NCBI GenBank assembly: GCA_044892525.1 | Contig: CM097885.1 | Coordinates: forward strand, 6,882,001-6,946,000 | DNA from: Schmidtea polychroa | Taxonomy: Eukaryota | Direction of reading: 5' to 3' | Length of the DNA: 64,000 nucleotides | Shown here: in pieces, positions 1 to 64,000 of the stretch | How the letters are laid out: each line of letters begins with the position of its first letter | Numbering within the stretch: position 1 is the stretch's first letter | The notes under the pieces: generated by a model | The model's database searches: none | Told to the model about the DNA's origin: nothing | What the model saw: the letters and a program-made list of their open reading frames with translations, nothing else | Position numbers and translations under genes: made by a program

Positions 1-829
1 GAAAACATTTATTATCTTTATTCTGTACATTTATAACATGGTTGGAGGTGAATGGTGTGTGAATAAAAGATTTAGGATTTGGTGGTGCGCCTCTCCAGTA
101 TTCAATCTCTATATTTTGAAAAGAGTGGAATCTTAAATTAGATTCTCCTAGTTCTTGTTCCACCTGTTCTTGTTTTTCTTCCAATTCTTTAGCTATATCA
201 TTAACAAGTTTATTTCCTGCTTTTGTAGAAAATAAATATTTATATGAGGTTTCAATTTTTACATCTAGAGGCATTGCGATCGAATCATCTCCTCTCCAGT
301 ATTTTGCATTTCCTGTAAATTTAACTTTTATAACATTAAATCTTGATCTACCAAATTTTTTTATAGCATCATCCATTGATGATATTATTTTTTTTTTATT
401 TTCTCTTATATATTGCATGATTGATCTGGGTCCTCGTTTTACTTCTGCAATTACATCGGTGTGATTGAAGTCATCCCAATTAAACTCTAGTTTTTCAGCT
501 TTTTCAGTCATTGAGTTTGAATCAGAATCTTTTGCTTCAAGACCACAATCTTCTATGTGTCTTAAGTAAAAAGATTTTATCCTCATCGTTTTTCCACATG
601 CTGAACATTCGAATATTTCTCTGTTTTTAGGAACTCCAATACAATTTTTAAAATGCTTCTTATAACCTGAAAATAAATATCTATCCTTACATTTAGTACA
701 GATTTTGGAATTAGTGTCATCTAGTGTGTTAGCTTTTATTAAATGGTCTTTTGATTTTTTATGAGATGTTAAAGCAGTTTTATTTTTAAAATTTTTTTCA
801 CAAATTTCACAATTGAAAATAGCTTCCAT
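1..829 (-). CDS. N-terminus of a Polinton-type protein-primed DNA polymerase B-like protein with N-terminal zinc fingers; partial, open off the left edge and absent from the ORF track
   Basis: Hand translation from ATG 829: MEAIFNCEICEKNFKNKTALTSHKKSKDHL (C2H2) ... ECSACGKTMRIKSFYLRHIEDC (C2HC) ... KSFIHTPFTSNHVINVQNKDNKCF. The last block resembles the YIPLP...IN.QN.D.KCF motif at the start of Polinton pPolB. Confidence 0.65.
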   Translation of the reverse strand, partial: MEAIFNCEICEKNFKNKTALTSHKKSKDHLIKANTLDDTNSKICTKCKDRYLFSGYKKHFKNCIGVPKNREIFECSACGKTMRIKSFYLRHIEDCGLEAKDSDSNSMTEKAEKLEFNWDDFNHTDVIAEVKRGPRSIMQYIRENKKKIISSMDDAIKKFGRSRFNVIKVKFTGNAKYWRGDDSIAMPLDVKIETSYKYLFSTKAGNKLVNDIAKELEEKQEQVEQELGESNLRFHSFQNIEIEYWRGAPPNPKSFIHTPFTSNHVINVQNKDNKCF

Positions 830-989
830 TTTTAAAAGAATCTTTTGGTTGGATACGATGTTTTGGTTTTGATATTAATTTTTATTTTTTTTAAATCTAA
901 AAGTGATCAGGCGACCTAGATCATTATGAATTAGGTAATCTGATATTCTTATAACATTAAATCCTTATAACATTAAATCCTTAAGACCA

Positions 990-1236
990 AGTAGTGAGGA
1001 ATCTATGCACCCCGTTACCTTTTCTCGGAATTACTAATCTATAAATACATCTATTCCGAACTTTTTTACTTTTAAGGGAAGAAATTAAGGGTTAATGGCA
1101 ATAGGGGACAAAGTTTAAAAGTTAAAAAAAGTGAAGAATATGGGGTAAAAAAGCATATAAATGTGGAAAATATGGGTCAATAGAGCTGTTTTTTTTTGAG
1201 GGTGGGGGTGCTGGGGTGCATAGATTCCTCACTACT
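990..1236. repeat. 247-bp MITE-like unit with perfect 24-bp terminal inverted repeats
   Basis: AGTAGTGAGGAATCTATGCACCCC (990-1013) and GGGGTGCATAGATTCCTCACTACT (1213-1236). No TSD seen. Confidence 0.7.
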
Positions 1237-2939
1237 GAGAACAAACGATTAGATGGCGATTAACTTCTGGCCACAACCCTAACAACATGAAAATTAAGAT
1301 TTTAATTATTGAATTCGTTGTTTTCTGCCTGGAAATACTAACAGAATATTTTTTAATTCAAAGAATCTTCATTATAAATTTTTGAATTTAAAAAATTAAA
1401 TTAAGGATATATAAGTGTACATAAAATTATAATATTATAATATTATATAAAATTATATAAAATTATACTATATAATAATATTAATGTTTAAATATGCTTA
1501 AATAACTAAAGTGTTTAAATATGTTTAAATAACTAAATTTAAATTATTTAAATATAATTCTGATATAACGTTATTTCTTTCGTTTTAGTATCCATAAAGT
1601 AAATAAATAAAGAATTTACTAAAATATTTTAATTATTTTACTTAGTAATGAAGAAAATGAATTATATGATTATGAAGAAGATGAACAAAATGGTGAAACA
1701 CTAAATGACTTATGTTCTGGATTTAGAGATTTCTTATTAAAACATGAATTATAGAAGAAAATGAACCAGGCAAAATGGTGAAACATTGCTATGTTCTGGA
1801 TTTCTTAAATGAATTAGCTGATTGTGGGTGTCCTTCAACATGAATTATCAGACTTAAATTATGTAAACTTTCAACGAATGTCAAGAAAAATGGGAAAAAC
1901 CGATGTTTTAGCAATTAGATATTGTAAAGTACTACCTGAAGAATATTATTATTAATGTAAGACATGAATTAATCTTTTAAAATATATATATTATATTTAG
2001 GTATCTGTGTTTTATGGTGGGAAATGACATTGAAAAAGTATACCACAAATAACAGTTGCCTAATAGTCAGACAGAATTTAATTTGTGACGATAAAATGTT
2101 AGATAATGTAAGTTAATTGCTTTTAAATCAATATAAATTTTAGCAATGATAGTGGACGCCGCATCAGAAACTAAGAAATACGTCCAATTTGCAAGATGTA
2201 TTCCAAATGGCCCGATGGAGATGATAATTTTGAGATAGATTACCAGCAGAAGAGCGAGAAAAATTTGTAAATTAAATATAATAGGGTTGGGTGGGTCCTC
2301 TTTATCCCTTAATTAATATATATTTACAAGCTGATCGTCGTGGTGGGCGGTTGTAATCCAACTAGTGGGAGGCCTCTGTAAATATATATTTGTGTTAGTG
2401 AAAACATTAATTAATTTGGTTATAGTGCCAATGACGCATGTATTTTGAAATTATACGTTTCGAATGTGCTGGTAGTTGACTACCCATGCTATGCGTAATG
2501 TTCCATACAGAAAACTATAATGCCCAGGTTCTTCTGACCCCACTTGGGGGAGGCACAGACGACCCTTGTGGACGCGAACAAATATCCACCGTGTCTTTCA
2601 GGCACAGATATTTGATCACTGCTCATTAGGCCTGGCAATACTAAATGCATAAACTTTGCCTTGTCCTCTCTTGTCTTGATTTTTATCGTTTAAATATAAA
2701 AGTGTGTGTGATAGGTTTTATTTACTAACCATAATTGATATACCCTTGCGATATGTTGAGTGTGAGTAGTACCTTTGTGAGCAATACCCATAGGGGGACA
2801 GAATATTTTGTCGGATAGACTAGGAGTATATACACCCATGTTAAACAAGGTATGTGTATATAGAATGTATGTATAAAATTATCGCTCCTTATTGACAACT
2901 TCCTGTATAGGCAAACACAAAATATTGCAAACATATAAT

Positions 2940-3010
2940 AATTCTCTACCCCATAACTTAGTGTGTAAAAAGTATTTTAAGTTTTTGACTAATTATAATA
3001 ATAATAATAA

Positions 3011-3055
<45 letters not shown>

Positions 3056-3309
3056 AGTTTAATGGGTTGTGTGTGTGGAAAATGTTTTAGGTTTTCACTA
3101 ATATTGATAATAATAATTGTTAATGGGTTGTGTGAGTGTTTTTATGNNNNNNNNNNNNNNNNNNNNNNNNNNNNNNNNNNNNNNNNNNNNNNNNNNNNNN
3201 NNNNNNNNNNNNNNNNNNNNNNNNNNNNNNNNNNNNNNNNNNNNNNNNNNNNNNNNNNNNNNNNNNNNNNNNNNNNNNNNNNNNNTGTAAACCATATTTT
3301 AGGTTTTTC

Positions 3310-3367
<58 letters not shown>

Positions 3368-3539
3368 GTTTAATGGGTTGTATATGTGTGTAGAAAATAT
3401 TTTAGGTTTTCACTAATATTGATAATAATGATTGTTAATGGATTGCGTGTGTGTAAAAAATATTTTAGGTTTTCAATAATAATAATAATAAAGTTTAATG
3501 GGTTGTGTGTGTGTTTTTATGTTTTTGACTAATATTTGC

Positions 3540-3617
<78 letters not shown>

Positions 3618-3660
3618 TGTTAATGGGTTGTGTGTGTGTAAACCATATTTTAGGTTTTTC

Positions 3661-3717
<57 letters not shown>

Positions 3718-3760
3718 TGTTAATGGGTTGTGTGTGTGTAAACCATATTTTAGGTTTTTC

Positions 3761-3830
<70 letters not shown>

Positions 3831-4060
3831 GTTTAATGGGTTGTATATGTGTGTAGAAAATATTTTAGGTTTTCACTAATATTGATAATAATGATTGTTA
3901 ATGGATTGCGTGTGTGTAAAAAATATTTTAGGTTTTTCAATAATAATAATAATAAAGTTTAATGGGTTGTGTGTGTGTGTAAATAATATTTTAGGTTTTT
4001 CACTAATATTTACAATAATAATTGTTAATGGGTTGTGCATGTGTGTGTAAAAAATATTTT
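2940..4060. repeat. Composite tandem array: AATGGGTTGTGTGTGT...TTTTAGGTTTT units interleaved with variable (AAT)n tracts
   Basis: Repeated units are directly visible. The array spans an assembly gap. Confidence 0.9.
3147..3285. other. Assembly gap (N run)
   Basis: Run of N. Confidence 1.
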
Positions 4061-4224
4061 AGGTTTTGTCTTGAATATATTTACCAGTAGCATTGTGAAC
4101 AGTACCATTGTGACTTGTTGAATGTGAGAAGTACATTTGTGTGCAGTACCCATAGTGGGACAGAATATTTTGTCGGATAGATTATATATAATAATAATAA
4201 TAATAATAATTATAATAATAATAA

Positions 4225-4930
4225 TAAATGACCTTGAAAAAATAAATGACCTTGAAAAATTAAATGACCTTGAAAAAATAAATGACCTTGAAAAAATAAA
4301 TGACCTTGAAAATAATAAATGACCTTGACCTTGACCTTTTATTAAAAATTTGACCTTGACCTTGATGAGTCATCGTTCTAAAAATGTGATGAGTCATCGT
4401 ATGAGTCATTGTCTTTGTTCTAAAAATGTGATGAGTCATTGTATGATAGAAATCTATATCTCATTAGAAAGGTCTTGCACAGAGCTTTAAAATAAGGTAT
4501 CGTCCAATAAAATCTGTTGGTGGGAACATTAATTTTTGGGATGAAAAAAAGTGTGAGCCCTCCCGGCCACATAATTAAAATTAAATGACCTTGAAAAAAT
4601 AAATGACCTTGAAAAAATAAATGACCTTGAAAATAATAAATGACCTTGAGAAAATAAATGACCTTGACCTTTTATTTAAAAATTTGACCTTGAAAATAAT
4701 AAATGACCTTGAAAAATGGTCTCGGGAAAACGTTAATAACTTTGCCGATGTTAATGATGATGATACCTTCAATAGCTCATTCGAAAGGTCTTGCATTGGG
4801 CTTTAAGATGAGGTATCGTCCAATAAAATCTGTTGGCAGAAACATTAATTTTTGGGATGAAAAAAAGTGTGAGCCCTCCCGGTGAATTAATTAAAACAAA
4901 AAATTAAAAAAAAATAAATGACCTTGACCT
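4225..4930. repeat. Subterminal arrays of an 18-bp unit AAATGACCTTGAAAAAAT, in two tandemly duplicated blocks of about 300-350 bp
   Basis: At least 15 TGACCTTGA copies. The block GGTATCGTCCAATAAAATCTGTTGG...GTGTGAGCCCTCCCGG occurs near 4497-4566 and again near 4813-4882. Confidence 0.9.
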
Positions 4931-5016
4931 TTTATTTAAAAAAAAAATTTCCCGGGGGGGAGGGGGTATATGTGGCCGGGGGAGCTCCTGGCCTGGGGAG
5001 CTCCAATCATACTACT
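4760..5016. repeat. Polinton terminal inverted repeat (right end), about 255 bp
   Basis: Reverse complement of 63653-63908. Near-identical over the outer ~185 bp and more diverged inward. Confidence 0.85.
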
Positions 5017-5428
5017 ACTATTATTCGAGCAAATGAGATTGCCTGATGGAGCTAGAAGATGAAGAGGATGTAGGTAATTTTCCCACTGACCCAAACTTGA
5101 TGCAGATCAGCCTGCAGCAAACGTAGATACCGACATGCAACATAATTTAGACACTGTCGAACGTAGCCCAACTCCTACAATTAGCTTCCAGAACAACCTG
5201 CAAACTAAACCTTTCAACTCTAGAAACTTAGTGTGGAGAGTACAGAATATGGACATAGTCCAAAATGCTTTCCACTTTGCTGGAAACACTGAGTATTCAC
5301 AAGAAATTATGAACTTAGACACTCCTTTTCAGTTTTTTTCTTATTTTTTCGGTGAAGAAATTTTAAGATTTCTAGTGGACGAGTCAAATAAATATGCCTT
5401 CCAAAAGAATTCGCTTTGCCGTACATGA
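5017..5428 (+). pseudogene. piggyBac-like transposase relic, continuing from the Polinton insertion site
   Basis: ORF 5135-5428 contains DTPFQFFSYFFGEEILRFLVDESNKYAFQK, typical of the piggyBac/PGBD N-terminal region (TP.xFFxxFF..EI...IV.ETN.YA). Confidence 0.7.
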
Positions 5429-6201
5429 AATGAATGTATCTCATTTCAAAATTTGAAAAATTCCCTTTAACCTTTAAATTTAATAATTTTAAAACGAATA
5501 ATAATTTAAATATTAATAAATTACTCCAAACAATAGAAACTTCTTTCAACCTCTGATTTTTTTACAATTGACATTGTATTTATTAAAATCTTGACTATAA
5601 ATCAGTAAAAACAATTACGCAATCAAAAAAGCAAAAAAAACGAGTTGCAACAATTTACCCCCCCCCACCTCCCGGGGGGTAATTGTCCCAGGGCGCTACT
5701 AACTACCTACTGTTGGGCTAAATTTCAGAGTGGAGAAAACTGGAGCGAATAGAAAAGTAAACCTCGAATAATAAATAAGATAAAAATATAAAAATCTCAC
5801 TAGTAAATAGGAAGGAACGATAAAAAATCAATAAGAGAATAAGAATAGGTAAAACAAACTGAATAAAACCCAATAAATCCCTTAAGATTTAGAAATAAAA
5901 CGAGTTAAAACACACAACGGATAAAATAGAAATAGAATAAGTAAAAAAGTGACAACAAATAAACGAGAAATTTAAGAAATAAATAAAAAATAAACCATTT
6001 TAAGTCTAATTAAAACAAAAAATAATATTACAATAAAATAACAATAAGTCCGCAGAAAAATAGAAGAGAAAATAATAAAAATAAGAAAAAATAAATAAAA
6101 TAATAATAAGAATAAGCCAAGCCATTAAAAAAATTTAATATACGATGATAAAAACATAAAAATAATAATAAAGAGTAAAAATACAAACGGGTCGCGTCCT
6201 G

Positions 6202-6254
6202 ATTGGACAGAAAATAATATATAAAGAGCGACAAAAATCTGTAGAGTATCATTC
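6202..6254 (+). promoter_or_regulatory. Candidate LTR core promoter: reverse CCAAT, TATA box and initiator
   Basis: ATTGG at 6202-6206, TATAAAG at 6220 and TCATTC (TCAKTY-type Inr, A at 6251). TATA to Inr spacing is 31 nt. Same motifs at +26433 in the 3' LTR. Confidence 0.5.
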
Positions 6255-8624
6255 TAACCCGAAACTCTACAGGTAAAAGTTTATTTAAAATATTATCATC
6301 ATTCTAACCCGAAACTCTACAGGACTTCAGGACCACTTAGAACTTACTAGAACTCGTTTACGAAGCAATCCTACAAAACCACTTACAGCCGATAAGCCAT
6401 TTTAGACTACTGGTTAAGAGCCTACGGAAAGTACCGAGAACTTAGACGACTTTATTATTCTATTCGATCCAGTTTTAAACTCAAAGGTATACATTCGATT
6501 GATATTATGAATAGTTATTTGCTGTAAAAATGTTGAAAATAATGAAAAGTAGAATAAATTTTATTCAATAAATTCAATTTGAAATGAACAGCAGCCTTTT
6601 TCTTCATGGTACCGGCCACTGTACTATTTGGGACCTTCAGGCATGATGCGGCAGAGCGAAAATACGTTGTGAAAGGGTTTGCGAGTATGCGTTGCGACGG
6701 AGTAAGATATCAGTCGATTTTCGAGGTTGAAGAAGATTTGAGGAAATTGTCCAGTACGGAGGGACATGCATCTGAATGGCTCGGAAGACATCATGCTTGG
6801 AACCCAGATGGTGGGGTCGCCGGGTAAATCTGATTTATTCATTTTATTTGTTTTACAAAATTTTTCCATTAATGTCGGAGTTGATTTTGAATTGCTTGAG
6901 GAGAGGAGTTGATTGTCTCCCATGACGGTGCAAGGACGGCGGCAGAAATGAGTGCCGTTCTTGGGTGGGTCATGAGAGGTGAGGAAACTCCGTGAGTCGA
7001 AGTATAGCTGAAGAGTGAAATTTCCTTCATCGAGTGCGATCGACCACCGCTATCGTCGAAAATACACTTCTTAAAAGAGTAGTCGCGAAGATGAAATCAT
7101 GAGAAACTCCAGGAAATTGTCGAATCAACGTCTTTTAACATTACATCCAGTCGCCATCAATCGCATTGGAAAGTTAGAGTCTATGTCGTATATCCCTCGG
7201 GAAATTGACACGAGAATATCTGGTGATTGGGGAGCTATAGCTGCGTAAAAAATCCAATGTTGTTCGCAGAGAATGTCATAGAGCCCGAGATCTTCTAGAA
7301 TCCACATCGCCAGGACATTTACGACGAAACCCATAGTCAGTGTACTTTTGAGTTAGATTGTTGGTTATACGGCCACTGATAAGCCTAGATTTTCTGAGAA
7401 TAAAACAAACAAATCACGAGAAATTATCGGAATATTTACGATCGATGCTAGAGAAACCGCAGTCGAATTTATCGGAAACTGTCAAACTAATTTCAGACAG
7501 ATTATTATTCACCGGATTGTATGACTGAGGAAAATCCGCCGAAGAGAGGGAGCGATAATCGTCTCTGCCATAGGTTTAGTGAATGCGTTGATAGAGAGAT
7601 GTCTAAGAGTTGATAACGACTAGAGTAAATCATCAGTTCTGACCCGCTAGTGAATTGTCGCGTAATGATTGGGTGGATACTTCTAATCAATCTCCCAGAC
7701 AACTGAATCTTGATAATCCGCCTCATTGACATACTACCTGGAAATTCTTTCTCAGTAGACGACAAATTGTTCTGAGTCCTAACATGTTCTGTGACATAAT
7801 CGTGACGTAACAACGAGGAAGCTAATCGAGAAAACGATACTGTGTGCACAGGCGAAAGAAAGAGATCACGTGCGTAAGGCAGACACCCACTCTTAAACTA
7901 CCATTCGAAGCAAACACGTCACCAAAACCGATTCATAAGCTAGGGACAACTAACATTACTTTAGCATGCATTGTCACATGTTGAATTACATGCCACATGT
8001 AAACGAAAGACGATCTTTTAACACAACTACATATTGCGTAACGTCGTCATGACAACCTCACGGCAAAAATTTAAATAAAATCAAACCATCATAAACTAAA
8101 CTAAAGGTGAACCAAAGATGTTCTGCTGTTAATTTTTTTTCTTTTTCTATTTTATTTTTCTCTACTTGAACTACTTTAGTATAACATAACGAGGTCCATT
8201 GGATGTCGAATTTTTCTTTTATAATACGACTCGGTTTAGTTGTGTAGAACGTAGTAATGAGGAGTAAAATCGCAAACATCAGATAATGATAAATAAAATA
8301 AAGGGGTTAGTATTGTCAGCACTAGACTGATCAAGTGCGAAAAGGGGAATAGTCAAACTCATAACACGTACCGATTGTAAAATGATGACAAATAAATTAT
8401 GTCTAGAATTTTCGTTTTCTTCTCGTTAGGTGTTGATGGTTGAGGGGATGAATTTGAATGCTTGAAATTGGATGAATGGGGGCACCGACTGATAATTTGG
8501 GTGTTGGAATCACCACTGAATGGTTTGATTGCGAAAATGGTGAACCTCGTATGTAAAATAGGAACAAAATCCTAGCCAATAAATTTTGTAAAATTGATAA
8601 TAAAAAATTCTGTAAACTCTTTAG

Positions 8625-9385
8625 ATGAATACCTCTACCAGCTCTGGAAAAAATCTTCGCCCATGTCTCTCCTGCGCCGATAAAAACGCAGATATCGCGC
8701 AGCTCCACCTATATATCGGGGCATTGAAAAAGAGAATTGATCTCTACGAAGGCACGTGGTTCTCCCCGCCACAAATGAAAGAGGAACGCAAGAAAATTCT
8801 CCGATTAGAGCATTGCAGGGACAGCCTGCTGGAGGAAAGCCGTTGCCAGCGGCTCACGATCAAAGCACAATCGGAAGCCCTCCATAAAGTATATACGGAG
8901 GCAGAATTGGCCAAACGGGTCCGAGAATTTCCCGTCATCGAGAAAACCAATGTCTTCCCCCTCACCATCAGGCCTCCCAATCAACTTCAACAAGCTGCCA
9001 AGGGCATGGTACCTATCTGCCGCCCGTCCCGGCTCCAACCTTATCGAGTCATCAACCCTTGGTCGGTGGACCTACCGATCCCATCTTGGCTCCAATTTTG
9101 GTAGCACCAATCGGCACCGCGAACATAGAAAACCCTCCGTCTACTCGCAAACGGAAACGGCCAACTCGAGCCGAGAAGAATAAAAAACGCCGAGATGCGA
9201 TGGCCGCACTCGAAGCGTCACTATCGGTAGCCCAATCCACCATAAAAGAAATCTCTTCCAGCCATTCAATTCCAACGAAGGAAATTTTCCGTGTAATTCC
9301 CGCAGAGGGCATCAAATACGTCTCTAACCAACGATTGCCGGTCGACATCGACGAGATGCTTGCTGATGGAGAGTCCTTTGACTGA
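8625..9385 (+). pseudogene. LTR-encoded ORF, 5' LTR copy split by a 1-nt deletion (159 aa + 108 aa pieces)
   Basis: Same sequence as the 253-aa ORF at 35058-35819 but with C5 instead of C6 after TGTCTT. Confidence 0.7.
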
Positions 9386-9918
9386 CAGATTTCCATTGCC
9401 TTGATTCTGCAAGATTCGGAAGCGGACTTGAGTATTTGTGAATATTGAACATTTATTTTTGTGACAGCCCCTTTTTCCTTGTTATAAATGTAATTATTGT
9501 TGTGGATGTAATATAATTTTTATTGTCTCTCGGTGATTGTTTTTGGCATGCATGATATGGGATTAAAAGTGAACAATAGGACGGTATCAGATATAGGTAG
9601 CACTACAGAGTCGTCCCCTTGGACCAGGGAAGGACCGAATGATGTGTAGAGGAATGGGTAAGACCTTCTACGGCGCCATGGAACCCGAACCGAGACAGGG
9701 TTAGGAGTAGTCTTAAGGCAGAGGCTCACCTGCTAACCTTTTCCGACCCGTGTGAGCAGCACCAACGTGGAACATCACCACGGGCTCATACGTGGGAATA
9801 TGCATTTGATCATCTGGTGTATGTATGGGAAGTGCCTGAGCGGAACGATGACGCCTTGTATGAGTGAAGGTTGCGCGTGCGTAATTTTTCTCTTCCCCAC
9901 ATATGCCAACATGATTTT

Positions 9919-9936
9919 TGGGGGCTCAGCCGGGAT
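9919..9936 (+). promoter_or_regulatory. Primer-binding site complementary to the 3' 18 nt of a tRNA-Pro
   Basis: TGGGGGCTCAGCCGGGAT versus the canonical tRNA-Pro PBS of MLV, TGGGGGCTCGTCCGGGAT (16/18). Lies 7 nt after the LTR end. Confidence 0.85.
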
Positions 9937-10374
9937 ATTGAATATTGATTTATTTGATTGTCTATTTCTGTGGTATGATGTGTTAGCATAACAATCTAAT
10001 TAATTATGATAGAAATGGAATCGGGGCCGAAACGAATTATAGTGCAATGAAATGATACGAACTGTCTGAGTTTGAAATAGAGCATGTGGTGAATGAAACG
10101 AACCTAAATGAGTTGGAGTGAATGTGATGAGGCATGATGAGAAAAGAAAACGGGAATTAGTTATTGTAGTTAATATTAACTGGTTAAAATAAAAGGGGGG
10201 ACGAAAGAAAGTAAGTGATTAAAGCGAAAAGATGAAAGGGGAATTTCAAAGACCGAACAAAATACAAAAGTTAAAACACTAACGCATAAAAGTCAACGAA
10301 TATTAAATACAAACATAATAATATTATTTTTAATACCAGCAGGAACAAAATAATAACAACACATTCATTTAGAT

Positions 10375-10854
10375 ATGTCGGAAGCTAGACAACATCTACA
10401 ACAGCTAAGCCGGTTCATCGAAATAGAAAATGATTCAATAAAAACATTAAAGGAAAAACTGAAACAAATAGAACTGTTAGAACAACAAAGCCACAACGCA
10501 CCGCTGATATCCAAACAAAACTTTCTAACCGACAGATTAGGATCAACAAATACCGATACCGACTTGTCTACCCATTACCAATGGATGCAGCAACGACTCG
10601 ACGACCCCGCTCTGAACATCGAATATGTGAGGATACGCGAACAAGTCAAAACTCTGTCTCAGCGGATACGAACATCAATAGTAGAGAAAGCAGCGGCCTT
10701 GAGAACTTGTAACATTTGCAAGATGCGACCTGTCAAAACTCTGATTCTACCTTGTGGGCACCTTATCCATTGTGACGAATGTGCCGCCAGTTTAATCCGT
10801 TGTTCTATGTGCACATGTGTAATAAAAGAGAAGCACACAATCTATTTCAGTTAG
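10375..10854 (+). CDS. Coiled-coil plus C-terminal IAP-type RING finger protein (putative E3 ligase, no BIR)
   Basis: CNICKMRPVKTLILPCGHLIHCDECAASLIRCSMCTCVIKEKHTIYFS*. RING spacing and the terminal aromatic-Ser tail are as in IAP/MDM2-class RINGs. Confidence 0.8.
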   Translation: MSEARQHLQQLSRFIEIENDSIKTLKEKLKQIELLEQQSHNAPLISKQNFLTDRLGSTNTDTDLSTHYQWMQQRLDDPALNIEYVRIREQVKTLSQRIRTSIVEKAAALRTCNICKMRPVKTLILPCGHLIHCDECAASLIRCSMCTCVIKEKHTIYFS

Positions 10855-11446
10855 GTACGCGATCGTCGCTCGGTGAAGGAAATTGGATGATTAACAATTA
10901 GACTAAACATTTTGATATTTTTGTTCTGATTTAATTCGGTAATGTTTTATAATGATAGCATATATTATCTGTAATGTGGAGGAAATAACTAATAAATCCT
11001 TTTTGTGTATTCATTTCATTATACGAAGTTATAAATTGATTTGTGTTGTTATAATTTTCACCATGAAGAAAGGGCATTTTAAAATTTAAAATGATTATTT
11101 AAAGTGGAACTAGTCCCGTCATAGGGTTAAAGGGGGAATAAACCGAGCCACCTTCGGGAGGTACGATGTTGGAAACCGTTTGGGGAGGGACAACCGATCA
11201 CCCCGAGTAAGAGATGTAAAGCGAGGTACCATCGCGAATATTGAAAAGTTTCTGCGGTATGGCTGATCACCATACCAATGTAGAAATGGATCAATGCGAT
11301 CGTTTTGTGTTTTGAGCAAGGGGAAAAGGGGAAACATTCCAAAGCGGTACAGATTAGGTCGACAAATAAAAGTAAAAATAGGAAGATGACAGTATAGAAT
11401 AAAGACAGAAAAGGAACGGAAGCATGCAGAGTTTAGAGACATTAGG

Positions 11447-11745
11447 GCCGAGCTGTCGAAAAGTCCAGCCGGTCAGGGAAATTGAAACTGAGCTGTGAAA
11501 AGTCCAGCCAGTCGGGGATAATAAGGCCGAGTTGTTGAATAGTCCAACCGGTGAGGAGAAGAAGATTGAGCTGTTGAATAGTGCCAGCCAGTCGTAAGAT
11601 CGAGTTGTTGAATAGTCCAACCGGTCAGGAGAAGAAGATTGAGCTGTTGAATAGTGCCAGCCAGTCGTAAGATCGAGTTGTTGAATAGTCCAACCGGTCA
11701 GGAGAGGAAGATTGAGCTGTTGAATAGTGCCAGCCAGTCGTAAAG
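11447..11745 (+). repeat. Tandem repeat in the 5' leader: 73-bp higher-order unit built from two related subunits (34 + 39 bp)
   Basis: GAG(C/T)TGTTGAATAGT cores at 11568, 11602, 11641, 11675 and 11714 (period 73). More diverged copies lie upstream, about 8 subunits in all. Confidence 0.9.
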
Positions 11746-13129
11746 GCCTAAAGTAATAGTGAGATAGCATTTAAGCTACAAGTTGATAACATTTAAATTA
11801 CTAGTGAGATAGAATATTAAAGCTAGCTAGAAGCAAATTGAGTTTGAAATATGGAATTTGAATTTAGAAAGGATTAAACGAGCTCGTAAAAGATGATAGT
11901 AAAATTCTTTTAGTGAAGAAGGAGAAACGGAAAAGGAAAATGAATCAGGAGATAATAGAAACAATGAATAAGTATGAATAGATGATGAACCAAAGAGGAA
12001 ATAATTAATTAATTAAAGGGGATCCCAGATAGGTAGACAAAGTTCTACAGAATTTTTTTTGGGTTTAAACCGGTTAAACGAATTTTGTTTTTGGTTCCAG
12101 AGTAGAACCGAGTAAAAGGAAACAGAGACGAAAGAGTAAATAAAATAGCGGAACCGCGTAAAAGGATTAAGGAAAATATGGGGGGTAATAAGCAGTAACT
12201 GACAACGACCTATCGATATTATAAATGCTAACTATAGATAATTTATACGACTATATAGATAATTGTTACTACCCCAAATAGATAATTTAAAATCGACGAA
12301 AAATATGGGTTGATGGGTAATTATATTCCACGAAGAAGTGTATGAGGGGAAATGAAGAGAAGTATAACAGAGGCCCAAAAACGGTGTCTGTGCTTGAATA
12401 TGGTAAAAAGGAATGATTGATTCGTGTAAGCAAATGCAACACGATATCATTTTTTCATTGTAGATATCTATCCAACCAAGTCAATTCAGAACCAGCTCAA
12501 AAGGAATCTAGAGAATATACAAACAACCCAGGAAAAGCAATTCAGAACCCGCACAAAGGAAAAAACAAATCAATCCGAATACGGAGGACGACAACGACAT
12601 CTTTATCTACGACGGAATTATCGAAATACTTAGCATCGACGTACTAGCAGAAGTCAATCAAGGACTCAGATATCTCCTCCGGAAATCAGCCGAGAAATTA
12701 CGCAGAATATTCCTCGAAGAAAACACTATCAGAACCGAACTCGACCAATTCAGCAGCCGCTAACCGTAGAAAAACCCACGTGGAAAGACAGAAAAGAGTA
12801 AAAAGAAAATCACGGATAAACCCAACCTTAGATCTTCAAGTAAGCCAGGAGACGTATTATTTTCAGGAGACGAATTAGATCAACTCAAAAGAGGACGATC
12901 ATTTAGGCAGCAGAGAGGAATATCACAAGGAGCAAAAAGACCCCACAAAACACCGATATACGATCAAGAAAACCCCACAGCCGGACATACGCCCAGTCGA
13001 TCTAGAAGTAGAGAAAGCCTATCCGATATAACAAACAACCTAACCGGGTCAACAGAAGAATTATCCGTCTATAATTTAGCGACATCGCTGGAAAATTTAA
13101 AAGAAACAATAGAGTTACAAGAACCAGTC

Positions 13130-16078
13130 ATGATGAATGTGGTAAAAACCGACGAGTATAAAGAAAAATTTAGAGGCGAACCGTTTAACGGGAATGCGAA
13201 CAAGTTGGCAACGTTCATAACAAATTTTGAAGTCTATATCGATGTGTGCGGATGGACAGCGGAAGCAATTAGTAAACGAATGCCTCTGTTTTTGTGCGAT
13301 AGCGCACTCGAAGTGTATCTAGAAGCAAAAGAAAGAAATACGAAATTAGACAATTGGGAAAGCATCAAAACATTTTTGAGGAAAACCTTCGGAGCCAGCA
13401 AACCGATAAATCAAGCGTTAGGTGAACTGGCAAGTAGAAAACAAAGAGCAAATGAATCCATAACGTTATATGCGAGTGAATTGCGAAGATTGGCAAAAAA
13501 GGCCATGAACGGAAACTTGCCGGAGGAAAATCTAATTGGTTACTTCATAGAAGGACTGCGCCGAGAAGAGGTAAGGGCCTCGGTGGGATGTCAAATGTGT
13601 AAAACACTAGAAGAAGCCATAGATTGGGCCACAAGATGCGAACTACACCTCCCAGCACAAATGAATGTCATGCAAGAGGAGGGAAGAATCGCTACAGCAA
13701 CGGTGAAAACGGAAAACGGAGATAACAACAATCATGAACCCAAGATGAATCAGTTTATACCAGGAGCACATCAAATCTTCAAACCACCACAAGGACGATC
13801 AAATGGGAATAACAGTGAACGCAACAACTCGAACAATGGGAACAACTTTAATAATCGACGAAATATGAACGATAACAAACAATGCCGAATATGCGGTAAA
13901 CCAGGACATTGGGATAGAGATTGTTACCGAAACGCAAATTGCAATAGGTGTGGACGACGAGGACACACGGAAAATATATGCCAATTGAGAGGATGTTTTA
14001 ACTGCGGTCAACCAGGTCATATCTCAAGAGACTGTCGAGAAAGGAGCCAACAACAACGACCACCACAGCGAAATAATAACTATGCATCAAATCCGCAACG
14101 ACAAAGTAATCCTAGTGAGGGAAAGCAAATGAACGTGATGCAAGAAATTTCACAAATGAAACAGATGATGCAACAAATGATGAGACCGAGACAAGAACCA
14201 GTAGCACAACAAACCCAGAATATACGCATGATGAGGAGCACCGAGAATCTTAATAATTATGAAGTGCAACAACATGCACAAGAATGGCAAAGACTACAAG
14301 CTGAAGAAGAAAGGATAAAAAGAGAGCGAATTCAGCAACGACAAGAACAACCATTACGAATAAATATGATGAGAATGGTAAGGGAGATAAAAGAGCAATA
14401 TTGTTACAATTACGGTAAAAATCCAAGAGTTGTACCTATGAGCGAACCCGAGAAACCGAAAGAAACAATTACAGCAGCAAAAAAGGAAAATTCAACAACA
14501 CCGCTAAAAGGAAATCAGAGAATTCAGAAAATATTTTGGAAAAAGATAAAAGATAAAATCGAAAGAGAAAATGAGAAAACAAAAACAGAAGCAGAAGCGG
14601 AAAATAACAAAAATAAAAAACGGATTAATCATCTAAATCATGATATGATACAAGAATTAGACTCAGAGGAGCTAACGACATTCGAGAACAAAAAGTTAAA
14701 GAAAGTACCAAGAATGAGAAATTTGCGAATTAATATGATGAGGACAACAAAGAAGGTGTCGTCAACAGATGACGATGAGGATTACGTGAGTAGCCTTGGT
14801 GGAGAAATGTTACAGTTAAATGAAAATATCGACCAACTAAGAGAAAAGATCGGAGCAGATGAGGATGAAAGTGAAAGCGACGTGACAAGCGAAAGCGAAG
14901 ACGAGAATATCGAAATGAAATTGAGAAAAGAAAGAGAAGAAGCGATAAAACAAGTAAAGGAAATACTTCCAGTGGTGGTAAGAAACCAGGAATTCATTGA
15001 CATCATACCATACAGACGCTTCATACAAAAGATAATGAAACTAGAAAGAAACGAAAAAGATCTAATACCAAACGAGGAAAAAGCGATAATAAAGAAGTAT
15101 ATGGAAAAAATGAAACAAGCGGAGACAACACGCTATGTAATAAAAATCGGAACGAGTAAAGGACTCGAGAGAATATGGATAAAAAATGCAGTTACAGACG
15201 ATCTTTTCGATTGGATAAGAGAACATTTGGGCAGCTCGAGAAAGAAAGAATACCTGTATCAATATCAAGGAGAACAAATCAAACCAGACATGCACCTAAT
15301 AGATGCATTGATCTGGCCAGGAGAAACTCAAATATTGAAATTGCATAAAGAGAAGCAACCAGCAAATATTCACGAATGGGCTAAAGACGCCAAGGCCGAG
15401 TATGACTTTAACATCAAGCTGAAGCTGGAACAAATAAAACAATGCACCTTGCGACGAAATCTAGATAAATTAATCAAACAAATCCAAGAACAAGTTGAAG
15501 ATAACTGGGATTTGCTCATAACAAGACGAACTGCAGACATGCATGAACTAATGAGCCGACTGCGAGATACAGAACTGCTCCGAATGAGTGATTGGAGAAC
15601 CATAAATTTGATCCACAAATATGGAAGGTTGAAAGAAACGCAACCGCAGAAATTAGAAATAACCATATGGTTACCAAACGAGGAGAAACGACGAATAAAG
15701 ATGAGTAATCAGAGTACGGTGGATGACTTAGTAACCAAGATAAACCAAGAGGTAACGGAAAAAGTACGAAGCGAGAGTAGCGACGGGATGATAGATGATG
15801 TAGTCCTGATGTACGATAAAATAATATTACGGGCCGAAGACGACACCTCGCTAAGCGAAATGGGAATGTGGGATAATCATCAAATCATCAGAATATTACC
15901 CATGGACGAATTCCGAACAAGAGATGTAACATACCAGAAAGAGATACGGGACAGGATGAAAACGCTATACCAAAAATCAGTGGAGATAATTGAAATTCAT
16001 CAACAATGGCTAAAGGAAAAAGAGCTTCAAGGGAAAATAAAGAAACTGAGTACTAGATCCTGCAGACGAACCCCATGA
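13130..16078 (+). CDS. gag: Gag (capsid plus three CCHC knuckles) with long C-terminal extension carrying ubiquitin-like domains
   Basis: Retrotransposon-gag-like F.G...L..F...FE / Q...ES...YA.EL..LA / F..GL blocks, plus CRICGKPGHWDRDC, CNRCGRRGHTENIC and CFNCGQPGHISRDC. The frame is open without ATG from 12770. Confidence 0.9.
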   Translation: MMNVVKTDEYKEKFRGEPFNGNANKLATFITNFEVYIDVCGWTAEAISKRMPLFLCDSALEVYLEAKERNTKLDNWESIKTFLRKTFGASKPINQALGELASRKQRANESITLYASELRRLAKKAMNGNLPEENLIGYFIEGLRREEVRASVGCQMCKTLEEAIDWATRCELHLPAQMNVMQEEGRIATATVKTENGDNNNHEPKMNQFIPGAHQIFKPPQGRSNGNNSERNNSNNGNNFNNRRNMNDNKQCRICGKPGHWDRDCYRNANCNRCGRRGHTENICQLRGCFNCGQPGHISRDCRERSQQQRPPQRNNNYASNPQRQSNPSEGKQMNVMQEISQMKQMMQQMMRPRQEPVAQQTQNIRMMRSTENLNNYEVQQHAQEWQRLQAEEERIKRERIQQRQEQPLRINMMRMVREIKEQYCYNYGKNPRVVPMSEPEKPKETITAAKKENSTTPLKGNQRIQKIFWKKIKDKIERENEKTKTEAEAENNKNKKRINHLNHDMIQELDSEELTTFENKKLKKVPRMRNLRINMMRTTKKVSSTDDDEDYVSSLGGEMLQLNENIDQLREKIGADEDESESDVTSESEDENIEMKLRKEREEAIKQVKEILPVVVRNQEFIDIIPYRRFIQKIMKLERNEKDLIPNEEKAIIKKYMEKMKQAETTRYVIKIGTSKGLERIWIKNAVTDDLFDWIREHLGSSRKKEYLYQYQGEQIKPDMHLIDALIWPGETQILKLHKEKQPANIHEWAKDAKAEYDFNIKLKLEQIKQCTLRRNLDKLIKQIQEQVEDNWDLLITRRTADMHELMSRLRDTELLRMSDWRTINLIHKYGRLKETQPQKLEITIWLPNEEKRRIKMSNQSTVDDLVTKINQEVTEKVRSESSDGMIDDVVLMYDKIILRAEDDTSLSEMGMWDNHQIIRILPMDEFRTRDVTYQKEIRDRMKTLYQKSVEIIEIHQQWLKEKELQGKIKKLSTRSCRRTP

Positions 16079-16084
16079 GAAAGG

Positions 16085-17158
16085 ATGTGGAATGCGGAAA
16101 ACAAAGAATGGGAAATCAGGAAAGGGATTTTCGTAGAAACAGACATTGGTGAGACAGAAAGTGAATCAGAAGAAGAGGAAGATGAACCTCCAAAATACGA
16201 AGAGGACGAAATAGAATCGATATCGGACGACGAAAGCGAAACGGATGTTACGTCAGAAAGTGAAATGGAAACTAGACATATTCATGCGATGAGAAAGAAA
16301 GAACGCGAATATGCCGATATGGACAGCGAAGAAGCGATGGAAGCTCGAGAACGAGAAGAGAAGGAAAGATATAAACAATTAGGTGATATCTTAGCAACGG
16401 GAGCAAAAAATCAAAAACGTCAAGTAATAGCATTGGCTAACATCATCCTAAAGACATCAGAGAATATCCACAATCTAAGAGAAATGGCGAAAGCGATTGA
16501 GGAATACCGACAATATAACGAATGGTACCCAGAACAGCTAGAACAAATTATTAGGAAATGGAGAAACCAAGAATGGGCACAAGATACCCAGGAAAGGTAT
16601 CGTATCCGAGTCAAGTATCCCGACAAAAGCATTGAGGATACAGAAGTACATCCAACCACAAAGATCAGAGAGTTAAAAAAGAAATTAGCATACGAAACTC
16701 CATTTCACCTACAACTATTCGGAAAATCGTTGGATGATAATGCAGATGTCGGAATAACACCCATGAGATTGGGGGAGATCAATGTATTGACAATGGCAGA
16801 AACATTGGGAAAACCGATTAAAAAGAAGAGCAAATCCAGTAAACCTACGAAAGGTAGCTTGAGTACACCAAGCCCTAACAAAGTGGCGAGTAAATCGAAT
16901 GAAACCGAGGAAATCGAGGAAATTATATTGGAAGACAGCGATGAAGGAGCTGGAGAAAGATCACCAATTCTGGTAAGATGGCCGACAGGGGCTGAAATAT
17001 GGACAACAAGCCAACCATCAACTAGCTATCAACAACCAAATAAGCTGAACATAGAGGAAATTGCCGATAATACGACAGAAACCGAAATTGACGAACAATT
17101 TCAACGACAAAAAAAGGACCAACGAAAGCAATATCAGAAGGTCAAACGGACAAAATAA
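16085..17158 (+). CDS. In-frame continuation of gag beyond a single TGA; acidic region plus a ubiquitin-like domain
   Basis: Same frame as gag, separated only by TGA GAA AGG. RIRVKYPDKSIEDTEVHPTTKIRELKKKL...LQLFGKSLDDN is ubiquitin-like. Confidence 0.7.
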   Translation: MWNAENKEWEIRKGIFVETDIGETESESEEEEDEPPKYEEDEIESISDDESETDVTSESEMETRHIHAMRKKEREYADMDSEEAMEAREREEKERYKQLGDILATGAKNQKRQVIALANIILKTSENIHNLREMAKAIEEYRQYNEWYPEQLEQIIRKWRNQEWAQDTQERYRIRVKYPDKSIEDTEVHPTTKIRELKKKLAYETPFHLQLFGKSLDDNADVGITPMRLGEINVLTMAETLGKPIKKKSKSSKPTKGSLSTPSPNKVASKSNETEEIEEIILEDSDEGAGERSPILVRWPTGAEIWTTSQPSTSYQQPNKLNIEEIADNTTETEIDEQFQRQKKDQRKQYQKVKRTK

Positions 17159-17178
17159 TAGACGAATGGAATGAGTGG

Positions 17179-20100
17179 TTGAGAAACAACGATAGCTCAT
17201 TGCCAAGAACAGATAATGAGAGAAACCCGAGTTACGAAACAACCAGAGAAACTGGAACAATGATGGAGAAACGGGCAAAAGGAAGACCTAGGAAGCAAGG
17301 AGAAAAACCAGAATTCAAAACCAGAGAACAACTGAAACAAGAACAAGGACAAGTCAGATTAGAGAAACTGGATAAAATAGTGTGGGATCTAAAAGAGGCC
17401 CAGCCAACAATCGAAAGAGGCGAAAAATGGATACGAGAGCTAGTAAAAGATATGCTAATAATAACGAACCCACAATTGCGACGATTATGGCAACGAAAAG
17501 TAGCAAGCGTAGATGCCAGACAGCTATGGAATACAATATCCGGAATAATTCCGAAATTAATCAAAGAGAAGACAAAAACCACTAAAACCGATTGGGAAGA
17601 GACAAGAAGAGTAATTGAACAATTAACTTTAAACGCAAACGACGACGAACATCATTTAGTAGTATTAACGTATCTAATGTACAATTTGATGGGATTAGCA
17701 GCAAGGAAAATACCTAACAAACAATTCGCAAATCATGTAGAAATGACCGTTACAATCATTGAAAATACAATCGAACCACATATTATCCGCGCCGGTGGGT
17801 GGAAAAGACTCATACAAGCGCCACGAAAAAACGAGCAAGAGAGATCAATGCAAATTCGGTTGAAGAAATTGCTAAACGAGCTGGAATGGGAATTGCCATT
17901 GAAAGACCCAGCCAGCAGAAAAGCGTCGATTAATTCACTAATGATGACCATGATGATATGGATGCTCTGCACCAGTGGAGCCGCGGGATTTACCATTTAC
18001 GACTGTGACAATTCGATAATAGGAGAAAGATACTCCCTGAGAGATATAGAGGAATGTAGACAGGCATTTCCGAATAAATTAGATATAGTAAAAAAGAAAG
18101 TCTCCTATCACGTATACCAAGAATCAGATTTCATTAGAACGCAAGCTAGAGAATGCGTAGTATCGAAGAAAGTGTTGGCATACTACTGTGGACAATACTC
18201 ATATTCAACCCTTATATTACCTGGATTAGATAAAGAAATGGTACCTATACAACGGGAAGACTGTAAAGAGCTTTTTAGAACCGGAGCGATGAGAATCAGG
18301 GATGGAGTAACAATACACGGACAAAGCGGAATGATCAAGACGGAAAGTATCTATGTAGCCGGACGAGTAAAATCAACTGATGGATCATGTAACGGAGGCA
18401 CATATACGATCAGAGGAGAAGTGATCTCGGGAGTAGTAGTAATTGAGTCCTACACAGTGGAGTTGAAGGAATACGAAGCACAATTCGACGCAAACAACTA
18501 TCAAATGAAAACCAACCCAGCATGCAGAGCTACGGAAAACGTGTGTAGAACGGGAATTTCGACTATAATATATGAAGCTAACACCCAAAAATGCCGACTC
18601 CAATTGCTAAAAAGTGCTCTATTCAATGAAGTAAAAGGAGAAATTTACGAAAACGAGGATGACGATGAAGAGAATGGAAACGTAAGGATGCGAAATGGGA
18701 AACCAGTTCCACCATCCCCCAAAGAAAAGAGACTCACAACACAAAAATCACCAACGGCATTAATTACAGATGATCCAGATATCGGTATGAGATTCATCAG
18801 AGAAAAAGAGACCACCAAATGTGACAGCATAGTATATCGGACGAACTACGCAGGTATCTACATGTCAAGGCAAGTAATAGACCGAGCAGTGGGAAAGGTA
18901 GCAACAGAGGACGTAAAATTGTACCTGTACGCCAATAACAAAATGGACTTTTTATTTCATCGAGGACAAACGACAATGCAAAAAGTGTATTACGATCTTA
19001 TACAAAATGACTGTTCATTGAATAAAGAGATACTAAAAACAAAATTAGCCATCGCAATAACACACCCAGATAACACAATGCCATCACTCCCGTTACCGGA
19101 TGGACATTTTGGTAGAATGGTGGGAGAGGTAATGTATACATATGCATGTACCAAGACATTTGCGCGACTGCCAAGAAAGCCCACAATTCCACCAGGGAAA
19201 TGTGCAAATGAATTAGAAATTAGCTACAAAGGGCGAAACAGATTCGTTCAACCCGTCACTAGAATTATGAACCCAATTGGATTTTATCCGAACACCTTTA
19301 ACTGTTCAAATGCATACGGACCGTTATATGAAAAACCCGATGGGAAATGGATAATGTTACCGGTAAAAACCGAAGTACAAGAACCTAAAAAGTTTGGATT
19401 AATAGAACTCGCAACGGAGCAAGATTTCAAACCAATTGATGTGTCAAAAGCAGGTATGTACTCACCAGAGGATTTAGAAACAGCACGACTAAACGTACTA
19501 TTCCCAGCAAGGCGAGAATCCATTCTATCGAATATGGTTACCATAACTGGGGGAACGAATTTCCAGTCAGGCCCCAATTACGAACTATTATTGTCACCCG
19601 ATCATTTTCAACAAGCCACGTCAAACATGATGAAAGCAATGTGGGGAAGATTTCTAGTGTTCGGTCAAATGATGGCAGGAATATTGGGAATCATCTTAAT
19701 TATTCAGATCGTCAGGGTAATATTGACCCAAATGTTGGCATGCTTCGATATATACAAGCGAGAAAAGAAAGTGAATTGGAAATTGATAGTAGGTTTTCTA
19801 CCATTCTTGGCAAAAACAATGGTGTTGCACGGTCATTCTAAAGACATACATAGAATAAAACGATTGATCAAAATACTGACGAAAATAAAAGGAACTGACG
19901 AGGAAGTCGGTAGACGATTTCGGAAAACCATGTATGATGAAGCAACGAGAGCACAACTAAAAAAGAACAAACCAAAATTCCTAGACAGATTTAGAAATCG
20001 ATCAAACAGCAGCGATAGTGATGATGACGACAACGGGAATGACAAATACCCATATCCAAGTAGAAACCCGAATGAAAAGCCAATGGAAACAGCGCCATAT

Positions 20101-23100
20101 TGGGAGAAAGAAAAAACAAATACCTGGATAGCCAACGGAAGTTATATACCACCAGATATCGTTGGACAACAAACAGCTTTGACCATGACACAAAATATGT
20201 ATCCACAGTTACCAAGTCAACCAGGGATGAACTATATGCCGACCCGAAGAACGAAAAGCGTAGACCAAGCTGATGACGTCAGAACAATAGCAGTAATGAG
20301 TTCACCAGGAGGAGCAGCAGTAACGGTCATGATCCAAATCAACGGGAAAGAGACGAGCGCAATGATAGATACCGGAGCAAATGTATCAGCAATAGCAATA
20401 AACCAAATACCCAGTAAATGTTGGAAAGACATCGAACAAACAACTATCCATATTATTGCATGCAGTAAAGAAACCGTAGACGTAGTAGGAAGATGGTGGA
20501 CTACGTTACGATATCAAGATAATGAAATTGAAACGTATCTAGCGGTGATACCCAAACTGAGTGAACCATGTATAATCGGAACGGATTTAATGCCGGAATT
20601 GTTCAAAGAAGTAGTAATAGATCTAACAACAATGTGCCTAAAAGATAAAATGGGTAGAATATGCAAAATGAACGCAATAATCAGATGTCCGGAGAAAATA
20701 ATTGTACCAGCAAAATCCCAGATGATATGTCAAATAAAAGTGGATGCAGGAATGGAAGGAGAAGCCATTTTTGAGCCAAGTAAATCATTCGAAAAACGAC
20801 GAGAATTACCATTAGCAAGAGAAATAATAACAATAAAGGAAGACAGGGAAATACCAATCAACATCACAAATTTCGAGGAAGAAGATAAAATCATATATGA
20901 AAATGAAAGATTGGGTAGATTGACACCCATGATAGACATCGAATTACCAAAAATCACCAATGAAACAACGAAAGCTGACGAATTATGGACAATCGATAGC
21001 ACATTGCTAACGGAAAAGGAAAAGGAAAGACTTCAACAATTATTGATAGAATATAAAGATATATTCGCAATTTCGGATTTAGATTTGGGAGCATGCGATG
21101 TTACATTACACGCAATACCATTAATAGACGAAACTCCAATCGCACTACGTCCATACAAACTAGCAGAGAAGCAAAAAGAGATAGCCGAAGCAGAAGTACA
21201 AAAAATGCTAGATGCACAAGTGATCGAACCAAGTTGTTCGCCATGGCAATTTCCAGTAGTCATGGTGAAGAAAAAGGACGGTACTCAGAGATTCTGTATC
21301 GATTATCGGAAACTAAATGCAGTAACAAAAAGAGACACATACCCGTTACCAGACATCAATGAGATGTTACTTATGTTACAGGGGGCCGCATATTTTACAT
21401 CTTTAGATCTGAAAAGCGGATATTGGCAGATCAAAGTCAAGGAGGAAGACAAAGAGAAAACAGCATTCACATTGGGCCGAGATCTATACCAATTCAGGAA
21501 AATGCCGTTCGGACTGACCAATGCCCCAGCATCATTCCAGAGATGTATGAATTTTGTCACACACGGGATCAAGCAGTGTATGGTATATATTGATGATTTA
21601 TTAATATATTCAGCAACATTCGAACAACATTTGGAAGACATTAGAAACGTGTTCATCCGATTACGACAATGGAAATTGAAACTCAAACCATCCAAATGTG
21701 ATTGGGCAAAAGAAAAGGTTACGTTCTTAGGACAAATAGTGTCAGCAAAAGGCAAAGAACCAGATCCAAGAAACATAGAAAAAATAAAAACATGTCCAGC
21801 ACCAAAAACTGTCACCCAAGTTCAAGAATTTCTCGGATTATGCGGATATTATCGAAAATTCATCAAAAACTATGCAGGTATTGCGAAACCAATACAGGAA
21901 TTAGTGAAAAAGGATATTTCATTTATTTGGGGTGCAGAACAACAAAAAGCATTTGAGACATTGCGAGATAAATTAATTGAAGCCCCAATACTAGTACATC
22001 CTGATTTCAAGAAACCGTTCTTATTAGCAACAGATGCAAGTGGATATGCAGCCGGAGCAATATTAGGACAACTGGATGAAGAAGGAAAAGAAAGAGTGAT
22101 TGGATACTACAGCAGAACGTTTAAAAAGCATGAGAAAAACTATTCCGTAACCGAGAGAGAAGCGTTAGCAATTATACAAGCGATTAAACATTTTCGATAT
22201 TTGTTGTGGGGACACGAAATATGTATCACAACAGATCATCAACCACTAGTATGGCTTGGTCAACACAAAGAAGCTTCAAGTAGATTGATGCGATGGGCAA
22301 TGCAGTTACAAGAATATTCACCGTTCATAAAATTCAAAGCGGGAAGAGCGAATGCCAATGCAGATTGTATGTCCAGATTTATCTTTCCAGATTTAGTAGA
22401 TCACGAAATGCAACGAATATGTCTGATGGTAGCAGAAGATTTAGATTTTTGCCAATTACGGAAAGACCAACAAGAGGATACAGAGTTGAAGCAAATCATT
22501 GAGTATGTGAAAACAGGGAAAGCAGAGGTATATGAGAAAGATCAAAAATTGAAGGAGCATATGGATAAACATCGACATCGATATATAATAGAGAAAGATT
22601 GGTTATTGATAATGGATGGCGAGAAAAGACTGATGTGCATTCCCGAGAATAGACGTAAAGATCTGCTAACACAATACCATGACGGAAGACTCGGAGGACA
22701 TATGTCATCTAAAAAGACGTTGGCACGAATGAAACAAAAATACTTCTGGCCTACATTGACCGAGGATGTAACGGAATGGGTAAAGAACTGTATAACTTGC
22801 GCGACCAGAAAAAACACGGGAACGAAATGGAAGGCACCATTAAAGCCAATGCCAGTACCAGCGGAACCAATGACAATGATATCAATGGACGTAGTCGGTC
22901 CACTACCAGAATCAGATAGAGGAAATATATATATATTGGTAATCACAGATTATTTGACAAAATTCCCCGAAGCATTCGCAATGGCAGATCAGAAAGCAAG
23001 AACAATCGCGAAAATACTAGTAGAGGAGATATGCTGTCGATATGGAACACCAAAACAGATATTAACTGATCAAGGAACAAATTTCATGAGCGAAATAATG

Positions 23101-26100
23101 AGCGAAGTTACCAACTACTTCAAGATCGCAAAATTTAGAACATCACCGTACCATCCACAAACTAATGGTATGACAGAAAGATTCAATGGAACACTGATTC
23201 AAATGTTATCAAATTATGTCGATCGTCATCAACGCGACTGGGACGAGTATATAAAATTATGTTTAATGGCTTACAGAATGTCGATTCACGCGTCCACAAA
23301 GATGAGTCCGTTTAGGTTGATGTACGGCAGAGAATGCAATATGCCAATGGATCTAGAATATCAGCCACCAATATCACAATACATGGAAATAGACGATTAT
23401 GTAACCAAGTTCAAGGAAAGAATGCAGGAAATCTGGGAAACTGCAGGATTGAATATAAAATTTTATCAAGAAAGTTACAAAGAGTTACATGATAGAAAGA
23501 AAAACGTCAAACAGCATACGTTTCAAACAGGCGATTGGGTGATGATCGAAACACCAGAATTAATCCCAGGAACCACCAAAAAATTACAACGAAACGGTAA
23601 AGGTCCGTATGAGATTCTATTCATCGGAGAAACCAATGTGAGAGTACGATTGGTAAACAACCCCTTCACGAGGCCAATATATGTAAATGTGGCACGATGT
23701 AAGCCAATACCGAAAACAGCCACCAGCCAGCCGGAAGGGCGAACATTAACAACAAGATCACAAACGTATAGAATAAATATGTTACAGCAGATAAACGAAC
23801 CAACAGGTAACCGATTGGGGTTACAACCATCAGAAGCCGAGAAAATCATAAAGGAAGTGAAAGCTAAAATGCCCGGATGGGCAGAAGACAGATTAGATTT
23901 TGAGATATTGGGAGGTCTGCTAACAATGATAGAAAACTATGCAAATCGAGAAAGAACACACCCATTGCTCAGGGTAGTTAAAAGTCAATGGCCTATATTA
24001 TTCACGATCACAGACCATTACGGAGACACACCCCTGCACAAGCTTTTAAAGGTGGGTAGTAACGAACAGATATTAGAAACAATTGAAGCATTTCGCGATT
24101 GTAACATTTCGACAGATCAAGAAAACAACCAAGGTTGCACTCCACTAATGATAGCAGCCAATCGGGATAAAGCTAAAGATATTATTATCGCATTACTTGA
24201 AACTGGGTCAAAGATAACCACACAAGATCACAACCATAAAAATGCACTACATCATGCAATCGAAGGGAAAAGCACTGAAGCATTCATAATCTTAGTAGAT
24301 CTATTATCGTACGAGGATAATAGGGAGATAGGAAACATGTATGACGGGTTATTAACTGCAATCAAAGAGAAATTAATAACAATTACTGGAATACTAATTG
24401 CATGGAGGAACCCGATCAAAAACGATTATATGGTAGATATAAACGAAACATTTACCAAAGGAGAAAACACCTTGATGAGGGAAGCGATGAGAGGACATCA
24501 CCTATTCGAAATTCCAAATCAACTACTACAACGTGGCATAAAGTTTTCAAATCACAAAGACGAGCAACTAATCAGAAACCGAATTACCAACTTCGAAAAA
24601 GCTATATCTCAATTTACCGATAAAGTACAAGTAAAATTTTGGGAAACCGTGAGTGTATTATATATGATGGAAAATATGAATAACATTCGAGAAACTTACC
24701 TAAGCATTATTCAAGTTCTAACGGCAGAGGAACGCATTAACAGTTCGAACAAGAAAAAGATAAAAATCAAGAAAATAACAGCAAGAGAGTCTGAGAAACG
24801 AGTCGATCAAATAATAAGATATATAGCAACAACAAGTAAACCAAAGATAATAAACTCCGACCAAGAGATAGTAATACGTAAGGCTAAAGAAGTATTCTTT
24901 GAAGAAATGCAAGATCTATCCGATGAAGCGATACTAGCAAAAATAACAAAAACAGTACACACCTACGCGAGAGACCAGACCACAAATCTAGACATAGAAA
25001 AAATAAAAACATTCATACCACTAGCATTCACCTTACCGACGAAAGATTCAAGAACACCATTACAACAAGCCATCTTAGCAGCAAAAGAAAACAGAGCCAT
25101 AACCATCATAAGAATTCTTAGAGACTTCGGGGAAGAATCTAATGCAAAAAATGAACAAGGAGAAACAGCAATGATGTATGCAGCAATAACAAATATACAC
25201 CCGAAAACATTACATATACTACATCAATCAGGATCAAGACTGAACGAAATATCGAACGAAGGGAATTCTACCATGGATTGGGCAACAATACAACCAAACT
25301 TGGAAATGATTAGATTCATTTGTAAAAATGCTACAAGAACTGAGGTAGAAAATATCTGTAAAAACACGTCACAGTTCCAATGGAACACGATACGGATGAA
25401 CTTAGAAGCCATGAAGTTATTGCTAACATGGAAAATACCGCAAACCAATAAATATGCAATAAATATAAATGAGTTCTACGAAAACGGAGAAAATGCTATG
25501 GTTAAAAATACACTAACAAAAGGAGGAACTCCGAAAATCATAATGATCGTATTGAACAGAGAAGACCTCAAATTCACGCAAAATCTAAACGAACAAAAGC
25601 GAATCGGAAAACATCGTCGGATACAATTAAGAGAATTAGTAAAAGAATGGAATAGAAAGAGACATGTAGCAACAGGCAGAAAGGAGTTCGAATTCGAAGC
25701 AAAATTAGCAAGAAACAGAGTGCTAACGGCATACCGCAGATTGTTGAATGATATAAATGTCGAGGACGACATTTTAAACGATAGCGGGGGAGATAAAGAC
25801 GATAAAGACGACGATAATAATGAAAAAGGTCGAAACGGGAATAAAGAGAAAGAGAAATCAGAGGAGAATAATCAAGAAAATAACGACGCGAGCAGGAAAA
25901 AAGAGGAAAATAACCCGGGAAACCGAAGGAAGCAAGAAGAAAAGACGAATAGTGGAAAACAGAGGGTATGCCTACTTTTTACCAACAAAGAAATGGAGAC
26001 AAATATGATGATAATGATACTCGTATTAACAATGGTGGAAATGATAACAGCCCAGGGAGGAATGAGAACGATAAAAGAAGCCAAGGAAACGGAAAATAAG

Positions 26101-27006
26101 GACAACAAAGAGGAAGAACTAAAACAAGAAAAGAAAAAACAAGTACAAGAGCAGCAATGGGATCTAAAAGAAGAATGGGATCTAAAAGAAAGGTGTATAT
26201 TAGGAAGATGTATGTCTAGAGCTTATCAGAGACTAGTGTTAAAAAATGAAGATGCAGAACCAATAACGGAAGTGGGAATACAAGAAGCGTACCAACATCG
26301 AAACGGGAAGAAGATAACAAAAGTCAAATGGAAAGAGGTACACCTGAGTAAAGGAGGGGAAATAGTGATAACACAGCTTCAACCAAGAAAAGAGCACAAA
26401 GTGTGTATTTCGAGGCTAGGCCCAGGAGAAAATTGTCTACAATATGTAACGCAACAACAACCACCAAAGGAATATACGGTATGTATCCTGAGAAACGGTC
26501 CAGAAAGAGAATGTCGACGATACCCTGGGAAAAGAGGGAGGAAAAGAAAAATCAATGATGAAAAAGATGAGCAAGGAAAACGCAAGAAAAACAGTGAGAA
26601 ACATCAAGACAATTATGTATCCGAGGAGGAGATGGAGAAAATACAAAAAATGGCAAAGGAAGGTATGAACGAGGAAATAGCAAGAATACGAGGAATGATG
26701 AAAGGAAATGGCAAAGACGGTAATCTAAAAAGCACAGAAGCAATATCAACAATAACGAACAAGGGAAAAGCGGAAATTATAAGCGTAAAACAGATGATGT
26801 GGATCAGCGGCATAATAATAACAGGGGCCTTTTTAATCATAACGGGGGGGACAATAAAAATAATCAAAGATAGACGGCATCGCGGAGAACTAGAAATGGC
26901 CAGAATAAGAAATTTTCAACATCGTGTAAAACGACCAAGTAATATCAAGCAGGAACAGTGGGTGGAGGCCTGTAATGCTCAGCGCCCTCCAAGCTCACGT
27001 ATATAG
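17179..27006 (+). CDS. pol: 3,275-aa polyprotein: AT-hook, Bcl-2-like, Env-like glycoprotein, PR, RT, RNase H, IN, ankyrin repeats, C-terminal membrane protein
   Basis: Single ORF whose frame opens at 17092 and overlaps the upstream ORF in the -1 frame. Motifs are listed in the sub-features. Confidence 0.95.
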   Translation: MRNNDSSLPRTDNERNPSYETTRETGTMMEKRAKGRPRKQGEKPEFKTREQLKQEQGQVRLEKLDKIVWDLKEAQPTIERGEKWIRELVKDMLIITNPQLRRLWQRKVASVDARQLWNTISGIIPKLIKEKTKTTKTDWEETRRVIEQLTLNANDDEHHLVVLTYLMYNLMGLAARKIPNKQFANHVEMTVTIIENTIEPHIIRAGGWKRLIQAPRKNEQERSMQIRLKKLLNELEWELPLKDPASRKASINSLMMTMMIWMLCTSGAAGFTIYDCDNSIIGERYSLRDIEECRQAFPNKLDIVKKKVSYHVYQESDFIRTQARECVVSKKVLAYYCGQYSYSTLILPGLDKEMVPIQREDCKELFRTGAMRIRDGVTIHGQSGMIKTESIYVAGRVKSTDGSCNGGTYTIRGEVISGVVVIESYTVELKEYEAQFDANNYQMKTNPACRATENVCRTGISTIIYEANTQKCRLQLLKSALFNEVKGEIYENEDDDEENGNVRMRNGKPVPPSPKEKRLTTQKSPTALITDDPDIGMRFIREKETTKCDSIVYRTNYAGIYMSRQVIDRAVGKVATEDVKLYLYANNKMDFLFHRGQTTMQKVYYDLIQNDCSLNKEILKTKLAIAITHPDNTMPSLPLPDGHFGRMVGEVMYTYACTKTFARLPRKPTIPPGKCANELEISYKGRNRFVQPVTRIMNPIGFYPNTFNCSNAYGPLYEKPDGKWIMLPVKTEVQEPKKFGLIELATEQDFKPIDVSKAGMYSPEDLETARLNVLFPARRESILSNMVTITGGTNFQSGPNYELLLSPDHFQQATSNMMKAMWGRFLVFGQMMAGILGIILIIQIVRVILTQMLACFDIYKREKKVNWKLIVGFLPFLAKTMVLHGHSKDIHRIKRLIKILTKIKGTDEEVGRRFRKTMYDEATRAQLKKNKPKFLDRFRNRSNSSDSDDDDNGNDKYPYPSRNPNEKPMETAPYWEKEKTNTWIANGSYIPPDIVGQQTALTMTQNMYPQLPSQPGMNYMPTRRTKSVDQADDVRTIAVMSSPGGAAVTVMIQINGKETSAMIDTGANVSAIAINQIPSKCWKDIEQTTIHIIACSKETVDVVGRWWTTLRYQDNEIETYLAVIPKLSEPCIIGTDLMPELFKEVVIDLTTMCLKDKMGRICKMNAIIRCPEKIIVPAKSQMICQIKVDAGMEGEAIFEPSKSFEKRRELPLAREIITIKEDREIPINITNFEEEDKIIYENERLGRLTPMIDIELPKITNETTKADELWTIDSTLLTEKEKERLQQLLIEYKDIFAISDLDLGACDVTLHAIPLIDETPIALRPYKLAEKQKEIAEAEVQKMLDAQVIEPSCSPWQFPVVMVKKKDGTQRFCIDYRKLNAVTKRDTYPLPDINEMLLMLQGAAYFTSLDLKSGYWQIKVKEEDKEKTAFTLGRDLYQFRKMPFGLTNAPASFQRCMNFVTHGIKQCMVYIDDLLIYSATFEQHLEDIRNVFIRLRQWKLKLKPSKCDWAKEKVTFLGQIVSAKGKEPDPRNIEKIKTCPAPKTVTQVQEFLGLCGYYRKFIKNYAGIAKPIQELVKKDISFIWGAEQQKAFETLRDKLIEAPILVHPDFKKPFLLATDASGYAAGAILGQLDEEGKERVIGYYSRTFKKHEKNYSVTEREALAIIQAIKHFRYLLWGHEICITTDHQPLVWLGQHKEASSRLMRWAMQLQEYSPFIKFKAGRANANADCMSRFIFPDLVDHEMQRICLMVAEDLDFCQLRKDQQEDTELKQIIEYVKTGKAEVYEKDQKLKEHMDKHRHRYIIEKDWLLIMDGEKRLMCIPENRRKDLLTQYHDGRLGGHMSSKKTLARMKQKYFWPTLTEDVTEWVKNCITCATRKNTGTKWKAPLKPMPVPAEPMTMISMDVVGPLPESDRGNIYILVITDYLTKFPEAFAMADQKARTIAKILVEEICCRYGTPKQILTDQGTNFMSEIMSEVTNYFKIAKFRTSPYHPQTNGMTERFNGTLIQMLSNYVDRHQRDWDEYIKLCLMAYRMSIHASTKMSPFRLMYGRECNMPMDLEYQPPISQYMEIDDYVTKFKERMQEIWETAGLNIKFYQESYKELHDRKKNVKQHTFQTGDWVMIETPELIPGTTKKLQRNGKGPYEILFIGETNVRVRLVNNPFTRPIYVNVARCKPIPKTATSQPEGRTLTTRSQTYRINMLQQINEPTGNRLGLQPSEAEKIIKEVKAKMPGWAEDRLDFEILGGLLTMIENYANRERTHPLLRVVKSQWPILFTITDHYGDTPLHKLLKVGSNEQILETIEAFRDCNISTDQENNQGCTPLMIAANRDKAKDIIIALLETGSKITTQDHNHKNALHHAIEGKSTEAFIILVDLLSYEDNREIGNMYDGLLTAIKEKLITITGILIAWRNPIKNDYMVDINETFTKGENTLMREAMRGHHLFEIPNQLLQRGIKFSNHKDEQLIRNRITNFEKAISQFTDKVQVKFWETVSVLYMMENMNNIRETYLSIIQVLTAEERINSSNKKKIKIKKITARESEKRVDQIIRYIATTSKPKIINSDQEIVIRKAKEVFFEEMQDLSDEAILAKITKTVHTYARDQTTNLDIEKIKTFIPLAFTLPTKDSRTPLQQAILAAKENRAITIIRILRDFGEESNAKNEQGETAMMYAAITNIHPKTLHILHQSGSRLNEISNEGNSTMDWATIQPNLEMIRFICKNATRTEVENICKNTSQFQWNTIRMNLEAMKLLLTWKIPQTNKYAININEFYENGENAMVKNTLTKGGTPKIIMIVLNREDLKFTQNLNEQKRIGKHRRIQLRELVKEWNRKRHVATGRKEFEFEAKLARNRVLTAYRRLLNDINVEDDILNDSGGDKDDKDDDNNEKGRNGNKEKEKSEENNQENNDASRKKEENNPGNRRKQEEKTNSGKQRVCLLFTNKEMETNMMIMILVLTMVEMITAQGGMRTIKEAKETENKDNKEEELKQEKKKQVQEQQWDLKEEWDLKERCILGRCMSRAYQRLVLKNEDAEPITEVGIQEAYQHRNGKKITKVKWKEVHLSKGGEIVITQLQPRKEHKVCISRLGPGENCLQYVTQQQPPKEYTVCILRNGPERECRRYPGKRGRKRKINDEKDEQGKRKKNSEKHQDNYVSEEEMEKIQKMAKEGMNEEIARIRGMMKGNGKDGNLKSTEAISTITNKGKAEIISVKQMMWISGIIITGAFLIITGGTIKIIKDRRHRGELEMARIRNFQHRVKRPSNIKQEQWVEACNAQRPPSSRI
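17400..17825 (+). other. Bcl-2-like domain within the polyprotein
   Basis: IEPHIIRAGGWKRL matches BH2 (L..WI...GGW..F). ETRRVIEQLTLNANDDEHHLVVLTYL sits in the BH1 position, but NWGR is degenerate. Confidence 0.6.
17941..19740 (+). other. Envelope-like glycoprotein resembling chuvirus-type (class III) fusion proteins
   Basis: Signal-like MMTMMIWMLCTSGAAG, then FTIYDC...SLRDIEEC, EC....LAYYCGQYS, SCNGG, ANNKMDF...QNDC.L, GEVMY..C, CANEL.I.......FVQPVTRI and a TM WGRFLVFGQMMAGILGIILIIQIV. The order of blocks follows chuvirus-like glycoproteins as I recall them. Confidence 0.72.
20320..20640 (+). other. Retropepsin (aspartic protease), followed by a dUTPase-like spacer
   Basis: AMIDTGANVS (D at 20368) and IIGTDL. 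Confidence 0.95.
21140..22380 (+). other. Reverse transcriptase and RNase H, Ty3/gypsy type
   Basis: PVVMVKKKDG..RFCIDYRKLN, LDLKSGYWQI, MPFGLTNAPASFQ, YIDD (21586-21597), TDASGYAAGAIL, YSVTEREALAI, TDHQPL. Confidence 0.98.
22620..23710 (+). other. Integrase (HHCC, DD35E, GPY/F)
   Basis: HDGRLGGH...CITC. D at 22888, D at 23068 and E at 23176 (35-residue spacing). GPY at 23602. Confidence 0.97.
24010..25520 (+). other. Ankyrin-repeat region after integrase
   Basis: GDTPLHKLL, GCTPLMIAA, KNALHHAI, GENTLMREA, RTPLQQAI, GETAMMYAA, GNSTMDWA. Confidence 0.85.
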
Positions 27007-27174
27007 AAAGGATTATGACTGTATATAGATTGTAAAAAGTAAGTAGGTAATATTTATTTATATAACAGTATTCTATATTTTTATATAAGCGCGGTATCAA
27101 TAGTATATAATGATGGGGATAATTAATATGAAAATAAAATTAGATAAGGATTGAAAAGTATATATAAATTAAGA

Positions 27175-27534
27175 ATGGAACGAATAGGCGAGGAAGTAAA
27201 TCACAGTACGACAACCGAGGAGATGTGGAAACAACAATGTGCAATGTTAACTCAAGTGATTTCGAATTTACAGGAACAAGGACTCGCTGTACAAAGAAGC
27301 TTAGTCGAAAGTTTAAATAAAGGCTTCAGTTATGTAAGAATAATCGAAGACCAACGAATAAAAATAGAACAAATGCAGCGAGAGATAGACCGAATATCAC
27401 GATACAGCCAGGTGCAAGAAGAGGAGTTAATAAGAATCGCGGAAGAGATGGAGCGAGAGGAGATAGAAGACTGGTCAGAATGGTTAACCAGCAGGGAAGA
27501 GGGCGGACAAGAGGCCGACTCTTCCAGCCAATAA
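27175..27534 (+). CDS. Accessory coiled-coil protein, about 119 aa (first ATG at 27175)
   Basis: Heptad-rich Q/E/R sequence with the same codon style as the element's other ORFs. Confidence 0.6.
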   Translation: MERIGEEVNHSTTTEEMWKQQCAMLTQVISNLQEQGLAVQRSLVESLNKGFSYVRIIEDQRIKIEQMQREIDRISRYSQVQEEELIRIAEEMEREEIEDWSEWLTSREEGGQEADSSSQ

Positions 27535-27623
27535 ATATAACCTAAAATAGCAATGTAAATAACTGTAAATAAAAATACGAAACTGTACCAGTAATGAATA
27601 TATGTATATATATAATTATAGAA

Positions 27624-29012
27624 ATGGATAAGCGACAACGAGAAGAATTCAAAGAAATTGTTGAACAAGTCAGAAAGTCCACCACAATTCGAATACACAA
27701 CCATGTAACGTGTGGAATATGCAAGAGCTTATTAAGAGAACCTCACCAAACCAGATGTGGATGCAGAATGTGCAGAGAATGTGTAGAGGAGATAATAAAG
27801 AAGGGACCACAATGGTGCCCAGTATGCAAAGAAACAATGATAACAAGTTTGGGAGATACAAACGAAGATAAAGCAGCTGTAAAAGATATGTTGAATGCAA
27901 ACCTAGGATGTAAAAACACCCCATGTAATTGGCGAGGAGTGATATGGGAAGTGAGGCAACATATGGAGCAATGTGAGTATAAAATCAGTCAATGCAAACG
28001 TTGCCAAGAAGAGATTAAAGTCAATGAAGAAGCAGAACATCAAAGTCGATGCGAAGAAAGACTGGAGAAATGTGAGTATTGCGGAGAAACCGACACCTGG
28101 AAAAAACTAATCAGTCAACATCACAACATACAAGAGAAGAAAGTGTGCGCAGAATTCAGAGGAGAATGCCCCAACAAATGCGATAAACCCGGAGTAATAA
28201 AACTCGCTCAACATCTAAAAGAATGTGAAAGAAAAAAGATAACGTGTGTGCTAGGAAAATGGGGATGTCAGAAACAATTACACCGAGGGGAATTACCCCA
28301 ACATCTAGCAGAAAACGTATCAACACACGCGGAAATATGGTCAACAGTATTACAAGAAAACGAAAGGAAAACCGAAAACTTAGAAAGAGAAATAGTCTCG
28401 CTAAAAGCGTTGGTAAAAGAACTATTGGAAGAAAAGGAAGCATTTGAAGAGGCGAGAACAAGTACAAAGATACAGACAGATCTAGTGGAAACTAGCAACA
28501 TTATGGTGAAAGAACTACATCAAAAAGTAAGCGAATTAAACCTCAACGAATTAATACCCACGGCTCCATACATATGGAAAATAACGGGAGTAAAAGAGAA
28601 GATGCAGAGAGCGAGAAATGGAAAGGATACAACATTACTAAGTCCAGCATTCTACTCATGGAAAAACGGGTATAAAATGAAAATGAAAGCATACCCCAAT
28701 GGGGATGGAAGTGCATACGGAACGCATTTCTCAGTATTCTTCTTGATGTGCAAAGGGCTATACGACGAGTTAATAGAATGGTCATTCAAAGCAAAAATAG
28801 ACCTCGTAATGATGAACTATCAAAGTATACATGAACAGAGTTTCCATACAGCGGGAAACCTCGTATGTTACCAAAGGCCCTTGGAAGAAGAAGGACCAGC
28901 AACTGGAGCACCGAATTTCATCCTACAGCGGAAAGCAGAAGACATGACGAGAAACGACACTATATACATAAAAATAGCGGTGAGGCGAGACGGGAAGAGT
29001 AGGACTGAGTAG
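27624..29012 (+). CDS. Intronless TRAF-family protein (RING, TRAF zinc fingers, coiled coil, MATH) carried by the retroelement
   Basis: CGICKSLLREPHQTRCGCRMCREC...CPVC, C.N..C.W.G...EV.QH...C repeats, and YIWKITG...SPAFYS..NGYKM....YPNGDG...GTH.SVF....KG.YD....W.F. Confidence 0.92.
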   Translation: MDKRQREEFKEIVEQVRKSTTIRIHNHVTCGICKSLLREPHQTRCGCRMCRECVEEIIKKGPQWCPVCKETMITSLGDTNEDKAAVKDMLNANLGCKNTPCNWRGVIWEVRQHMEQCEYKISQCKRCQEEIKVNEEAEHQSRCEERLEKCEYCGETDTWKKLISQHHNIQEKKVCAEFRGECPNKCDKPGVIKLAQHLKECERKKITCVLGKWGCQKQLHRGELPQHLAENVSTHAEIWSTVLQENERKTENLEREIVSLKALVKELLEEKEAFEEARTSTKIQTDLVETSNIMVKELHQKVSELNLNELIPTAPYIWKITGVKEKMQRARNGKDTTLLSPAFYSWKNGYKMKMKAYPNGDGSAYGTHFSVFFLMCKGLYDELIEWSFKAKIDLVMMNYQSIHEQSFHTAGNLVCYQRPLEEEGPATGAPNFILQRKAEDMTRNDTIYIKIAVRRDGKSRTE

Positions 29013-29229
29013 AGAGACGAATAATTTTGTATATACTAATTGTAAATATCGGCATATATACCCCGTAAAATAGTATATAGTAGTGTAGAAAAATCCCCGA
29101 ATCTAATAAAGGTAAACTTAAGCGAAAAACTCCTAAAACAACTCCTATAACGAATTGTAAAAATAAATAAAAAATAAGCCGAATATAAGCGTACAACGTT
29201 GAGTTAATGATATCGTTATTTAGACAAAG

Positions 29230-30267
29230 ATGACTCAAGATCAAACGGAAGCCCCAAATAACGAAATAAACATCAGTAGAATACATAGAGAAAGATGGGC
29301 CAAAGTGATGATACAATTATCAAACCAAACACGAAATTACCTCGAAGAAGCGAGAGAATGGGAAAACCACCAATTCCAGTGGTTAGTACAGAATTTACGG
29401 GCGGAGGCCGAGGCCTGCAAAAGAGCCGCCAAATGGTCGGCATTAGAAAATACCAGGCAAGAGGCGCACGGGCATTACCTGACGCAGCTGGTACAGGAGT
29501 CAAGAAAAAGACTAACGGATGAGAATAAGAAGCGGGAAATAGAAAAACAAAAGGAGGAAAGAAAGACCCGCCAACTACTAGCAGAGGCCAGAAAGTGGAA
29601 AAAACAACATCGAGAAATCCAAAAAGAGATGAGAGAATTGCCGCAGAGATTGGAATACGAAAGTGAACAAGGGAAATGGGAGGAAAACCTTGATCAGAGA
29701 GAAGAGCTAAGAAGGCTCAGGAAAATAGCGGCACGAAGTCAAACCTGGCAGACCAAGGCCATGGAATTTGAAAGGCATCTAGCCATGAAACTGTCCATGA
29801 AGGAACAGGAGAATACCGCCATGGAAGAGATGATCCTGCAACAGTCAGGTAGAATCGTCGAACTCGTAAACAAGGTGGCAGATCTTGAAAGAGACAATAA
29901 CGGCTATAAGGGGGCACTAGAACAAAGGAATATAGTGCTAGTCGGTAAGAACAAGAAATTGGAAAACGAGAGGAAGATGTATGACGAAAATATCAAGAAC
30001 CTCGAAAAGGAGATCAAAAAATGGGAGAACGGCGAAAAAGCGGAAGAGTTAGAAAAACAGATCGAAGTAAGGGACGACGAAACCAGGTATCTAACATACC
30101 TGTTGGACGAGGAACTCAATGCGTCAAGAGCACTAAGAGACGAAGTTCAGGAACTTAGAGCGCAGATTCCCCGGTACTACATCCCATTTGATCCCATCGC
30201 AATCCAACTACAAACGTCAATAGACAGCGATGAAGGATATGTAGGCCAGGAAGAGACCTTCGTATAA
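29230..30267 (+). CDS. Accessory long coiled-coil protein, 345 aa, function unknown
   Basis: Long ORF with continuous heptad pattern and no catalytic motif seen. Confidence 0.75.
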   Translation: MTQDQTEAPNNEINISRIHRERWAKVMIQLSNQTRNYLEEAREWENHQFQWLVQNLRAEAEACKRAAKWSALENTRQEAHGHYLTQLVQESRKRLTDENKKREIEKQKEERKTRQLLAEARKWKKQHREIQKEMRELPQRLEYESEQGKWEENLDQREELRRLRKIAARSQTWQTKAMEFERHLAMKLSMKEQENTAMEEMILQQSGRIVELVNKVADLERDNNGYKGALEQRNIVLVGKNKKLENERKMYDENIKNLEKEIKKWENGEKAEELEKQIEVRDDETRYLTYLLDEELNASRALRDEVQELRAQIPRYYIPFDPIAIQLQTSIDSDEGYVGQEETFV

Positions 30268-30442
30268 AGATAAATGGAAAAGATAAAAAATATAAAAATC
30301 GGGACCTATATCCCAACAAAAAAATTAATGGTACAGTAAAAGTAGGAAAGGGACTGTAGCCCTGATTATATAAATAACATATAATTGTATAAGCATAAGC
30401 CGCACTGTAGCGCAATCATTAATTATGTATATATTATAGAAA

Positions 30443-31165
30443 ATGAATACTGAAAACGGACAACCCATCATGACATCGATAATCGAGCTAGAGGAGGGAG
30501 AAATTGAAGTTGAGGAAGTGGAGAGGAAGAAAACTATCAAAGAAGAATTACAAGAAGAGAGACAAGAAAACGAAAGATTAGTAGAAAGGTGGAGAGATAA
30601 TCGAAAAATGATTAAAGTATTGAAAAGAGAATACACCTTGCTAGAAGAAGTAAAGAAAGAAGTAGAGGAAGAAAATGAATGGCTTCACGAGCAAAGAAAG
30701 CGAGGGAGAAATTGGGAAAAGATCGCGGAAGAATTATGGCAGGAAAGAGCCAGTCTCAAGGCTAATGAAGTGATTGAAGATTACTGGAAAACGGAAGCGA
30801 GGAAACGACAAGAAACTATCAGGGGTCTAGAAAACCAGCTGGGAGTAAAAGTACAGGAAAGTGCAGAAATGGAGAAATGGATCAATAAATACCGAGAAAT
30901 AGAAATAAAACGGCAGAAACAAAGTCCAAAGACGAACGACCCAGAGGAAAATGATTTCCTACAATTGGAACTAGAACGGAACCTGGAGGAGAAGAAGAAG
31001 GAGATAAAAACCTTGAAAAGAGAGATAAAGCACTTGACGGACAAGGTCCAAGAGAAAGATAGGCAGCTCGAAATGTTGCCGGAACTCCGACATAGGGTCA
31101 TTAAAGCAGAATCTAAATTAATGAGAATCCGAGAAAGAGACCCTAAAAAGAAACGACAAAATTAA
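30443..31165 (+). CDS. Accessory coiled-coil protein, 240 aa, function unknown
   Basis: E/K/R-rich heptads and a basic C-terminus (PKKKRQN). Confidence 0.7.
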   Translation: MNTENGQPIMTSIIELEEGEIEVEEVERKKTIKEELQEERQENERLVERWRDNRKMIKVLKREYTLLEEVKKEVEEENEWLHEQRKRGRNWEKIAEELWQERASLKANEVIEDYWKTEARKRQETIRGLENQLGVKVQESAEMEKWINKYREIEIKRQKQSPKTNDPEENDFLQLELERNLEEKKKEIKTLKREIKHLTDKVQEKDRQLEMLPELRHRVIKAESKLMRIRERDPKKKRQN

Positions 31166-31225
31166 AACCAACAAAAAAGCGATGTATATAAATATGTATA
31201 AAATAACTAAATGTATATCAGTATC

Positions 31226-31885
31226 ATGAGAAGCCAACCGATCATTGTAACGCTGATGATGATGATAATTCTTGATCTAACACGACGACAGCCAGTGAAA
31301 CCCCAAATCGAACGGGTTCGAGACAACAGAAAACCCAATCAGAAAATCGAACCAACAACCCCATCGTGCACCTGCTCAAATGCCATAAGAACCAATCTTA
31401 TCAATAACCTTCGAGCAACCCGAAACTACATCAACAACATCAGAATTATGTGTAATCACAACCCTATGTGTAAAATCATCGATAAAAGAATTCTGGACCA
31501 AATTCACCAAGTCGATTAATTAGAACAGCAGGTCCAACACCAAGAAACACAAAACCCACCTGATCAAGTAAAAAGCCCGAATGAAATAAACCACACCTAT
31601 GAACTCCTCTATGTGGTAATCGCCGAGACCACCTTAATCACAATAGTCACCCTGCTAAAAATCTATAACCTCTGCAAAGTTTGGAAGAAAAGTCACCCCG
31701 TATCAGAAAGATCATCTCGAAGGTCCCAAGAAGCTAACATGGCTGAAGTAATCCAAGAAAACCTCCGTCAACGAACCTCCATCGCAGAAACAGTCAGACC
31801 ATCCGCAAGTCGCCGAATATACTACAACATCGAACCCCAACAACCAAATCTCCCATCATCAACGGCAACTGAACAACACACATAA
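31226..31885 (+). pseudogene. Putative type I membrane protein (about 219 codons) split by one in-frame TAA at 31517-31519
   Basis: ORFs 31211-31519 and 31613-31885 share a frame and the interval between them is open. Signal-like IIVTLMMMIIL, Cys-containing ectodomain, TM LLYVVIAETTLITIVTLL. Confidence 0.55.
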
Positions 31886-32143
31886 CACTTCGAACTGCAA
31901 CTATTGACAAAATTCTTGATGTTTCATTGTTTTATGATAAAACCGGTCACCTTAAGTGACCACTGCTTGCTTATATTTGTCATTTTCTCTGTTTAATTAA
32001 AGTATTTTTTTGTTGTTAATTTGATTTTAGGTCTGTGTGGATTTTGATTGTGAGATTATGTGTCATACCGAAAGAAAGTATGATTTGAATGTATAATATT
32101 ATGTGAATTGCGGGGCGCAATTTTAACGGGCCCCGGAGTGATT

Positions 32144-35100
32144 TGTTGGGCTAAATTTCAGAGTGGAGAAAACTGGAGCGAATAGAAAAGTAAACCTCGA
32201 ATAATAAATAAGATAAAAATATAAAAATCTCACTAGTAAATAGGAAGGAACGATAAAAAATCAATAAGAGAATAAGAATAGGTAAAACAAACTGAATAAA
32301 ACCCAATAAATCCCTTAAGATTTAGAAATAAAACGAGTTAAAACACACAACGGATAAAATAGAAATAGAATAAGTAAAAAAGTGACAACAAATAAACGAG
32401 AAATTTAAGAAATAAATAAAAAATAAACCATTTTAAGTCTAATTAAAACAAAAAATAATATTACAATAAAATAACAATAAGTCCGCAGAAAAATAGAAGA
32501 GAAAATAATAAAAATAAGAAAAAATAAATAAAATAATAATAAGAATAAGCCAAGCCATTAAAAAAATTTAATATACGATGATAAAAACATAAAAATAATA
32601 ATAAAGAGTAAAAATACAAACGGGTCGCGTCCTGATTGGACAGAAAATAATATATAAAGAGCGACAAAAATCTGTAGAGTATCATTCTAACCCGAAACTC
32701 TACAGGTAAAAGTTTATTTAAAATATTATCATCATTCTAACCCGAAACTCTACAGGACTTCAGGACCACTTAGCAGCTACTAGAACTCGTTTACGAAGCA
32801 ATCCTACAAAACCACTTACAGCCGATAAGCCAGTTTAGACTACTGGTTAAGAGCCTACGGAAAGTACCGAGAACTTAGACGACTTTATTATTCTATTCGA
32901 TCCAGTTTTAAACTCAAAGGTATACATTCGATTGATATTATGAATAGTTATTTGCTGTAAAAATGTTGAAAATAATGAAAAGTAGAATAAATTTTATTCA
33001 ATAAATTCAATTTGAAATGAACAGCAGCCTTTTTCTTCATGGTACCGGCCACTGTACTATCTGGGACCTTCAGGCATGATGCGGCAGAGCGAAAATACGT
33101 TGTGAAAGGGTTTGCGAGTATGCGTTGCGACGGAGTAAGATATCAGTCGATTTTCGAGGTTGAAGAAGATTTGAGGAAATTGTCCAGTACGGAGGGACAT
33201 GCATCTGAATGGCTCGGAAGACATCATGCTTGGAACCCAGATGGTGGGGTCGCCGGGTAAATCTGATTTATTCATTTTATTTGTTTTACAAAATTTTTCC
33301 ATTAATGTCGGAGTTGATTTTGAATTGCTTGAGGAGAGGAGTTGATTGTCTCCCATGACGGTGCAAGGACGGCGGCAGAAATGAGTGCCGTTCTTGGGTG
33401 GGTCATGAGAGGTGAGGAAACTCCGTGAGTCGAAGTATAGCTGAAGAGTGAAATTTCCTTCATCGAGTGCGATCGACCACCGCTATCGTCGAAAATACAC
33501 TTCTTAAAAGAGTAGTCGCGAAGATGAAATCATGAGAAACTCCAGGAAATTGTCGAATCAACGTCTTTTAACATTACATCCAGTCGCCATCAATCGCATT
33601 GGAAAGTTAGAGTCTATGTCGTATATCCCTCGGGAAATTGACACGAGAATATCTGGTGATTGGGGAGCTATAGCTGCGTAAAAAATCCAATGTTGTTCGC
33701 AGAGAATGTCATAGAGCCCGAGATCTTCTAGAATCCACATCGCCAGGACATTTACGACGAAACCCATAGTCAGTGTACTTTTGAGTTAGATTGTTGGTTA
33801 TACGGCCACTGATAAGCCTAGATTTTCTGAGAATAAAACAAACAAATCACGAGAAATTATCGGAATATTTACGATCGATGCTAGAGAAACCGCAGTCGAA
33901 TTTATCGGAAACTGTCAAACTAATTTCAGACAGATTATTATTCACCGGATTGTATGACTGAGGAAAATCCGCCGAAGAGAGGGAGCGATAATCGTCTCTG
34001 CCATAGGTTTAGTGAATGCGTTGATAGAGAGATGTCTAAGAGTTGATAACGACTAGAGTAAATCATCAGTTCTGACCCGCTAGTGAATTGTCGCGTAATG
34101 ATTGGGTGGATACTTCTAATCAATCTCCCAGACAACTGAATCTTGATAATCCGCCTCATTGACATACTACCTGGAAATTCTTTCTCAGTAGACGACAAAT
34201 TGTTCTGAGTCCTAACATGTTCTGTGACATAATCGTGACGTAACAACGAGGAAGCTAATCGAGAAAACGATACTGTGTGCACAGGCGAAAGAAAGAGATC
34301 ACGTGCGTAAGGCAGACACCCACTCTTAAACTACCATTCGAAGCAAACACGTCACCAAAACCGATTCATAAGCTAGGGACAACTAACATTACTTTAGCAT
34401 GCATTGTCACATGTTGAATTACATGCCACATGTAAACGAAAGACGATCTTTTAACACAACTACATATTGCGTAACGTCGTCATGACAACCTCACGGCAAA
34501 AATTTAAATAAAATCAAACCATCATAAACTAAACTAAAGGTGAACCAAAGATGTTCTGCTGTTAATTTTTTTTCTTTTTCTATTTTATTTTTCTCTACTT
34601 GAACTACTTTAGTATAACATAACGAGGTCCATTGGATGTCGAATTTTTCTTTTATAATACGACTCGGTTTAGTTGTGTAGAACGTAGTAATGAGGAGTAA
34701 AATCGCAAACATCAGATAATGATAAATAAAATAAAGGGGTTAGTATTGTCAGCACTAGACTGATCAAGTGCGAAAAGGGGAATAGTCAAACTCATAACAC
34801 GTACCGATTGTAAAATGATGACAAATAAATTATGTCTAGAATTTTCGTTTTCTTCTCGTTAGGTGTTGATGGTTGAGGGGATGAATTTGAATGCTTGAAA
34901 TTGGATGAATGGGGGCACCGACTGATAATTTGGGTGTTGGAATCACCACTGAATGGTTTGATTGCGAAAATGGTGAACCTCGTATGTAAAATAGGAACAA
35001 AATCCTAGCCAATAAATTTTGTAAAATTGATAATAAAAAATTCTGTAAACTCTTTAGATGAATACCTCTACCAGCTCTGGAAAAAATCTTCGCCCATGTC

Positions 35101-36345
35101 TCTCCTGCGCCGATAAAAACGCAGATATCGCGCAGCTCCACCTATATATCGGGGCATTGAAAAAGAGAATTGATCTCTACGAAGGCACGTGGTTCTCCCC
35201 GCCACAAATGAAAGAGGAACGCAAGAAAATTCTCCGATTAGAGCATTGCAGGGACAGCCTGCTGGAGGAAAGCCGTTGCCAGCGGCTCACGATCAAAGCA
35301 CAATCGGAAGCCCTCCATAAAGTATATACGGAGGCAGAATTGGCCAAACGGGTCCGAGAATTTCCCGTCATCGAGAAAACCAATGTCTTCCCCCCTCACC
35401 ATCAGGCCTCCCAATCAACTTCAACAAGCTGCCAAGGGCATGGTACCTATCTGCCGCCCGTCCCGGCTCCAACCTTATCGAGTCATCAACCCTTGGTCGG
35501 TGGACCTACCGATCCCATCTTGGCTCCAATTTTGGTAGCACCAATCGGCACCGCGAACATAGAAAACCCTCCGTCTACTCGCAAACGGAAACGGCCAACT
35601 CGAGCCGAGAAGAATAAAAAACGCCGAGATGCGATGGCCGCACTCGAAGCGTCACTATCGGTAGCCCAATCCACCATAAAAGAAATCTCTTCCAGCCATT
35701 CAATTCCAACGAAGGAAATTTTCCGTGTAATTCCCGCAGAGGGCATCAAATACGTCTCTAACCAACGATTGCCGGTCGACATCGACGAGATGCTTGCTGA
35801 TGGGGAGTCCTTTGACTGACAGATTTCCATTGCCTTGATTCTGCAAGATTCGGAAGCGGACTTGAGTATTTGTGAATATTGAACATTTATTTTTGTGACA
35901 GCCCCTTTTTCCTTGTTATAAATGTAATTATTGTTGTGGATGTAATATAATTTTTATTGTCTCTCGGTGATTGTTTTTGGCATGCATGATATGGGATTAA
36001 AAGTGAACAATAGGACGGTATCAGATATAGGTAGCACTACAGAGTCGTCCCCTTGGACCAGGGAAGGACCGAATGATGTGTAGAGGAATGGGTAAGACCT
36101 TCTACGGCGCCATGGAACCCGAACCGAGACAGGGTTAGGAGTAGTCTTAAGGCAGAGGCTCACCTGCTAACCTTTTCCGACCCGTGTGAGCAGCACCAAC
36201 GTGGAACATCACCACGGGCTCATACGTGGGAATATGCATTTGATCATCTGGTGTATGTATGGGAAGTGCCTGAGCGGAACGATGACGCCTTGTATGAGTG
36301 AAGGTTGCGCGTGCGTAATTTTTCTCTTCCCCACATATGCCAACA
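32144..36345 (+). repeat. 3' LTR (4,202 bp)
   Basis: Starts TGTTGGGCTAAATTTC and ends ATATGCCAACA, followed by the TSD CTAC. Confidence 0.97.
35058..35819 (+). CDS. LTR-encoded 253-aa protein of unknown function (CxxC, coiled coil, Pro-rich linker, basic NLS-like motif)
   Basis: Intact in the 3' LTR: CLSC, heptads, RKRKRP. The ATG is immediately preceded by CTCTTTAG. Confidence 0.6.
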   Translation: MNTSTSSGKNLRPCLSCADKNADIAQLHLYIGALKKRIDLYEGTWFSPPQMKEERKKILRLEHCRDSLLEESRCQRLTIKAQSEALHKVYTEAELAKRVREFPVIEKTNVFPPHHQASQSTSTSCQGHGTYLPPVPAPTLSSHQPLVGGPTDPILAPILVAPIGTANIENPPSTRKRKRPTRAEKNKKRRDAMAALEASLSVAQSTIKEISSSHSIPTKEIFRVIPAEGIKYVSNQRLPVDIDEMLADGESFD

Positions 36346-37700
36346 CTACTAAACAGCGCCTGAGAATTGAAAATTTTTTCAATGACAATTTTACATGAAA
36401 ATTATGGTCTAAAATTTTCAATTAAGTAAATTGATGGTTAAATTTTAAATTAAAGTAAATTATGGTCTATATTTTTAAATTGAATTAATCAAGGATCTAA
36501 AATTGAACTAAAGTAAATTATTGATAAATAGGTAAATTATGGTCTAAAATTTTAAATTAAGTTCTAAAATAAAGTCTAAAATTTTAAATTAAAGTAAATT
36601 AAGGGTTCAAATTAGTAATTTAAGTTCCAATTTTTAAAATTAAGTAAATTAAATTAAATAGAATTAAATTAAAATTAAAATTTTTAAATTATAGTAATAC
36701 TTTTAAATTAAGTAAAAATTTGAAAATTACAGTAATAATTTATTGCCAGATATTTTGAAAAACTATCAACGATGAGAATTGACAATTTGAGATGCAAATT
36801 TTTTTGAAATAATTTTCAATGATAAATTTAAATAGATTTTTTATGAAATAATAATAAGAGATATATTTAAAAAAAAAGTAATTAAATGCTATATTTGCTA
36901 AATTAAATGCAAAAATTTTAAATGAAGTAAATTAAATGATGCAATTTAAAATTAAGTAATAAATTTTGAAAGATGATGAGAATTGGTAGTAATAATTAAA
37001 GAAATTATGACAAAGTTAATTAGATTTAAAGAATAATTACCTTTCCATTTAACACTACAGTGTTAATTCTTACCATTTTAGAATAATATTTTTTATCAAA
37101 GTTCTTATTTTGATTTATTTAATTTTAATTGAATTTAATGACAAAATAGAGCGTGTTTTCTTCAATTTTAATGAATTAATTTGAAAGATTATTTAGATAA
37201 ATTTTGATGTCTAAGGCATTCAATAGCAATTTTTTTTAAGTTGATGGTTTTAGGAAATATTTAACATTTTTGTTAATTTCATGTGGATTAAATGAAAATT
37301 TAAAAATTTATAGTTAGTTCTAAGATAAATTTAATTAATTTCTTGATAATTGGATGCATTTTTATTGATTGGTTTTTTTAATTTAAAAAAAAATTATTTT
37401 TAATGACAGTTAGGTTAATAATCAAGTGATAGGATATGACTTTGTAATGTAATTGAATTTGACTAAATATTTTTTTCATATATTTTCTAAGAATTTCATT
37501 TTGATTGATTAAAAATTTAAAGTTTTAATGATGATTTTAATTGAATTTCTTGATAATTTGCTAAATTTTTTAAATTTTAAATAAAAATTAATTTTTAATG
37601 ACTGTTAGGTTAATAATCAAGTAATAGGTTTAATTTTAGATGACTTTGTAATGCATTTGACTAAATAATTTTTTTCAATAATTTTCTAAGAATATTTACA

Positions 37701-37928
37701 CATATATATTTTGATCCTTATGGAATTAAACCAACAAAAGAAGTCGAGGAATATTTAGGAGAAGAATACACTTGGAATACTCTACAAGTTCAACCTGACA
37801 ACACTAAAATATTTGGAGTTTTGTGTTTATATGTTTTGTATAAATTAAATCAAGTTATTCCTCAAATTGAAGATGAATTTATAAATATAATTCAAGAAAT
37901 CTATAATGATTTAGAAACTTGTCTTTGA
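37701..37928 (+). pseudogene. Relic of a Polinton/adenain-like cysteine protease
   Basis: Hand translation YFDPYGIKPTKEVEEYL...WNTLQVQPDNTKIFGVLCLYVL resembles YFDSYG.PP...N..Q.Q...S..CG..C, with Phe at the catalytic Cys position. Confidence 0.55.
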
Positions 37929-40080
37929 AAGGTTTTCCAAAACTTAATAGAATAAGTTTTTAAAATTTACAACTAGATCTAAGCCGTCCTAGGATTCAAA
38001 AGAAGAAGTATCTAATTTAATTTCTTTTAAATTATAAAAAGTAATCAATACTTACATTGAAAATTTTCATTTCGATTTATTGACACATTTATTCGTATTA
38101 CCTAAATTATTAATTAATTAAATCAATAAATTAAAAATTTTGTTTACTTTTTCTTTTCAAATTTCCTTTAATCTTCGATTTTAAATTGTCTTCATTAATA
38201 TTATCTAAATTAATTAATAAATTAATTAATAAATAAATTAAAATTTACCAAATTCCTGAATTTTTTCTCGGACATTCATAACGTTTTCTATTAAAGAATT
38301 CATTTTTAAAGGTTAACGATTTGTTAAATGTGACTAATGATATACCGTATTGTAATAGAAGCGTTGATATGTTTTTCATATTGGTTTTAACAGTAATAAT
38401 ATATGTAATACACATAAAAATGCAGCTGATTTAATAAAGCAAAGAAATCGGTTGTACAAACCGTCCTCAGAATAAGAAACGAATGCTGCATTAAATATTT
38501 GGTTAGGTTAAAGATGGAGGGGTTTCCTGAAGTTTGCGCTATCGGTTACATAAAGGACGATCTAAAGTTTTCTAATATAGTTCCCTTCTAGAATTTAAAA
38601 ACTACGAGTAAGACACGCGAAAAGCTGCTTCTCGTGATTAGGTTGTGCAATTAATTTAAGTTAAAACAAAGTAGAATTAGATAACCTTATAGTTAAAATT
38701 TTGCTATTTCTTCAATGCTGACATATACACATTTATATTCTGCTACTACCTTGAAAACATGTTCTTCCACGACCTGAGAAGTGGACTGTTAATTCTATGT
38801 CGCCTTTTAATGGTGTAAAATGTGATGATGATGAAATTACTCTATCTCTCGTACTCAAAATTGTTTTCTTTTGATTTTCCGATAACTGATCTACACGAAT
38901 CAAAGAAGCTGCTTCCCTGTATCGCTCAGTGCATTTATTATTATATTATTTATCACTATTTTCAGTTTTGGCCTTGCTTCATTGAACCCTTCTAATATAT
39001 AGTCAAGCCCTAATCCGTAACATCAACAAATTATCTTTGGAGCACAATGACAATTACCATTTCGTATGGGATTATAATTTCAATATTATTTCCCAATTCT
39101 CTCAATTGTTCTCTTTGACTATTTGTGGCTGTTCAATATTTTCTGATCTGTTTGGGTCGTCATCTTTCTCATTATTGATCATTATTTTACCCGAATCTCT
39201 TCGATTTTTCATCCGTTTGATTACTTTGTCGAGCTACGTAGTGATTGGATATTTGGCTATGAATGAACACAAGTATGCCATAATTTTATATTAGTCACCA
39301 AAAACTTGTCTCAATTGTCTAAATGAAACTAATGATGAAAAAATCATCTTCAATCATGGTACTGTATAATATATTCCTAATATAGTTGAGAACGTATTTC
39401 CAACGATCGCAAAATATCCTCATATGCTGTATAACACTATACATAACATTCTTGAAATGCTCTTTCAATAATAATACATCAAAGTTGTAATTTCCTCCAT
39501 AACAATTCTCAATAATCTTGTTTACCAATAGCGAAAGGACTTATCTGGCACAATTAATTTTGTTGGATTTGGCTCTAGGCAATTTTACACATCTAGTAGT
39601 GAATATTTCTGTCCCCATTTAGAATTCTGACAGTCATAAGCTATGATCGCATTATTCCTTTTAAACAAATTCTAACAATAACCTTATTACTATTATTACT
39701 AATGTCTTTGTCGATTTTCTCTCTTTTTGACATGATTTCATAGTTGTCTAGATTTACTAGATTTTTCACTGTCTCTTCGCTATCATTTACTTCCGTAGTG
39801 GTATAGTCTTTTATGCTTTTTTTAGTACTCTCAACTAAGTTCTCATCATACAGTATTTTCCATCCTCCCTTTAACTTTATCCATGACATAGCATCTATCT
39901 TTAGTTTTAGCTATATTTTCTATTTCATCCTTTGGATTCATTCGTTAAAGTTTCTTGTATCTCTCTATTAAGTATGGCATCGTCATAATCAATTTTATCA
40001 GGGGCAGTCGGTTCTCCAGTTTCTGTCGTTTCTCCCGCATTGTTGATTTTAGCCTTTTTACTATCAATTAAAAATTAAAA

Positions 40081-40230
40081 GCTTCTTACGAAATCGGCGC
40101 CAGGAATTGAGTGAGTTATATCTGCTACAACGAAGTTCGTTCGAAAGTTTTGCTCTATGTTTGCGATTTTGAAATGTAATGTCTTTGAACCATACGTTTT
40201 AATGTTGCAGTTGTTGGCTAAAGCAAGTTT
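40081..40230 (-). pseudogene. Fragment of an unrelated gypsy-type aspartic protease (C-terminal half)
   Basis: Hand translation LANNCNIKTYGSKTLHFK...FVVADITHSIPGADF matches AAN...I.TYG...F.VADV...ILGADF. Confidence 0.55.
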
Positions 40231-42918
40231 GAAAGAGGCATCTCAGGAATTAAGATTGAATGTATTTGGTGGAGTGATACACACCATACTTTAAATTAAA
40301 TTATAAGAAATCTGTAAATTTTGAAATTGGTAAATTTTATTATAAAAGTCTTTTTTCTAATTTTATTAAATTATCCTTGGATTTAAATTGTTTAAATATT
40401 CATAATATATTAAATTTTAGGTGAAATCTTTTAAACGTCTAATAATAAAGATGAAGAAATAAATTTATATTTAAATGCAATCAGTAATAAATCATTGATA
40501 TAATATTCTCAAAATCATAGCTAAACGAGATCCTTCTAAAAGAGAGATTAAACCTGTAGATAAAGATGCATTTCAATTATTTGATGATATAGAATCAGGA
40601 TCGGATGAAGATTTTGCTGATGGTAAAATACTTATTATTGGTTTAATCGCTGTTATAGATGATTTCCAGAAAAGAGAAATCAAAGCGTTAACTTATTTAT
40701 TTAAAATATAATATAAAGGAAATATTTACTGAAATTCTCTACAATTTATTTTCTATGTTCAATAATATTACTCAAGAATTACATTTAAATAATTAGGTAA
40801 TTAGATTTTTGATTTAATATTTTAATTATTGAATTTTTTATTAATTAATTTGTAACCACAAGCTGTTTTATCACAAAAATGCGCTGGCTTAATTTGCCTT
40901 TCCTGCTAGCAGTTGCTAGAATCCAGATCACCTCGTGACACAAAGATTCTAGCATGGTTACCGCGTGGGGTCCTCCTCCAGGTCGCCATGTCGCTCATCC
41001 GGGTTTCCTAGCCTTACGGGTTACCCGCCTCCGCTGTACGGGCCTCAGGTGAAGGGACCCGCCCTATATCTGTCCCCCTCCCTCCCTCCCCCGCATGCCG
41101 AATGGTGAAAGCTTCAATCCATGCTGCGGCATGCAGATGGAGCCCGAACCTGTCATAATCATGTCCCAGCACGCCACAGGGCCGCCTGCACGCACCCCTA
41201 AATGCCCACAGGCCAGCATACCAAAGGGCCTCAATTATTACCCCACTCAACTAACTGCCGAACCCGAACGAGGAACTGCTCAAGGCATTCCAGTTAATCC
41301 AATAATCAAGGTGGCCATAATTTGCGCCAACAGCCCGATCTGGGTGACAAGAGTAACACGAGCGTGTTTCCCAAAGCATTCCGTAATAGCGCTAACCCAG
41401 AAATCGGTTACTGCTTACCTTGGCAATTCCCTGCTGAGAGCTTCCAAGAAGGAAAACAGTAATAACAGAATGATTACTGAAGCTCCGATTTATGCAGGCC
41501 AATTTAAGTTTGCTAGTTTCTCTCTTTCTATTGGTCGAATTTCTAAATTATATTCAGTCATTTCATTGATTTATGATTTACCCAATCGGTTGCTCGTTGC
41601 TGTCCACCTTGATTGGTGCTTCCTGCTGGATTAGCTGTGATTCCGTTAGCATGCTATATTGTAGCTGTTCATATTACACAGTTATTCATTTGATACAATT
41701 GCATTGAGTTTTATATTAAATCAATTCATATTCGATTTCCAGATTATTTTAGGAATATAAATTACCTTTGGCCCCGAAACAGAAATTGGTACGTTACCTT
41801 GCTTGATTATAGGTTTGTAACCTATCGAATTTATTATGGCTGCCTCTCAGTGAAGGAATCTGCCACATTTAATCAGTTGCTTAAATTCACCCAGATAATC
41901 AAATATGAAAGAAAACAGCAAAATTAAACGCTTAATTATAAATTGCAGCAAGCCATTTAGATAGAAAGCGCAAAATATAAATAAATATTAATCAGGAGGT
42001 TTCATTAGGTGCCTTATCATTTCTCATGCTTGACATTCTTTTCCGTTCTTAATTCTCCCCATCTTATTTCTATCGTACTTGCTGGGCCTGGGTTACATAG
42101 CTGCTTGGTGACCGGAGCGCCGCTGGAGTTCCTGAGATAAGGGCCGGCGCCAGCTTATTTATTGACCTAGGCAAAACTTATCAAAACGCCCCCTTTCACA
42201 CAAATTAATAAAGAAATAAATATATATAAGAAAACAATTAATTTAAAGTGACACATTAATTTATTATCGATTGCATAAATGTTGCAAAATTAAAATTTAA
42301 TTTTCCTTGCCTTCTTCCTCGCCAAATTTTCTACTAATTCCTTCAATCCCAGTGTCAAAGCGTAATCAATCAGATTCCATTGAAATTGCTGCCAAGTCCA
42401 CAAGCCTGCTTTGCGATATAGTTGAACGCAAGCAACTTTTAATTAATTCCAATTTTGAAAACCTGCGTTCTCCACTAGCTACGGACACTGCAAGTGCTAA
42501 TAATATTCTCAAGGAAACAACAACATTTGGTACACAATCTTCCAATTTAATGTTGTGCTATATAGAGGAGCACATCTTATGGTGACAGGCTGCGGGAACA
42601 AAAGAAATTGAACAAGAAAATAAAAACCAAGGTCAGTACTAATAAATTAGTACAAAAAGGAAAAGGAATTTCGAAATAGGGAAAATAGAAAAAACAGCAA
42701 TACTCTTATCTCGACAGCTTGTCAGTGATAGCAGATTGCTACGGAAAGGCGGGTGAACAAAAAAGTAAAAAGGGAAAATAACTTGACAGCCGTCAGAGAT
42801 AAAAATGAAACAGTCGGGGATAGCAGGAGAAAGAAAGTCGGAAAACACTTGATTATCTTGAGTGCCACAATATAAGCAAACGTAGAGGAAAAGGAAAATG
42901 GTAAATAGAATCTGTCGC

Positions 42919-45900
42919 TAGTGGCCTGCCGAACTTCGATTTGAACTTCGATTCGGACCAAAGTTCAAACACTTCGGAAACTTCGGACTTCGGCAATAGA
43001 CCCTGTACGATCCAAATAGTGAAATTTTGCTTGAGCGATAATAAATTATTATTGTTCCGTGATTATTTACATTAAAATTAATGGCGACACCCAAACAATG
43101 AAAGTAAATAAAATCTTAGTTGTTGTTGTTCATTTTTCTTTACTATCGATTTTCCTTTCTACGGCTATGTCATACGAACACTGACAAGTCTAGCCTAGCC
43201 GTGGCTGTGTCGCTGTGTACACAATAGCCGTTCATGTTCATGCATCTCTATTCTCTACACTATAGCAGCCCTATACGTCAATCTCTGACTATTCTTAGCA
43301 TAATCTCGATTGATTCGAGCCACGATATCGGGGGGCAGGCGCTTGAATAGGCATGGCTTGCGAGGCTGAGGCTACTGTAATACCACAATCAATTACCGAT
43401 CGCAATCTAATAGGCCTAATAATAATTTTACTCTGTACGAAATTTATTGCTTGGGCACTATTAGACTTGACTACTGTCAAGAGAGAAATACCACATAATC
43501 TACACATTTAAATTAATGTTGAGCACATTTAAATTTATTATGTCATCTATCGTCTCTGTATGTTGACTCTTCAATCTTATTGCATGCCTGATGGAAGCAG
43601 CACAAGATGCCACGCGCGTGTATGCAGTTCAACCGAGTGCATATGTCAATGTCATGCACGATGATTTTCGTATACCGTACCTATCGACTTTATCGACAAT
43701 AATACTTATTATAAAATTATATAGAAATAATTGTGTCATTTTTCTGTCATAAAATTGTGTGTTTATTCATTAGGTAAAATATTAGACTGAGCAGAACTGC
43801 CAGTTGAGCATCCGATTCACTTTCCACATCATCACATGCGAAAATCTCCATAGCTCCATACCCCTCCCCAGTGTACATAATATATATAAAAGCCCATCAA
43901 ATTTGAAATCGAAAATTTTAAATATATTTCTTCAACAAAATTAATAAATTAGATTTAAATATTAAAAATAAATGAAATTAAATAAATATGGCTAATGCTA
44001 TGAGAAGTAAAATTTGGAATTTCTTTGAAATCAACGCTGTGGATGAATCTTTTGCTAACTGTGGGACATGTAGAATGAAAATGAAACGTGGCGGCAAGGA
44101 TCCAAGATCATACGGAACAACAACATTAATCAACCACCTACGTTCTAAACATCCGGACAAGTACAAAGAATATTCACAGGCGTGTGATTCTGCAAAGAAA
44201 CGACAAGCTGAAGAGGAAGAAAATCAACTCAATGCCGCAGCTAAGAAGCCAAAGCTACAAACTCTGGATGCATGTATTGAACGTACACGTCCATTTGAAT
44301 CGGGCCATCCTCGTCAGATCCTCATAACGAAACTAATTGGTGAGATGATAGCCTTGGATAGTCAGCCATTTTCGATTGTCAGTGACGAAGGATTCCAACG
44401 TGTTCTGCATCAATTGGTGCCCAGATACGTCATTCCAGACGAGACTTATTTCTCAAGAACAATCATACCGGACATGTTTGCTGCAGTGAAGTCGAAAGTC
44501 AAGAATCTCATCGGAGATGCTAAACTTCTGTGCTTCACGAGTGATGTGTGGACAACCACCAACAGCCTAAATGGATTCCTCTCTTTGACAGCACACTGGA
44601 TCGACAACAATTGGGAACGCAAATTTGTGGTGCTGGCACTTCGAGGAATCAACGGACATCACACCGGTAAGCTGATTGGAGATACCATATTGGAATTGTT
44701 GAATGAATGGGACATTGATGCAGGCAGACGTGGAACCTTCGTTCGCGATAACGGGTCAAGCATGATGAAGGCCGCTAGTGTTGCAGGCTTATCAGATCTA
44801 GGCTGCTACATACACACGATTCAGTTAGTTGGGTGCAGGATTAAAGAAGACGCAAAAGGCTGTCATTGATGCAGTTGCAGCTTCCCGCAACATTGTAACC
44901 CACTTCCGGCATTCACCATTAGCCAATGATCGACTGGAAGAGATTCAAAATTCTTTTCAGCCGGATGCTGCCGGAAACCCATATCCCGTCCACCGCCTGA
45001 TACAAGATGTACAGACAAGGAGGAACTCCACGTTTTATATGTTGGAACGTTTGATCGAACAGAGAAAAGCAATAGCTCTCTATCTCCAAGACAACGAAGT
45101 CACCAATCTGACAAACAATCAGTGGAAATTAATCGAAAGGGTCGTGTCGACATTGCGTCCATTTGAAGAGGAAACGCGGAATGCTAGTTTGTCAACTGCA
45201 ACAAGTGGAATGATTATTCCAAGTGTGCGTGTACTTCAGGCAGTTTTGACGAGACCAGCAAAGGAGGGTGACGACCTCTGCATTCAAACAATGCGTGCTG
45301 AAATGCTTGCGGATCTCAGCCGCAGGTATGCTAACGTTGAAAATATCTACTGCTTTGGATCTAGTGTACAAGCTTCGTCTCTTTAACGCGAATGCAATGA
45401 ATGCTGTATCGTCGACGGACAACTCGCGTGATGAAGTGCCAGCAGGCCCAACACCTTCCACATCATCTTCATCAGCCACATCTGCTTTGGATAGCTACTA
45501 CGACGACATGCTTGGAGCTACACAATCCAACTTTACAGATTCCGGTAATCTCCAACAACAGCTCGATGCATATTTAACGGAAGCGTGCAACCAACGACAC
45601 TCACCTCCAAAAGATCCAATAGAATATTGGAAATCAAGGCAATACACATATCCTCAACTTGCACTGGTCGCCAAACAATTCTGTGCTTCTCCTCCTTCCA
45701 GCGTGGATAGTGAAAGAACCTTCAGTTTGGCTGGTCTTATATGCGATGACCGTCGATCAAAGTTAACACCAGCAAAAACTGAGATGCTTCTATTTTTAAT
45801 GAAAAATCTCGATGTGGTCCGTTTTGACTACTAATAAACTAATGAATTCTATTAACTCATCGGACAAGATGTATATATTTATATAAACACATGTATTTTT

Positions 45901-46307
45901 TTATTTTTTCGTTTCACGTTACTTTGCTTGTTGCTAACAGATCTATGTTATATAATTTACATCCATGTTTCAAAAGACAACAAAATGAACACTTCTCAAT
46001 ATCTTGTATTATCACCCATTGTATAATTTTTTTAGTTTTATTGATATGATTCATTTTATTAATTATTAATAAAAATAATATCAAAATTATCAATAATGTT
46101 ACATTTTTTAAATAACTGTTGATAATAAAAGGTAGTTATTACAATTTATTATAATTTTGGTTAGCGTTGATTCCTTTCTTGGTATAATATGCGTCTTGAA
46201 TCGCCGTAGGTCATTGCAGTAGGTACAGGTCCGTAAATTATTTTCGCGCACCAGACATTTGATTCGACTTCGGACTTCGGCAAAAAAGTCACTTCGGCAG
46301 GCCCCTG
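42919..46307 (+). mobile_element. hAT DNA transposon, about 3.4 kb, decayed
   Basis: TIRs TAGTGGCCTGCCGAA and TTCGGCAGGCCCCTG (13/15), with subterminal ACTTCG(G/A) repeats at both ends. No 8-bp TSD retained. Confidence 0.8.
43988..45834 (+). pseudogene. BED-finger hAT transposase with two frameshifts (near 44830 and 45350-45390)
   Basis: IWNFF...CGTC...TTTLINHLRSKH (BED), TSDVWT, RDNGSSM, CYIH, and PPSSVDSERTFSLAG (dimerisation domain), spread over three overlapping ORFs. Confidence 0.92.
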
Positions 46308-49300
46308 CTTTTGATCCTGATTTTTCTAGAATTGACGAGCTGTTTTGTTAAATAACTTGCAGCAAAAACAAAAAACCGTATATTTTATAGTTGAATATAT
46401 CAACTGTGAACGGTATACTTCTTCACCATTGGCTAGTTTTCCCTTATAGTGAATTGGAGAAAATCTTCGATTTTTGGAATCTTTTGGAAAATTATGTGTA
46501 ATAATTTGATTTGTTGAATTTTGTAATAAAATCTGACGAAAATTATCATTACAATAGTCAGCCCAGTTTTATGGGTCATTGTAATCTACATAATTAATCC
46601 TGGCACTGGTACTGGATTTAATTTCATGTGAACTTTCGGTTTGCATCAAAATATCAAACTATGAAACACCTTCTCTTTTATTTTCTTCTTTTTATGAAAT
46701 ACCTTCATCCGCGTGATCTGACATATTTTGTTGTACATCTGATTGTCCTACACATCTATCCAAGTCGCTGTTGGCTGAAACATCAAGACTTGATTTGAAA
46801 CACTTTAACAGTCAACCACTTTCATTCGCACGCTCTTCAGCTCTGAGAGTTTTGCGCTTACGAATTTGAAATCCGGATGGCTTTTTTGATGACATTTTAA
46901 AAGCACTAATGTCCCAATATAAATAATATTTAATTATTTTAATACAACAAATTAATATTTGCTATTAAACTTACCAGCAAAGAAGTGTTTAATGCTTTGT
47001 CGTATGAAGGATAACAAAATCAAATTTACTGCACGTAACTTCACTGACTCAATTATTTTTCTAATAATGCACAAAATTACACTTATCAGTAAACCTGTAA
47101 TTATCAATAAACTATAACTGTTGTGTGTTTACTGCGACTGTTTGTATTTCGCTGTGTGCGATACAAATTGTGATACACAAACAATAACGGTTCTCGGCAG
47201 AATTAAAAATCAAAATGGCTCAGAACGCCGCGTCATGCGCTGGAGCGATCTCTAAATCAACATTAAAATTAGTTTACCATCTGTAATGTTCGAAATTAAA
47301 AGGTTTATATTAAATACAATAATTATCTAATTATATTACCCTGTGCCTAATTAATAATTGCGATTACACATTTTATCACCCCTCTCTGGATAGCGCCCTA
47401 GGGACCGCCTAGTTTGCCTTAATAGTAGCGCCGGCTCTGCTCGACCAACTCCTGTGCCCGTGTGGATCCACCGACGCAACTCGATAACCTGCTGTGTCTG
47501 CTCTGGGATCGTGATCTTGCGATCACGAATGATTCCTTGCTCCTCCACTCGAGCCTTCTGCGCTTCCTAACCAAAACCTCGCTGTGTAGCGCGTCACGTC
47601 CTGGCGAAATTTACCCATTGAACCCATGCTGCACTTAATTCTTGTTTAAATGAACTTGAAACTCCAGCGATATTGATTTCATTGCCTGAGCACCAGCAGC
47701 AGATCTGACTATATCCGAATAACTAGATAAGTTATTCTAATCTCATATTTATTTTTAATCAGGAGAAATATCAAATTTATCATTGTTATAAACTTTAATT
47801 TATTTCTTAGCCAATTAAAAAAGCAAGATAAATATAACTAAATAAAACTTATCCAAATGTCATGAATCTAATCAATGTAACCATGACAGCTGCCATGTTG
47901 GTGCTGTATATTGTCATTGGGAGCAAGGAGGGAGGTGAGCTGCTGTCTTACACCTACTCGCCCCATCATGCTCTCTGCGGGTCCATTACTGCCGCTCCCC
48001 GTCTTGATCAATGATATCAGTGCGGTATGAATTGCAGCTTTGTTATAATTAATAAAGAGAAACGCGTGATTGATTAGCAAATATGTTCTATTTTCTATAA
48101 CAGCTGTTTTATTTGTTTGAATATTCAAATATTTAAATATTGAACATGATTTAAATGAAAATTCCCGCTTGGTCAAGTTGTTGCCCAGCCAAAACGAAAT
48201 CCGAAGTTTCAAGCGCGAAATACATCAAATGAAAAGCAGAAATTTCGATGCCTGCTTCGGTTGAGAATGAAATTTACCATTGGATTGATTTTGATAATGC
48301 ATCAGATAATTCCAATGTTCCTTTCAATGATTCTATTTTTAATTAATGTTATAAATGATGTTCTACTTATTGTGAATTGGGCTGATAATTGGGTTTTACT
48401 GGTTTCAGGAAATGATTTGCCCAATAAATAAGGTTTCTAGTAAACTAAATAATTCTAATCAACCTATAATAAAACAACAACAGAAAATTGAAGCGTGCAC
48501 TTTTAAACATTTTAATGAGTTTTTAATTTAATTAATTTAAAACATCGTATAACAGGCATTTACCAAATAAACAATTGACTTCATGTTACGCACAAAACAG
48601 GATGTACAGTAAGAACATATTCATAATATATTATGAAGAACAGCTAAACAACAATCGAATTTCGTTTGTAATGTCAATAATGTTAATTTCGTAACTAGAA
48701 ATTTATTGCATCTCATCACGTCCTTCTGACTGGCTGCACGTGCTAAACTTGTCATGATTTTTGTTTTTTATGGTCGGTCGGGCCCCACAGCACGGCTATA
48801 TCAGCTATCACAGTAGTTGCACCACTCATTCCTGATTGATGTTAACGCCGCTGCCTCCAAATATCATTCGTCTATATTCACGATCAATATCTAACTCACT
48901 CTCTTCTAGTCTAAACTCTTTCTTGGCATATATTTTCTGCGTCTCAGTGAACAATTCCTGGGTTTCATAGTGTCATACGATTCTATCTCAACTCACTCTG
49001 AAATTCAAAACTAAATTTTAGTTTCATTTTTATATCATTAAAAAACAAAATTCGGAATTTTTGGTCATGATATGAGTTCGTTTCGTAACCTAAATGTTTC
49101 ACTTCTCTCAATGCCTGTGACCTGCTCTAGTGAAAATTATTAATTGTATGAATTCAAGGAAGTAAAATGTAAAAATTAAAGAAATTTGCATATCGATTTA
49201 CCAAACATAAATATAAAATCCATAAATAAAATCCTTACTGTTGGATGCGCATGAATGAATCTCGTGTTTTTCTTTAATTGATCTCTTAGATTCTGGTGGT

Positions 49301-50427
49301 TATTAATTATGGTTTGTTGGATTGTTTACTTAACTTATAAATGACATTTGGGCACATTTCATTTTGTAGTCAAAATCTTTTTAAAAATTTGCTATTAAAA
49401 AATTCTTATCAAAAACATTTTCAATAACAATATTGATTTAAATAATTTTCTTGGATTTAAAAAAAAATATTAATGTTATTTTTTTACAAAATTTTGGAAA
49501 TTAAGTTACAAATAAATTCGAAAAACACTGAAAAATTAACATTAAAAAACCAATATTTATAAAATATCTGTTTATCTATAAAAACATTTTAAATATAGAA
49601 ATTTCAAAATTAAGAGGAAATAATTATTATTTATAATTATGATTTATGAATGTTTTAATAATTTATTTATTTTCACAAATATTGATTTGAAACATTCGAG
49701 TCTGACAAAATATTTCGACTTTTAACATTTTCACATATTAGGTTTATTGATTTATTTATTTTACTCTATTCTAACTTTTCGATCATTGAAATATCCTTAT
49801 CCAATTGTGGATCATTCCCAATATTTATAACCATAACGAGATCATTAGATCAAAGGCTAAAACCCCACAATTCCTGAATACATTATTAACCTGCTTAGCG
49901 TTACAGAGTAAAATTTTATTCATATCATTTTTTTTAAAAATTGAATGAAAATTTTTTGTTATTTTGTTAAAAAGTATTTGAATTAAAAATATTGATTTTT
50001 TGTTAAATTTCTATTTTTGCTCTGATGATTTTGAATTTCTTTCTAATCTGTTCAAATAAATTCTAAATTTAGATAAAATTTTTTAAATTTTTATGAAAAA
50101 TATTAATTTTTATATTTTGACCTATTTTTAATTTTGATTTTCTCTTTAAAAAAGTTATTTAAATTTCCATCAAAATTTTACTTTTTGTTATCAAATTTTA
50201 ATTTAAATAATTTTGTAAGATTTAAAATAAAAAAACAATGAAAATTAACATTAATAAAATTTCGAATTACACTCAAAGCTAAAATACAATATTTATAAAT
50301 TGTTTGTTTATCTACATTAAAATACAAATTATAAATATTGAAATTGTAAACGTCAGAAATAATTAATATAATAAGTATAATTTGTGAAAATTGTAAAATG
50401 TTGAAAATTTTGTTTATTTTAGATAAA

Positions 50428-51923
50428 ATGTTTTCAAGCGTATGGGAAATGATGAAGAGAAATAAATTTGAATTTGATAATGAAATCAGCAATGATTTGA
50501 TGTGCAGAATTTGCAAATGTTTAATGATAAAAGCTTGCCAAGCTCCTTGCGGGTGTCACTTTTGTTCTGATTGCATTGAGCATTATTTGGAAGGAAAAGA
50601 TAAATTCTGTCCAGGAGCAGCAAAATATTGTGAAGTTCTAACGATTCTTTTCACTAAAGATGTTTCTGTGGATCATTCAGTGAATTTAAAAATATCTGAA
50701 GTTATTGTAAAATGTCCAATGCAAAATTGTGAATTCAAAACCGAGTTGTGCATGATGGAGAGCCATATGAGAACATGCAACAAGCAGCCAATCAGATGCC
50801 CATTCAATAGAATTGGATGTGAAATGAATGAGGTGGTAAAAGACAAATTGAAAGCCCATCTCAATGAGAACAATGAAGGCCACAGCAAATTATTGATTGA
50901 TCAGATCAGTAATTTATGCAATGAGATGCAAGCAATGAGAGATGAGAATATGAAATTGCGTAACGAAATTATCGAATTGAAAGGAGAAATGACGCAATTC
51001 AAACAACAATTTGATAATATCAATGTATATTTTATTTGTAATTGATTTAATTGATATTTATGATTGTAGGTGAAATTGTGCAATATTGAAAGGAAAGAGG
51101 TGGAGAACAGAGAGGAAATAGAAGAATTGAATGAGGAAATGGTTGCAGTGAAGAATGAGAATCGCTCATTGAGAATGGAGATGGAGACAAATATTGGATC
51201 AATCAATCAAGTTTGATTATTGATTTGATTTGTTATTGAATTTTCATTGATGCAAAGCAGATCAGACAGCAAATTGAGGTTATTGAATCAAGATATCAAC
51301 AGCAAATTGATGAAATGAAAGAGAAATGCGACCAGCAGCTGCAACAGAAGAATGAAAAGGTGATTTATTGATTTACTGAAATGTTTGAATTTGAGATTCA
51401 GTTGCAGCTTGAAATGGCGAAATGCGCCAATGATATTCGGCCCATTAAAAGAAAATTACCAAATAAAAAATATATAAATTATGGATTTTTTGAATGGCAA
51501 ATCGATAAATTATCACAACAAAAGGAAGATGAATCGATTTACAGCGAGGCATTTTATTCCGGGCCAATCGGTTACAAAATGTGCTTGGCGGTGTGGATTT
51601 GGGGTAATTTGTGTATTTCAGCTGGTTTCTGTTTCATGCGTGGGGTAAATGATGAGCAATTGGATTGGCCGTTCAAACAATTGGTGACAATCGATGTGAT
51701 CGATCCAGCAAATGGCAGCATTTATATGAGCAAGTCAATGACATTTATGAGCAAGTCAATGACATTTATGAGCAAGCCAATGACATTTATGAGCAAGCGT
51801 AATGGATGGAGGAAACCGTCAAATGACAGAAATATTCCAATTTGGATTTATTTTGGTGATTACTCAATCAATAAATTAGCAGCCAAAAGTGATAAATTGC
51901 TGCTCAGGTGCAGAATTGAATAA
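50428..51923 (+). CDS. Host TRAF-like gene with three short introns (51025-51069, 51211-51257/51260, 51360-51401/51407)
   Basis: RING CRICKCLMIKACQAPCGCHFCSDC, TRAF zinc finger, coiled coil and MATH (FFEWQI...SEAFYSGPIGYKMCL...MRGVNDEQLDWPF). GT-AG introns join the exons in frame. Confidence 0.85.
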
Positions 51924-52894
51924 TTACGAGAAAATTACAAAAAACATTTCAATAAAAATTGATTTATTTTGGATTTTATCAGATTTATTATTTGCCTTGT
52001 GCTGGTGGATCAATTTGTCTGGATCAGTTATTGATGCATTTGCCCAATTATAAACTGATTGCAACATTATTGATGCTGTGGATCAGCTGTAACCGCATTT
52101 AATGCTGATTGGATCAAATCGGATCAGCATTTAATGAGCTCTGTGCAGATCCATTTATTGAGCTGTTTTGAATCAAATTTTATTGTTGCTCGTGATTTTG
52201 AATTGAAATATTTTGAAATTTTTACTTTTTCATTTTATATTCAAAATATTTATTTTCTATTTGGAAACATTTTTAATTTTTATTTTCTTTCCGATAAGTG
52301 AAATTTTTGCATTTTAATTTCCCCTCAATTGTTACGCTGCTTTGTTTACAAATTGAGATTTCAATTGCTATTTTATATTTCTCAACCAATTTCCCTCAAA
52401 TATCAATAATATCGGAATTGCCGCCACCAATAAATGAGAAAATCAATGAAAATTAGCATTATATTGATATGAAATTGAATTATTTATTGAACAGCTGTCA
52501 TTATGAGCATGCAACACACATCATCAGGGGATCTCACAATTGCTGTCATTATCTGATCTATTATATCAATGCGGATCAGATATTATGGCAGCCATGTTAG
52601 ATTTCTATCAGATCATTTATTTGAATTTATTATAATAATATTGCAACTGAGCATTTCTTATAATTGATGGTGAAAATGCATTTGATAGAATCCCTTGAAG
52701 GCCAGCCAAATTATCATTATCATTATCATGTTGCTGGGCTCAAGGCGGCAACCAAATTTACACCTTTAGGAGTTCCTTGAAATCTCCATCACATTCCCAA
52801 CAATAATATCCATAGAAACATTGAACATTTCAACATCAAAGCCTTCTGTAGAGTCACAAAATCTCTCATTTTCATTGAGTTTATCAAATATTTG

Positions 52895-54925
52895 AACGCT
52901 TTCATTTTACATTTCTTTATCTTTGTCTAATGTTCAAAATAAATGTTTTATTTAAATGTGTTTTTAGGAAAAGAATTTTAAATAATTTTATATTAAAATG
53001 AAATCTCAATAAAGCAAAGCGAAAGAATATGGCTTATATATATATATTTGGCTTTACATATGTTTTTTGTAATTTATGTTTATTTTTATACTAATATTTA
53101 TTTATTTTTATATTCAATTTTTTAATTAATATTTGTTTTTTTATCAAAATACGAAATAAATGCAATTTTGGTAGCATTTATGTAGCAATAATAAAATATT
53201 TATTTTACACCATTTCCAAATTAGATCTGTTATAAGCGGACAATTTCTACCTGACATTCATTTGACTGTCACTCTTTCATTTTACATTTCTTTATTTTTG
53301 TCTATTGTTAGTGGAATTTTAGATAATTTTGTTTAAATGAGATCTGAATAAAAGTAAATATTTGACTGTTTTGTGAGACCCCTTAAAGAATTTTGGTTTT
53401 TTCTGAACTAATTAATTTTTTTAAGTTTTTTTATAATTATTAATTAATAACGAAGTGCAAAATTGAGATTTTTTAAAAGATTTTATAGATTTTCAATATT
53501 TCCTAAGCTATTGATTTATTGATTTGCATTGCTGGTTCAAATTGTTGAAAATGAAATCTGTTTTTATACATTTTCTGCTTATTCTATTGGTTCAAAATAA
53601 TATTTGTTTAATTTGCTACATTTTCTATTTACCAAATAAAGCGAGCTTTTCTCAAATTTTCTAAAGGTTTTAGATTGGCTTTGCCTATTTTTACAGAATT
53701 TCAGTTTTCTAAGATATTTATTTGATGCAAATTTAAAATTTTTTAAAATTTTCACATAATTTTCACGTAAGCTATTTAACTGAAAATATTAAAATAATTT
53801 AATAGTAGATGGTTGTCACCGCTATATCATGTCACCGCTGGCTCACAAACCCCCACCTCCCGCCGGTGGTAAAAAAAACTTTTTAAACAAAAACATGATT
53901 CATCAAGGTCAACGCTTTCATTTTACATTTTTTTATGTTTGTCTAATGTCCAAAATAAATGTTTTATTTAAAAAGAATTTTATTCGTAAAAGAATTTTAA
54001 ATAATTTTATATTAAAATGAAATCTCAATAAAGCAAAGCGAAAGAATATGGCTTATATATATATAAATTTGCTTTACATATGTTTTTTGTAATTTATGTT
54101 TATTTTTATACTAATATTTATTTATTTTTACATTCAAATTTTTTAATTAATATTTGTTTTTATAACAAAATATGAAATAAATGCAATTTAGGCAGAATTT
54201 ATATAGCAATAATATTTTACACCATTTCCAAATTAGATCTGTTATAAGCGGACAATTTCTACCTGATGACATTCATTTGACTGTCACTCTTTCATTTTAC
54301 ATTTCTTTATTTTTGTCTATTGTTAGTAAATTTTAGATAATTTTGTTTAAATTAGATCTGAATAAAATTAAATATTTGACTGTTTTGTGAGACCCTTTAA
54401 AGAATTTTTGTTTTTTTTGAACTAATTAAATTTTTTAGATTTTTTTATAATTATTAATTAAATATTATTTTTAAATTGATATTTATTTATTTTCTATAAA
54501 ATTAAAATATTTTAATTAATATTTTTCCACTCAGGATTTTATTATTATAAAAACATCTTCATTGGCATTGAACTATAAATCTCCTTTAAATTACAATAGT
54601 AAAAATAGCCTATTAAAGCAATAAATTATCATAATTTAATCACAATGACTTACTCTAATGTAGAATCAATTTACAATAAAAAGACAAATTGTTTAATGCT
54701 TTATTATGATAACATTGAAGGGCTGCTATGAATAAACTCAAAATTTGGAAAGATTTTGTCAAAGAAATAACGAAGTGGAAAATTGAGATTTTTTAAAATA
54801 TTTTATAGATTTTCAATATTTTGATTTATTGATTTATTGATTTATTGATTTGCATTGCTGGTTCAAATTAAGATTTGTTTTATTTACTACATTTTCTATT
54901 TACCAAATAAAGCGAGCATTTCAAT
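52895..54925. repeat. Local duplication of AT-rich non-coding DNA (about 52895-53660 versus 53911-54460 plus 54769-54925)
   Basis: Shared runs such as AACGCTTTCATTTTACATTT, CTCAATAAAGCAAAGCGAAAGAATATGGC and TTAGATCTGTTATAAGCGGACAATTTCTACC. Confidence 0.85.
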
Positions 54926-55356
54926 AATAAAACGACATCTCAAATAGAACGTGCAGAACCAAAGTGGTCACAGCGAAAACTTATTGAACAGTCAGAATAG
55001 ACATTTATTGCGATATTCGAAGTTTTGTGAATTGTATATTTAACGAATTTTATACATAAATATGTTGTTTTGTTTGTCTAAATGTTTTTATAGAACACGT
55101 GCAGTCAGAAACAGCGACTTTAATATTTATTTAATTGAAAACTCAACAGATTAAATGAAATGGGACAGTTTTGTTGATATAAGAGTAAAGAGAAGTGTGC
55201 TCCATGACTCATTGGTAAACAAAGGCATCGATGACTCAACGGAGTGACTCATTACAAAATACTTATATTCAAATTTGAAAGGGTCAAATTATATATATGG
55301 TTATCATTCGGAAGTTCTTGAAGAGCGCTATAAAATAATTATACCCTGGAAGGTGT

Positions 55357-56760
55357 ATGGTTTGTCCTCAACCTTCAATAGGTCAAAAACCTTCGAATTT
55401 TTTGAAACCTTATAATATGTATATATCAAACAAAAGCTTATTCAAAGGTGAGTATTATGGGCATACTTTTGAAAGGTCCAAGGTCCAAATTTTAAAACCT
55501 AAAGTGTCCAACACAAATGGATCAACATCTGAAACAAGTTGGCGCCTTGCAAAGATCTTGAAACCATTATTTGACACGATACCACATCATTTTCAAAGCG
55601 GCGACTGCCTCATGACAAGATAAAATAATAACATAATTTCTCATAGAGAATTCAGATACCCATTCAGTCTTGATGTCGTATCACTATACACATCTATCGA
55701 TCCAAAAGATGCTATTCAATGTTTAGAAAAGAAATTTAAAAAAAATAAAAAAAAATAAGAGAAAGCAACTTGTTAATAAAGGATATGAATACCGAGAATA
55801 CTGAGCAAAATATCTATAAACAAGCTAAAGGTCTGCCTATGGGTTCTAGCATATCAGGATTGCTAGCAATCATCTTTATGGATAACCTCGAACGACAGAC
55901 ACTGAGTACCATACAACCCATCGGTTTCTATGCAAGATATGTTGATGATATCTTCATCACGACCAAAACCAGAAAAGAAGCGGAGGAAATATTTCATACA
56001 TTCAATGCGGCTCACCGAGATATTAAGTTCGAAATCGAATATCCGGAAGAAGATGGATTAATCAATCTACTGGATTTAAAAATTAAAATAGAAGTAGATA
56101 CTCCAGCATTCGGGTTTTACAGAAAATCAACTCGCAAAAAAATATTTATGCACCAAAGATCAGCGCTTCCATACTTAAAGAAAGTACACGTGCTATAAAA
56201 CGAGAAACAAAGGATACCCAATCGATGTACTGAAGAAAACTAAAACTATAATCAACAAATAAACTTCAATGAAATCCTATACAGAAACATATATCAAGGT
56301 AAGGACATTGAAAGAATGAATTCTACTCCAGAAATATCTAAGGAAATAACACACAAAATGAAAAAGAAATATTTTTATCTGAATATCCCATACATTAATT
56401 ACATACTCGACTTCAAGATCCTAAATGAACTGAAACGCACTAGCCTTCCAATTCGTATACCACATAAATCTTGGACATTGAGAAAAGCTCTTGAAAAGAA
56501 CACAAAAAAACAATTGCAAACGGAAAACTTTCAGACACCGAAAGATCTGTGCTTTCGAAAAAACATTGTCTATTGATTCACGTGCGATGTATAAAAGGAA
56601 ATATACATTGGAAGCCCGCTCAGGACCTTGTACCAAAGAGTTAAAGAACATCTAGATCCTTGTGGAAAATCCTCGGTATACAGATATCTCCAACAAAGTC
56701 AACCAAGAAATGAAAGAAAAAATAATTTAATCAAAATCTTAGCGGCTAAGACTTAGCCAA
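55357..56760 (+). mobile_element. Degraded Penelope-like retroelement (RT plus GIY-YIG endonuclease)
   Basis: SLDVVSLYTSI, YKQAKGLPMGSSISGLLAIIFM, RYVDDIF, LLDLKI, YRKST, YLNIPYI, NIVY*FTC...YIG...QRVKEH. Stops and frameshifts present. Confidence 0.85.
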
Positions 56761-57887
56761 TGGAAACATCACAAAAAATTTCAGATTTAAGGAAGCAATT
56801 CTCATAATAAACAGACGGCCAACTATCAACACTAAAGAAGAAATCATTGAAATCATCAGTTTGATTTGTTGTTACTTACCTTGAGAAAAGTTTTTAAAAA
56901 ATTAAATTAAAAATTAAAAATAATAATATAAAATAATATAGAAAAATAGATAAAATATAATTTTAGAAGATCATTAGTATTTAAAAATCAAAATAGAAAC
57001 ATTTTTTTAAATATTTAAATTCCGTATATAAATAGTTATTGGAAACTATATTTTATAAATATTTTAAGATAGTATTTATTAAATTAGGTTTCTACGAGCT
57101 AATTATAGAAGCTTTAAAAATTTAAAAATTTTTCCTTGTTAGTCGTTTTGAATTTTAAAGGATATTTAATTAAAACATCTTTAGAAATTTTATATGCTTG
57201 AGAAAAAAGTTTATTATTATTATTGACCAATGAGAAGTAAAAAAAAGGAAATAAAAATTAAAGAGCTTTTTTGAAAATAAAAGAAGCTAAAATCCATGAA
57301 ATTGAAAAGGACTATCTTATATTTGAAATTTTTTCATTTGTATTAAATATATTATTCGTAGCAAAGGGCTTAAATTATCATTTAATTGTTTAAATTTTAA
57401 TTAATGCTGCTACCAAGTAATCATCAATTTATAATTATCTCACTTGAATAAAATAAACAGTACAAGCTTTGTGATAACCAGTGCAAATCCCAACAGTAGA
57501 CTAGTTTAGAGCTTTTGGCTCTCATCAATACTATCAAGATTTCTCTTTGCGCCAGGTAAGTATACAATATTGCTGATTCAACTCTATTGCATACTTTCCC
57601 CGGTACACTGGAAATCACATCATTTGCAAATTAGCTTGGTCACAAAAAATCTGTAAACTTGTAAGCATGGCCTATGAAAAATCATAATCACCTCTGCGGA
57701 CTAAAAAATTAGTCGATACACAGAAACTGTTTACAAGTTCATCCGATTACTTTTAGCATTTTTAACTTATAAAATAATGTTGTAACATTTTTTGTCGGAT
57801 GTCTCACTTGAAACTTTAACGTCTCCTACATAGTACTGATGAGAGTCAAGAGCTCGAATTTCTACTATTGGGGTTTGCACTGGGTAT

Positions 57888-58091
57888 NNNNNNNNNNNNN
57901 NNNNNNNNNNNNNNNNNNNNNNNNNNNNNNNNNNNNNNNNNNNNNNNNNNNNNNNNNNNNNNNNNNNNNNNNNNNNNNNNNNNNNNNNNNNNNNNNNNNN
58001 NNNNNNNNNNNNNNNNNNNNNNNNNNNNNNNNNNNNNNNNNNNNNNNNNNNNNNNNNNNNNNNNNNNNNNNNNNNNNNNNNNNNNNNNNNN
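57888..58091. other. Assembly gap (N run)
   Basis: Run of N. Confidence 1.
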
Positions 58092-59800
58092 AACAGTTTA
58101 TAAATTATTTCTATTAAAACAATTATAGTTGTCGTTTTAAAGAAAGTTTTTGGTTACGATAAATTGTTATTTTTTTAACGGTTGTTGAGAATTAAGTTAC
58201 AGCAAAATTCTGTAATAAATACTTAATTAGTAAAAGTTTTCAATTTTCTATAAGAATTTCGTCTGAAAAGATTTGTTTTAATTAAGTTGATGAGATAAGT
58301 ATCTTATGCTGGATATCTAATTGACGCTTTTTTGAAATATTTTCATAATTAAAATAATTTTATTTGTTTTAATTAATGATATTTATGTGGGACTGTGAAT
58401 TGTCATTGGACAAAGAACTTTATTAAGTATGTATATATATTTTTTCGATCTTAATTGAATTGTTATTATTTTGTTTAAACAAAGAGTTCATTTCATGCCA
58501 AGAAACATTAATATAAAGATTAAAAAGGTCTTTCCAGACATTTGAAAGTCATGAAGAAAAGAACTTCTGAAAATGTTCATTTTATAATATTTTTATTCTG
58601 GGTACAAATGATAATTTGTTTTAATAAAAATGAAATTAGAGAAAAAGAAAGCAATTGTATTACCGACAGAGATCATTCAGATTGAAAAAGTCATTTTCAT
58701 TGTAGCACTTAACATGGTACATAGAAGGCTTTCCATTTTCATTAAATATAATAGCTTATACTGTTATAATTTTCATATACTATTGTTGTGAGGAGAGAAT
58801 TTTGACTTTTCTTTTTTTATAACAAATAACATGTAAAACATAGAACATTGCATTTTCCTCTTTATCGTAGGTAACTCCACCACCAACCTTTTATTTCAAA
58901 ATTGATGCGCTTTACAACTCTCCTTTTAATACATTCTCAATACATACTTTTAATAAATTTGTAATTATTAACTTCCTTTAAATTTGCTGGGATTTAACTG
59001 TATTTTATCCCTCCTTTGATAAGGTTCTCTCTGGATCAAGCATTTATTAAATTGCATTATCTGACTAAAATCATCTAACTCTTTGCCTGTTTGTTATATC
59101 AACTAATTAATTAATTATTTTGTATTTTTGATATAACCTTTACTAAGGACCCACTATCGATTTGAAATTATTATATTCATTTTGTCTTTTCATTTGCCTC
59201 CTGCATTTCCCTCAAAAAATATTGATTTTTACATTTTTTGTTTTGTACAAAATTCTCTATACATTTTCCATTAATTTATACAATCCCTGCAATATTGTAT
59301 TTATTTAAGTTGCGTTGGAAGTACTTTTTATTTTTACCATTCATTAAATTGTCACTTTTGGATAGGATGAATTTCCCTAAATTTCCCTAATGTCAAAACA
59401 TACACGAAGTCAATCAAAATATGAAATATTCTCTACTAATATTAAACAATATTTTGATATTATAACAGAAATATGTAATTTTATTCAATTTAAAATAATT
59501 ACAAATTGAAGTTGGGTTATTGCTACATTTCTAACTGTTCTAAGTGCAAAATGCTCCTACATTTCGTTATAAAGAAGTTTGTATCATGTTAAGTGAAAAA
59601 ATATAGCGAAATAATTCAGATCTGAAATTTACGGAGGCTTTACTTATCAGAAAATTAATTACATAAATTTATTTATTATTCAACAAACAAATATTTTCAT
59701 TTATTAAAATGATTTCTTGTTAGCATCATAAATTAAATGTTAAACAAGGGACATAATATTAGGGATTATCATATAATTTACTTGTTTGAAAATTTTTATA

Positions 59801-59821
59801 ACAATAATAATAATAATAATA

Positions 59822-59866
<45 letters not shown>

Positions 59867-59868
59867 GT
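59801..59868. repeat. Inverted microsatellite (AAT)n followed by (ATT)n
   Basis: ACAATAAT...AATAATTATTATT...ATTGT. Confidence 0.9.
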
Positions 59869-61534
59869 AAAGAAGAATAATAAATAAATATTACACAATT
59901 AATCAAAAAAACCTGTTACATAATAACATGTCAAAATCGTAGTTTCAAGATCAGAGTTTATTTATGATGTTTGATGCTAGTTTTTGAATATTGTAATATA
60001 TGTATTTGTGCAGATATTTTGTATCAATAATTATTAAACCAATAAACTTCCTTTTAGATATCATGCAATGAAGAGCTATATAATGATGTGTTTCTAATTA
60101 ACAATTATTATTATTATTATTTTCTAATAATTTTATTATGAGCAATTATAATATTTTATTTCTTTGATTCAAGTTCGTGTAGTTTAATGTATATTTTTGT
60201 ATGTATTGCACTGCACATTTTTGCATTACTATTAATTAATTAAATTATTTATATATTTATTTTATTTATATTTATTTTACAAAAATCGAGTAGCAGTAAA
60301 AGTAATTAATTGAAAATTAAAATTAGAAGTTGCTGTCATATTCAATTTATTATAAATAAAGAATTATTTTTATGTGGAGACATTCCGATATTACCGGTTT
60401 GACTTTAATTGCTTCATGTCTATTATTTATAGCTGCATTTATCCCCAATATTATTGGGTTTTTTTTAATTGAAAATTTTCAAACACAGTGGCTGAGTTGT
60501 TACTGATATGTTGGTTTCTGGAGGATAATAATTAATTTCCCAAAATTTCCTCCAACAACTCATCATTCCATGCCAGACAATCCAATCTGGTAAATTATTA
60601 TTCTTGTTGTTATTTGTGGAGAATTTTAAATTTTAAACTTTTCTGTCTGTGAAAAGGACAAATTTTCTGTTCTGACATATCTTTCAGTTTTTTTATTAGA
60701 ATTTATTTTGTAGGCCTTTCTCTCTATTAGGAATTGACTTTATATATTTCCCTGTTTGTTAATGTTTTGGTTTTGTTATGTTATTCGAATTTTTCTGTAA
60801 AGTTTGTGAAATATTGCTTCTTTTGATACTAGTTCTTTATAAAATATGTTATCCAAAATTGCAAGATAAGCATGTTTTTTCGTACACTTTGTACAAACAC
60901 TTGTAAGAATATTTTTTTTATAATATACTTTGCTTTTTTAATTAAATATATAGTTATTTACTAGGAAGGATTCTTTTAATTTTGCAATAAAAGCTAGGCA
61001 TAGGAAAATGAGTTTATAAAGGATGTACTGGTATTGAGCTACGTGTATGTCAGGTGATTTTAAGACGAAAGAGTCGTATAGATATAATTCTCTGGTTATT
61101 TCTAGTCTGTCTTTATTTTGTGTTTAAATTGTATTTATATATAATTGCATAAAAAAAGAAAAAAAACATTTAAAACAGATAAGAGAAAGCTATTGGAAAT
61201 ATAGCAATGATCAAGTTTTATATTTTTATTTGAAGACATTGAAGTATAAAGTGGTATTAATAAACAAAATTTGAAACCTAGTAAGGAAATTTCAATTCAA
61301 AGTCCGCAACAATTATCTACACAAATAGCTAGTGTAGTCTTAACATCCCTAATTCTTGTATTAGTGCATTGTCATTTGTGAAGTAACTGTAATTGGATAT
61401 TTGATTGCCTTGATCTTTATTTTATATTTATTATTGAATATTAATGTTGTCATGTTAGTTTGGTAAATATTAAATGACTAAATCCTTAAATTTTGTTATT
61501 GTTTAGTAATGATTCAAATTATAAATAATAGTAC

Positions 61535-61732
61535 TGAGGGTTCTACCCCTCTAACGTAAAGACCCCAGATAAGAATCACATTGTCAGACCACGTACACCA
61601 TTAAATTAAAAAATAAAAAACTTAGTACCTATGAAAAACTTACTGCCTAGTATTTAGTAAAAACCAATTACTCGATAAATAATTTATTAATTTGATGAAA
61701 ATGGCTTTGGGCTGGAGGAGGTAGAACCCTCA
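61535..61732. repeat. MITE-like unit with 13-bp perfect inverted repeats
   Basis: TGAGGGTTCTACC (61535-61547) and GGTAGAACCCTCA (61720-61732). Confidence 0.5.
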
Positions 61733-63030
61733 CTAATTGGAAAAAAATAATAATTTTATTGACTTGGAAAATATTTGGGAAAAGTTCTTGGAAAATTTTG
61801 GGACTTATTTGAGTCACTTAGATATATCTTCACTACTCCATTTCTTGAGACTTGGAAAATTCTCTGATTTGCACCTGCGCAAATATTATCGCTATAAAAA
61901 TGTATTTTTGCAAACCTTTTAATAAATATATTTCAAAATCTCATTAAGTGAAACATGAAAGAACCCAAGGTTCAAAAAATAAAATGTGGTGGGATCTACA
62001 ACAAGTGAGATAATAATCATTATACATTTCCAAATCATTCTTTTCTTGTATAATTTCAACCAAATCATTTCAATGAGGAAATGTTGTTGTTAAATCAGAC
62101 AAAATACATTTTTTGTTATCATAGTTTTCCAAAGAAGATTTTTATGATTTTTGTAATAACATCTCATGATTTTTAGAATTTAAATTATAAATAATATCCA
62201 TACTTTTTTCAGAAAATGGTTTGAAGCAATCTAAATAATTTTGATGAGTTATTTTTTATTTTATGTTTTACACATTTTTTATTCCTTTATTTTTATTTTC
62301 TTCGCCTTAAAAACATTTGAGAGAATATTGTTTAGCTCGGTCTACGACCTCATCAACAGAGATGACTTTATTGGTAAATTTCCCTACTACTTTTCAAAAA
62401 AAAATATTTTTAAAATTAATAAAAATTTAAAGTGTAAAAAACAACAGCTTAGATAGCACAGTGGGAATCTATTTAACAAACATCAATAATAAACATGGTT
62501 CAAATTCCAAGTAAAACTATTTTTATAAACAAATTTCAATGTTTCTGTTTTAATATAACAACTATTTTATAATTTGTTTTACTATTATAAAATAAATATT
62601 TTGTGTATTTTGTGTGTATTAGTATTTCTTTTAATTAACTTACAAAATAAATATGAAAAAATAATTTTTTGAACCGAGTGTGGTGGCGAAACTGGAGACA
62701 TCGCCACAACTCTTTCCAACACACCTGGGATTGATCCCTGAATTGTTTGAATTTCTTTCAAACAGTTTTGATTCAAAATTTTCTAAACGTTGAAATAACT
62801 TGATTTATGCTATTCACAACGATCTGTTGGCAAAGTATTTGAGGATTTTCTTTCAAGCATTCTTAAAATGGTTCCCTCGGATTCATGTGTTCAAACGGAT
62901 AGTGGCCTATCACAGTCAATTAAATTTTGCTAAAACTTCCCAGTATCATGTAAGTGTTGACGGACTTTGTTAAATATTCTTCTTCTTTATATCTGCGATT
63001 TTGTAAAGCTTCTTCATATAATTATCTTAC

Positions 63031-63652
63031 TTAACCCTTAATAACCTAGAGTTTCAATTTTGATACCAATCTTTTAAACCGAATGTTCACATTACTATTA
63101 GTTTTTTTTATAGGTTGGCTGTTCGTATTTTACTGTTGTATAATATTCTTTCCGACGAAATTAAAAAAAAACAAATGTCATTATTGTTTTATTTTATCTA
63201 TGACATATTACTTGCGCGGCAAAGTGAACAAATAAACACATTTTACTAAAAGTTTTGTTGAATACAAATTTTATATATTTTCTTTTTCTGAAGAATATAA
63301 ATACTTTTGAGGTAAGTGAATATATTATTTTTCCTATGATATAATTACTTTTTGCGAGTGCATGTTTTACTTGAAGAAACTAGTGCTATTTTTGTGAGTA
63401 CCAATTTTGATACTTCAGGCATTCCGCCCTACATAAAACCTACCTACTAATTCTTTAGCTATAAAAACTTTTTGAACTTCCGTTTCATTATTTTTCTGCA
63501 TAGCTTGGTGTTGGAATTACTTTTATTTTTATTTTATTATAGAAATTTATCAAAAATGCGACCAGAATAGATGAAGAGAATATTGAAGCGGTTAGAAAAT
63601 GGTGAAATTTCGGAAGACGATTCCACCGACAATGAAGATGACATAGACTATT
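63031..63652 (+). mobile_element. Left end of a piggyBac-like element with the start of its transposase, interrupted by a Polinton
   Basis: TTAA|CCCT terminus at 63031-63038. Acidic N-terminus MKRILKRLENGEISEDDSTDNEDDIDY (63571-63651) ends at ACTATT. Confidence 0.65.
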
Positions 63653-64000
63653 AGTAGTATGATTGGAGCTCCCCAGGCCAGGAGCTCCCCCGGCCACATA
63701 TACCCCCTCCCCCCCCCCGGGAAATTTTTTTTTAAATAAAAGGTCAAGGTCATTTATTTTTTTTTAATTTTTTGTTTTAATTAATTGGCCGGGAGGGCTC
63801 ACACTTTTTTTCATCCCAAAAATTAATGTTTCTGCCAACATATTATATTGATCGATAGCTTATTTTAAAGCTCAGTCCAAGACCTTTCGAATGAGCTATA
63901 GGTATCATATATATCTTTAATAGTTTTAATGTTATTAACAATTGATGACCACCTTTTCAACGTTAAATTATTATTATTTTCCAAAATATTATTAATTGGC
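63653..64000. mobile_element. Left end (TIR) of a Polinton/Maverick-like element, running off the window end
   Basis: Starts AGTAGTATGATTGGAGCTCC, the inverted copy of 4760-5016. Preceded by ACTATT. Confidence 0.8.

Follow-up and report, generated by a model that had tools for sequence, protein, structure and literature searches.

The 64,000-nucleotide stretch of Schmidtea polychroa DNA analyzed here (the window) contains a real and recent, now damaged, insertion of a giant Burro-type retroelement: a Ty3/gypsy element of 30,635 bp (30.6 kb) lying on the forward strand at 5711-36345 (Table 1). The reading that best explains the data is that the family is a high-copy one of the Burro clade, which encodes Gag, a gB-like fusion glycoprotein and its replication enzymes within a single giant frame and likely buds as enveloped particles, and that the copy seen here inserted recently and is now defective. 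We give this a probability of roughly 0.85, jointly with the placement of the family as a sister of Burro1, for which Burro1-4 were compared by published layout.

Table 1. Features of the element and its flanks, in window coordinates
Feature	Position	Strand	Remarks
5' TSD copy, CTAC	5707..5710	+	Single copy at the empty paralogous sites L081/L082
5' LTR	5711..9911	+	4,201 bp; LTR ORF frameshifted by a 1-bp indel
PBS for tRNA-Pro(TGG)	9919..9936	+	7 nt past the 5' LTR
Upstream accessory ORF, 159 aa	10375..10854	+	C-terminal C3HC4 RING, no BIR; Pfam zf-C3HC4_3, E 1.5e-8
Tandem repeats in leader	11450..11743	+	73-bp unit; repeat number differs among copies
Gag (Retrotrans_gag, CCHC knuckles) and following ORF1 sequence	13130..16078	+	Premature stop ends the segment in the window copy
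Mid-ORF1, weak ubiquitin-like domain	16079..17158	+	Bounded by the stop (5') and a frameshift (3')
Divergent Bcl-2-like region	17596..17802	+	Pfam Bcl-2, E 0.023, below cut-off
Envelope	17935..19752	+	Likely internal signal peptide, 551-aa ectodomain with 14 Cys, TM helix
PR-RT-RNase H-integrase	20326..23157	+	Ty3/gypsy order; Pfam
Ankyrin repeats	24076..25461	+	Ank_2, E 2.6e-16
Predicted second type-I membrane protein	25999..27006	+	By hydropathy: hydrophobic leader, 244-aa ectodomain, TM helix, tail
Accessory ORF A, 119 aa	27175..27534	+	Coiled-coil-like, no family
Intronless full-length TRAF	27624..29012	+	RING, zinc fingers, coiled coil, MATH; MATH_2 E 8.4e-24, RING E 9.7e-5
Two coiled-coil accessory ORFs, 345 and 240 aa	29230..31165	+	No family
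Small predicted membrane-protein ORF	31211..31885	+	Interrupted by a stop in the window copy
3' LTR	32144..36345	+	4,202 bp
LTR-encoded ORF, 253 aa	35058..35819	+	Coiled coil and basic Arg/Lys motif
3' TSD copy, CTAC	36346..36349	+	

Termini and integration site

The hallmarks of Ty3/gypsy elements (Metaviridae) are present -- two LTRs, both with TG...CA termini, a short target-site duplication (TSD) and a tRNA primer-binding site (PBS). Alignment of the two LTRs of the window copy gives 6 substitutions (3 transitions, 3 transversions) and one 1-bp indel, in agreement with the initial annotation's count of at least 6 and 1, and a K2P distance of 0.00143. The 4-bp TSD lies at either end of the element and occurs once only in two paralogous empty sites. 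The PBS pairs at 18 of 18 positions with the 3' end of host tRNA-Pro(TGG) plus CCA; the first match to the tRNA pattern was the PBS of another element and not a tRNA. The 3' LTR is preceded by a motif conserved across copies, which, when checked as a polypurine tract, is not a plain purine run. Pfam matches were found for Gag, env, protease (PR), reverse transcriptase (RT), RNase H (RH), integrase (IN), ankyrin, TRAF and RING. With the exact LTR coordinates, the primer pairing, the empty sites and these domains, both the LTR-PBS-gag-pol-LTR structure and the TSD that had been proposed for this locus are upheld.

The giant polyprotein

In the genome, 61 of 150 RT matches lie within one frame of at least 4,700 aa (about 4,700-4,800 aa); the giant single ORF1 is thus intact at the family level but broken in the window copy. 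The latter carries two stops, at 16076-16078 and 31517-31519, as well as a frameshift near 17.1 kb and the frameshifted 5'-LTR ORF, a state that the initial annotation had not recorded. By itself this copy is unable to make its polyprotein, and given its stops and frameshift it would be mobile only with proteins supplied by other copies. Purifying selection is seen on every ORF of the element.

Upstream of env, weak ubiquitin-like and Bcl-2-like segments occupy the positions expected from Burro. The former falls below the Pfam cut-off (ubiquitin, E 0.049), and the mid-ORF1 segment containing it has a dN/dS of 0.04-0.18. The Bcl-2-like region is 35% identical to the same position of a sister family described below (E 2e-21); it gave 0 matches against PDB sequences, and the sister-family region has no Pfam match. 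The closest solved relative of the RT is that of Ty3 (E 1.7e-90). A conserved 95-aa stretch lies in the PR-RT interval, the place of a dUTPase-like region in the Burro clade; no Pfam dUTPase match was found there.

A gB-like envelope protein within ORF1

The envelope lies in frame inside the polyprotein, with Gag before it and PR after; this position was absent from the initial annotation. It matches Pfam profile PF24664 (E 6.9e-72), and its predicted structure (pLDDT 89) is matched by Foldseek to herpesvirus gB (E 5e-13, TM 0.41); as modeled, it has the fold of a class III, herpesvirus gB-like fusogen. The layout is that of the gB-type GAG-ENV-POL elements, with a gB-like ectodomain between a putative signal peptide and a TM helix, ahead of pol. 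In the window protein the signal peptide falls below the hydropathy threshold used and was assigned from its position and from relatives, the topology being taken from hydropathy only. Anakin elements reportedly carry a chuvirus-like glycoprotein; their glycoprotein would be of a related class, likewise encoded by an LTR element, though both the superfamily (BEL/Pao) and the host differ.

In all five pairwise comparisons the env dN/dS is 0.02-0.05, as low as that of RT. The apparently enveloped nature noted earlier is supported insofar as the element carries a fusion-type env under purifying selection, and since a gB-like fusion protein has been kept under selection, the family likely still makes enveloped particles. 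It is also conceivable, though we think it unlikely, that the family moves only intracellularly, env being kept for another job (cell-cell fusion, anchoring of assembly sites, host benefit) or merely as an open frame leading to pol. No particles are reported in the available portions of PMC6431247 or PMC13524379, and with env sharing the frame of pol, selection acts against stops within env whatever its role. The need for an open frame, however, leaves the conservation of the amino acids unexplained: between subfamilies, env dN is 0.06 at a dS of 1.3, and 11 of its cysteines are nearly invariant in 113 aligned proteins.

A second predicted membrane protein ends the polyprotein. Its dN/dS is 0.03-0.17 and it is also found in distant relatives. 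The model of its ectodomain is poor (pLDDT 47.6, from 7 sequences, one stop-containing sequence having been left out of the alignment), and the best structural matches are generic beta-sandwiches with a Z of 8.2; this is within the chance range, so no fold or function is claimed. By eye only, the domain has an FN3-like look. No published description of this protein was found, though Grohme 2018, Lee 2026 or their supplements may contain one, and may cover the family itself as well.

Accessory genes

The upstream RING ORF has a dN/dS of 0.16-0.30 and the TRAF one of 0.17-0.24. No BIR domain was found by Pfam in the 11 element ORFs scanned. An origin of the TRAF from the host TRAF at 50350-51923 was considered and is unsupported, only 21 of 63 residues aligning. 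The LTR-encoded ORF (dN/dS 0.13-0.14) is retained in every LTR variant examined while the remainder of the LTR diverges. A pyrimidine-rich YAG stands directly 5' of the ATG in 5 of 7 accessory ORFs, the corresponding figure for ATGs of the internal region being 50 of 540. Four runs, two of them presumed rather than known to be RNA, gave contigs that reach into 26-30 of 30 bins across 9500-29400; they list no clear splice joint over that stretch, which is too short for leader-to-accessory joints.

Relationship to Burro and to the errantiviruses

Burro/GYPSM1 elements, described from Schmidtea mediterranea and Dugesia, are gypsy-like LTR elements of giant size (PMC6431247, citing Grohme 2018 and Jurka 2007), and the available part of that paper places their env in frame between gag and pol. 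As described there, they share with the present element a length above 30 kb, an ORF1 of about 4,800-4,900 aa, Gag-CCHC, PR-RT-RH-IN, ankyrins and TRAF/MATH cargo; they also have Ubl and BCL2-like regions, at the positions where the below-cut-off segments lie here, and, before PR, an env with mononegavirus-type similarity, in the same placement as here. Multi-kb LTRs and high copy number likewise accord with the Burro clade. Unlike them, our element has no MATH in ORF1 and no BIR, its upstream ORF having RING only, and its full-length TRAF is a separate downstream ORF. The second membrane protein, the LTR ORF and the tRNA-Pro PBS go unmentioned in the Burro section of PMC6431247.

The same genome contains a sister family, Burro1-like, whose RT-RH is 86-89% identical to that of the element. 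This family reproduces exactly the order published for Burro1, MATH lying within ORF1 and a BIR-RING ORF being present, and is colinear with the element; the two families form one clade with 100/100 support, which lends indirect support to the 'Burro-like' label first given to the locus. That the element is Burro1 itself is very improbable. The size class and core order are the same (PMC6431247, in its available part), but Pfam finds no MATH inside the window ORF1, and only 217 bp separate the TRAF from the next ORF, where the sister family holds a 392-aa IAP, so that there is no room for a BIR-RING ORF; by eye, moreover, the element's env is nearest to that of Smed_errantivirus_5 and the sister's to that of Smed_errantivirus_6, so far as the accessible entries go.

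Flatworm GAG-ENV-POL elements with gB-type env have been catalogued (PMC13524379). According to the portion of that catalogue available, Smed_errantivirus_5 and other Platyhelminthes errantiviruses share an env of HSV/gB type along with the GAG-ENV-POL order; the element's env is about 55% identical to that of Smed_errantivirus_5 (by eye, 74 of about 131 residues agree). The latter is listed as an ORF region only (16.9 kb, 1 intact copy, no LTR or PBS), and the words 'accessory' and 'ankyrin' are absent from the main text as accessible. The initial annotation had stated that prior annotation of the architecture in a Burro family would remove the novelty; since the architecture has already been published for Burro and for GAG-ENV-POL errantiviruses (PMC6431247, PMC13524379, in the parts available), the layout is not novel.

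Burro1 has been described as a host-protective element, with a benefit that rests on its BIR-RING IAP (Lee et al. 2026 Dev Cell, via the accessible text of PMC13465017). Apoptosis-related cargo in a planarian giant element is common to both cases; the credited IAP is present in the sister family, though not in the element family.

Copies in the genome

All 150 scored RT matches are at least 97% identical, which makes this a high-copy family. Complete copies are near 30.1-30.8 kb in length. Among 13 independent insertions, the TRAF cargo is carried by 12, and env is complete in 10, partial in 2 and deleted in 1. Nine of the 13, which have 4-bp TSDs, show 0-1 LTR mismatches, copies having been sampled from the best RT matches, so that young ones are favored; the LTR comparison took in 17 of 18 groups, one copy being without an LTR pair. 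Together with the K2P distance of the window copy, this sustains the young age proposed at the outset. Identical LTRs could also arise through assembly polishing or gene conversion.

It is scarcely credible that the 30-kb interior was pieced together from nested elements or mis-assembled, and at the family level this is refuted. The window locus is present three times in the assembly with identical flanks and breaks, so that local duplication or redundant assembly is real, and the patchiness of synonymous divergence along the element suggests that subfamilies have recombined. But independent insertions on four chromosomes share gene order and length, empty sites exist, the sister family is colinear, and other copies carry the cargo, whose absence from them the initial annotation had named as a refuting outcome.

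Proposed life cycle

In the reading that we favor, the polyprotein of about 4,800 aa would weave through the membrane of the ER, placing Gag/Ubl/Bcl-2 and PR-RT-RH-IN-ANK on the cytoplasmic side and the two ectodomains in the lumen, as hydropathy predicts; signal peptidase and the protease that the element encodes would cleave it. Spliced mRNAs likely serve to express the accessory ORFs, and the Bcl-2-like, TRAF and RING cargo likely dampens host cell-death and immune signaling. A bolder proposal, which we regard as doubtful, is that the family is an active infectious complex retrovirus of planarians, with two-protein entry (the gB-like fusogen and a C-terminal attachment protein) from one multi-pass polyprotein, spliced accessory genes, an LTR-encoded regulator, and cell-to-cell spread, with stem cells among the possible recipients. 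Were the second membrane protein an attachment protein, such a way of entering cells would be unusual among reverse-transcribing elements.

Implications

The element adds one further Burro family with its full anatomy, including the tRNA-Pro primer, 4-bp TSD, swapped LTR types and modular cargo. As it stands in the available text, the proposal made in 2019 of a proviral nature for Burro elements gains support from purifying selection on env as strong as that on RT and from the very recent insertion of the family. With an IAP absent here and present in the sister family, the pair forms a natural contrast between parasitic and mutualistic cargo.

Structure and integration

The initial annotation had described a complete LTR-PBS-gag-pol-LTR structure with a target-site duplication (TSD), and this is borne out by the LTR pair, the primer-binding site (PBS), the flanking CTAC and the domain order. 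The 30,635-bp element has 22,232 bp of internal sequence between LTRs of 4,201 and 4,202 bp that start with TG and end with CA. CTAC is found on either side, and it is proved to be the TSD by two empty paralogues at other positions of the chromosome, in which one CTAC separates the left flank from the right. The 18-nt PBS begins seven bases 3' of the 5' LTR and pairs fully with host tRNA-Pro(TGG) plus CCA; this PBS also lies 3' of the LTR in the other copies and in a sister family of Burro1-like elements in the same genome. A long tandem array of tRNA-Pro(TGG) genes has a 475-bp period (G000 C1 130.9 Mb, stretches L122-L125), and the tRNA pattern has 1,577 matches across the genome. The nearest solved structure to the element's RT is Ty3.

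Features of the window, with the element's ORFs in gene order
Feature	Position	Description
Maverick/Polinton-like element, two copies	1-5020; 63649-64000	about 28 kb, flanking the block (L061-L066)
Burro-type element	5711-36345 (+)
RING ORF		first ORF of internal region, 5' of tandem repeats
Tandem repeats		between RING ORF and ORF1
ORF1, first part		Gag with CCHC knuckles, weak ubiquitin-like domain, weak Bcl-2-like region, env
ORF1, second part		PR, RT, RNase H, integrase, ankyrins, terminal membrane-protein-like segment
Stop in ORF1	16076-16078
Frameshift in ORF1	near 17.1 kb
ORF A		3' of ORF1
TRAF		full, intronless, 3' of ORF A
Two coiled-coil ORFs		3' of TRAF
Small membrane ORF		3' of coiled-coil ORFs
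LTR ORF		253 aa, within LTR
hAT transposase remnant	43982-45834	in pieces; zf-BED, hAT dimerisation domain
TRAF-like gene outside element	50350-51923	RING E 0.008, MATH E 8e-18; not closely similar to element's TRAF
Another reverse transcriptase	55749-56198	fragment

The Maverick/Polinton-like copies have AGTAGT ends, long inverted repeats rich in satellite, and genes for a family-B polymerase (E 8e-15), a double jelly-roll capsid (E 6e-26), an A32 ATPase and a PLA2-integrase; the junction without them is found in stretch L072 and in the paralogous empty sites L081 and L082.

Integrity, age and copies across the genome

The window copy is defective: ORF1 is broken twice, a stop lies inside the small membrane ORF, and in the 5' LTR a frameshift disrupts the LTR ORF. 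Among 78 stretches checked, only the two further copies of this locus in the assembly have these breaks, and 61 of the 150 best RT matches sit in frames of at least 4,700 aa. The whole block, insertion included, is present three times (G000 C1 6.89 Mb, C1 7.16 Mb and C144) at 99-100% identity with identical breaks, as either a segmental duplication or redundant assembly.

Fifteen copies were sampled down the RT list, 13 of them independent (the other two repeat the same insertion, flanks included). TRAF is carried by 12 of the 13, complete copies are about 30.1-30.8 kb long, and a complete env is present in 10, with 2 more keeping part of it and 1 having lost it. A chimeric 30-kb interior, of which other copies would lack the cargo, is thus rejected, as cargo and length are common to independent insertions. 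Where at least 6 substitutions and one indel had been noticed between the LTRs, alignment counts exactly 6 substitutions plus a 1-bp indel (K2P 0.00143), or about 70,000 years at 1e-8 per site per year, a rate that is illustrative and not host-derived. The insertion is to that extent recent, as had been proposed, but 9 of the 13 copies have 0 or 1 LTR mismatches, in a sample biased to young copies and with LTR identity that may partly stem from assembly; the window copy therefore does not rank with the youngest. The family itself has spread recently. The window copy's own LTR type has 28 matches at 93% or more among 40 scored, six of them from the triplicated locus.

Copies in stretches L009-L060 have interiors 94-96% identical, yet only about 40% of their LTRs aligns, and synonymous divergence changes abruptly from one ORF to another (dS is 0.04 for TRAF and 2.2 for the ORF that follows); these patterns make recombination between subfamilies likely. 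Three LTRs at 26.4-kb spacing with two RT matches (G000 C1 72.64-72.70 Mb, L091-L096) form a head-to-tail tandem of window-family element with common LTRs.

Relationship to Burro1 and the flatworm errantiviruses

A BIR search uncovered the sister family, the second abundant one; 150 of 309 BIR candidates were scored, most in 392-393-aa frames. Four sister copies were compared (ORF1 from Gag in two, from Gag's end in one and from RT on in one), giving the ORF1 order Gag-MATH-Ubl-BCL2-env-PR-RT-IN-ANK, followed by ORF A, TRAF, a BIR-RING ORF (392 aa) and coiled-coil ORFs, the same layout as in the Burro1/GYPSM1 description of PMC6431247. The window family is colinear with it, at 86-89% RT-RH identity, and lacks both the MATH within ORF1 and the IAP ORF. 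The initial suggestion of a Burro-like element holds. In an RT-RH tree of 24 rows, built without named references, the two families group together with 100/100 support. By eye, the env nearest to the window's in the PMC13524379 supplement is that of Smed_errantivirus_5, and the one nearest to the sister family's is that of Smed_errantivirus_6. These affinities suggest a dugesiid planarian as the host.

The architecture stands, although its novelty does not: the Burro section of PMC6431247 already gives the element size, the giant ORF, BCL2, ubiquitin-like, MATH, ankyrin and BIR motifs and an in-frame env matching mononegavirus glycoproteins, and puts forward a provirus hypothesis. Passages of PMC13524379 report flatworm elements with gB-type env in GAG-ENV-POL order, and BURRO1 is described as abundant and active in a passage of PMC8532177. 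The window copy is real, young and broken, and probably represents a new family among Burro-type elements.

Envelope fusogen, terminal segment and selection

Env matches PF24664 (E 7e-72), and its model (pLDDT 89, from 113 aligned sequences) has herpesvirus gB as top structural matches (E 5e-13, TM 0.41, rmsd 12.5); by predicted fold it is a class III fusogen, with modest global overlap. Pairwise dN/dS of the window element against five copies, several distant pairs being saturated, is 0.02-0.05 for the env ectodomain, 0.02-0.04 for RT-RH where measurable, 0.03-0.04 for Gag, 0.03-0.17 for the C-terminal ectodomain, 0.17-0.24 for TRAF, 0.16-0.30 for the RING ORF and 0.13-0.14 for the LTR ORF; the highest values, 0.32 and 0.43, both come from the closest pair and are based on few changes. 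The fusogen is conserved in the family, and by these ratios the whole cargo behaves as functional protein at family level.

ORF1 ends, in both families, in a second predicted leader-ectodomain-TM segment. It is present in 6 of 8 relatives of one set (the other two stop before RT) and in all three past-integrase proteins among 12 further ones. The sequence of this segment could not be aligned between the window and metagenomic relatives, and its fold model is poor. Four of these relatives (P0001, P0002, P0007, P0010) have two or three aspartic-protease-like domains per polyprotein. The terminal segment may be new: it goes unmentioned in the Burro section of PMC6431247 and the passages of PMC13524379 searched, and literature searches, with Grohme 2018 and Lee 2026 outside their coverage, returned no paper on it.

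Proposed mechanism

The element has a tRNA-Pro primer site and integrates with a 4-bp duplication. One polyprotein would thread the ER membrane, with the fusogen and second ectodomain lumenal and Gag and Pol cytoplasmic, and be cleaved by signal peptidase and the element's own protease; for this topology to hold, a second conserved hydrophobic stretch 3' of the env TM helix must be re-entrant. Translation of the accessory ORFs probably uses spliced RNAs: a pyrimidine-rich YAG stands just before the ATG in five of seven, versus 50 of 540 background ATGs; no spliced reads were seen for them. By analogy with host families, cell death and immune signalling are the likely targets of the Bcl-2-like, TRAF and RING proteins. 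Enveloped spread at family level is probable (about 0.6). That the element is infectious with two glycoproteins, the fusogen and a putative terminal membrane protein, seems doubtful.

Follow-up and report, generated by a model that had tools for sequence, protein, structure and literature searches.

A giant Burro-like retroelement of Schmidtea polychroa with acceptor-like sites before its open reading frames and a possible complex-retrovirus-like mode of expression

How could one retroelement express many separate open reading frames (ORFs)? The question is raised by a 64,000-nucleotide stretch of Schmidtea polychroa DNA (GCA_044892525.1, contig CM097885.1, positions 6,882,001 to 6,946,000, forward strand), referred to here as the window. 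A first-pass annotation had placed a 3′ splice acceptor 0–6 nt before every accessory ATG of an element in this window, and proposed that one long transcript is resolved into single-ORF messages by spliced-leader (SL) trans-splicing or by alternative cis-splicing. Among LTR retrotransposons described so far, Burro-like elements reach the largest size; one of them is reported to protect planarian stem cells via a captured anti-apoptotic gene (PMC13465017). Section 7 of the review PMC6431247 is silent on accessory-ORF expression, and our literature search, whose coverage excluded two key Burro papers, returned no account of how such elements express their many ORFs.

The element is a young, 30.6-kb, Burro-like Ty3/gypsy retroelement (Table 1). 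The hallmarks of this giant class were found: a length above 30 kb with multi-kb LTRs, a Gag with retrotrans_gag and CCHC knuckles, PR-RT-RH-IN order, a fusion protein between gag and PR in frame with pol (PF24664 at residues 494–833 and the protease at 1023, both in the 17260 ORF), and ankyrin, RING and MATH/TRAF cargo. BIR, BCL2-like, SUMO-like and dUTPase-like motifs gave no Pfam match at E up to 0.01, in a search without profile–profile comparison. The RT region returned only generic gypsy matches (31–49% identity) and no named Burro sequence; the element TRAF ORF found just eight distant matches (23–29% identity), none of 69 candidates in the RING search passed, ORFs b and c drew no assignment, an atlas search with b being uninformative, and exact look-up of ten element proteins, both starts of TRAF and of ORF d included, found none. 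An element-encoded SL RNA or other known RNA was rejected, with 0 Rfam matches at gathering score and 0 tRNAs. The 18-mer beyond the 5′ LTR is one that we take to resemble tRNA-Pro. Two lesions interrupt the polyprotein region of this copy, a stop at 16076 and, between 17092 and 17158, a break of frame; the ORFs at 16085 and 17260, which lack a YAG, were read as products of these breaks and rejected as genes with their own acceptors. A one-base indel near 8956 separates the copies of the LTR ORF (159 aa versus 253 aa). AATAAA at 10991 lies in a T-rich stretch 3′ of the RING-finger ORF, to which the relative P0009 aligns from its residue 2, and ORF d has a stop at 31517, beyond which the same frame stays open and encodes a transmembrane-like segment.

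Table 1. Coordinates in the window of the element, its predicted expression signals and the neighbouring host gene
Feature	Position	Strand	Remarks
Burro-like Ty3/gypsy LTR retroelement	5711..36345	+	30,635 bp; TG...CA ends; 4-bp target-site duplication CTAC
5′ LTR, 4.2 kb	5711..9911	+	7 differences vs 3′ LTR
TATA box (6218) and Inr-like TCATTC (6249)	6218..6254	+	predicted start near 6251
Candidate leader exon(s)	6251..6486	+	no ATG; 1 TG vs 8.9 expected; under-structured
Two AATAAA, possible LTR poly(A) signal	6553..6572	+	just 3′ of 6487 donor candidate
LTR ORF from ATG 8625, acceptor AG ends 8624	8614..9385	+	no Pfam match
Primer-binding-site-like 18-mer	9919..9936	+	7 nt past LTR
RING-finger ORF (10375, 159 aa) with acceptor (10372)	10360..10854	+	
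gag acceptor, T-rich, AG ends 12463, then 666-nt leader	12450..13129	+	0 ATG; 2 TG vs 20 expected
gag (CA, CCHC) – chuvirus-like fusion protein – PR-RT-RH-IN – ankyrin repeats	13130..27006	+	domain search
Spacer, TGTAHATA (27020), AAG acceptor candidate (27173), ORF a (27175, 119 aa)	27007..27534	+	
Spacer, TGTAHATA (27554, 27564, 27603), acceptor (27621), intronless TRAF ORF (ATG 27624)	27535..29012	+	RING, MATH
Spacer, TGTAHATA (29028, 29041), acceptor (29223), ORF b (29230, 345 aa)	29013..30267	+	charged
Spacer, TGTAHATA (30426), acceptor (30439), ORF c (30443, 240 aa)	30268..31165	+	
Spacer, TGTAHATA (31183), acceptor (31221), ORF d (31226)	31166..31885	+	hydrophobic N-terminus
T-rich stretch with ATTAAA (31996)	31904..32030	+	possible shared poly(A) site of 3′ cassette
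3′ LTR	32144..36345	+	second leader-block copy; second LTR-ORF copy (253 aa, 35058–35819)
Host TRAF gene outside element, acceptor-like site (50422), ATG 50428, four exons	50410..51923	+	

The sequence contexts cited by the first-pass annotation are all present where it placed them, those at host TRAF 50428 and CGTAG|12770 included. A YAG lies 0–6 nt before six of the seven accessory starts, whereas 27175 is preceded by an AAG that ranks fourth of ten in its own spacer. Likewise, the short spacer described before each ORF exists for the five 3′ ORFs (60–217 nt) but not for 8625, inside the LTR, or 10375, about 460 nt beyond the LTR end. YAG enrichment over shuffled controls, a check that had been proposed, is significant despite the A-rich background, with n = 7 in one element copy: dinucleotide shuffles of the upstream regions reached 6/7 in 0 of 10,000 trials, and mononucleotide shuffles with two ATG choices allowed gave P = 5e-4. 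Among other plus-strand ATGs of the element the background is about 20% (121/606), and control ORFs gave 8/43 (minus-strand shadow) and 4/26 (nested plus-strand). With a blind first-ATG rule, a YAG was found at five of seven accessory ORFs (binomial P = 0.005) and at six of ten large ORFs (P = 0.006). T at −5, a feature on which the sites had not been selected, occurs at 6/7 sites versus 166/754 YAGs. The AG-free zone before the sites spans 13–47 nt, whereas its median over 43 other AGs of the same regions is 9 nt (p = 0.007); against 18 other YAGs of these regions, p = 0.096. By an ad hoc acceptor score, not trained on the host, the ATG-proximal AG is top-ranked in its own upstream region in only four of seven cases. 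The starts at 27624, 31226 and host 50428 are second in-frame ATGs (first: 27594, 31211 and 50398). In silico, the arrangement of complex retroviruses, with an acceptor-like site before each downstream ORF, is present at 6/7 accessory starts as YAG and before gag at 12463.

The host TRAF gene does show the acceptor-before-ATG pattern attributed to it, and the site is real: its introns measure 45, 50 and 42 nt, and its 452 codons hold no internal stop. It is uninformative on trans versus cis splicing. Inheritance of the element acceptor from this neighbour was rejected, the element TRAF being intronless and 25% identical over 129 aa.

For gag, it had been suggested that an SL AUG joined at CGTAG|12770 accounts for a 120-codon ATG-less extension. 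The site exists in the gag frame, but the explanation does not hold. As an acceptor 12770 is poor (rank 615 of 2140 AGs by the ad hoc score), and as a gag start it was rejected, with stops at 12761 and 12767 just upstream in the same TG-free block; a further gag-frame stop of this region lies at 12509. The extension is not conserved, with no protein similarity to ten relatives (best E 4.8), whereas the next 120 codons match 10/10 relatives at 30–62% identity. The stronger acceptor is 12463, and the extension is the 3′ half of its 666-nt leader. From 27 nt before this acceptor to the gag ATG runs the longest ATG-free stretch of the element; TG per 150 nt is 14 before the acceptor and 0, 0, 1 and 0 in the next four windows, returning at the ATG, and the TG-free leader starts within 5 nt of the acceptor. 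The lack of ATG is inseparable from general TG depletion (1.8 ATG expected given the TG count), and the depletion could have another cause. Four predicted proteins of relatives carry differing N-terminal peptides with one common joining point, and copies read the leader in different frames, with compatible runs of 10–26 residues versus a maximum of 8 in 30 shuffles. Absence of W and C from the relatives' leaders (0 in 5/7, 1 in 2/7) was judged a weak signal because these residues are missing from low-complexity sequence in any case.

A second such block is found in the LTR, after motifs at 6218 and 6249 that we take to be a TATA box and an Inr-like element. Plus-strand scans across the whole window, at 236 and 600 nt, ranked the gag leader and this post-TATA/Inr block, with its 3′ LTR copy, highest for TG depletion; on the minus strand, four 236-nt windows are similarly depleted. 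The right boundary of the 6251–6486 block and the donor at 6487 were chosen after the TG pattern was seen. Shuffled sequences fold better than either the gag leader or the LTR block (z +2.15, 20 shuffles, and +2.35, 200 shuffles). Donor-like sites occur in the LTR leader, at CAG|GTAAAA (6273) and AAG|GTATAC (6487), and also in the spacers. The LTR candidates are modest: 6273 ranks 49 of 1014 GT sites with a generic matrix, which singled out no major donor. Duplication of a ~26-mer gives the segment 6273–6322 the look of a 50-nt intron.

Clustering of the Pumilio-like motif TGTAHATA in the 3′ spacers is a new observation. All eight plus-strand copies in the element lie in the five 3′ spacers, mostly 14–20 nt past a stop codon. 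A reading of UGUA as a CFIm poly(A) element is disfavoured because S. mediterranea has no UGUA upstream of its poly(A) signals (PMC5068929). Planarian poly(A) hexamers (set of PMC5068929) occur in four of the five spacers, not above shuffle level, with none between ORFs c and d; a poly(A) site in every spacer is not supported.

On balance, the element probably expresses its genes like a complex retrovirus, by cis-splicing of an LTR leader to about eight alternative acceptors. A single Pol II promoter in the 5′ LTR (TATA 6218, start near 6251) would yield a long RNA, from which a short AUG-free leader exon, ending at donor-like 6272 or 6486, would be joined to one of the acceptors. Each acceptor would be so placed that the first AUG downstream opens the next ORF, at 0–6 nt for the seven accessory ORFs and, for the Gag-Env-Pol polyprotein, at 666 nt across an AUG/NUG-purged leader. 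Unspliced RNA would be the genome, one 3′ end is probably common to the five 3′ messages, and a PUF-type RNA-binding protein that sets stability or translation probably binds the UGUAHAUA elements of the spacers. Plain scanning is implausible because 47–595 upstream ATGs lie between the LTR start site and each ORF start. The element anatomy, acceptor-like enrichment, two TG-free blocks, non-conserved gag extension and motif clustering are observed; the start site, donor use, every splice junction, the poly(A) sites and the binding protein are predictions. Of the originally proposed single transcript, then, the sequence statistics and the upstream-ATG load speak for resolution into single-ORF messages; the cis option fits better than the SL option. 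Splicing would have to span as much as 25 kb and skip many competing acceptors, a demand that counts against the cis model.

Cis-splicing is favoured over SL trans-splicing because an ATG-free, TG-depleted, under-structured block extends from TATA/Inr to donor-like LTR sites, because an upstream cis donor out-competes the SL (PMC4558846, PMC8629364), because at 4/7 sites the AUG at the SL end would fall out of frame (as it would for host TRAF, with overlapping frames of 9–48 codons being opened), and because the 3′ spacers show no enrichment of poly(A) hexamers. Operon-like resolution of the cassette by the host SL, from a long transcript or from weak internal spacer promoters whose outrons leave each acceptor without an upstream donor, is accordingly considered unlikely. 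Its case is that the five spacers of 60–217 nt fall below the 300-bp operon cut-off for parasitic flatworms (PMC12582326), an intercistronic distance of 300 bp or less being found for 5/7 accessory ORFs, that TATA-like words lie 41–93 nt before the ATGs of ORFs a, c and d, and that flatworms often use the same acceptor both in cis and in trans (PMC12582326); moreover, SL1-bearing as well as SL1-free forms of the spliced 2.4-kb mRNA of C. elegans Cer1 are found (PMC3315495). The SL acceptor motif UUNYAG (PMC12582326) is matched at 27621, 30439, 12463 and host 50422 versus 33/2140 AGs, but at only two of the seven originally proposed sites and also in one of three host cis introns. An SL AUG at 12463 would meet a stop after 15 codons, the c–d spacer holds no poly(A) hexamer, and an outron has no reason to avoid ATG and TG, yet the LTR block lacks them. 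Slightly less probable still is a true eukaryotic operon, in which the SL, alone or competing with the LTR leader, would be combined with Pumilio control through spacer UGUAHAUA; if true, it would tie expression of the cargo (TRAF, RING E3, membrane protein) to stem-cell state.

Two readings would dispense with splicing at these sites. Each ORF might have its own small internal promoter, or be reached by termination–reinitiation or an IRES, with the AGs as unspliced start context. The spacers are rich in TATA words (40 vs 12 expected), TGTAAATA, which we take to contain a forkhead-type DNA core, was counted for an internal promoter, and a purine at −3, found at all seven accessory starts except 8625, itself favours an AG near the ATG. 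Still, T at −5, the AG-free zones and a TG-free leader whose start lies no more than 5 nt from an acceptor located 666 nt ahead of gag are left unexplained, and TRAF and b have no canonical TATA far enough upstream, rendering this reading improbable. It is very improbable that the pattern arises as a side effect of ATG choice and of spacers richer in T within an A-rich element: any AG lies within 0–6 nt of 270/606 other ATGs, two starts are second ATGs, one site is AAG, and the AG-free zone is not significant against other YAGs. Conversely, the excess stays significant in spacer-matched mono- and dinucleotide shuffles, under the blind first-ATG rule and against two ORF controls, and the gag-leader boundary and TGTAHATA clustering are independent signals.

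The anatomy provides an exact map of one leader, eight predicted acceptors and a repeated RNA element per spacer. If cis-splicing from the LTR leader is right, it would explain continued gene gain by a retrotransposon, since an acceptor and an ATG would suffice for each gene; Gag-Pol mRNA would form a pool apart from genomic RNA, and the element would have converged on complex-retrovirus gene expression. If SL trans-splicing is true instead, a mobile element would use host trans-splicing as its operon system.

Complex retroviruses join a 5′ donor, transcribed from one LTR promoter, to several acceptors. The present element differs in being Ty3/gypsy, about three times larger and known from predicted junctions only, and its Gag appears to need a spliced message. 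Foamy viruses have their donor within the LTR, upstream of the poly(A) signal (PMC3694450), as predicted here. Cer1 is likewise gypsy-type and makes a spliced subgenomic mRNA in an SL-using host, with SL1 possible, but it yields a single spliced product, its gag-pol mRNA being unspliced (PMC3315495), whereas about eight acceptors, that of gag included, are predicted here. With flatworm SL operons (PMC12582326, PMC8629364) the cassette shares same-strand ORFs 60–217 nt apart and an acceptor just before each start; in contrast, it has donor-like sites and an AUG-free leader upstream and no clear poly(A) signal per cistron, and a retroelement must also retain full-length RNA. The closest likeness in content is to the planarian Burro/GYPSM1 elements (PMC6431247), which also exceed 30 kb and have a Gag with CCHC knuckles, accessory ORFs, a mononegavirus-like fusion protein that precedes PR-RT-RH-IN and shares its frame, and ankyrin, RING and MATH/TRAF modules; this set is also described with one polyprotein of ~4,900 aa. 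BIR, BCL2 and dUTPase had no match here at Pfam E up to 0.01, and TRAF is a separate ORF downstream of pol, whereas it lies in the polyprotein in S. mediterranea and upstream in D. tigrina (PMC6431247).

The ORFs of the Burro-like giant Ty3/gypsy LTR retroelement at 5711-36345 (+) are probably expressed through splicing, taking cis-splicing and spliced-leader (SL) trans-splicing together, as judged from the sequence. Self-comparison revealed 4.2-kb direct repeats at 5711-9911 and 32144-36345 with 99.83% identity and 7 differences; their ends are TG...CA, and a 4-bp target-site duplication is present. Pfam searches identified a zinc-knuckle Gag (13130), a RING ORF (10375) and a RING-MATH (TRAF) ORF near 27600. 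A 3,248-aa ORF at 17260 encodes a chuvirus-like fusion protein and, after it, PR, RT, RNase H, integrase and ankyrin repeats. Among the LTR ORF and the other four accessory ORFs, Pfam matched just ORF a, weakly and below cut-off. This architecture is that described for planarian Burro elements (PMC6431247), a likeness that suggests a planarian host; Burro1 is known from Dugesiidae and Geoplanidea, according to PMC13465017, and Burro RNA is reported to rise in piwi-knockdown animals (PMC8532177). Gag-pol is disrupted in this copy, at 16076 by a stop codon and somewhere between 17092 and 17158 by a break in the frame; neither 16085 nor 17260 was therefore counted as the start of a gene.

Several further features were observed. 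The fusion glycoprotein domain (18739-19760) lies in frame, 5' of the protease, and is chuvirus-like (Monjiviricetes, E 7e-72). The LTR itself holds a protein-coding ORF (8625-9385 and 35058-35819) whose copies differ by a one-base indel and have no Pfam match. At 31226-31885, ORF d and the stretch that follows it in frame resemble a single small membrane protein split by one stop, with a hydrophobic N-terminus and a later transmembrane-like segment. Tandem repeats of ~73 nt occupy 11443-11743, past the RING ORF and ahead of gag; a strong donor-like site (11551) lies in one of the units. Elsewhere, the window contains an interrupted hAT transposase (43988-45834; BED finger, dimerisation domain), a DDE transposase fragment (5135-5428), pieces of another retroelement (55357-56576; RVT_1 at 55785), and inverted repeat copies with TGACCTTGA arrays at 4695-5020 and 63649-63975, bracketing a 58-kb span.

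The first-pass annotation had placed a splice acceptor 0-6 nt before each accessory ATG (LTR ORF, 8625; RING, 10375; a, 27175; TRAF, 27624; b, 29230; c, 30443; d, 31226). All sequence contexts it quoted are present, and YAG was found at this distance at six of the seven starts, 27175 being preceded by AAG. The background frequency is 121/606 for other plus-strand ATGs, 8/43 for shadow ORFs and 4/26 for nested ORFs. The shuffle control proposed with that claim confirmed an excess above chance: when the seven upstream regions were shuffled with dinucleotide content kept, at least six YAG sites arose in 0/10,000 trials and at least five in 0.09%. The second in-frame ATG had been taken in three genes (element TRAF, ORF d, host TRAF); under a first-ATG rule, YAG remains at 5/7 starts (P = 0.005), or 6/10 with the gag-pol starts added (P = 0.006). 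The alignment of element TRAF to host TRAF starts one residue before the second Met, which mildly favours the start at 27624. T at -5, a feature not selected on, occurs in 6/7 sites vs 166/754 YAGs. Compared with 43 further AGs in these regions, the sites are richer in T, poorer in G and have longer AG-free zones (p 0.001-0.007); against 18 other YAGs the same features gave p 0.005-0.096. On an ad hoc acceptor score, the ATG-proximal site ranked top within its own upstream region in just 4/7 cases. The acceptor observation is partly confirmed; the short spacer described before every ORF holds for the five 3' ORFs (a, TRAF, b, c and d) but not for the remaining accessory ORFs. Donor-like GTAAGT hexamers occur at 10211, 161 nt 5' of the RING acceptor, and at 27039, 134 nt 5' of that of ORF a; short introns are possible there.

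The rule of an acceptor followed by the first ATG appears to apply to gag as well. The acceptor ending at 12463 (rank 13 of 2140) scores far better than CGTAG/12770 (rank 615), which is in the gag frame but a poor acceptor. From 12463 to the gag ATG, 666 nt contain no ATG, the longest such gap of the element. TG occurs twice in this leader vs 20 expected (P = 5e-7), and the left edge is sharp, with the final TG at 12459. Mononucleotide shuffles were ATG-free in 1/10,000; given the TG count, however, the expectation is just 1.8 ATGs, which makes the signal a loss of all NTG and not of ATG alone. Depletion of ACG was not found in the leader. The leader folds less stably than its shuffles (z +2.15, 20 shuffles), and the gag frame meets three stops within its first half.

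The 120-codon ATG-less extension of gag is best read as 5' UTR. Extension plus Gag as query matched 11 proteins at E below 1e-30; when the extension itself was compared with 10 relatives, no match emerged (best E 4.8), whereas the next 120 codons matched in 10/10. In four relatives, differing N-terminal peptides meet at one shared point, which lies ~130-150 residues ahead of where Gag begins; behind this joining point, copies use different reading frames of the DNA. These proteins look like predicted gene models spliced onto a common acceptor and an unconstrained leader. In one Gag relative, P0009, a RING ORF is fused from the equivalent Met to the gag leader and Gag. The RING-before-gag order of the element is kept in this diverged family. 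The proposal that an SL AUG joined at CGTAG/12770 explains the extension is unsupported, the site being weak and the extension not conserved in the 10 relatives.

A comparable block lies in the LTR at 6251-6486, with no ATG and 1 TG vs 8.9 expected, its right edge having been set after the TG pattern had been seen. In plus-strand scans of the whole window, the strongest TG depletion falls in this block, in its copy in the 3' LTR and in the gag leader; four minus-strand 236-nt windows show comparable depletion. It is under-structured (z +2.35; 200/200 shuffles fold at least as well), and beyond 6487 both words return (19 TG and 8 ATG in 236 nt). The two blocks, 12464-13129 and 6251-6486, both TG-depleted, ATG-free, under-structured and sharply bounded, are likely 5' UTR exons. 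The LTR donor candidates are modest on a generic matrix, and host TRAF donors are likewise weak. Two AATAAA sit 66-80 nt beyond the site at 6487 (at 6553 and 6567), a layout recalling foamy viruses, where the donor is placed 5' of the LTR poly(A) signal in the account of PMC3694450. Further candidate poly(A) sites are at 10991 and 31996. A ~26-nt duplication in 6247-6322 makes a GT-AG segment of 50 nt, in which CTAAC resembles a branch point; excising this segment would give the same 5' end as initiation at the second Inr-like word.

Candidate signals in the LTR and the 3' spacers (window coordinates)
Feature	Position	Location or strand
TATA box	6218	LTR
Inr-like word	6249	LTR
Donor-like CAG/GTAAAA	6273	inside LTR block
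Donor-like AAG/GTATAC	6487	right end of LTR block
TGTAHATA	27020, 27554, 27564, 27603, 29028, 29041, 30426, 31183	+

The gaps upstream of the five 3' ORFs (693 nt) contain all eight plus-strand copies of TGTA[ACT]ATA in the element, at least one per spacer; we take this word to be the Pumilio consensus. In 4/5 spacers one copy begins 14-20 nt past the upstream stop. Dinucleotide shuffles gave a mean of 0.84 motifs and reached 8 in 0/10,000 trials; when every 8-mer with one free position was admitted, as a look-elsewhere test, 0/2,000 trials equalled the observed clustering. The motif shows the spacers to be built regulatory modules and is neutral on cis vs trans splicing. The 3' messages would form a nested set with a common end, each predicted to carry, directly past the stop, a protein-binding element that might serve translational control or shield the message from nonsense-mediated decay. 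A role of UGUA as CFIm element is disfavoured, because the five spacers show no excess of poly(A) hexamers and S. mediterranea, as far as the account in PMC5068929 extends, lacks UGUA before poly(A) signals.

Cis-splicing of the LTR leader to alternative acceptors is tentatively favoured as the route of expression. In this model a leader ending at 6272 or 6486 would be joined to downstream exons beginning at 8625, 10373, 12464, 27174, 27622, 29224, 30440 and 31222. The ATG-free LTR block speaks for it, because a discarded outron may contain AUG and a retained common leader may not. SL trans-splicing at the element's acceptors would account for the operon-like spacing, has a precedent in Cer1 (according to PMC3315495), and finds UUNYAG at 2/7 sites and at 12463. 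Flatworm SLs terminate in AUG (as stated in PMC12582326), yet this AUG would be out of frame at 4/7 sites, the LTR block is AUG-free though an outron need not be, and an upstream cis donor is reported to beat the SL in competition (PMC4558846, PMC8629364); we regard SL trans-splicing as unlikely. Host TRAF (50428) is an ordinary gene of four exons, whose acceptor-like site could equally be the closing of a 5' UTR intron.

A description of Burro transcript structure was not found in the full-text literature searched, though an earlier one may exist. The element type is already known, as is multi-acceptor splicing, from complex retroviruses; what would be new for a Ty3/gypsy element, if true, is the predicted eight-acceptor scheme with its spliced gag message and the motif recurring in the spacers.

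Follow-up and report, generated by a model that had tools for sequence, protein, structure and literature searches.

The giant Gypsy-like elements Burro and GYPSM1 of planarians are traced to Jurka 2007 and Grohme 2018 in PMC6431247, which lists MATH/TRAF, BIR, ankyrin, BCL2-like and Ubi2/SUMO-like domains for Burro and infers from this cargo that the element meddles with apoptosis and ubiquitination. PMC13465017 cites Lee et al. 2026 (Dev Cell) for the protection of stem cells from caspase-mediated death by the Burro1 B-IAP, and PMC8532177 describes BURRO1 as a PIWI target that is derepressed mainly in differentiated tissue. The element class, its types of cargo and the inferred link to apoptosis and ubiquitination are already known. 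Our literature search yielded no per-module dN/dS for Burro, and Grohme 2018 or Lee 2026 may already describe the family reported here, its loss of BIR and the selection on its cargo.

The window analysed in this study, a stretch of 64,000 nucleotides from Schmidtea polychroa contig CM097885.1, contains an env-bearing Ty3/Gypsy LTR element of 30,635 bp (about 30.6 kb) with the following features:

5707-5710 and 36346-36349, no strand: TSD CTAC, 4 bp, two copies (sequence)
5711-9911, plus strand: 5' LTR, 4.2 kb, with TG...CA ends (LTR comparison)
9919-9936, plus strand: PBS-like stretch (sequence)
10375-10854, plus strand: RING accessory ORF, 159 aa (Pfam, PDB matches)
13130-16078, plus strand: Gag (retrotrans_gag, CCHC knuckles), including Ubl1 and Ubl2 (Pfam)
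15119-15358, plus strand: Ubl1 (pooled profile)
15644-15910, plus strand: Ubl2 (pooled profile)
16586-16801, plus strand: Ubl3, inside the piece 16085-17158 between two breaks (pooled profile)
17092-27006, plus strand: open frame of 3304 aa with Bcl-2, Env, PR, RT, RNase H, IN, ankyrins and a C-terminal region
17389-17829, plus strand: Bcl-2-fold domain (profile and fold search)
17983-19800, plus strand: Env, Monjiviricetes-type fusion glycoprotein (Pfam, E 7e-72)
20302-23298, plus strand: protease, reverse transcriptase, RNase H and integrase in Ty3/Gypsy order (Pfam)
23950-24600, plus strand: ankyrin block 1 (Pfam; about three clear repeats by eye)
25051-25398, plus strand: ankyrin block 2 (Pfam)
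27175-27534, plus strand: accessory ORF of 119 aa, function unassigned, also present in a sister family (32% identical)
27594-29012, plus strand: TRAF ORF, full-length and intronless (Pfam MATH and architecture)
29230-30267, 30443-31165, 31211-31519 and 31520-31885, plus strand: 3' accessory ORFs
32144-36345, plus strand: 3' LTR, 4.2 kb (LTR comparison)

All five module types that the sequence-only reading had assigned to one element (TRAF, RING, ankyrin, Bcl-2 and Ubl) do lie inside the LTRs, which differ from each other by 6 mismatches and 1 gap. The PBS-like stretch resembles what we take to be a tRNA-Pro PBS; the sequence searches gave no tRNA or Rfam match. The Env transmembrane segment starts at 19669, and the general Pfam matches include no dUTPase-like segment between PR and RT, a feature of Burro-type elements. 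A Pfam search with the 3' accessory ORFs (29230-31885) was without match; hydrophobic segments are present in the last two. The polyprotein of this copy is interrupted at two places: by the stop at 16078 that ends the Gag frame, which is private to this copy (0 of 50 other copies), and by a frame change, located within 17092-17158, between the 3304-aa frame and the piece upstream. Over both stretches the frame is open in 22 of the 50 other copies. The copy in the window is a young, broken member of a high-copy family.

By its architecture the element is assigned to the Burro-type planarian giant Gypsy elements. Published Burro elements exceed 30 kb and have multi-kb LTRs, as here. The shared layout comprises a single polyprotein in which an in-frame Env separates Gag from PR-RT-RH-IN, Ubl followed by a BCL2-like domain ahead of Env, ankyrins, MATH/TRAF and accessory ORFs. 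However, our element has no BIR and, by Pfam, no MATH in its polyprotein; its TRAF is a whole separate gene, and it carries three Ubl copies and two ankyrin blocks. Compared with Burro1 proper, it thus lacks both the polyprotein MATH and the BIR-RING IAP ORF. Both are found in a sister family with 90% RT identity, in which MATH is part of a frame that reaches up to 4791 aa and TRAF stands beside a 393-aa BIR-RING ORF in all three copies whose context was examined. The sister family has the layout and hallmarks of Burro1. Like Burro1 B-IAP, our element bears an IAP-type RING, but it is that of the 5' BIR-less ORF, which also occurs in the sister family (25% identical). It looks as if subfamilies have exchanged their RING and TRAF ORFs. 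In a more distant family Ubl, Bcl-2 and Env are present, and RING, TRAF and ankyrin gave no match in the stretches examined, which suggests that the modules were gained piecemeal.

The RING ORF consists of an N-terminal part of about 100 aa and a C-terminal C3HC4 RING with an aromatic tail, as in IAP proteins. It matches Pfam zf-C3HC4_3 at E 1.6e-8, and its top PDB matches are the RINGs of cIAP and XIAP (E 5e-10); a protein database search gave 17 matches of 23-29% identity and no close relative. The eight zinc ligands are all conserved in 50 or more of the 51 sequences. The residue that corresponds to an Arg in cIAP is T, A or V in 51 of 51; XIAP also differs from the cIAP Arg here. The earlier label "IAP-RING" is apt for the type of RING, but not for the protein as a whole, since BIR was found neither in the window (Pfam) nor in 100 stretches taken from the 50 other copies. 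In cIAP, it is through BIR that TRAF2 and caspases are bound. The genome also contains Maverick-like elements that carry a Bcl-2 and an IAP-type RING without BIR; common descent of the two RING ORFs outside the RING itself was rejected, as 308 of 500 shuffles reached an equally high score.

The TRAF ORF matches MATH at E 9e-24 and has the architecture RING, zinc fingers, coiled coil and MATH, with TRAF3/TRAF2 as best matches. All 51 sequences have a Cys in this RING where a His ligand is usual. The genome contains at least 90 matches to this TRAF at 92-100% identity and at least 150 matches of host TRAF-like genes. In a MATH tree, built after removal of 10 rows of the host cluster and 14 of the 17 database rows as too short, the element TRAFs lie close to host TRAFs with a single exon. 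This placement is not strongly supported, and we make no claim about the donor.

Ubl1, Ubl2 and Ubl3 each fall under the Pfam cut-off when searched alone (Ubl2 E 0.05; Ubl3 E 0.011). A pooled profile of nine element Ubl domains matches single ubiquitin-fold chains at E ~5e-6, and the ESM Atlas gave a lead for Ubl1 (0.86-0.88); an AF2 model of Ubl1-2 was too poor for a fold search (pLDDT 39). Inspection of the domain ends showed no C-terminal di-Gly. The Ubls of the element are integral Ubl domains.

The Bcl-2 region is likewise under the Pfam cut-off when taken alone (E 0.02-0.08), and a single-sequence PDB search and the ESM Atlas gave no match for it. Pfam Bcl-2 is matched by 7 of 10 aligned homologues (best E 5e-7), and the domain profile matches Bcl-xL at E 0.002. 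A wide fold search with a structure model of the domain (pLDDT 67.5) returned Bcl-2-fold proteins at all of ranks 1-35, the best with Z 12.3 and an rmsd of 2.9 over 137 aligned residues; in a viral fold library Bcl-2-like rows came out on top, none reaching E <= 0.001. The two modules for which failure in domain searches seemed most likely thus survive them, Ubl by the pooled profile and Bcl-2 by profile and fold. The BH2-like GGW is kept in 10 of 10 aligned homologues and in 51 of 51 copies, while none of the 51 sequences retains the BH1 motif NWGR. Ahead of Env lies a Met-rich segment, a candidate anchor of the Bcl-2 domain, which stays below the hydropathy threshold of 1.7. The fold is shared with herpesvirus BHRF1, ASFV A179L and poxvirus M11L, N1, A52 and A46 (Z 6-12), and like these the domain travels on a mobile element. 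Unlike them it is embedded in a Gag-Env-Pol polyprotein and has lost BH1; its identity to them is 6-16%.

To measure selection, dN/dS was computed module by module over the window copy and 49-50 other copies. The 50 copies were chosen among the best TRAF matches whose RING lies as far away as expected; the sample thus leans towards intact copies. The cargo modules range from 0.04 to 0.24: 0.17 for the N part of the RING ORF and 0.24 for the RING, 0.08, 0.05 and 0.11 for Ubl1, Ubl2 and Ubl3, 0.04 for Bcl-2, 0.07 and 0.13 for ankyrin blocks 1 and 2, and 0.14-0.16 for TRAF. The 119-aa ORF (27175-27534) has 0.17 and the first 270 nt of the 3' accessory ORFs 0.16, compared with 0.03-0.06 for Gag and Env and 0.01-0.02 for PR-RT-RNase H-IN (RT 0.02). 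Three non-coding stretches gave 0.62-0.85, with the intervals of the cargo well below these values, and shifted frames 1.19-3.68. Each cargo module shows net frameshifts in 0-2 of the 50 copies, compared with a majority of the aligned copies for non-coding stretches. Every cargo module is under purifying selection across copies. RING and TRAF are no more constrained than low-complexity stretches of the polyprotein (0.19-0.20), and selection thus shows need, not role. Neutral evolution, lack of expression and failed domain searches had been named as outcomes that would speak against a functional kit; the first and the last were not found. In presumed-RNA contigs of three runs, the element covers 30, 26 and 15 of 30 bins and a flanking control 30, 13 and 14; RNA is present in these runs, as is evident from GT-AG splice junctions in the adjacent host TRAF gene.

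The modules are kept by purifying selection, and we consider it fairly probable that, by way of a number of separate contacts, they help the host cell to survive and dampen stress or innate signalling during replication of the element. Processing by the protease may release or expose the three Ubls, Bcl-2 and the ankyrins from the polyprotein, and the separate RING and TRAF ORFs could serve as ubiquitin ligases or as decoys for host TRAF and IAP complexes. Because BH1 NWGR is lost, a role of the Bcl-2 fold as a protein-binding scaffold would be more likely than one as a classical BH3 sink. The LTRs, the TSD, the Gag-Env-Pol order, the Burro layout, the Burro1-like sister family, the many TRAF copies, the dN/dS values, the conserved zinc ligands of the RING, the Bcl-2 fold and the reported stem-cell protection by the Burro1 BIR-IAP argue for this reading as a whole. 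Against it counts that the BIR-IAP, the one cargo for which a function is reported, is absent from this family; so do the modest constraint on RING and TRAF, the residue that departs from the cIAP Arg, the lean of the sample towards intact copies and the derepression of BURRO1 mainly in differentiated tissue.

The polyprotein cargo might also have been repurposed for the life cycle of the element itself (folding, processing, Gag-Env membrane anchoring, integrase tethering), so that only RING and TRAF face the host. This is unlikely in our estimation. In its favour, Ubl and Bcl-2 are constrained about as much as Gag and Env (0.04-0.11 versus 0.03-0.06), three families with RT identity as low as 52% keep them at a fixed place between Gag and Env, and the absence of di-Gly and BH1 would fit. 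However, the identity of these domains between families is 28-43%, where RT reaches 90% and Env 73%, a pace that would be more typical of host-facing proteins, and we know of no structural role of a Bcl-2 fold in any retroelement.

The sequence-only reading had the cargo converge on one TRAF2-cIAP-IkB/NF-kB pathway. A single chain of this kind is unlikely, and we give little credence to its coordinated form, in which TRAF recruits the RING, the ankyrins hold NF-kB like IkB, and Bcl-2 blocks mitochondrial death. The TRAF architecture and the IAP-type RING are common to the element and the mammalian pathway, and TRAF adjoins a BIR-IAP in the sister family; but without BIR there is no BIR1 docking on TRAF2, BH1 is replaced, and the piecemeal gain of the modules also speaks against a coordinated set. 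IkB proteins are marked by a DSGxxS degron and by 6-7 ankyrin repeats in one unbroken array. The ankyrin region 23950-25398 matches Ank_2 at E 3e-19; a motif search found no DSGxxS in it, and its repeats form two separated blocks of about three each, 19% identical to each other, the second without match in the single sister-family copy examined. No IkB/NF-kB ankyrins are among the best 60 of 168 and the best 60 of 380 PDB matches, a ranking that favours long arrays and a comparison without planarian RHD-ankyrin proteins. The ankyrins are generic, and the earlier description as IkB-like is not borne out. On the host side, PMC6211748 reports planarian RHD-ankyrin proteins and proposes a planarian virus ankyrin as an IkB mimic, which favours one pathway, while planarian NF-kB homologues are divergent according to PMC13563047. 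RHD DNA-binding and TNF families had no match in the genome, in a search that is insensitive to introns and so does not show absence. A single RHD-dimer gene was found; no clear ankyrin match lies in the ~65 kb around it. By eye, this gene is presumably NFAT-like. Of the proposed anti-apoptosis and immune-evasion kit, real and non-neutral domains remain; convergence on one pathway is not supported.

It is improbable, in our view, that RING and TRAF are swappable counter-defence cassettes that subfamilies trade in an arms race. The BIR-less family would then free-ride on the sister and host IAP, or regulate it through RING-RING dimers, and planarian mobile elements, the Maverick-like ones included through independently carrying Bcl-2 and a BIR-less RING, would form a community converging on the control of stem-cell death.

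Neutral carriage of passenger DNA captured by chance, to which the two breaks of this copy and the many host TRAF-like genes available for capture might point, is scarcely credible and already largely refuted by the low dN/dS and the rarity of frameshifts.

To what is known of Burro our data add a direct measure of selection for each module, back the Bcl-2 fold by structure and provide a natural sister of Burro1 that has no BIR. As the element TRAFs are multi-copy, they can be miscounted among the "expanded" planarian TRAFs, and caution is needed here. The BIR-less sister lets one ask whether the stem-cell benefit of Burro1 comes from the IAP alone or from a wider kit.

All cargo modules lie within a single LTR element of 30,635 bp, which ends in TG...CA, is flanked by a 4-bp target duplication and has the following LTRs by LTR pair comparison:

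5711-9911, + strand, 5' LTR
32144-36345, + strand, 3' LTR

The LTRs differ by only 6 mismatches and 1 gap over 4202 bases, which together with the intact ends and target duplication indicates a young insertion. On the + strand, a 159-aa RING ORF is followed by Gag with two ubiquitin-like (Ubl) domains, Ubl3, a Bcl-2-like domain, an Env of the Monjiviricetes fusion protein type, protease, RT, RNase H, integrase and two ankyrin blocks; 3' of these, a 119-aa ORF precedes a full-length TRAF gene and more accessory ORFs. A 73-bp tandem repeat (3 copies, 11450-11743) separates the RING ORF from Gag. The polyprotein is broken twice: a stop at 16076-16078, present in none of 50 other genomic copies, interrupts it, and its frame changes within 17092-17158. 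Across both fetched stretches, 22 of these copies keep an open frame. The polyprotein's C-terminal end (26000-27006) contains cysteines and a hydrophobic segment near 26785, found no match in a Pfam search, and is possibly a second membrane protein.

Domain, profile and fold searches bore out the presence of five module types in one element. The TRAF is complete (RING, zinc finger, coiled coil and MATH), with TRAF3 and TRAF2 as best matches. The RING is most similar to those of cIAP and XIAP, and its zinc ligands are conserved in at least 50 of the 51 sequences (copies and window). The ankyrin repeats, about three per block, gave a strong Pfam match. The Bcl-2 domain alone scores below the Pfam cut-off; the family is matched by 7/10 aligned homologues, and a profile search retrieves Bcl-xL (E 0.002). 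With its structure model (pLDDT 67.5), every Foldseek row listed was a Bcl-2-family chain, none at E <= 0.001, and such chains took ranks 1-35 of a wide fold search (best Z 12.3). BH2 GGW is present and BH1 NWGR replaced in all 51 sequences. Each Ubl domain is weak when searched singly, and a pooled profile of 9 element Ubl domains, built without ubiquitin itself, matches single ubiquitin-fold chains (E about 5e-6). No C-terminal di-Gly was found at the ends of Ubl1-3.

The sequence-only reading had joined these modules into one TRAF2-cIAP-IkB chain. For such a chain, cIAP would have to dock on TRAF2 through BIR1 and the ankyrins would have to form an IkB-type array. Searches of the RING ORF, of the whole window and of 100 stretches from the 50 copies found no BIR, the ankyrins do not contain the DSGxxS motif of IkB, and IkB was absent among the best 60 PDB matches in each of two ankyrin searches. 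With both missing from the family, this specific chain is unlikely and the reading is supported in part: the modules themselves are real and under selection.

Selection was assessed by pairwise Nei-Gojobori dN/dS over the 50 copies, which were taken from the best TRAF matches with a RING roughly where expected and are thus biased towards intact copies. Values were 0.24 (0.13-0.39) for the RING and 0.17 for the N part of its ORF, 0.08, 0.05 and 0.11 for Ubl1, Ubl2 and Ubl3, 0.04 for Bcl-2, 0.07 and 0.13 for the ankyrin blocks, 0.14-0.16 for TRAF parts, 0.02 for RT and 0.03 for Env. Three non-coding stretches gave 0.62-0.85 in all frames, and five cargo modules in shifted frames 1.19-3.68. These values reject neutral carriage. 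Low-complexity stretches of the polyprotein reach 0.19-0.20, similar to RING and TRAF, and the test thus demonstrates a requirement for the proteins but says nothing about their role. A fair rival is that the polyprotein domains have been repurposed structurally. Given the observed layout, identities and selection, we consider a kit of separate host-facing modules most likely, for which we infer processing, partners and effect.

Of 1835 TRAF candidates in the genome, the 90 that were scored give a minimum of 90 TRAF matches at 92-100% identity. Backbone and 5' RING ORF recur in a sister family (RT 90%, Env 73% identical). There, Ubl2 and Ubl3 flank an additional MATH, with frames as long as 4791 aa, and the TRAF is directly followed by a 393-aa BIR-RING ORF (3/3 copies examined); this is the layout published for Burro1. 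Cargo is only 25-43% identical between the two families. A more distant family (RT 52%) keeps Ubl, Bcl-2 and Env in unchanged order. In one copy (L048-L050), the polyprotein is mostly 96-99% identical to that of the window (Ubl3 90%), whereas the RING ORF is only 44% and the TRAF 67-69% identical, and synonymous sites are at or near saturation. This single case suggests that the flanking RING and TRAF ORFs are exchanged between subfamilies as cassettes.

Similar cargo occurs in Maverick-like elements (L047:2943-6342, L164:4777-5232, L165 and L166), which match endonuclease VII, polymerase-like, A32-type ATPase and integrase sequences. Their BIR-less RING ORF (at least 150 copies) adjoins a polymerase-like ORF at 8 of 11 loci, and a 152-aa Bcl-2 that passes Pfam adjoins Maverick-like genes. 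The N-terminal part of this RING ORF is unrelated to that of the window element, and the two cargoes appear convergent.

Host TRAF-like genes form a very large cluster around the window, with at least 150 matches, most of which lie at the two ends of contig C1; this cluster and the element type point to a planarian host. One member with introns, encoding RING and MATH (50350-51923, +), is spliced in contigs of presumed-RNA runs. Its MATH exon is identical at 3 other places and the element TRAF at 2, which suggests segmental duplication or haplotype redundancy. Among non-element sequences, those most similar to the element TRAF (26-32% identity) are single-exon full-length TRAF genes with open frames of 454-473 aa (L205-L208, L210), which are candidate donors. 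The window also holds a broken hAT transposase with BED finger and dimerisation domain (43982-45834, +) and an open frame (2-874, -) that encodes a C2H2 zinc finger and extends past the window start.

Both the element type and the idea drawn from its cargo have already been published. Burro/GYPSM1 is described with MATH_TRAF_C, BIR, ankyrin, BCL2-like and Ubi2/SUMO-like domains and an in-frame Env located between Gag and Pol, a cargo taken to suggest interference with apoptosis and ubiquitination (PMC6431247). A 2026 study is cited as showing that the BIR-RING IAP of Burro1 shields stem cells from caspase-mediated death (PMC13465017), and PIWI controls BURRO1 (PMC8532177). Only divergent NF-kB homologues are described from planarians (PMC13563047); host RHD-ankyrin proteins (PMC6211748) and a TRAF expansion (PMC6109357) are reported, and PMC11410931 and PMC7958881 give general background. 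The modules would have been acquired piecemeal, each facing the host separately, and would be retained because any cell producing the element has to stay alive and remain quiet.
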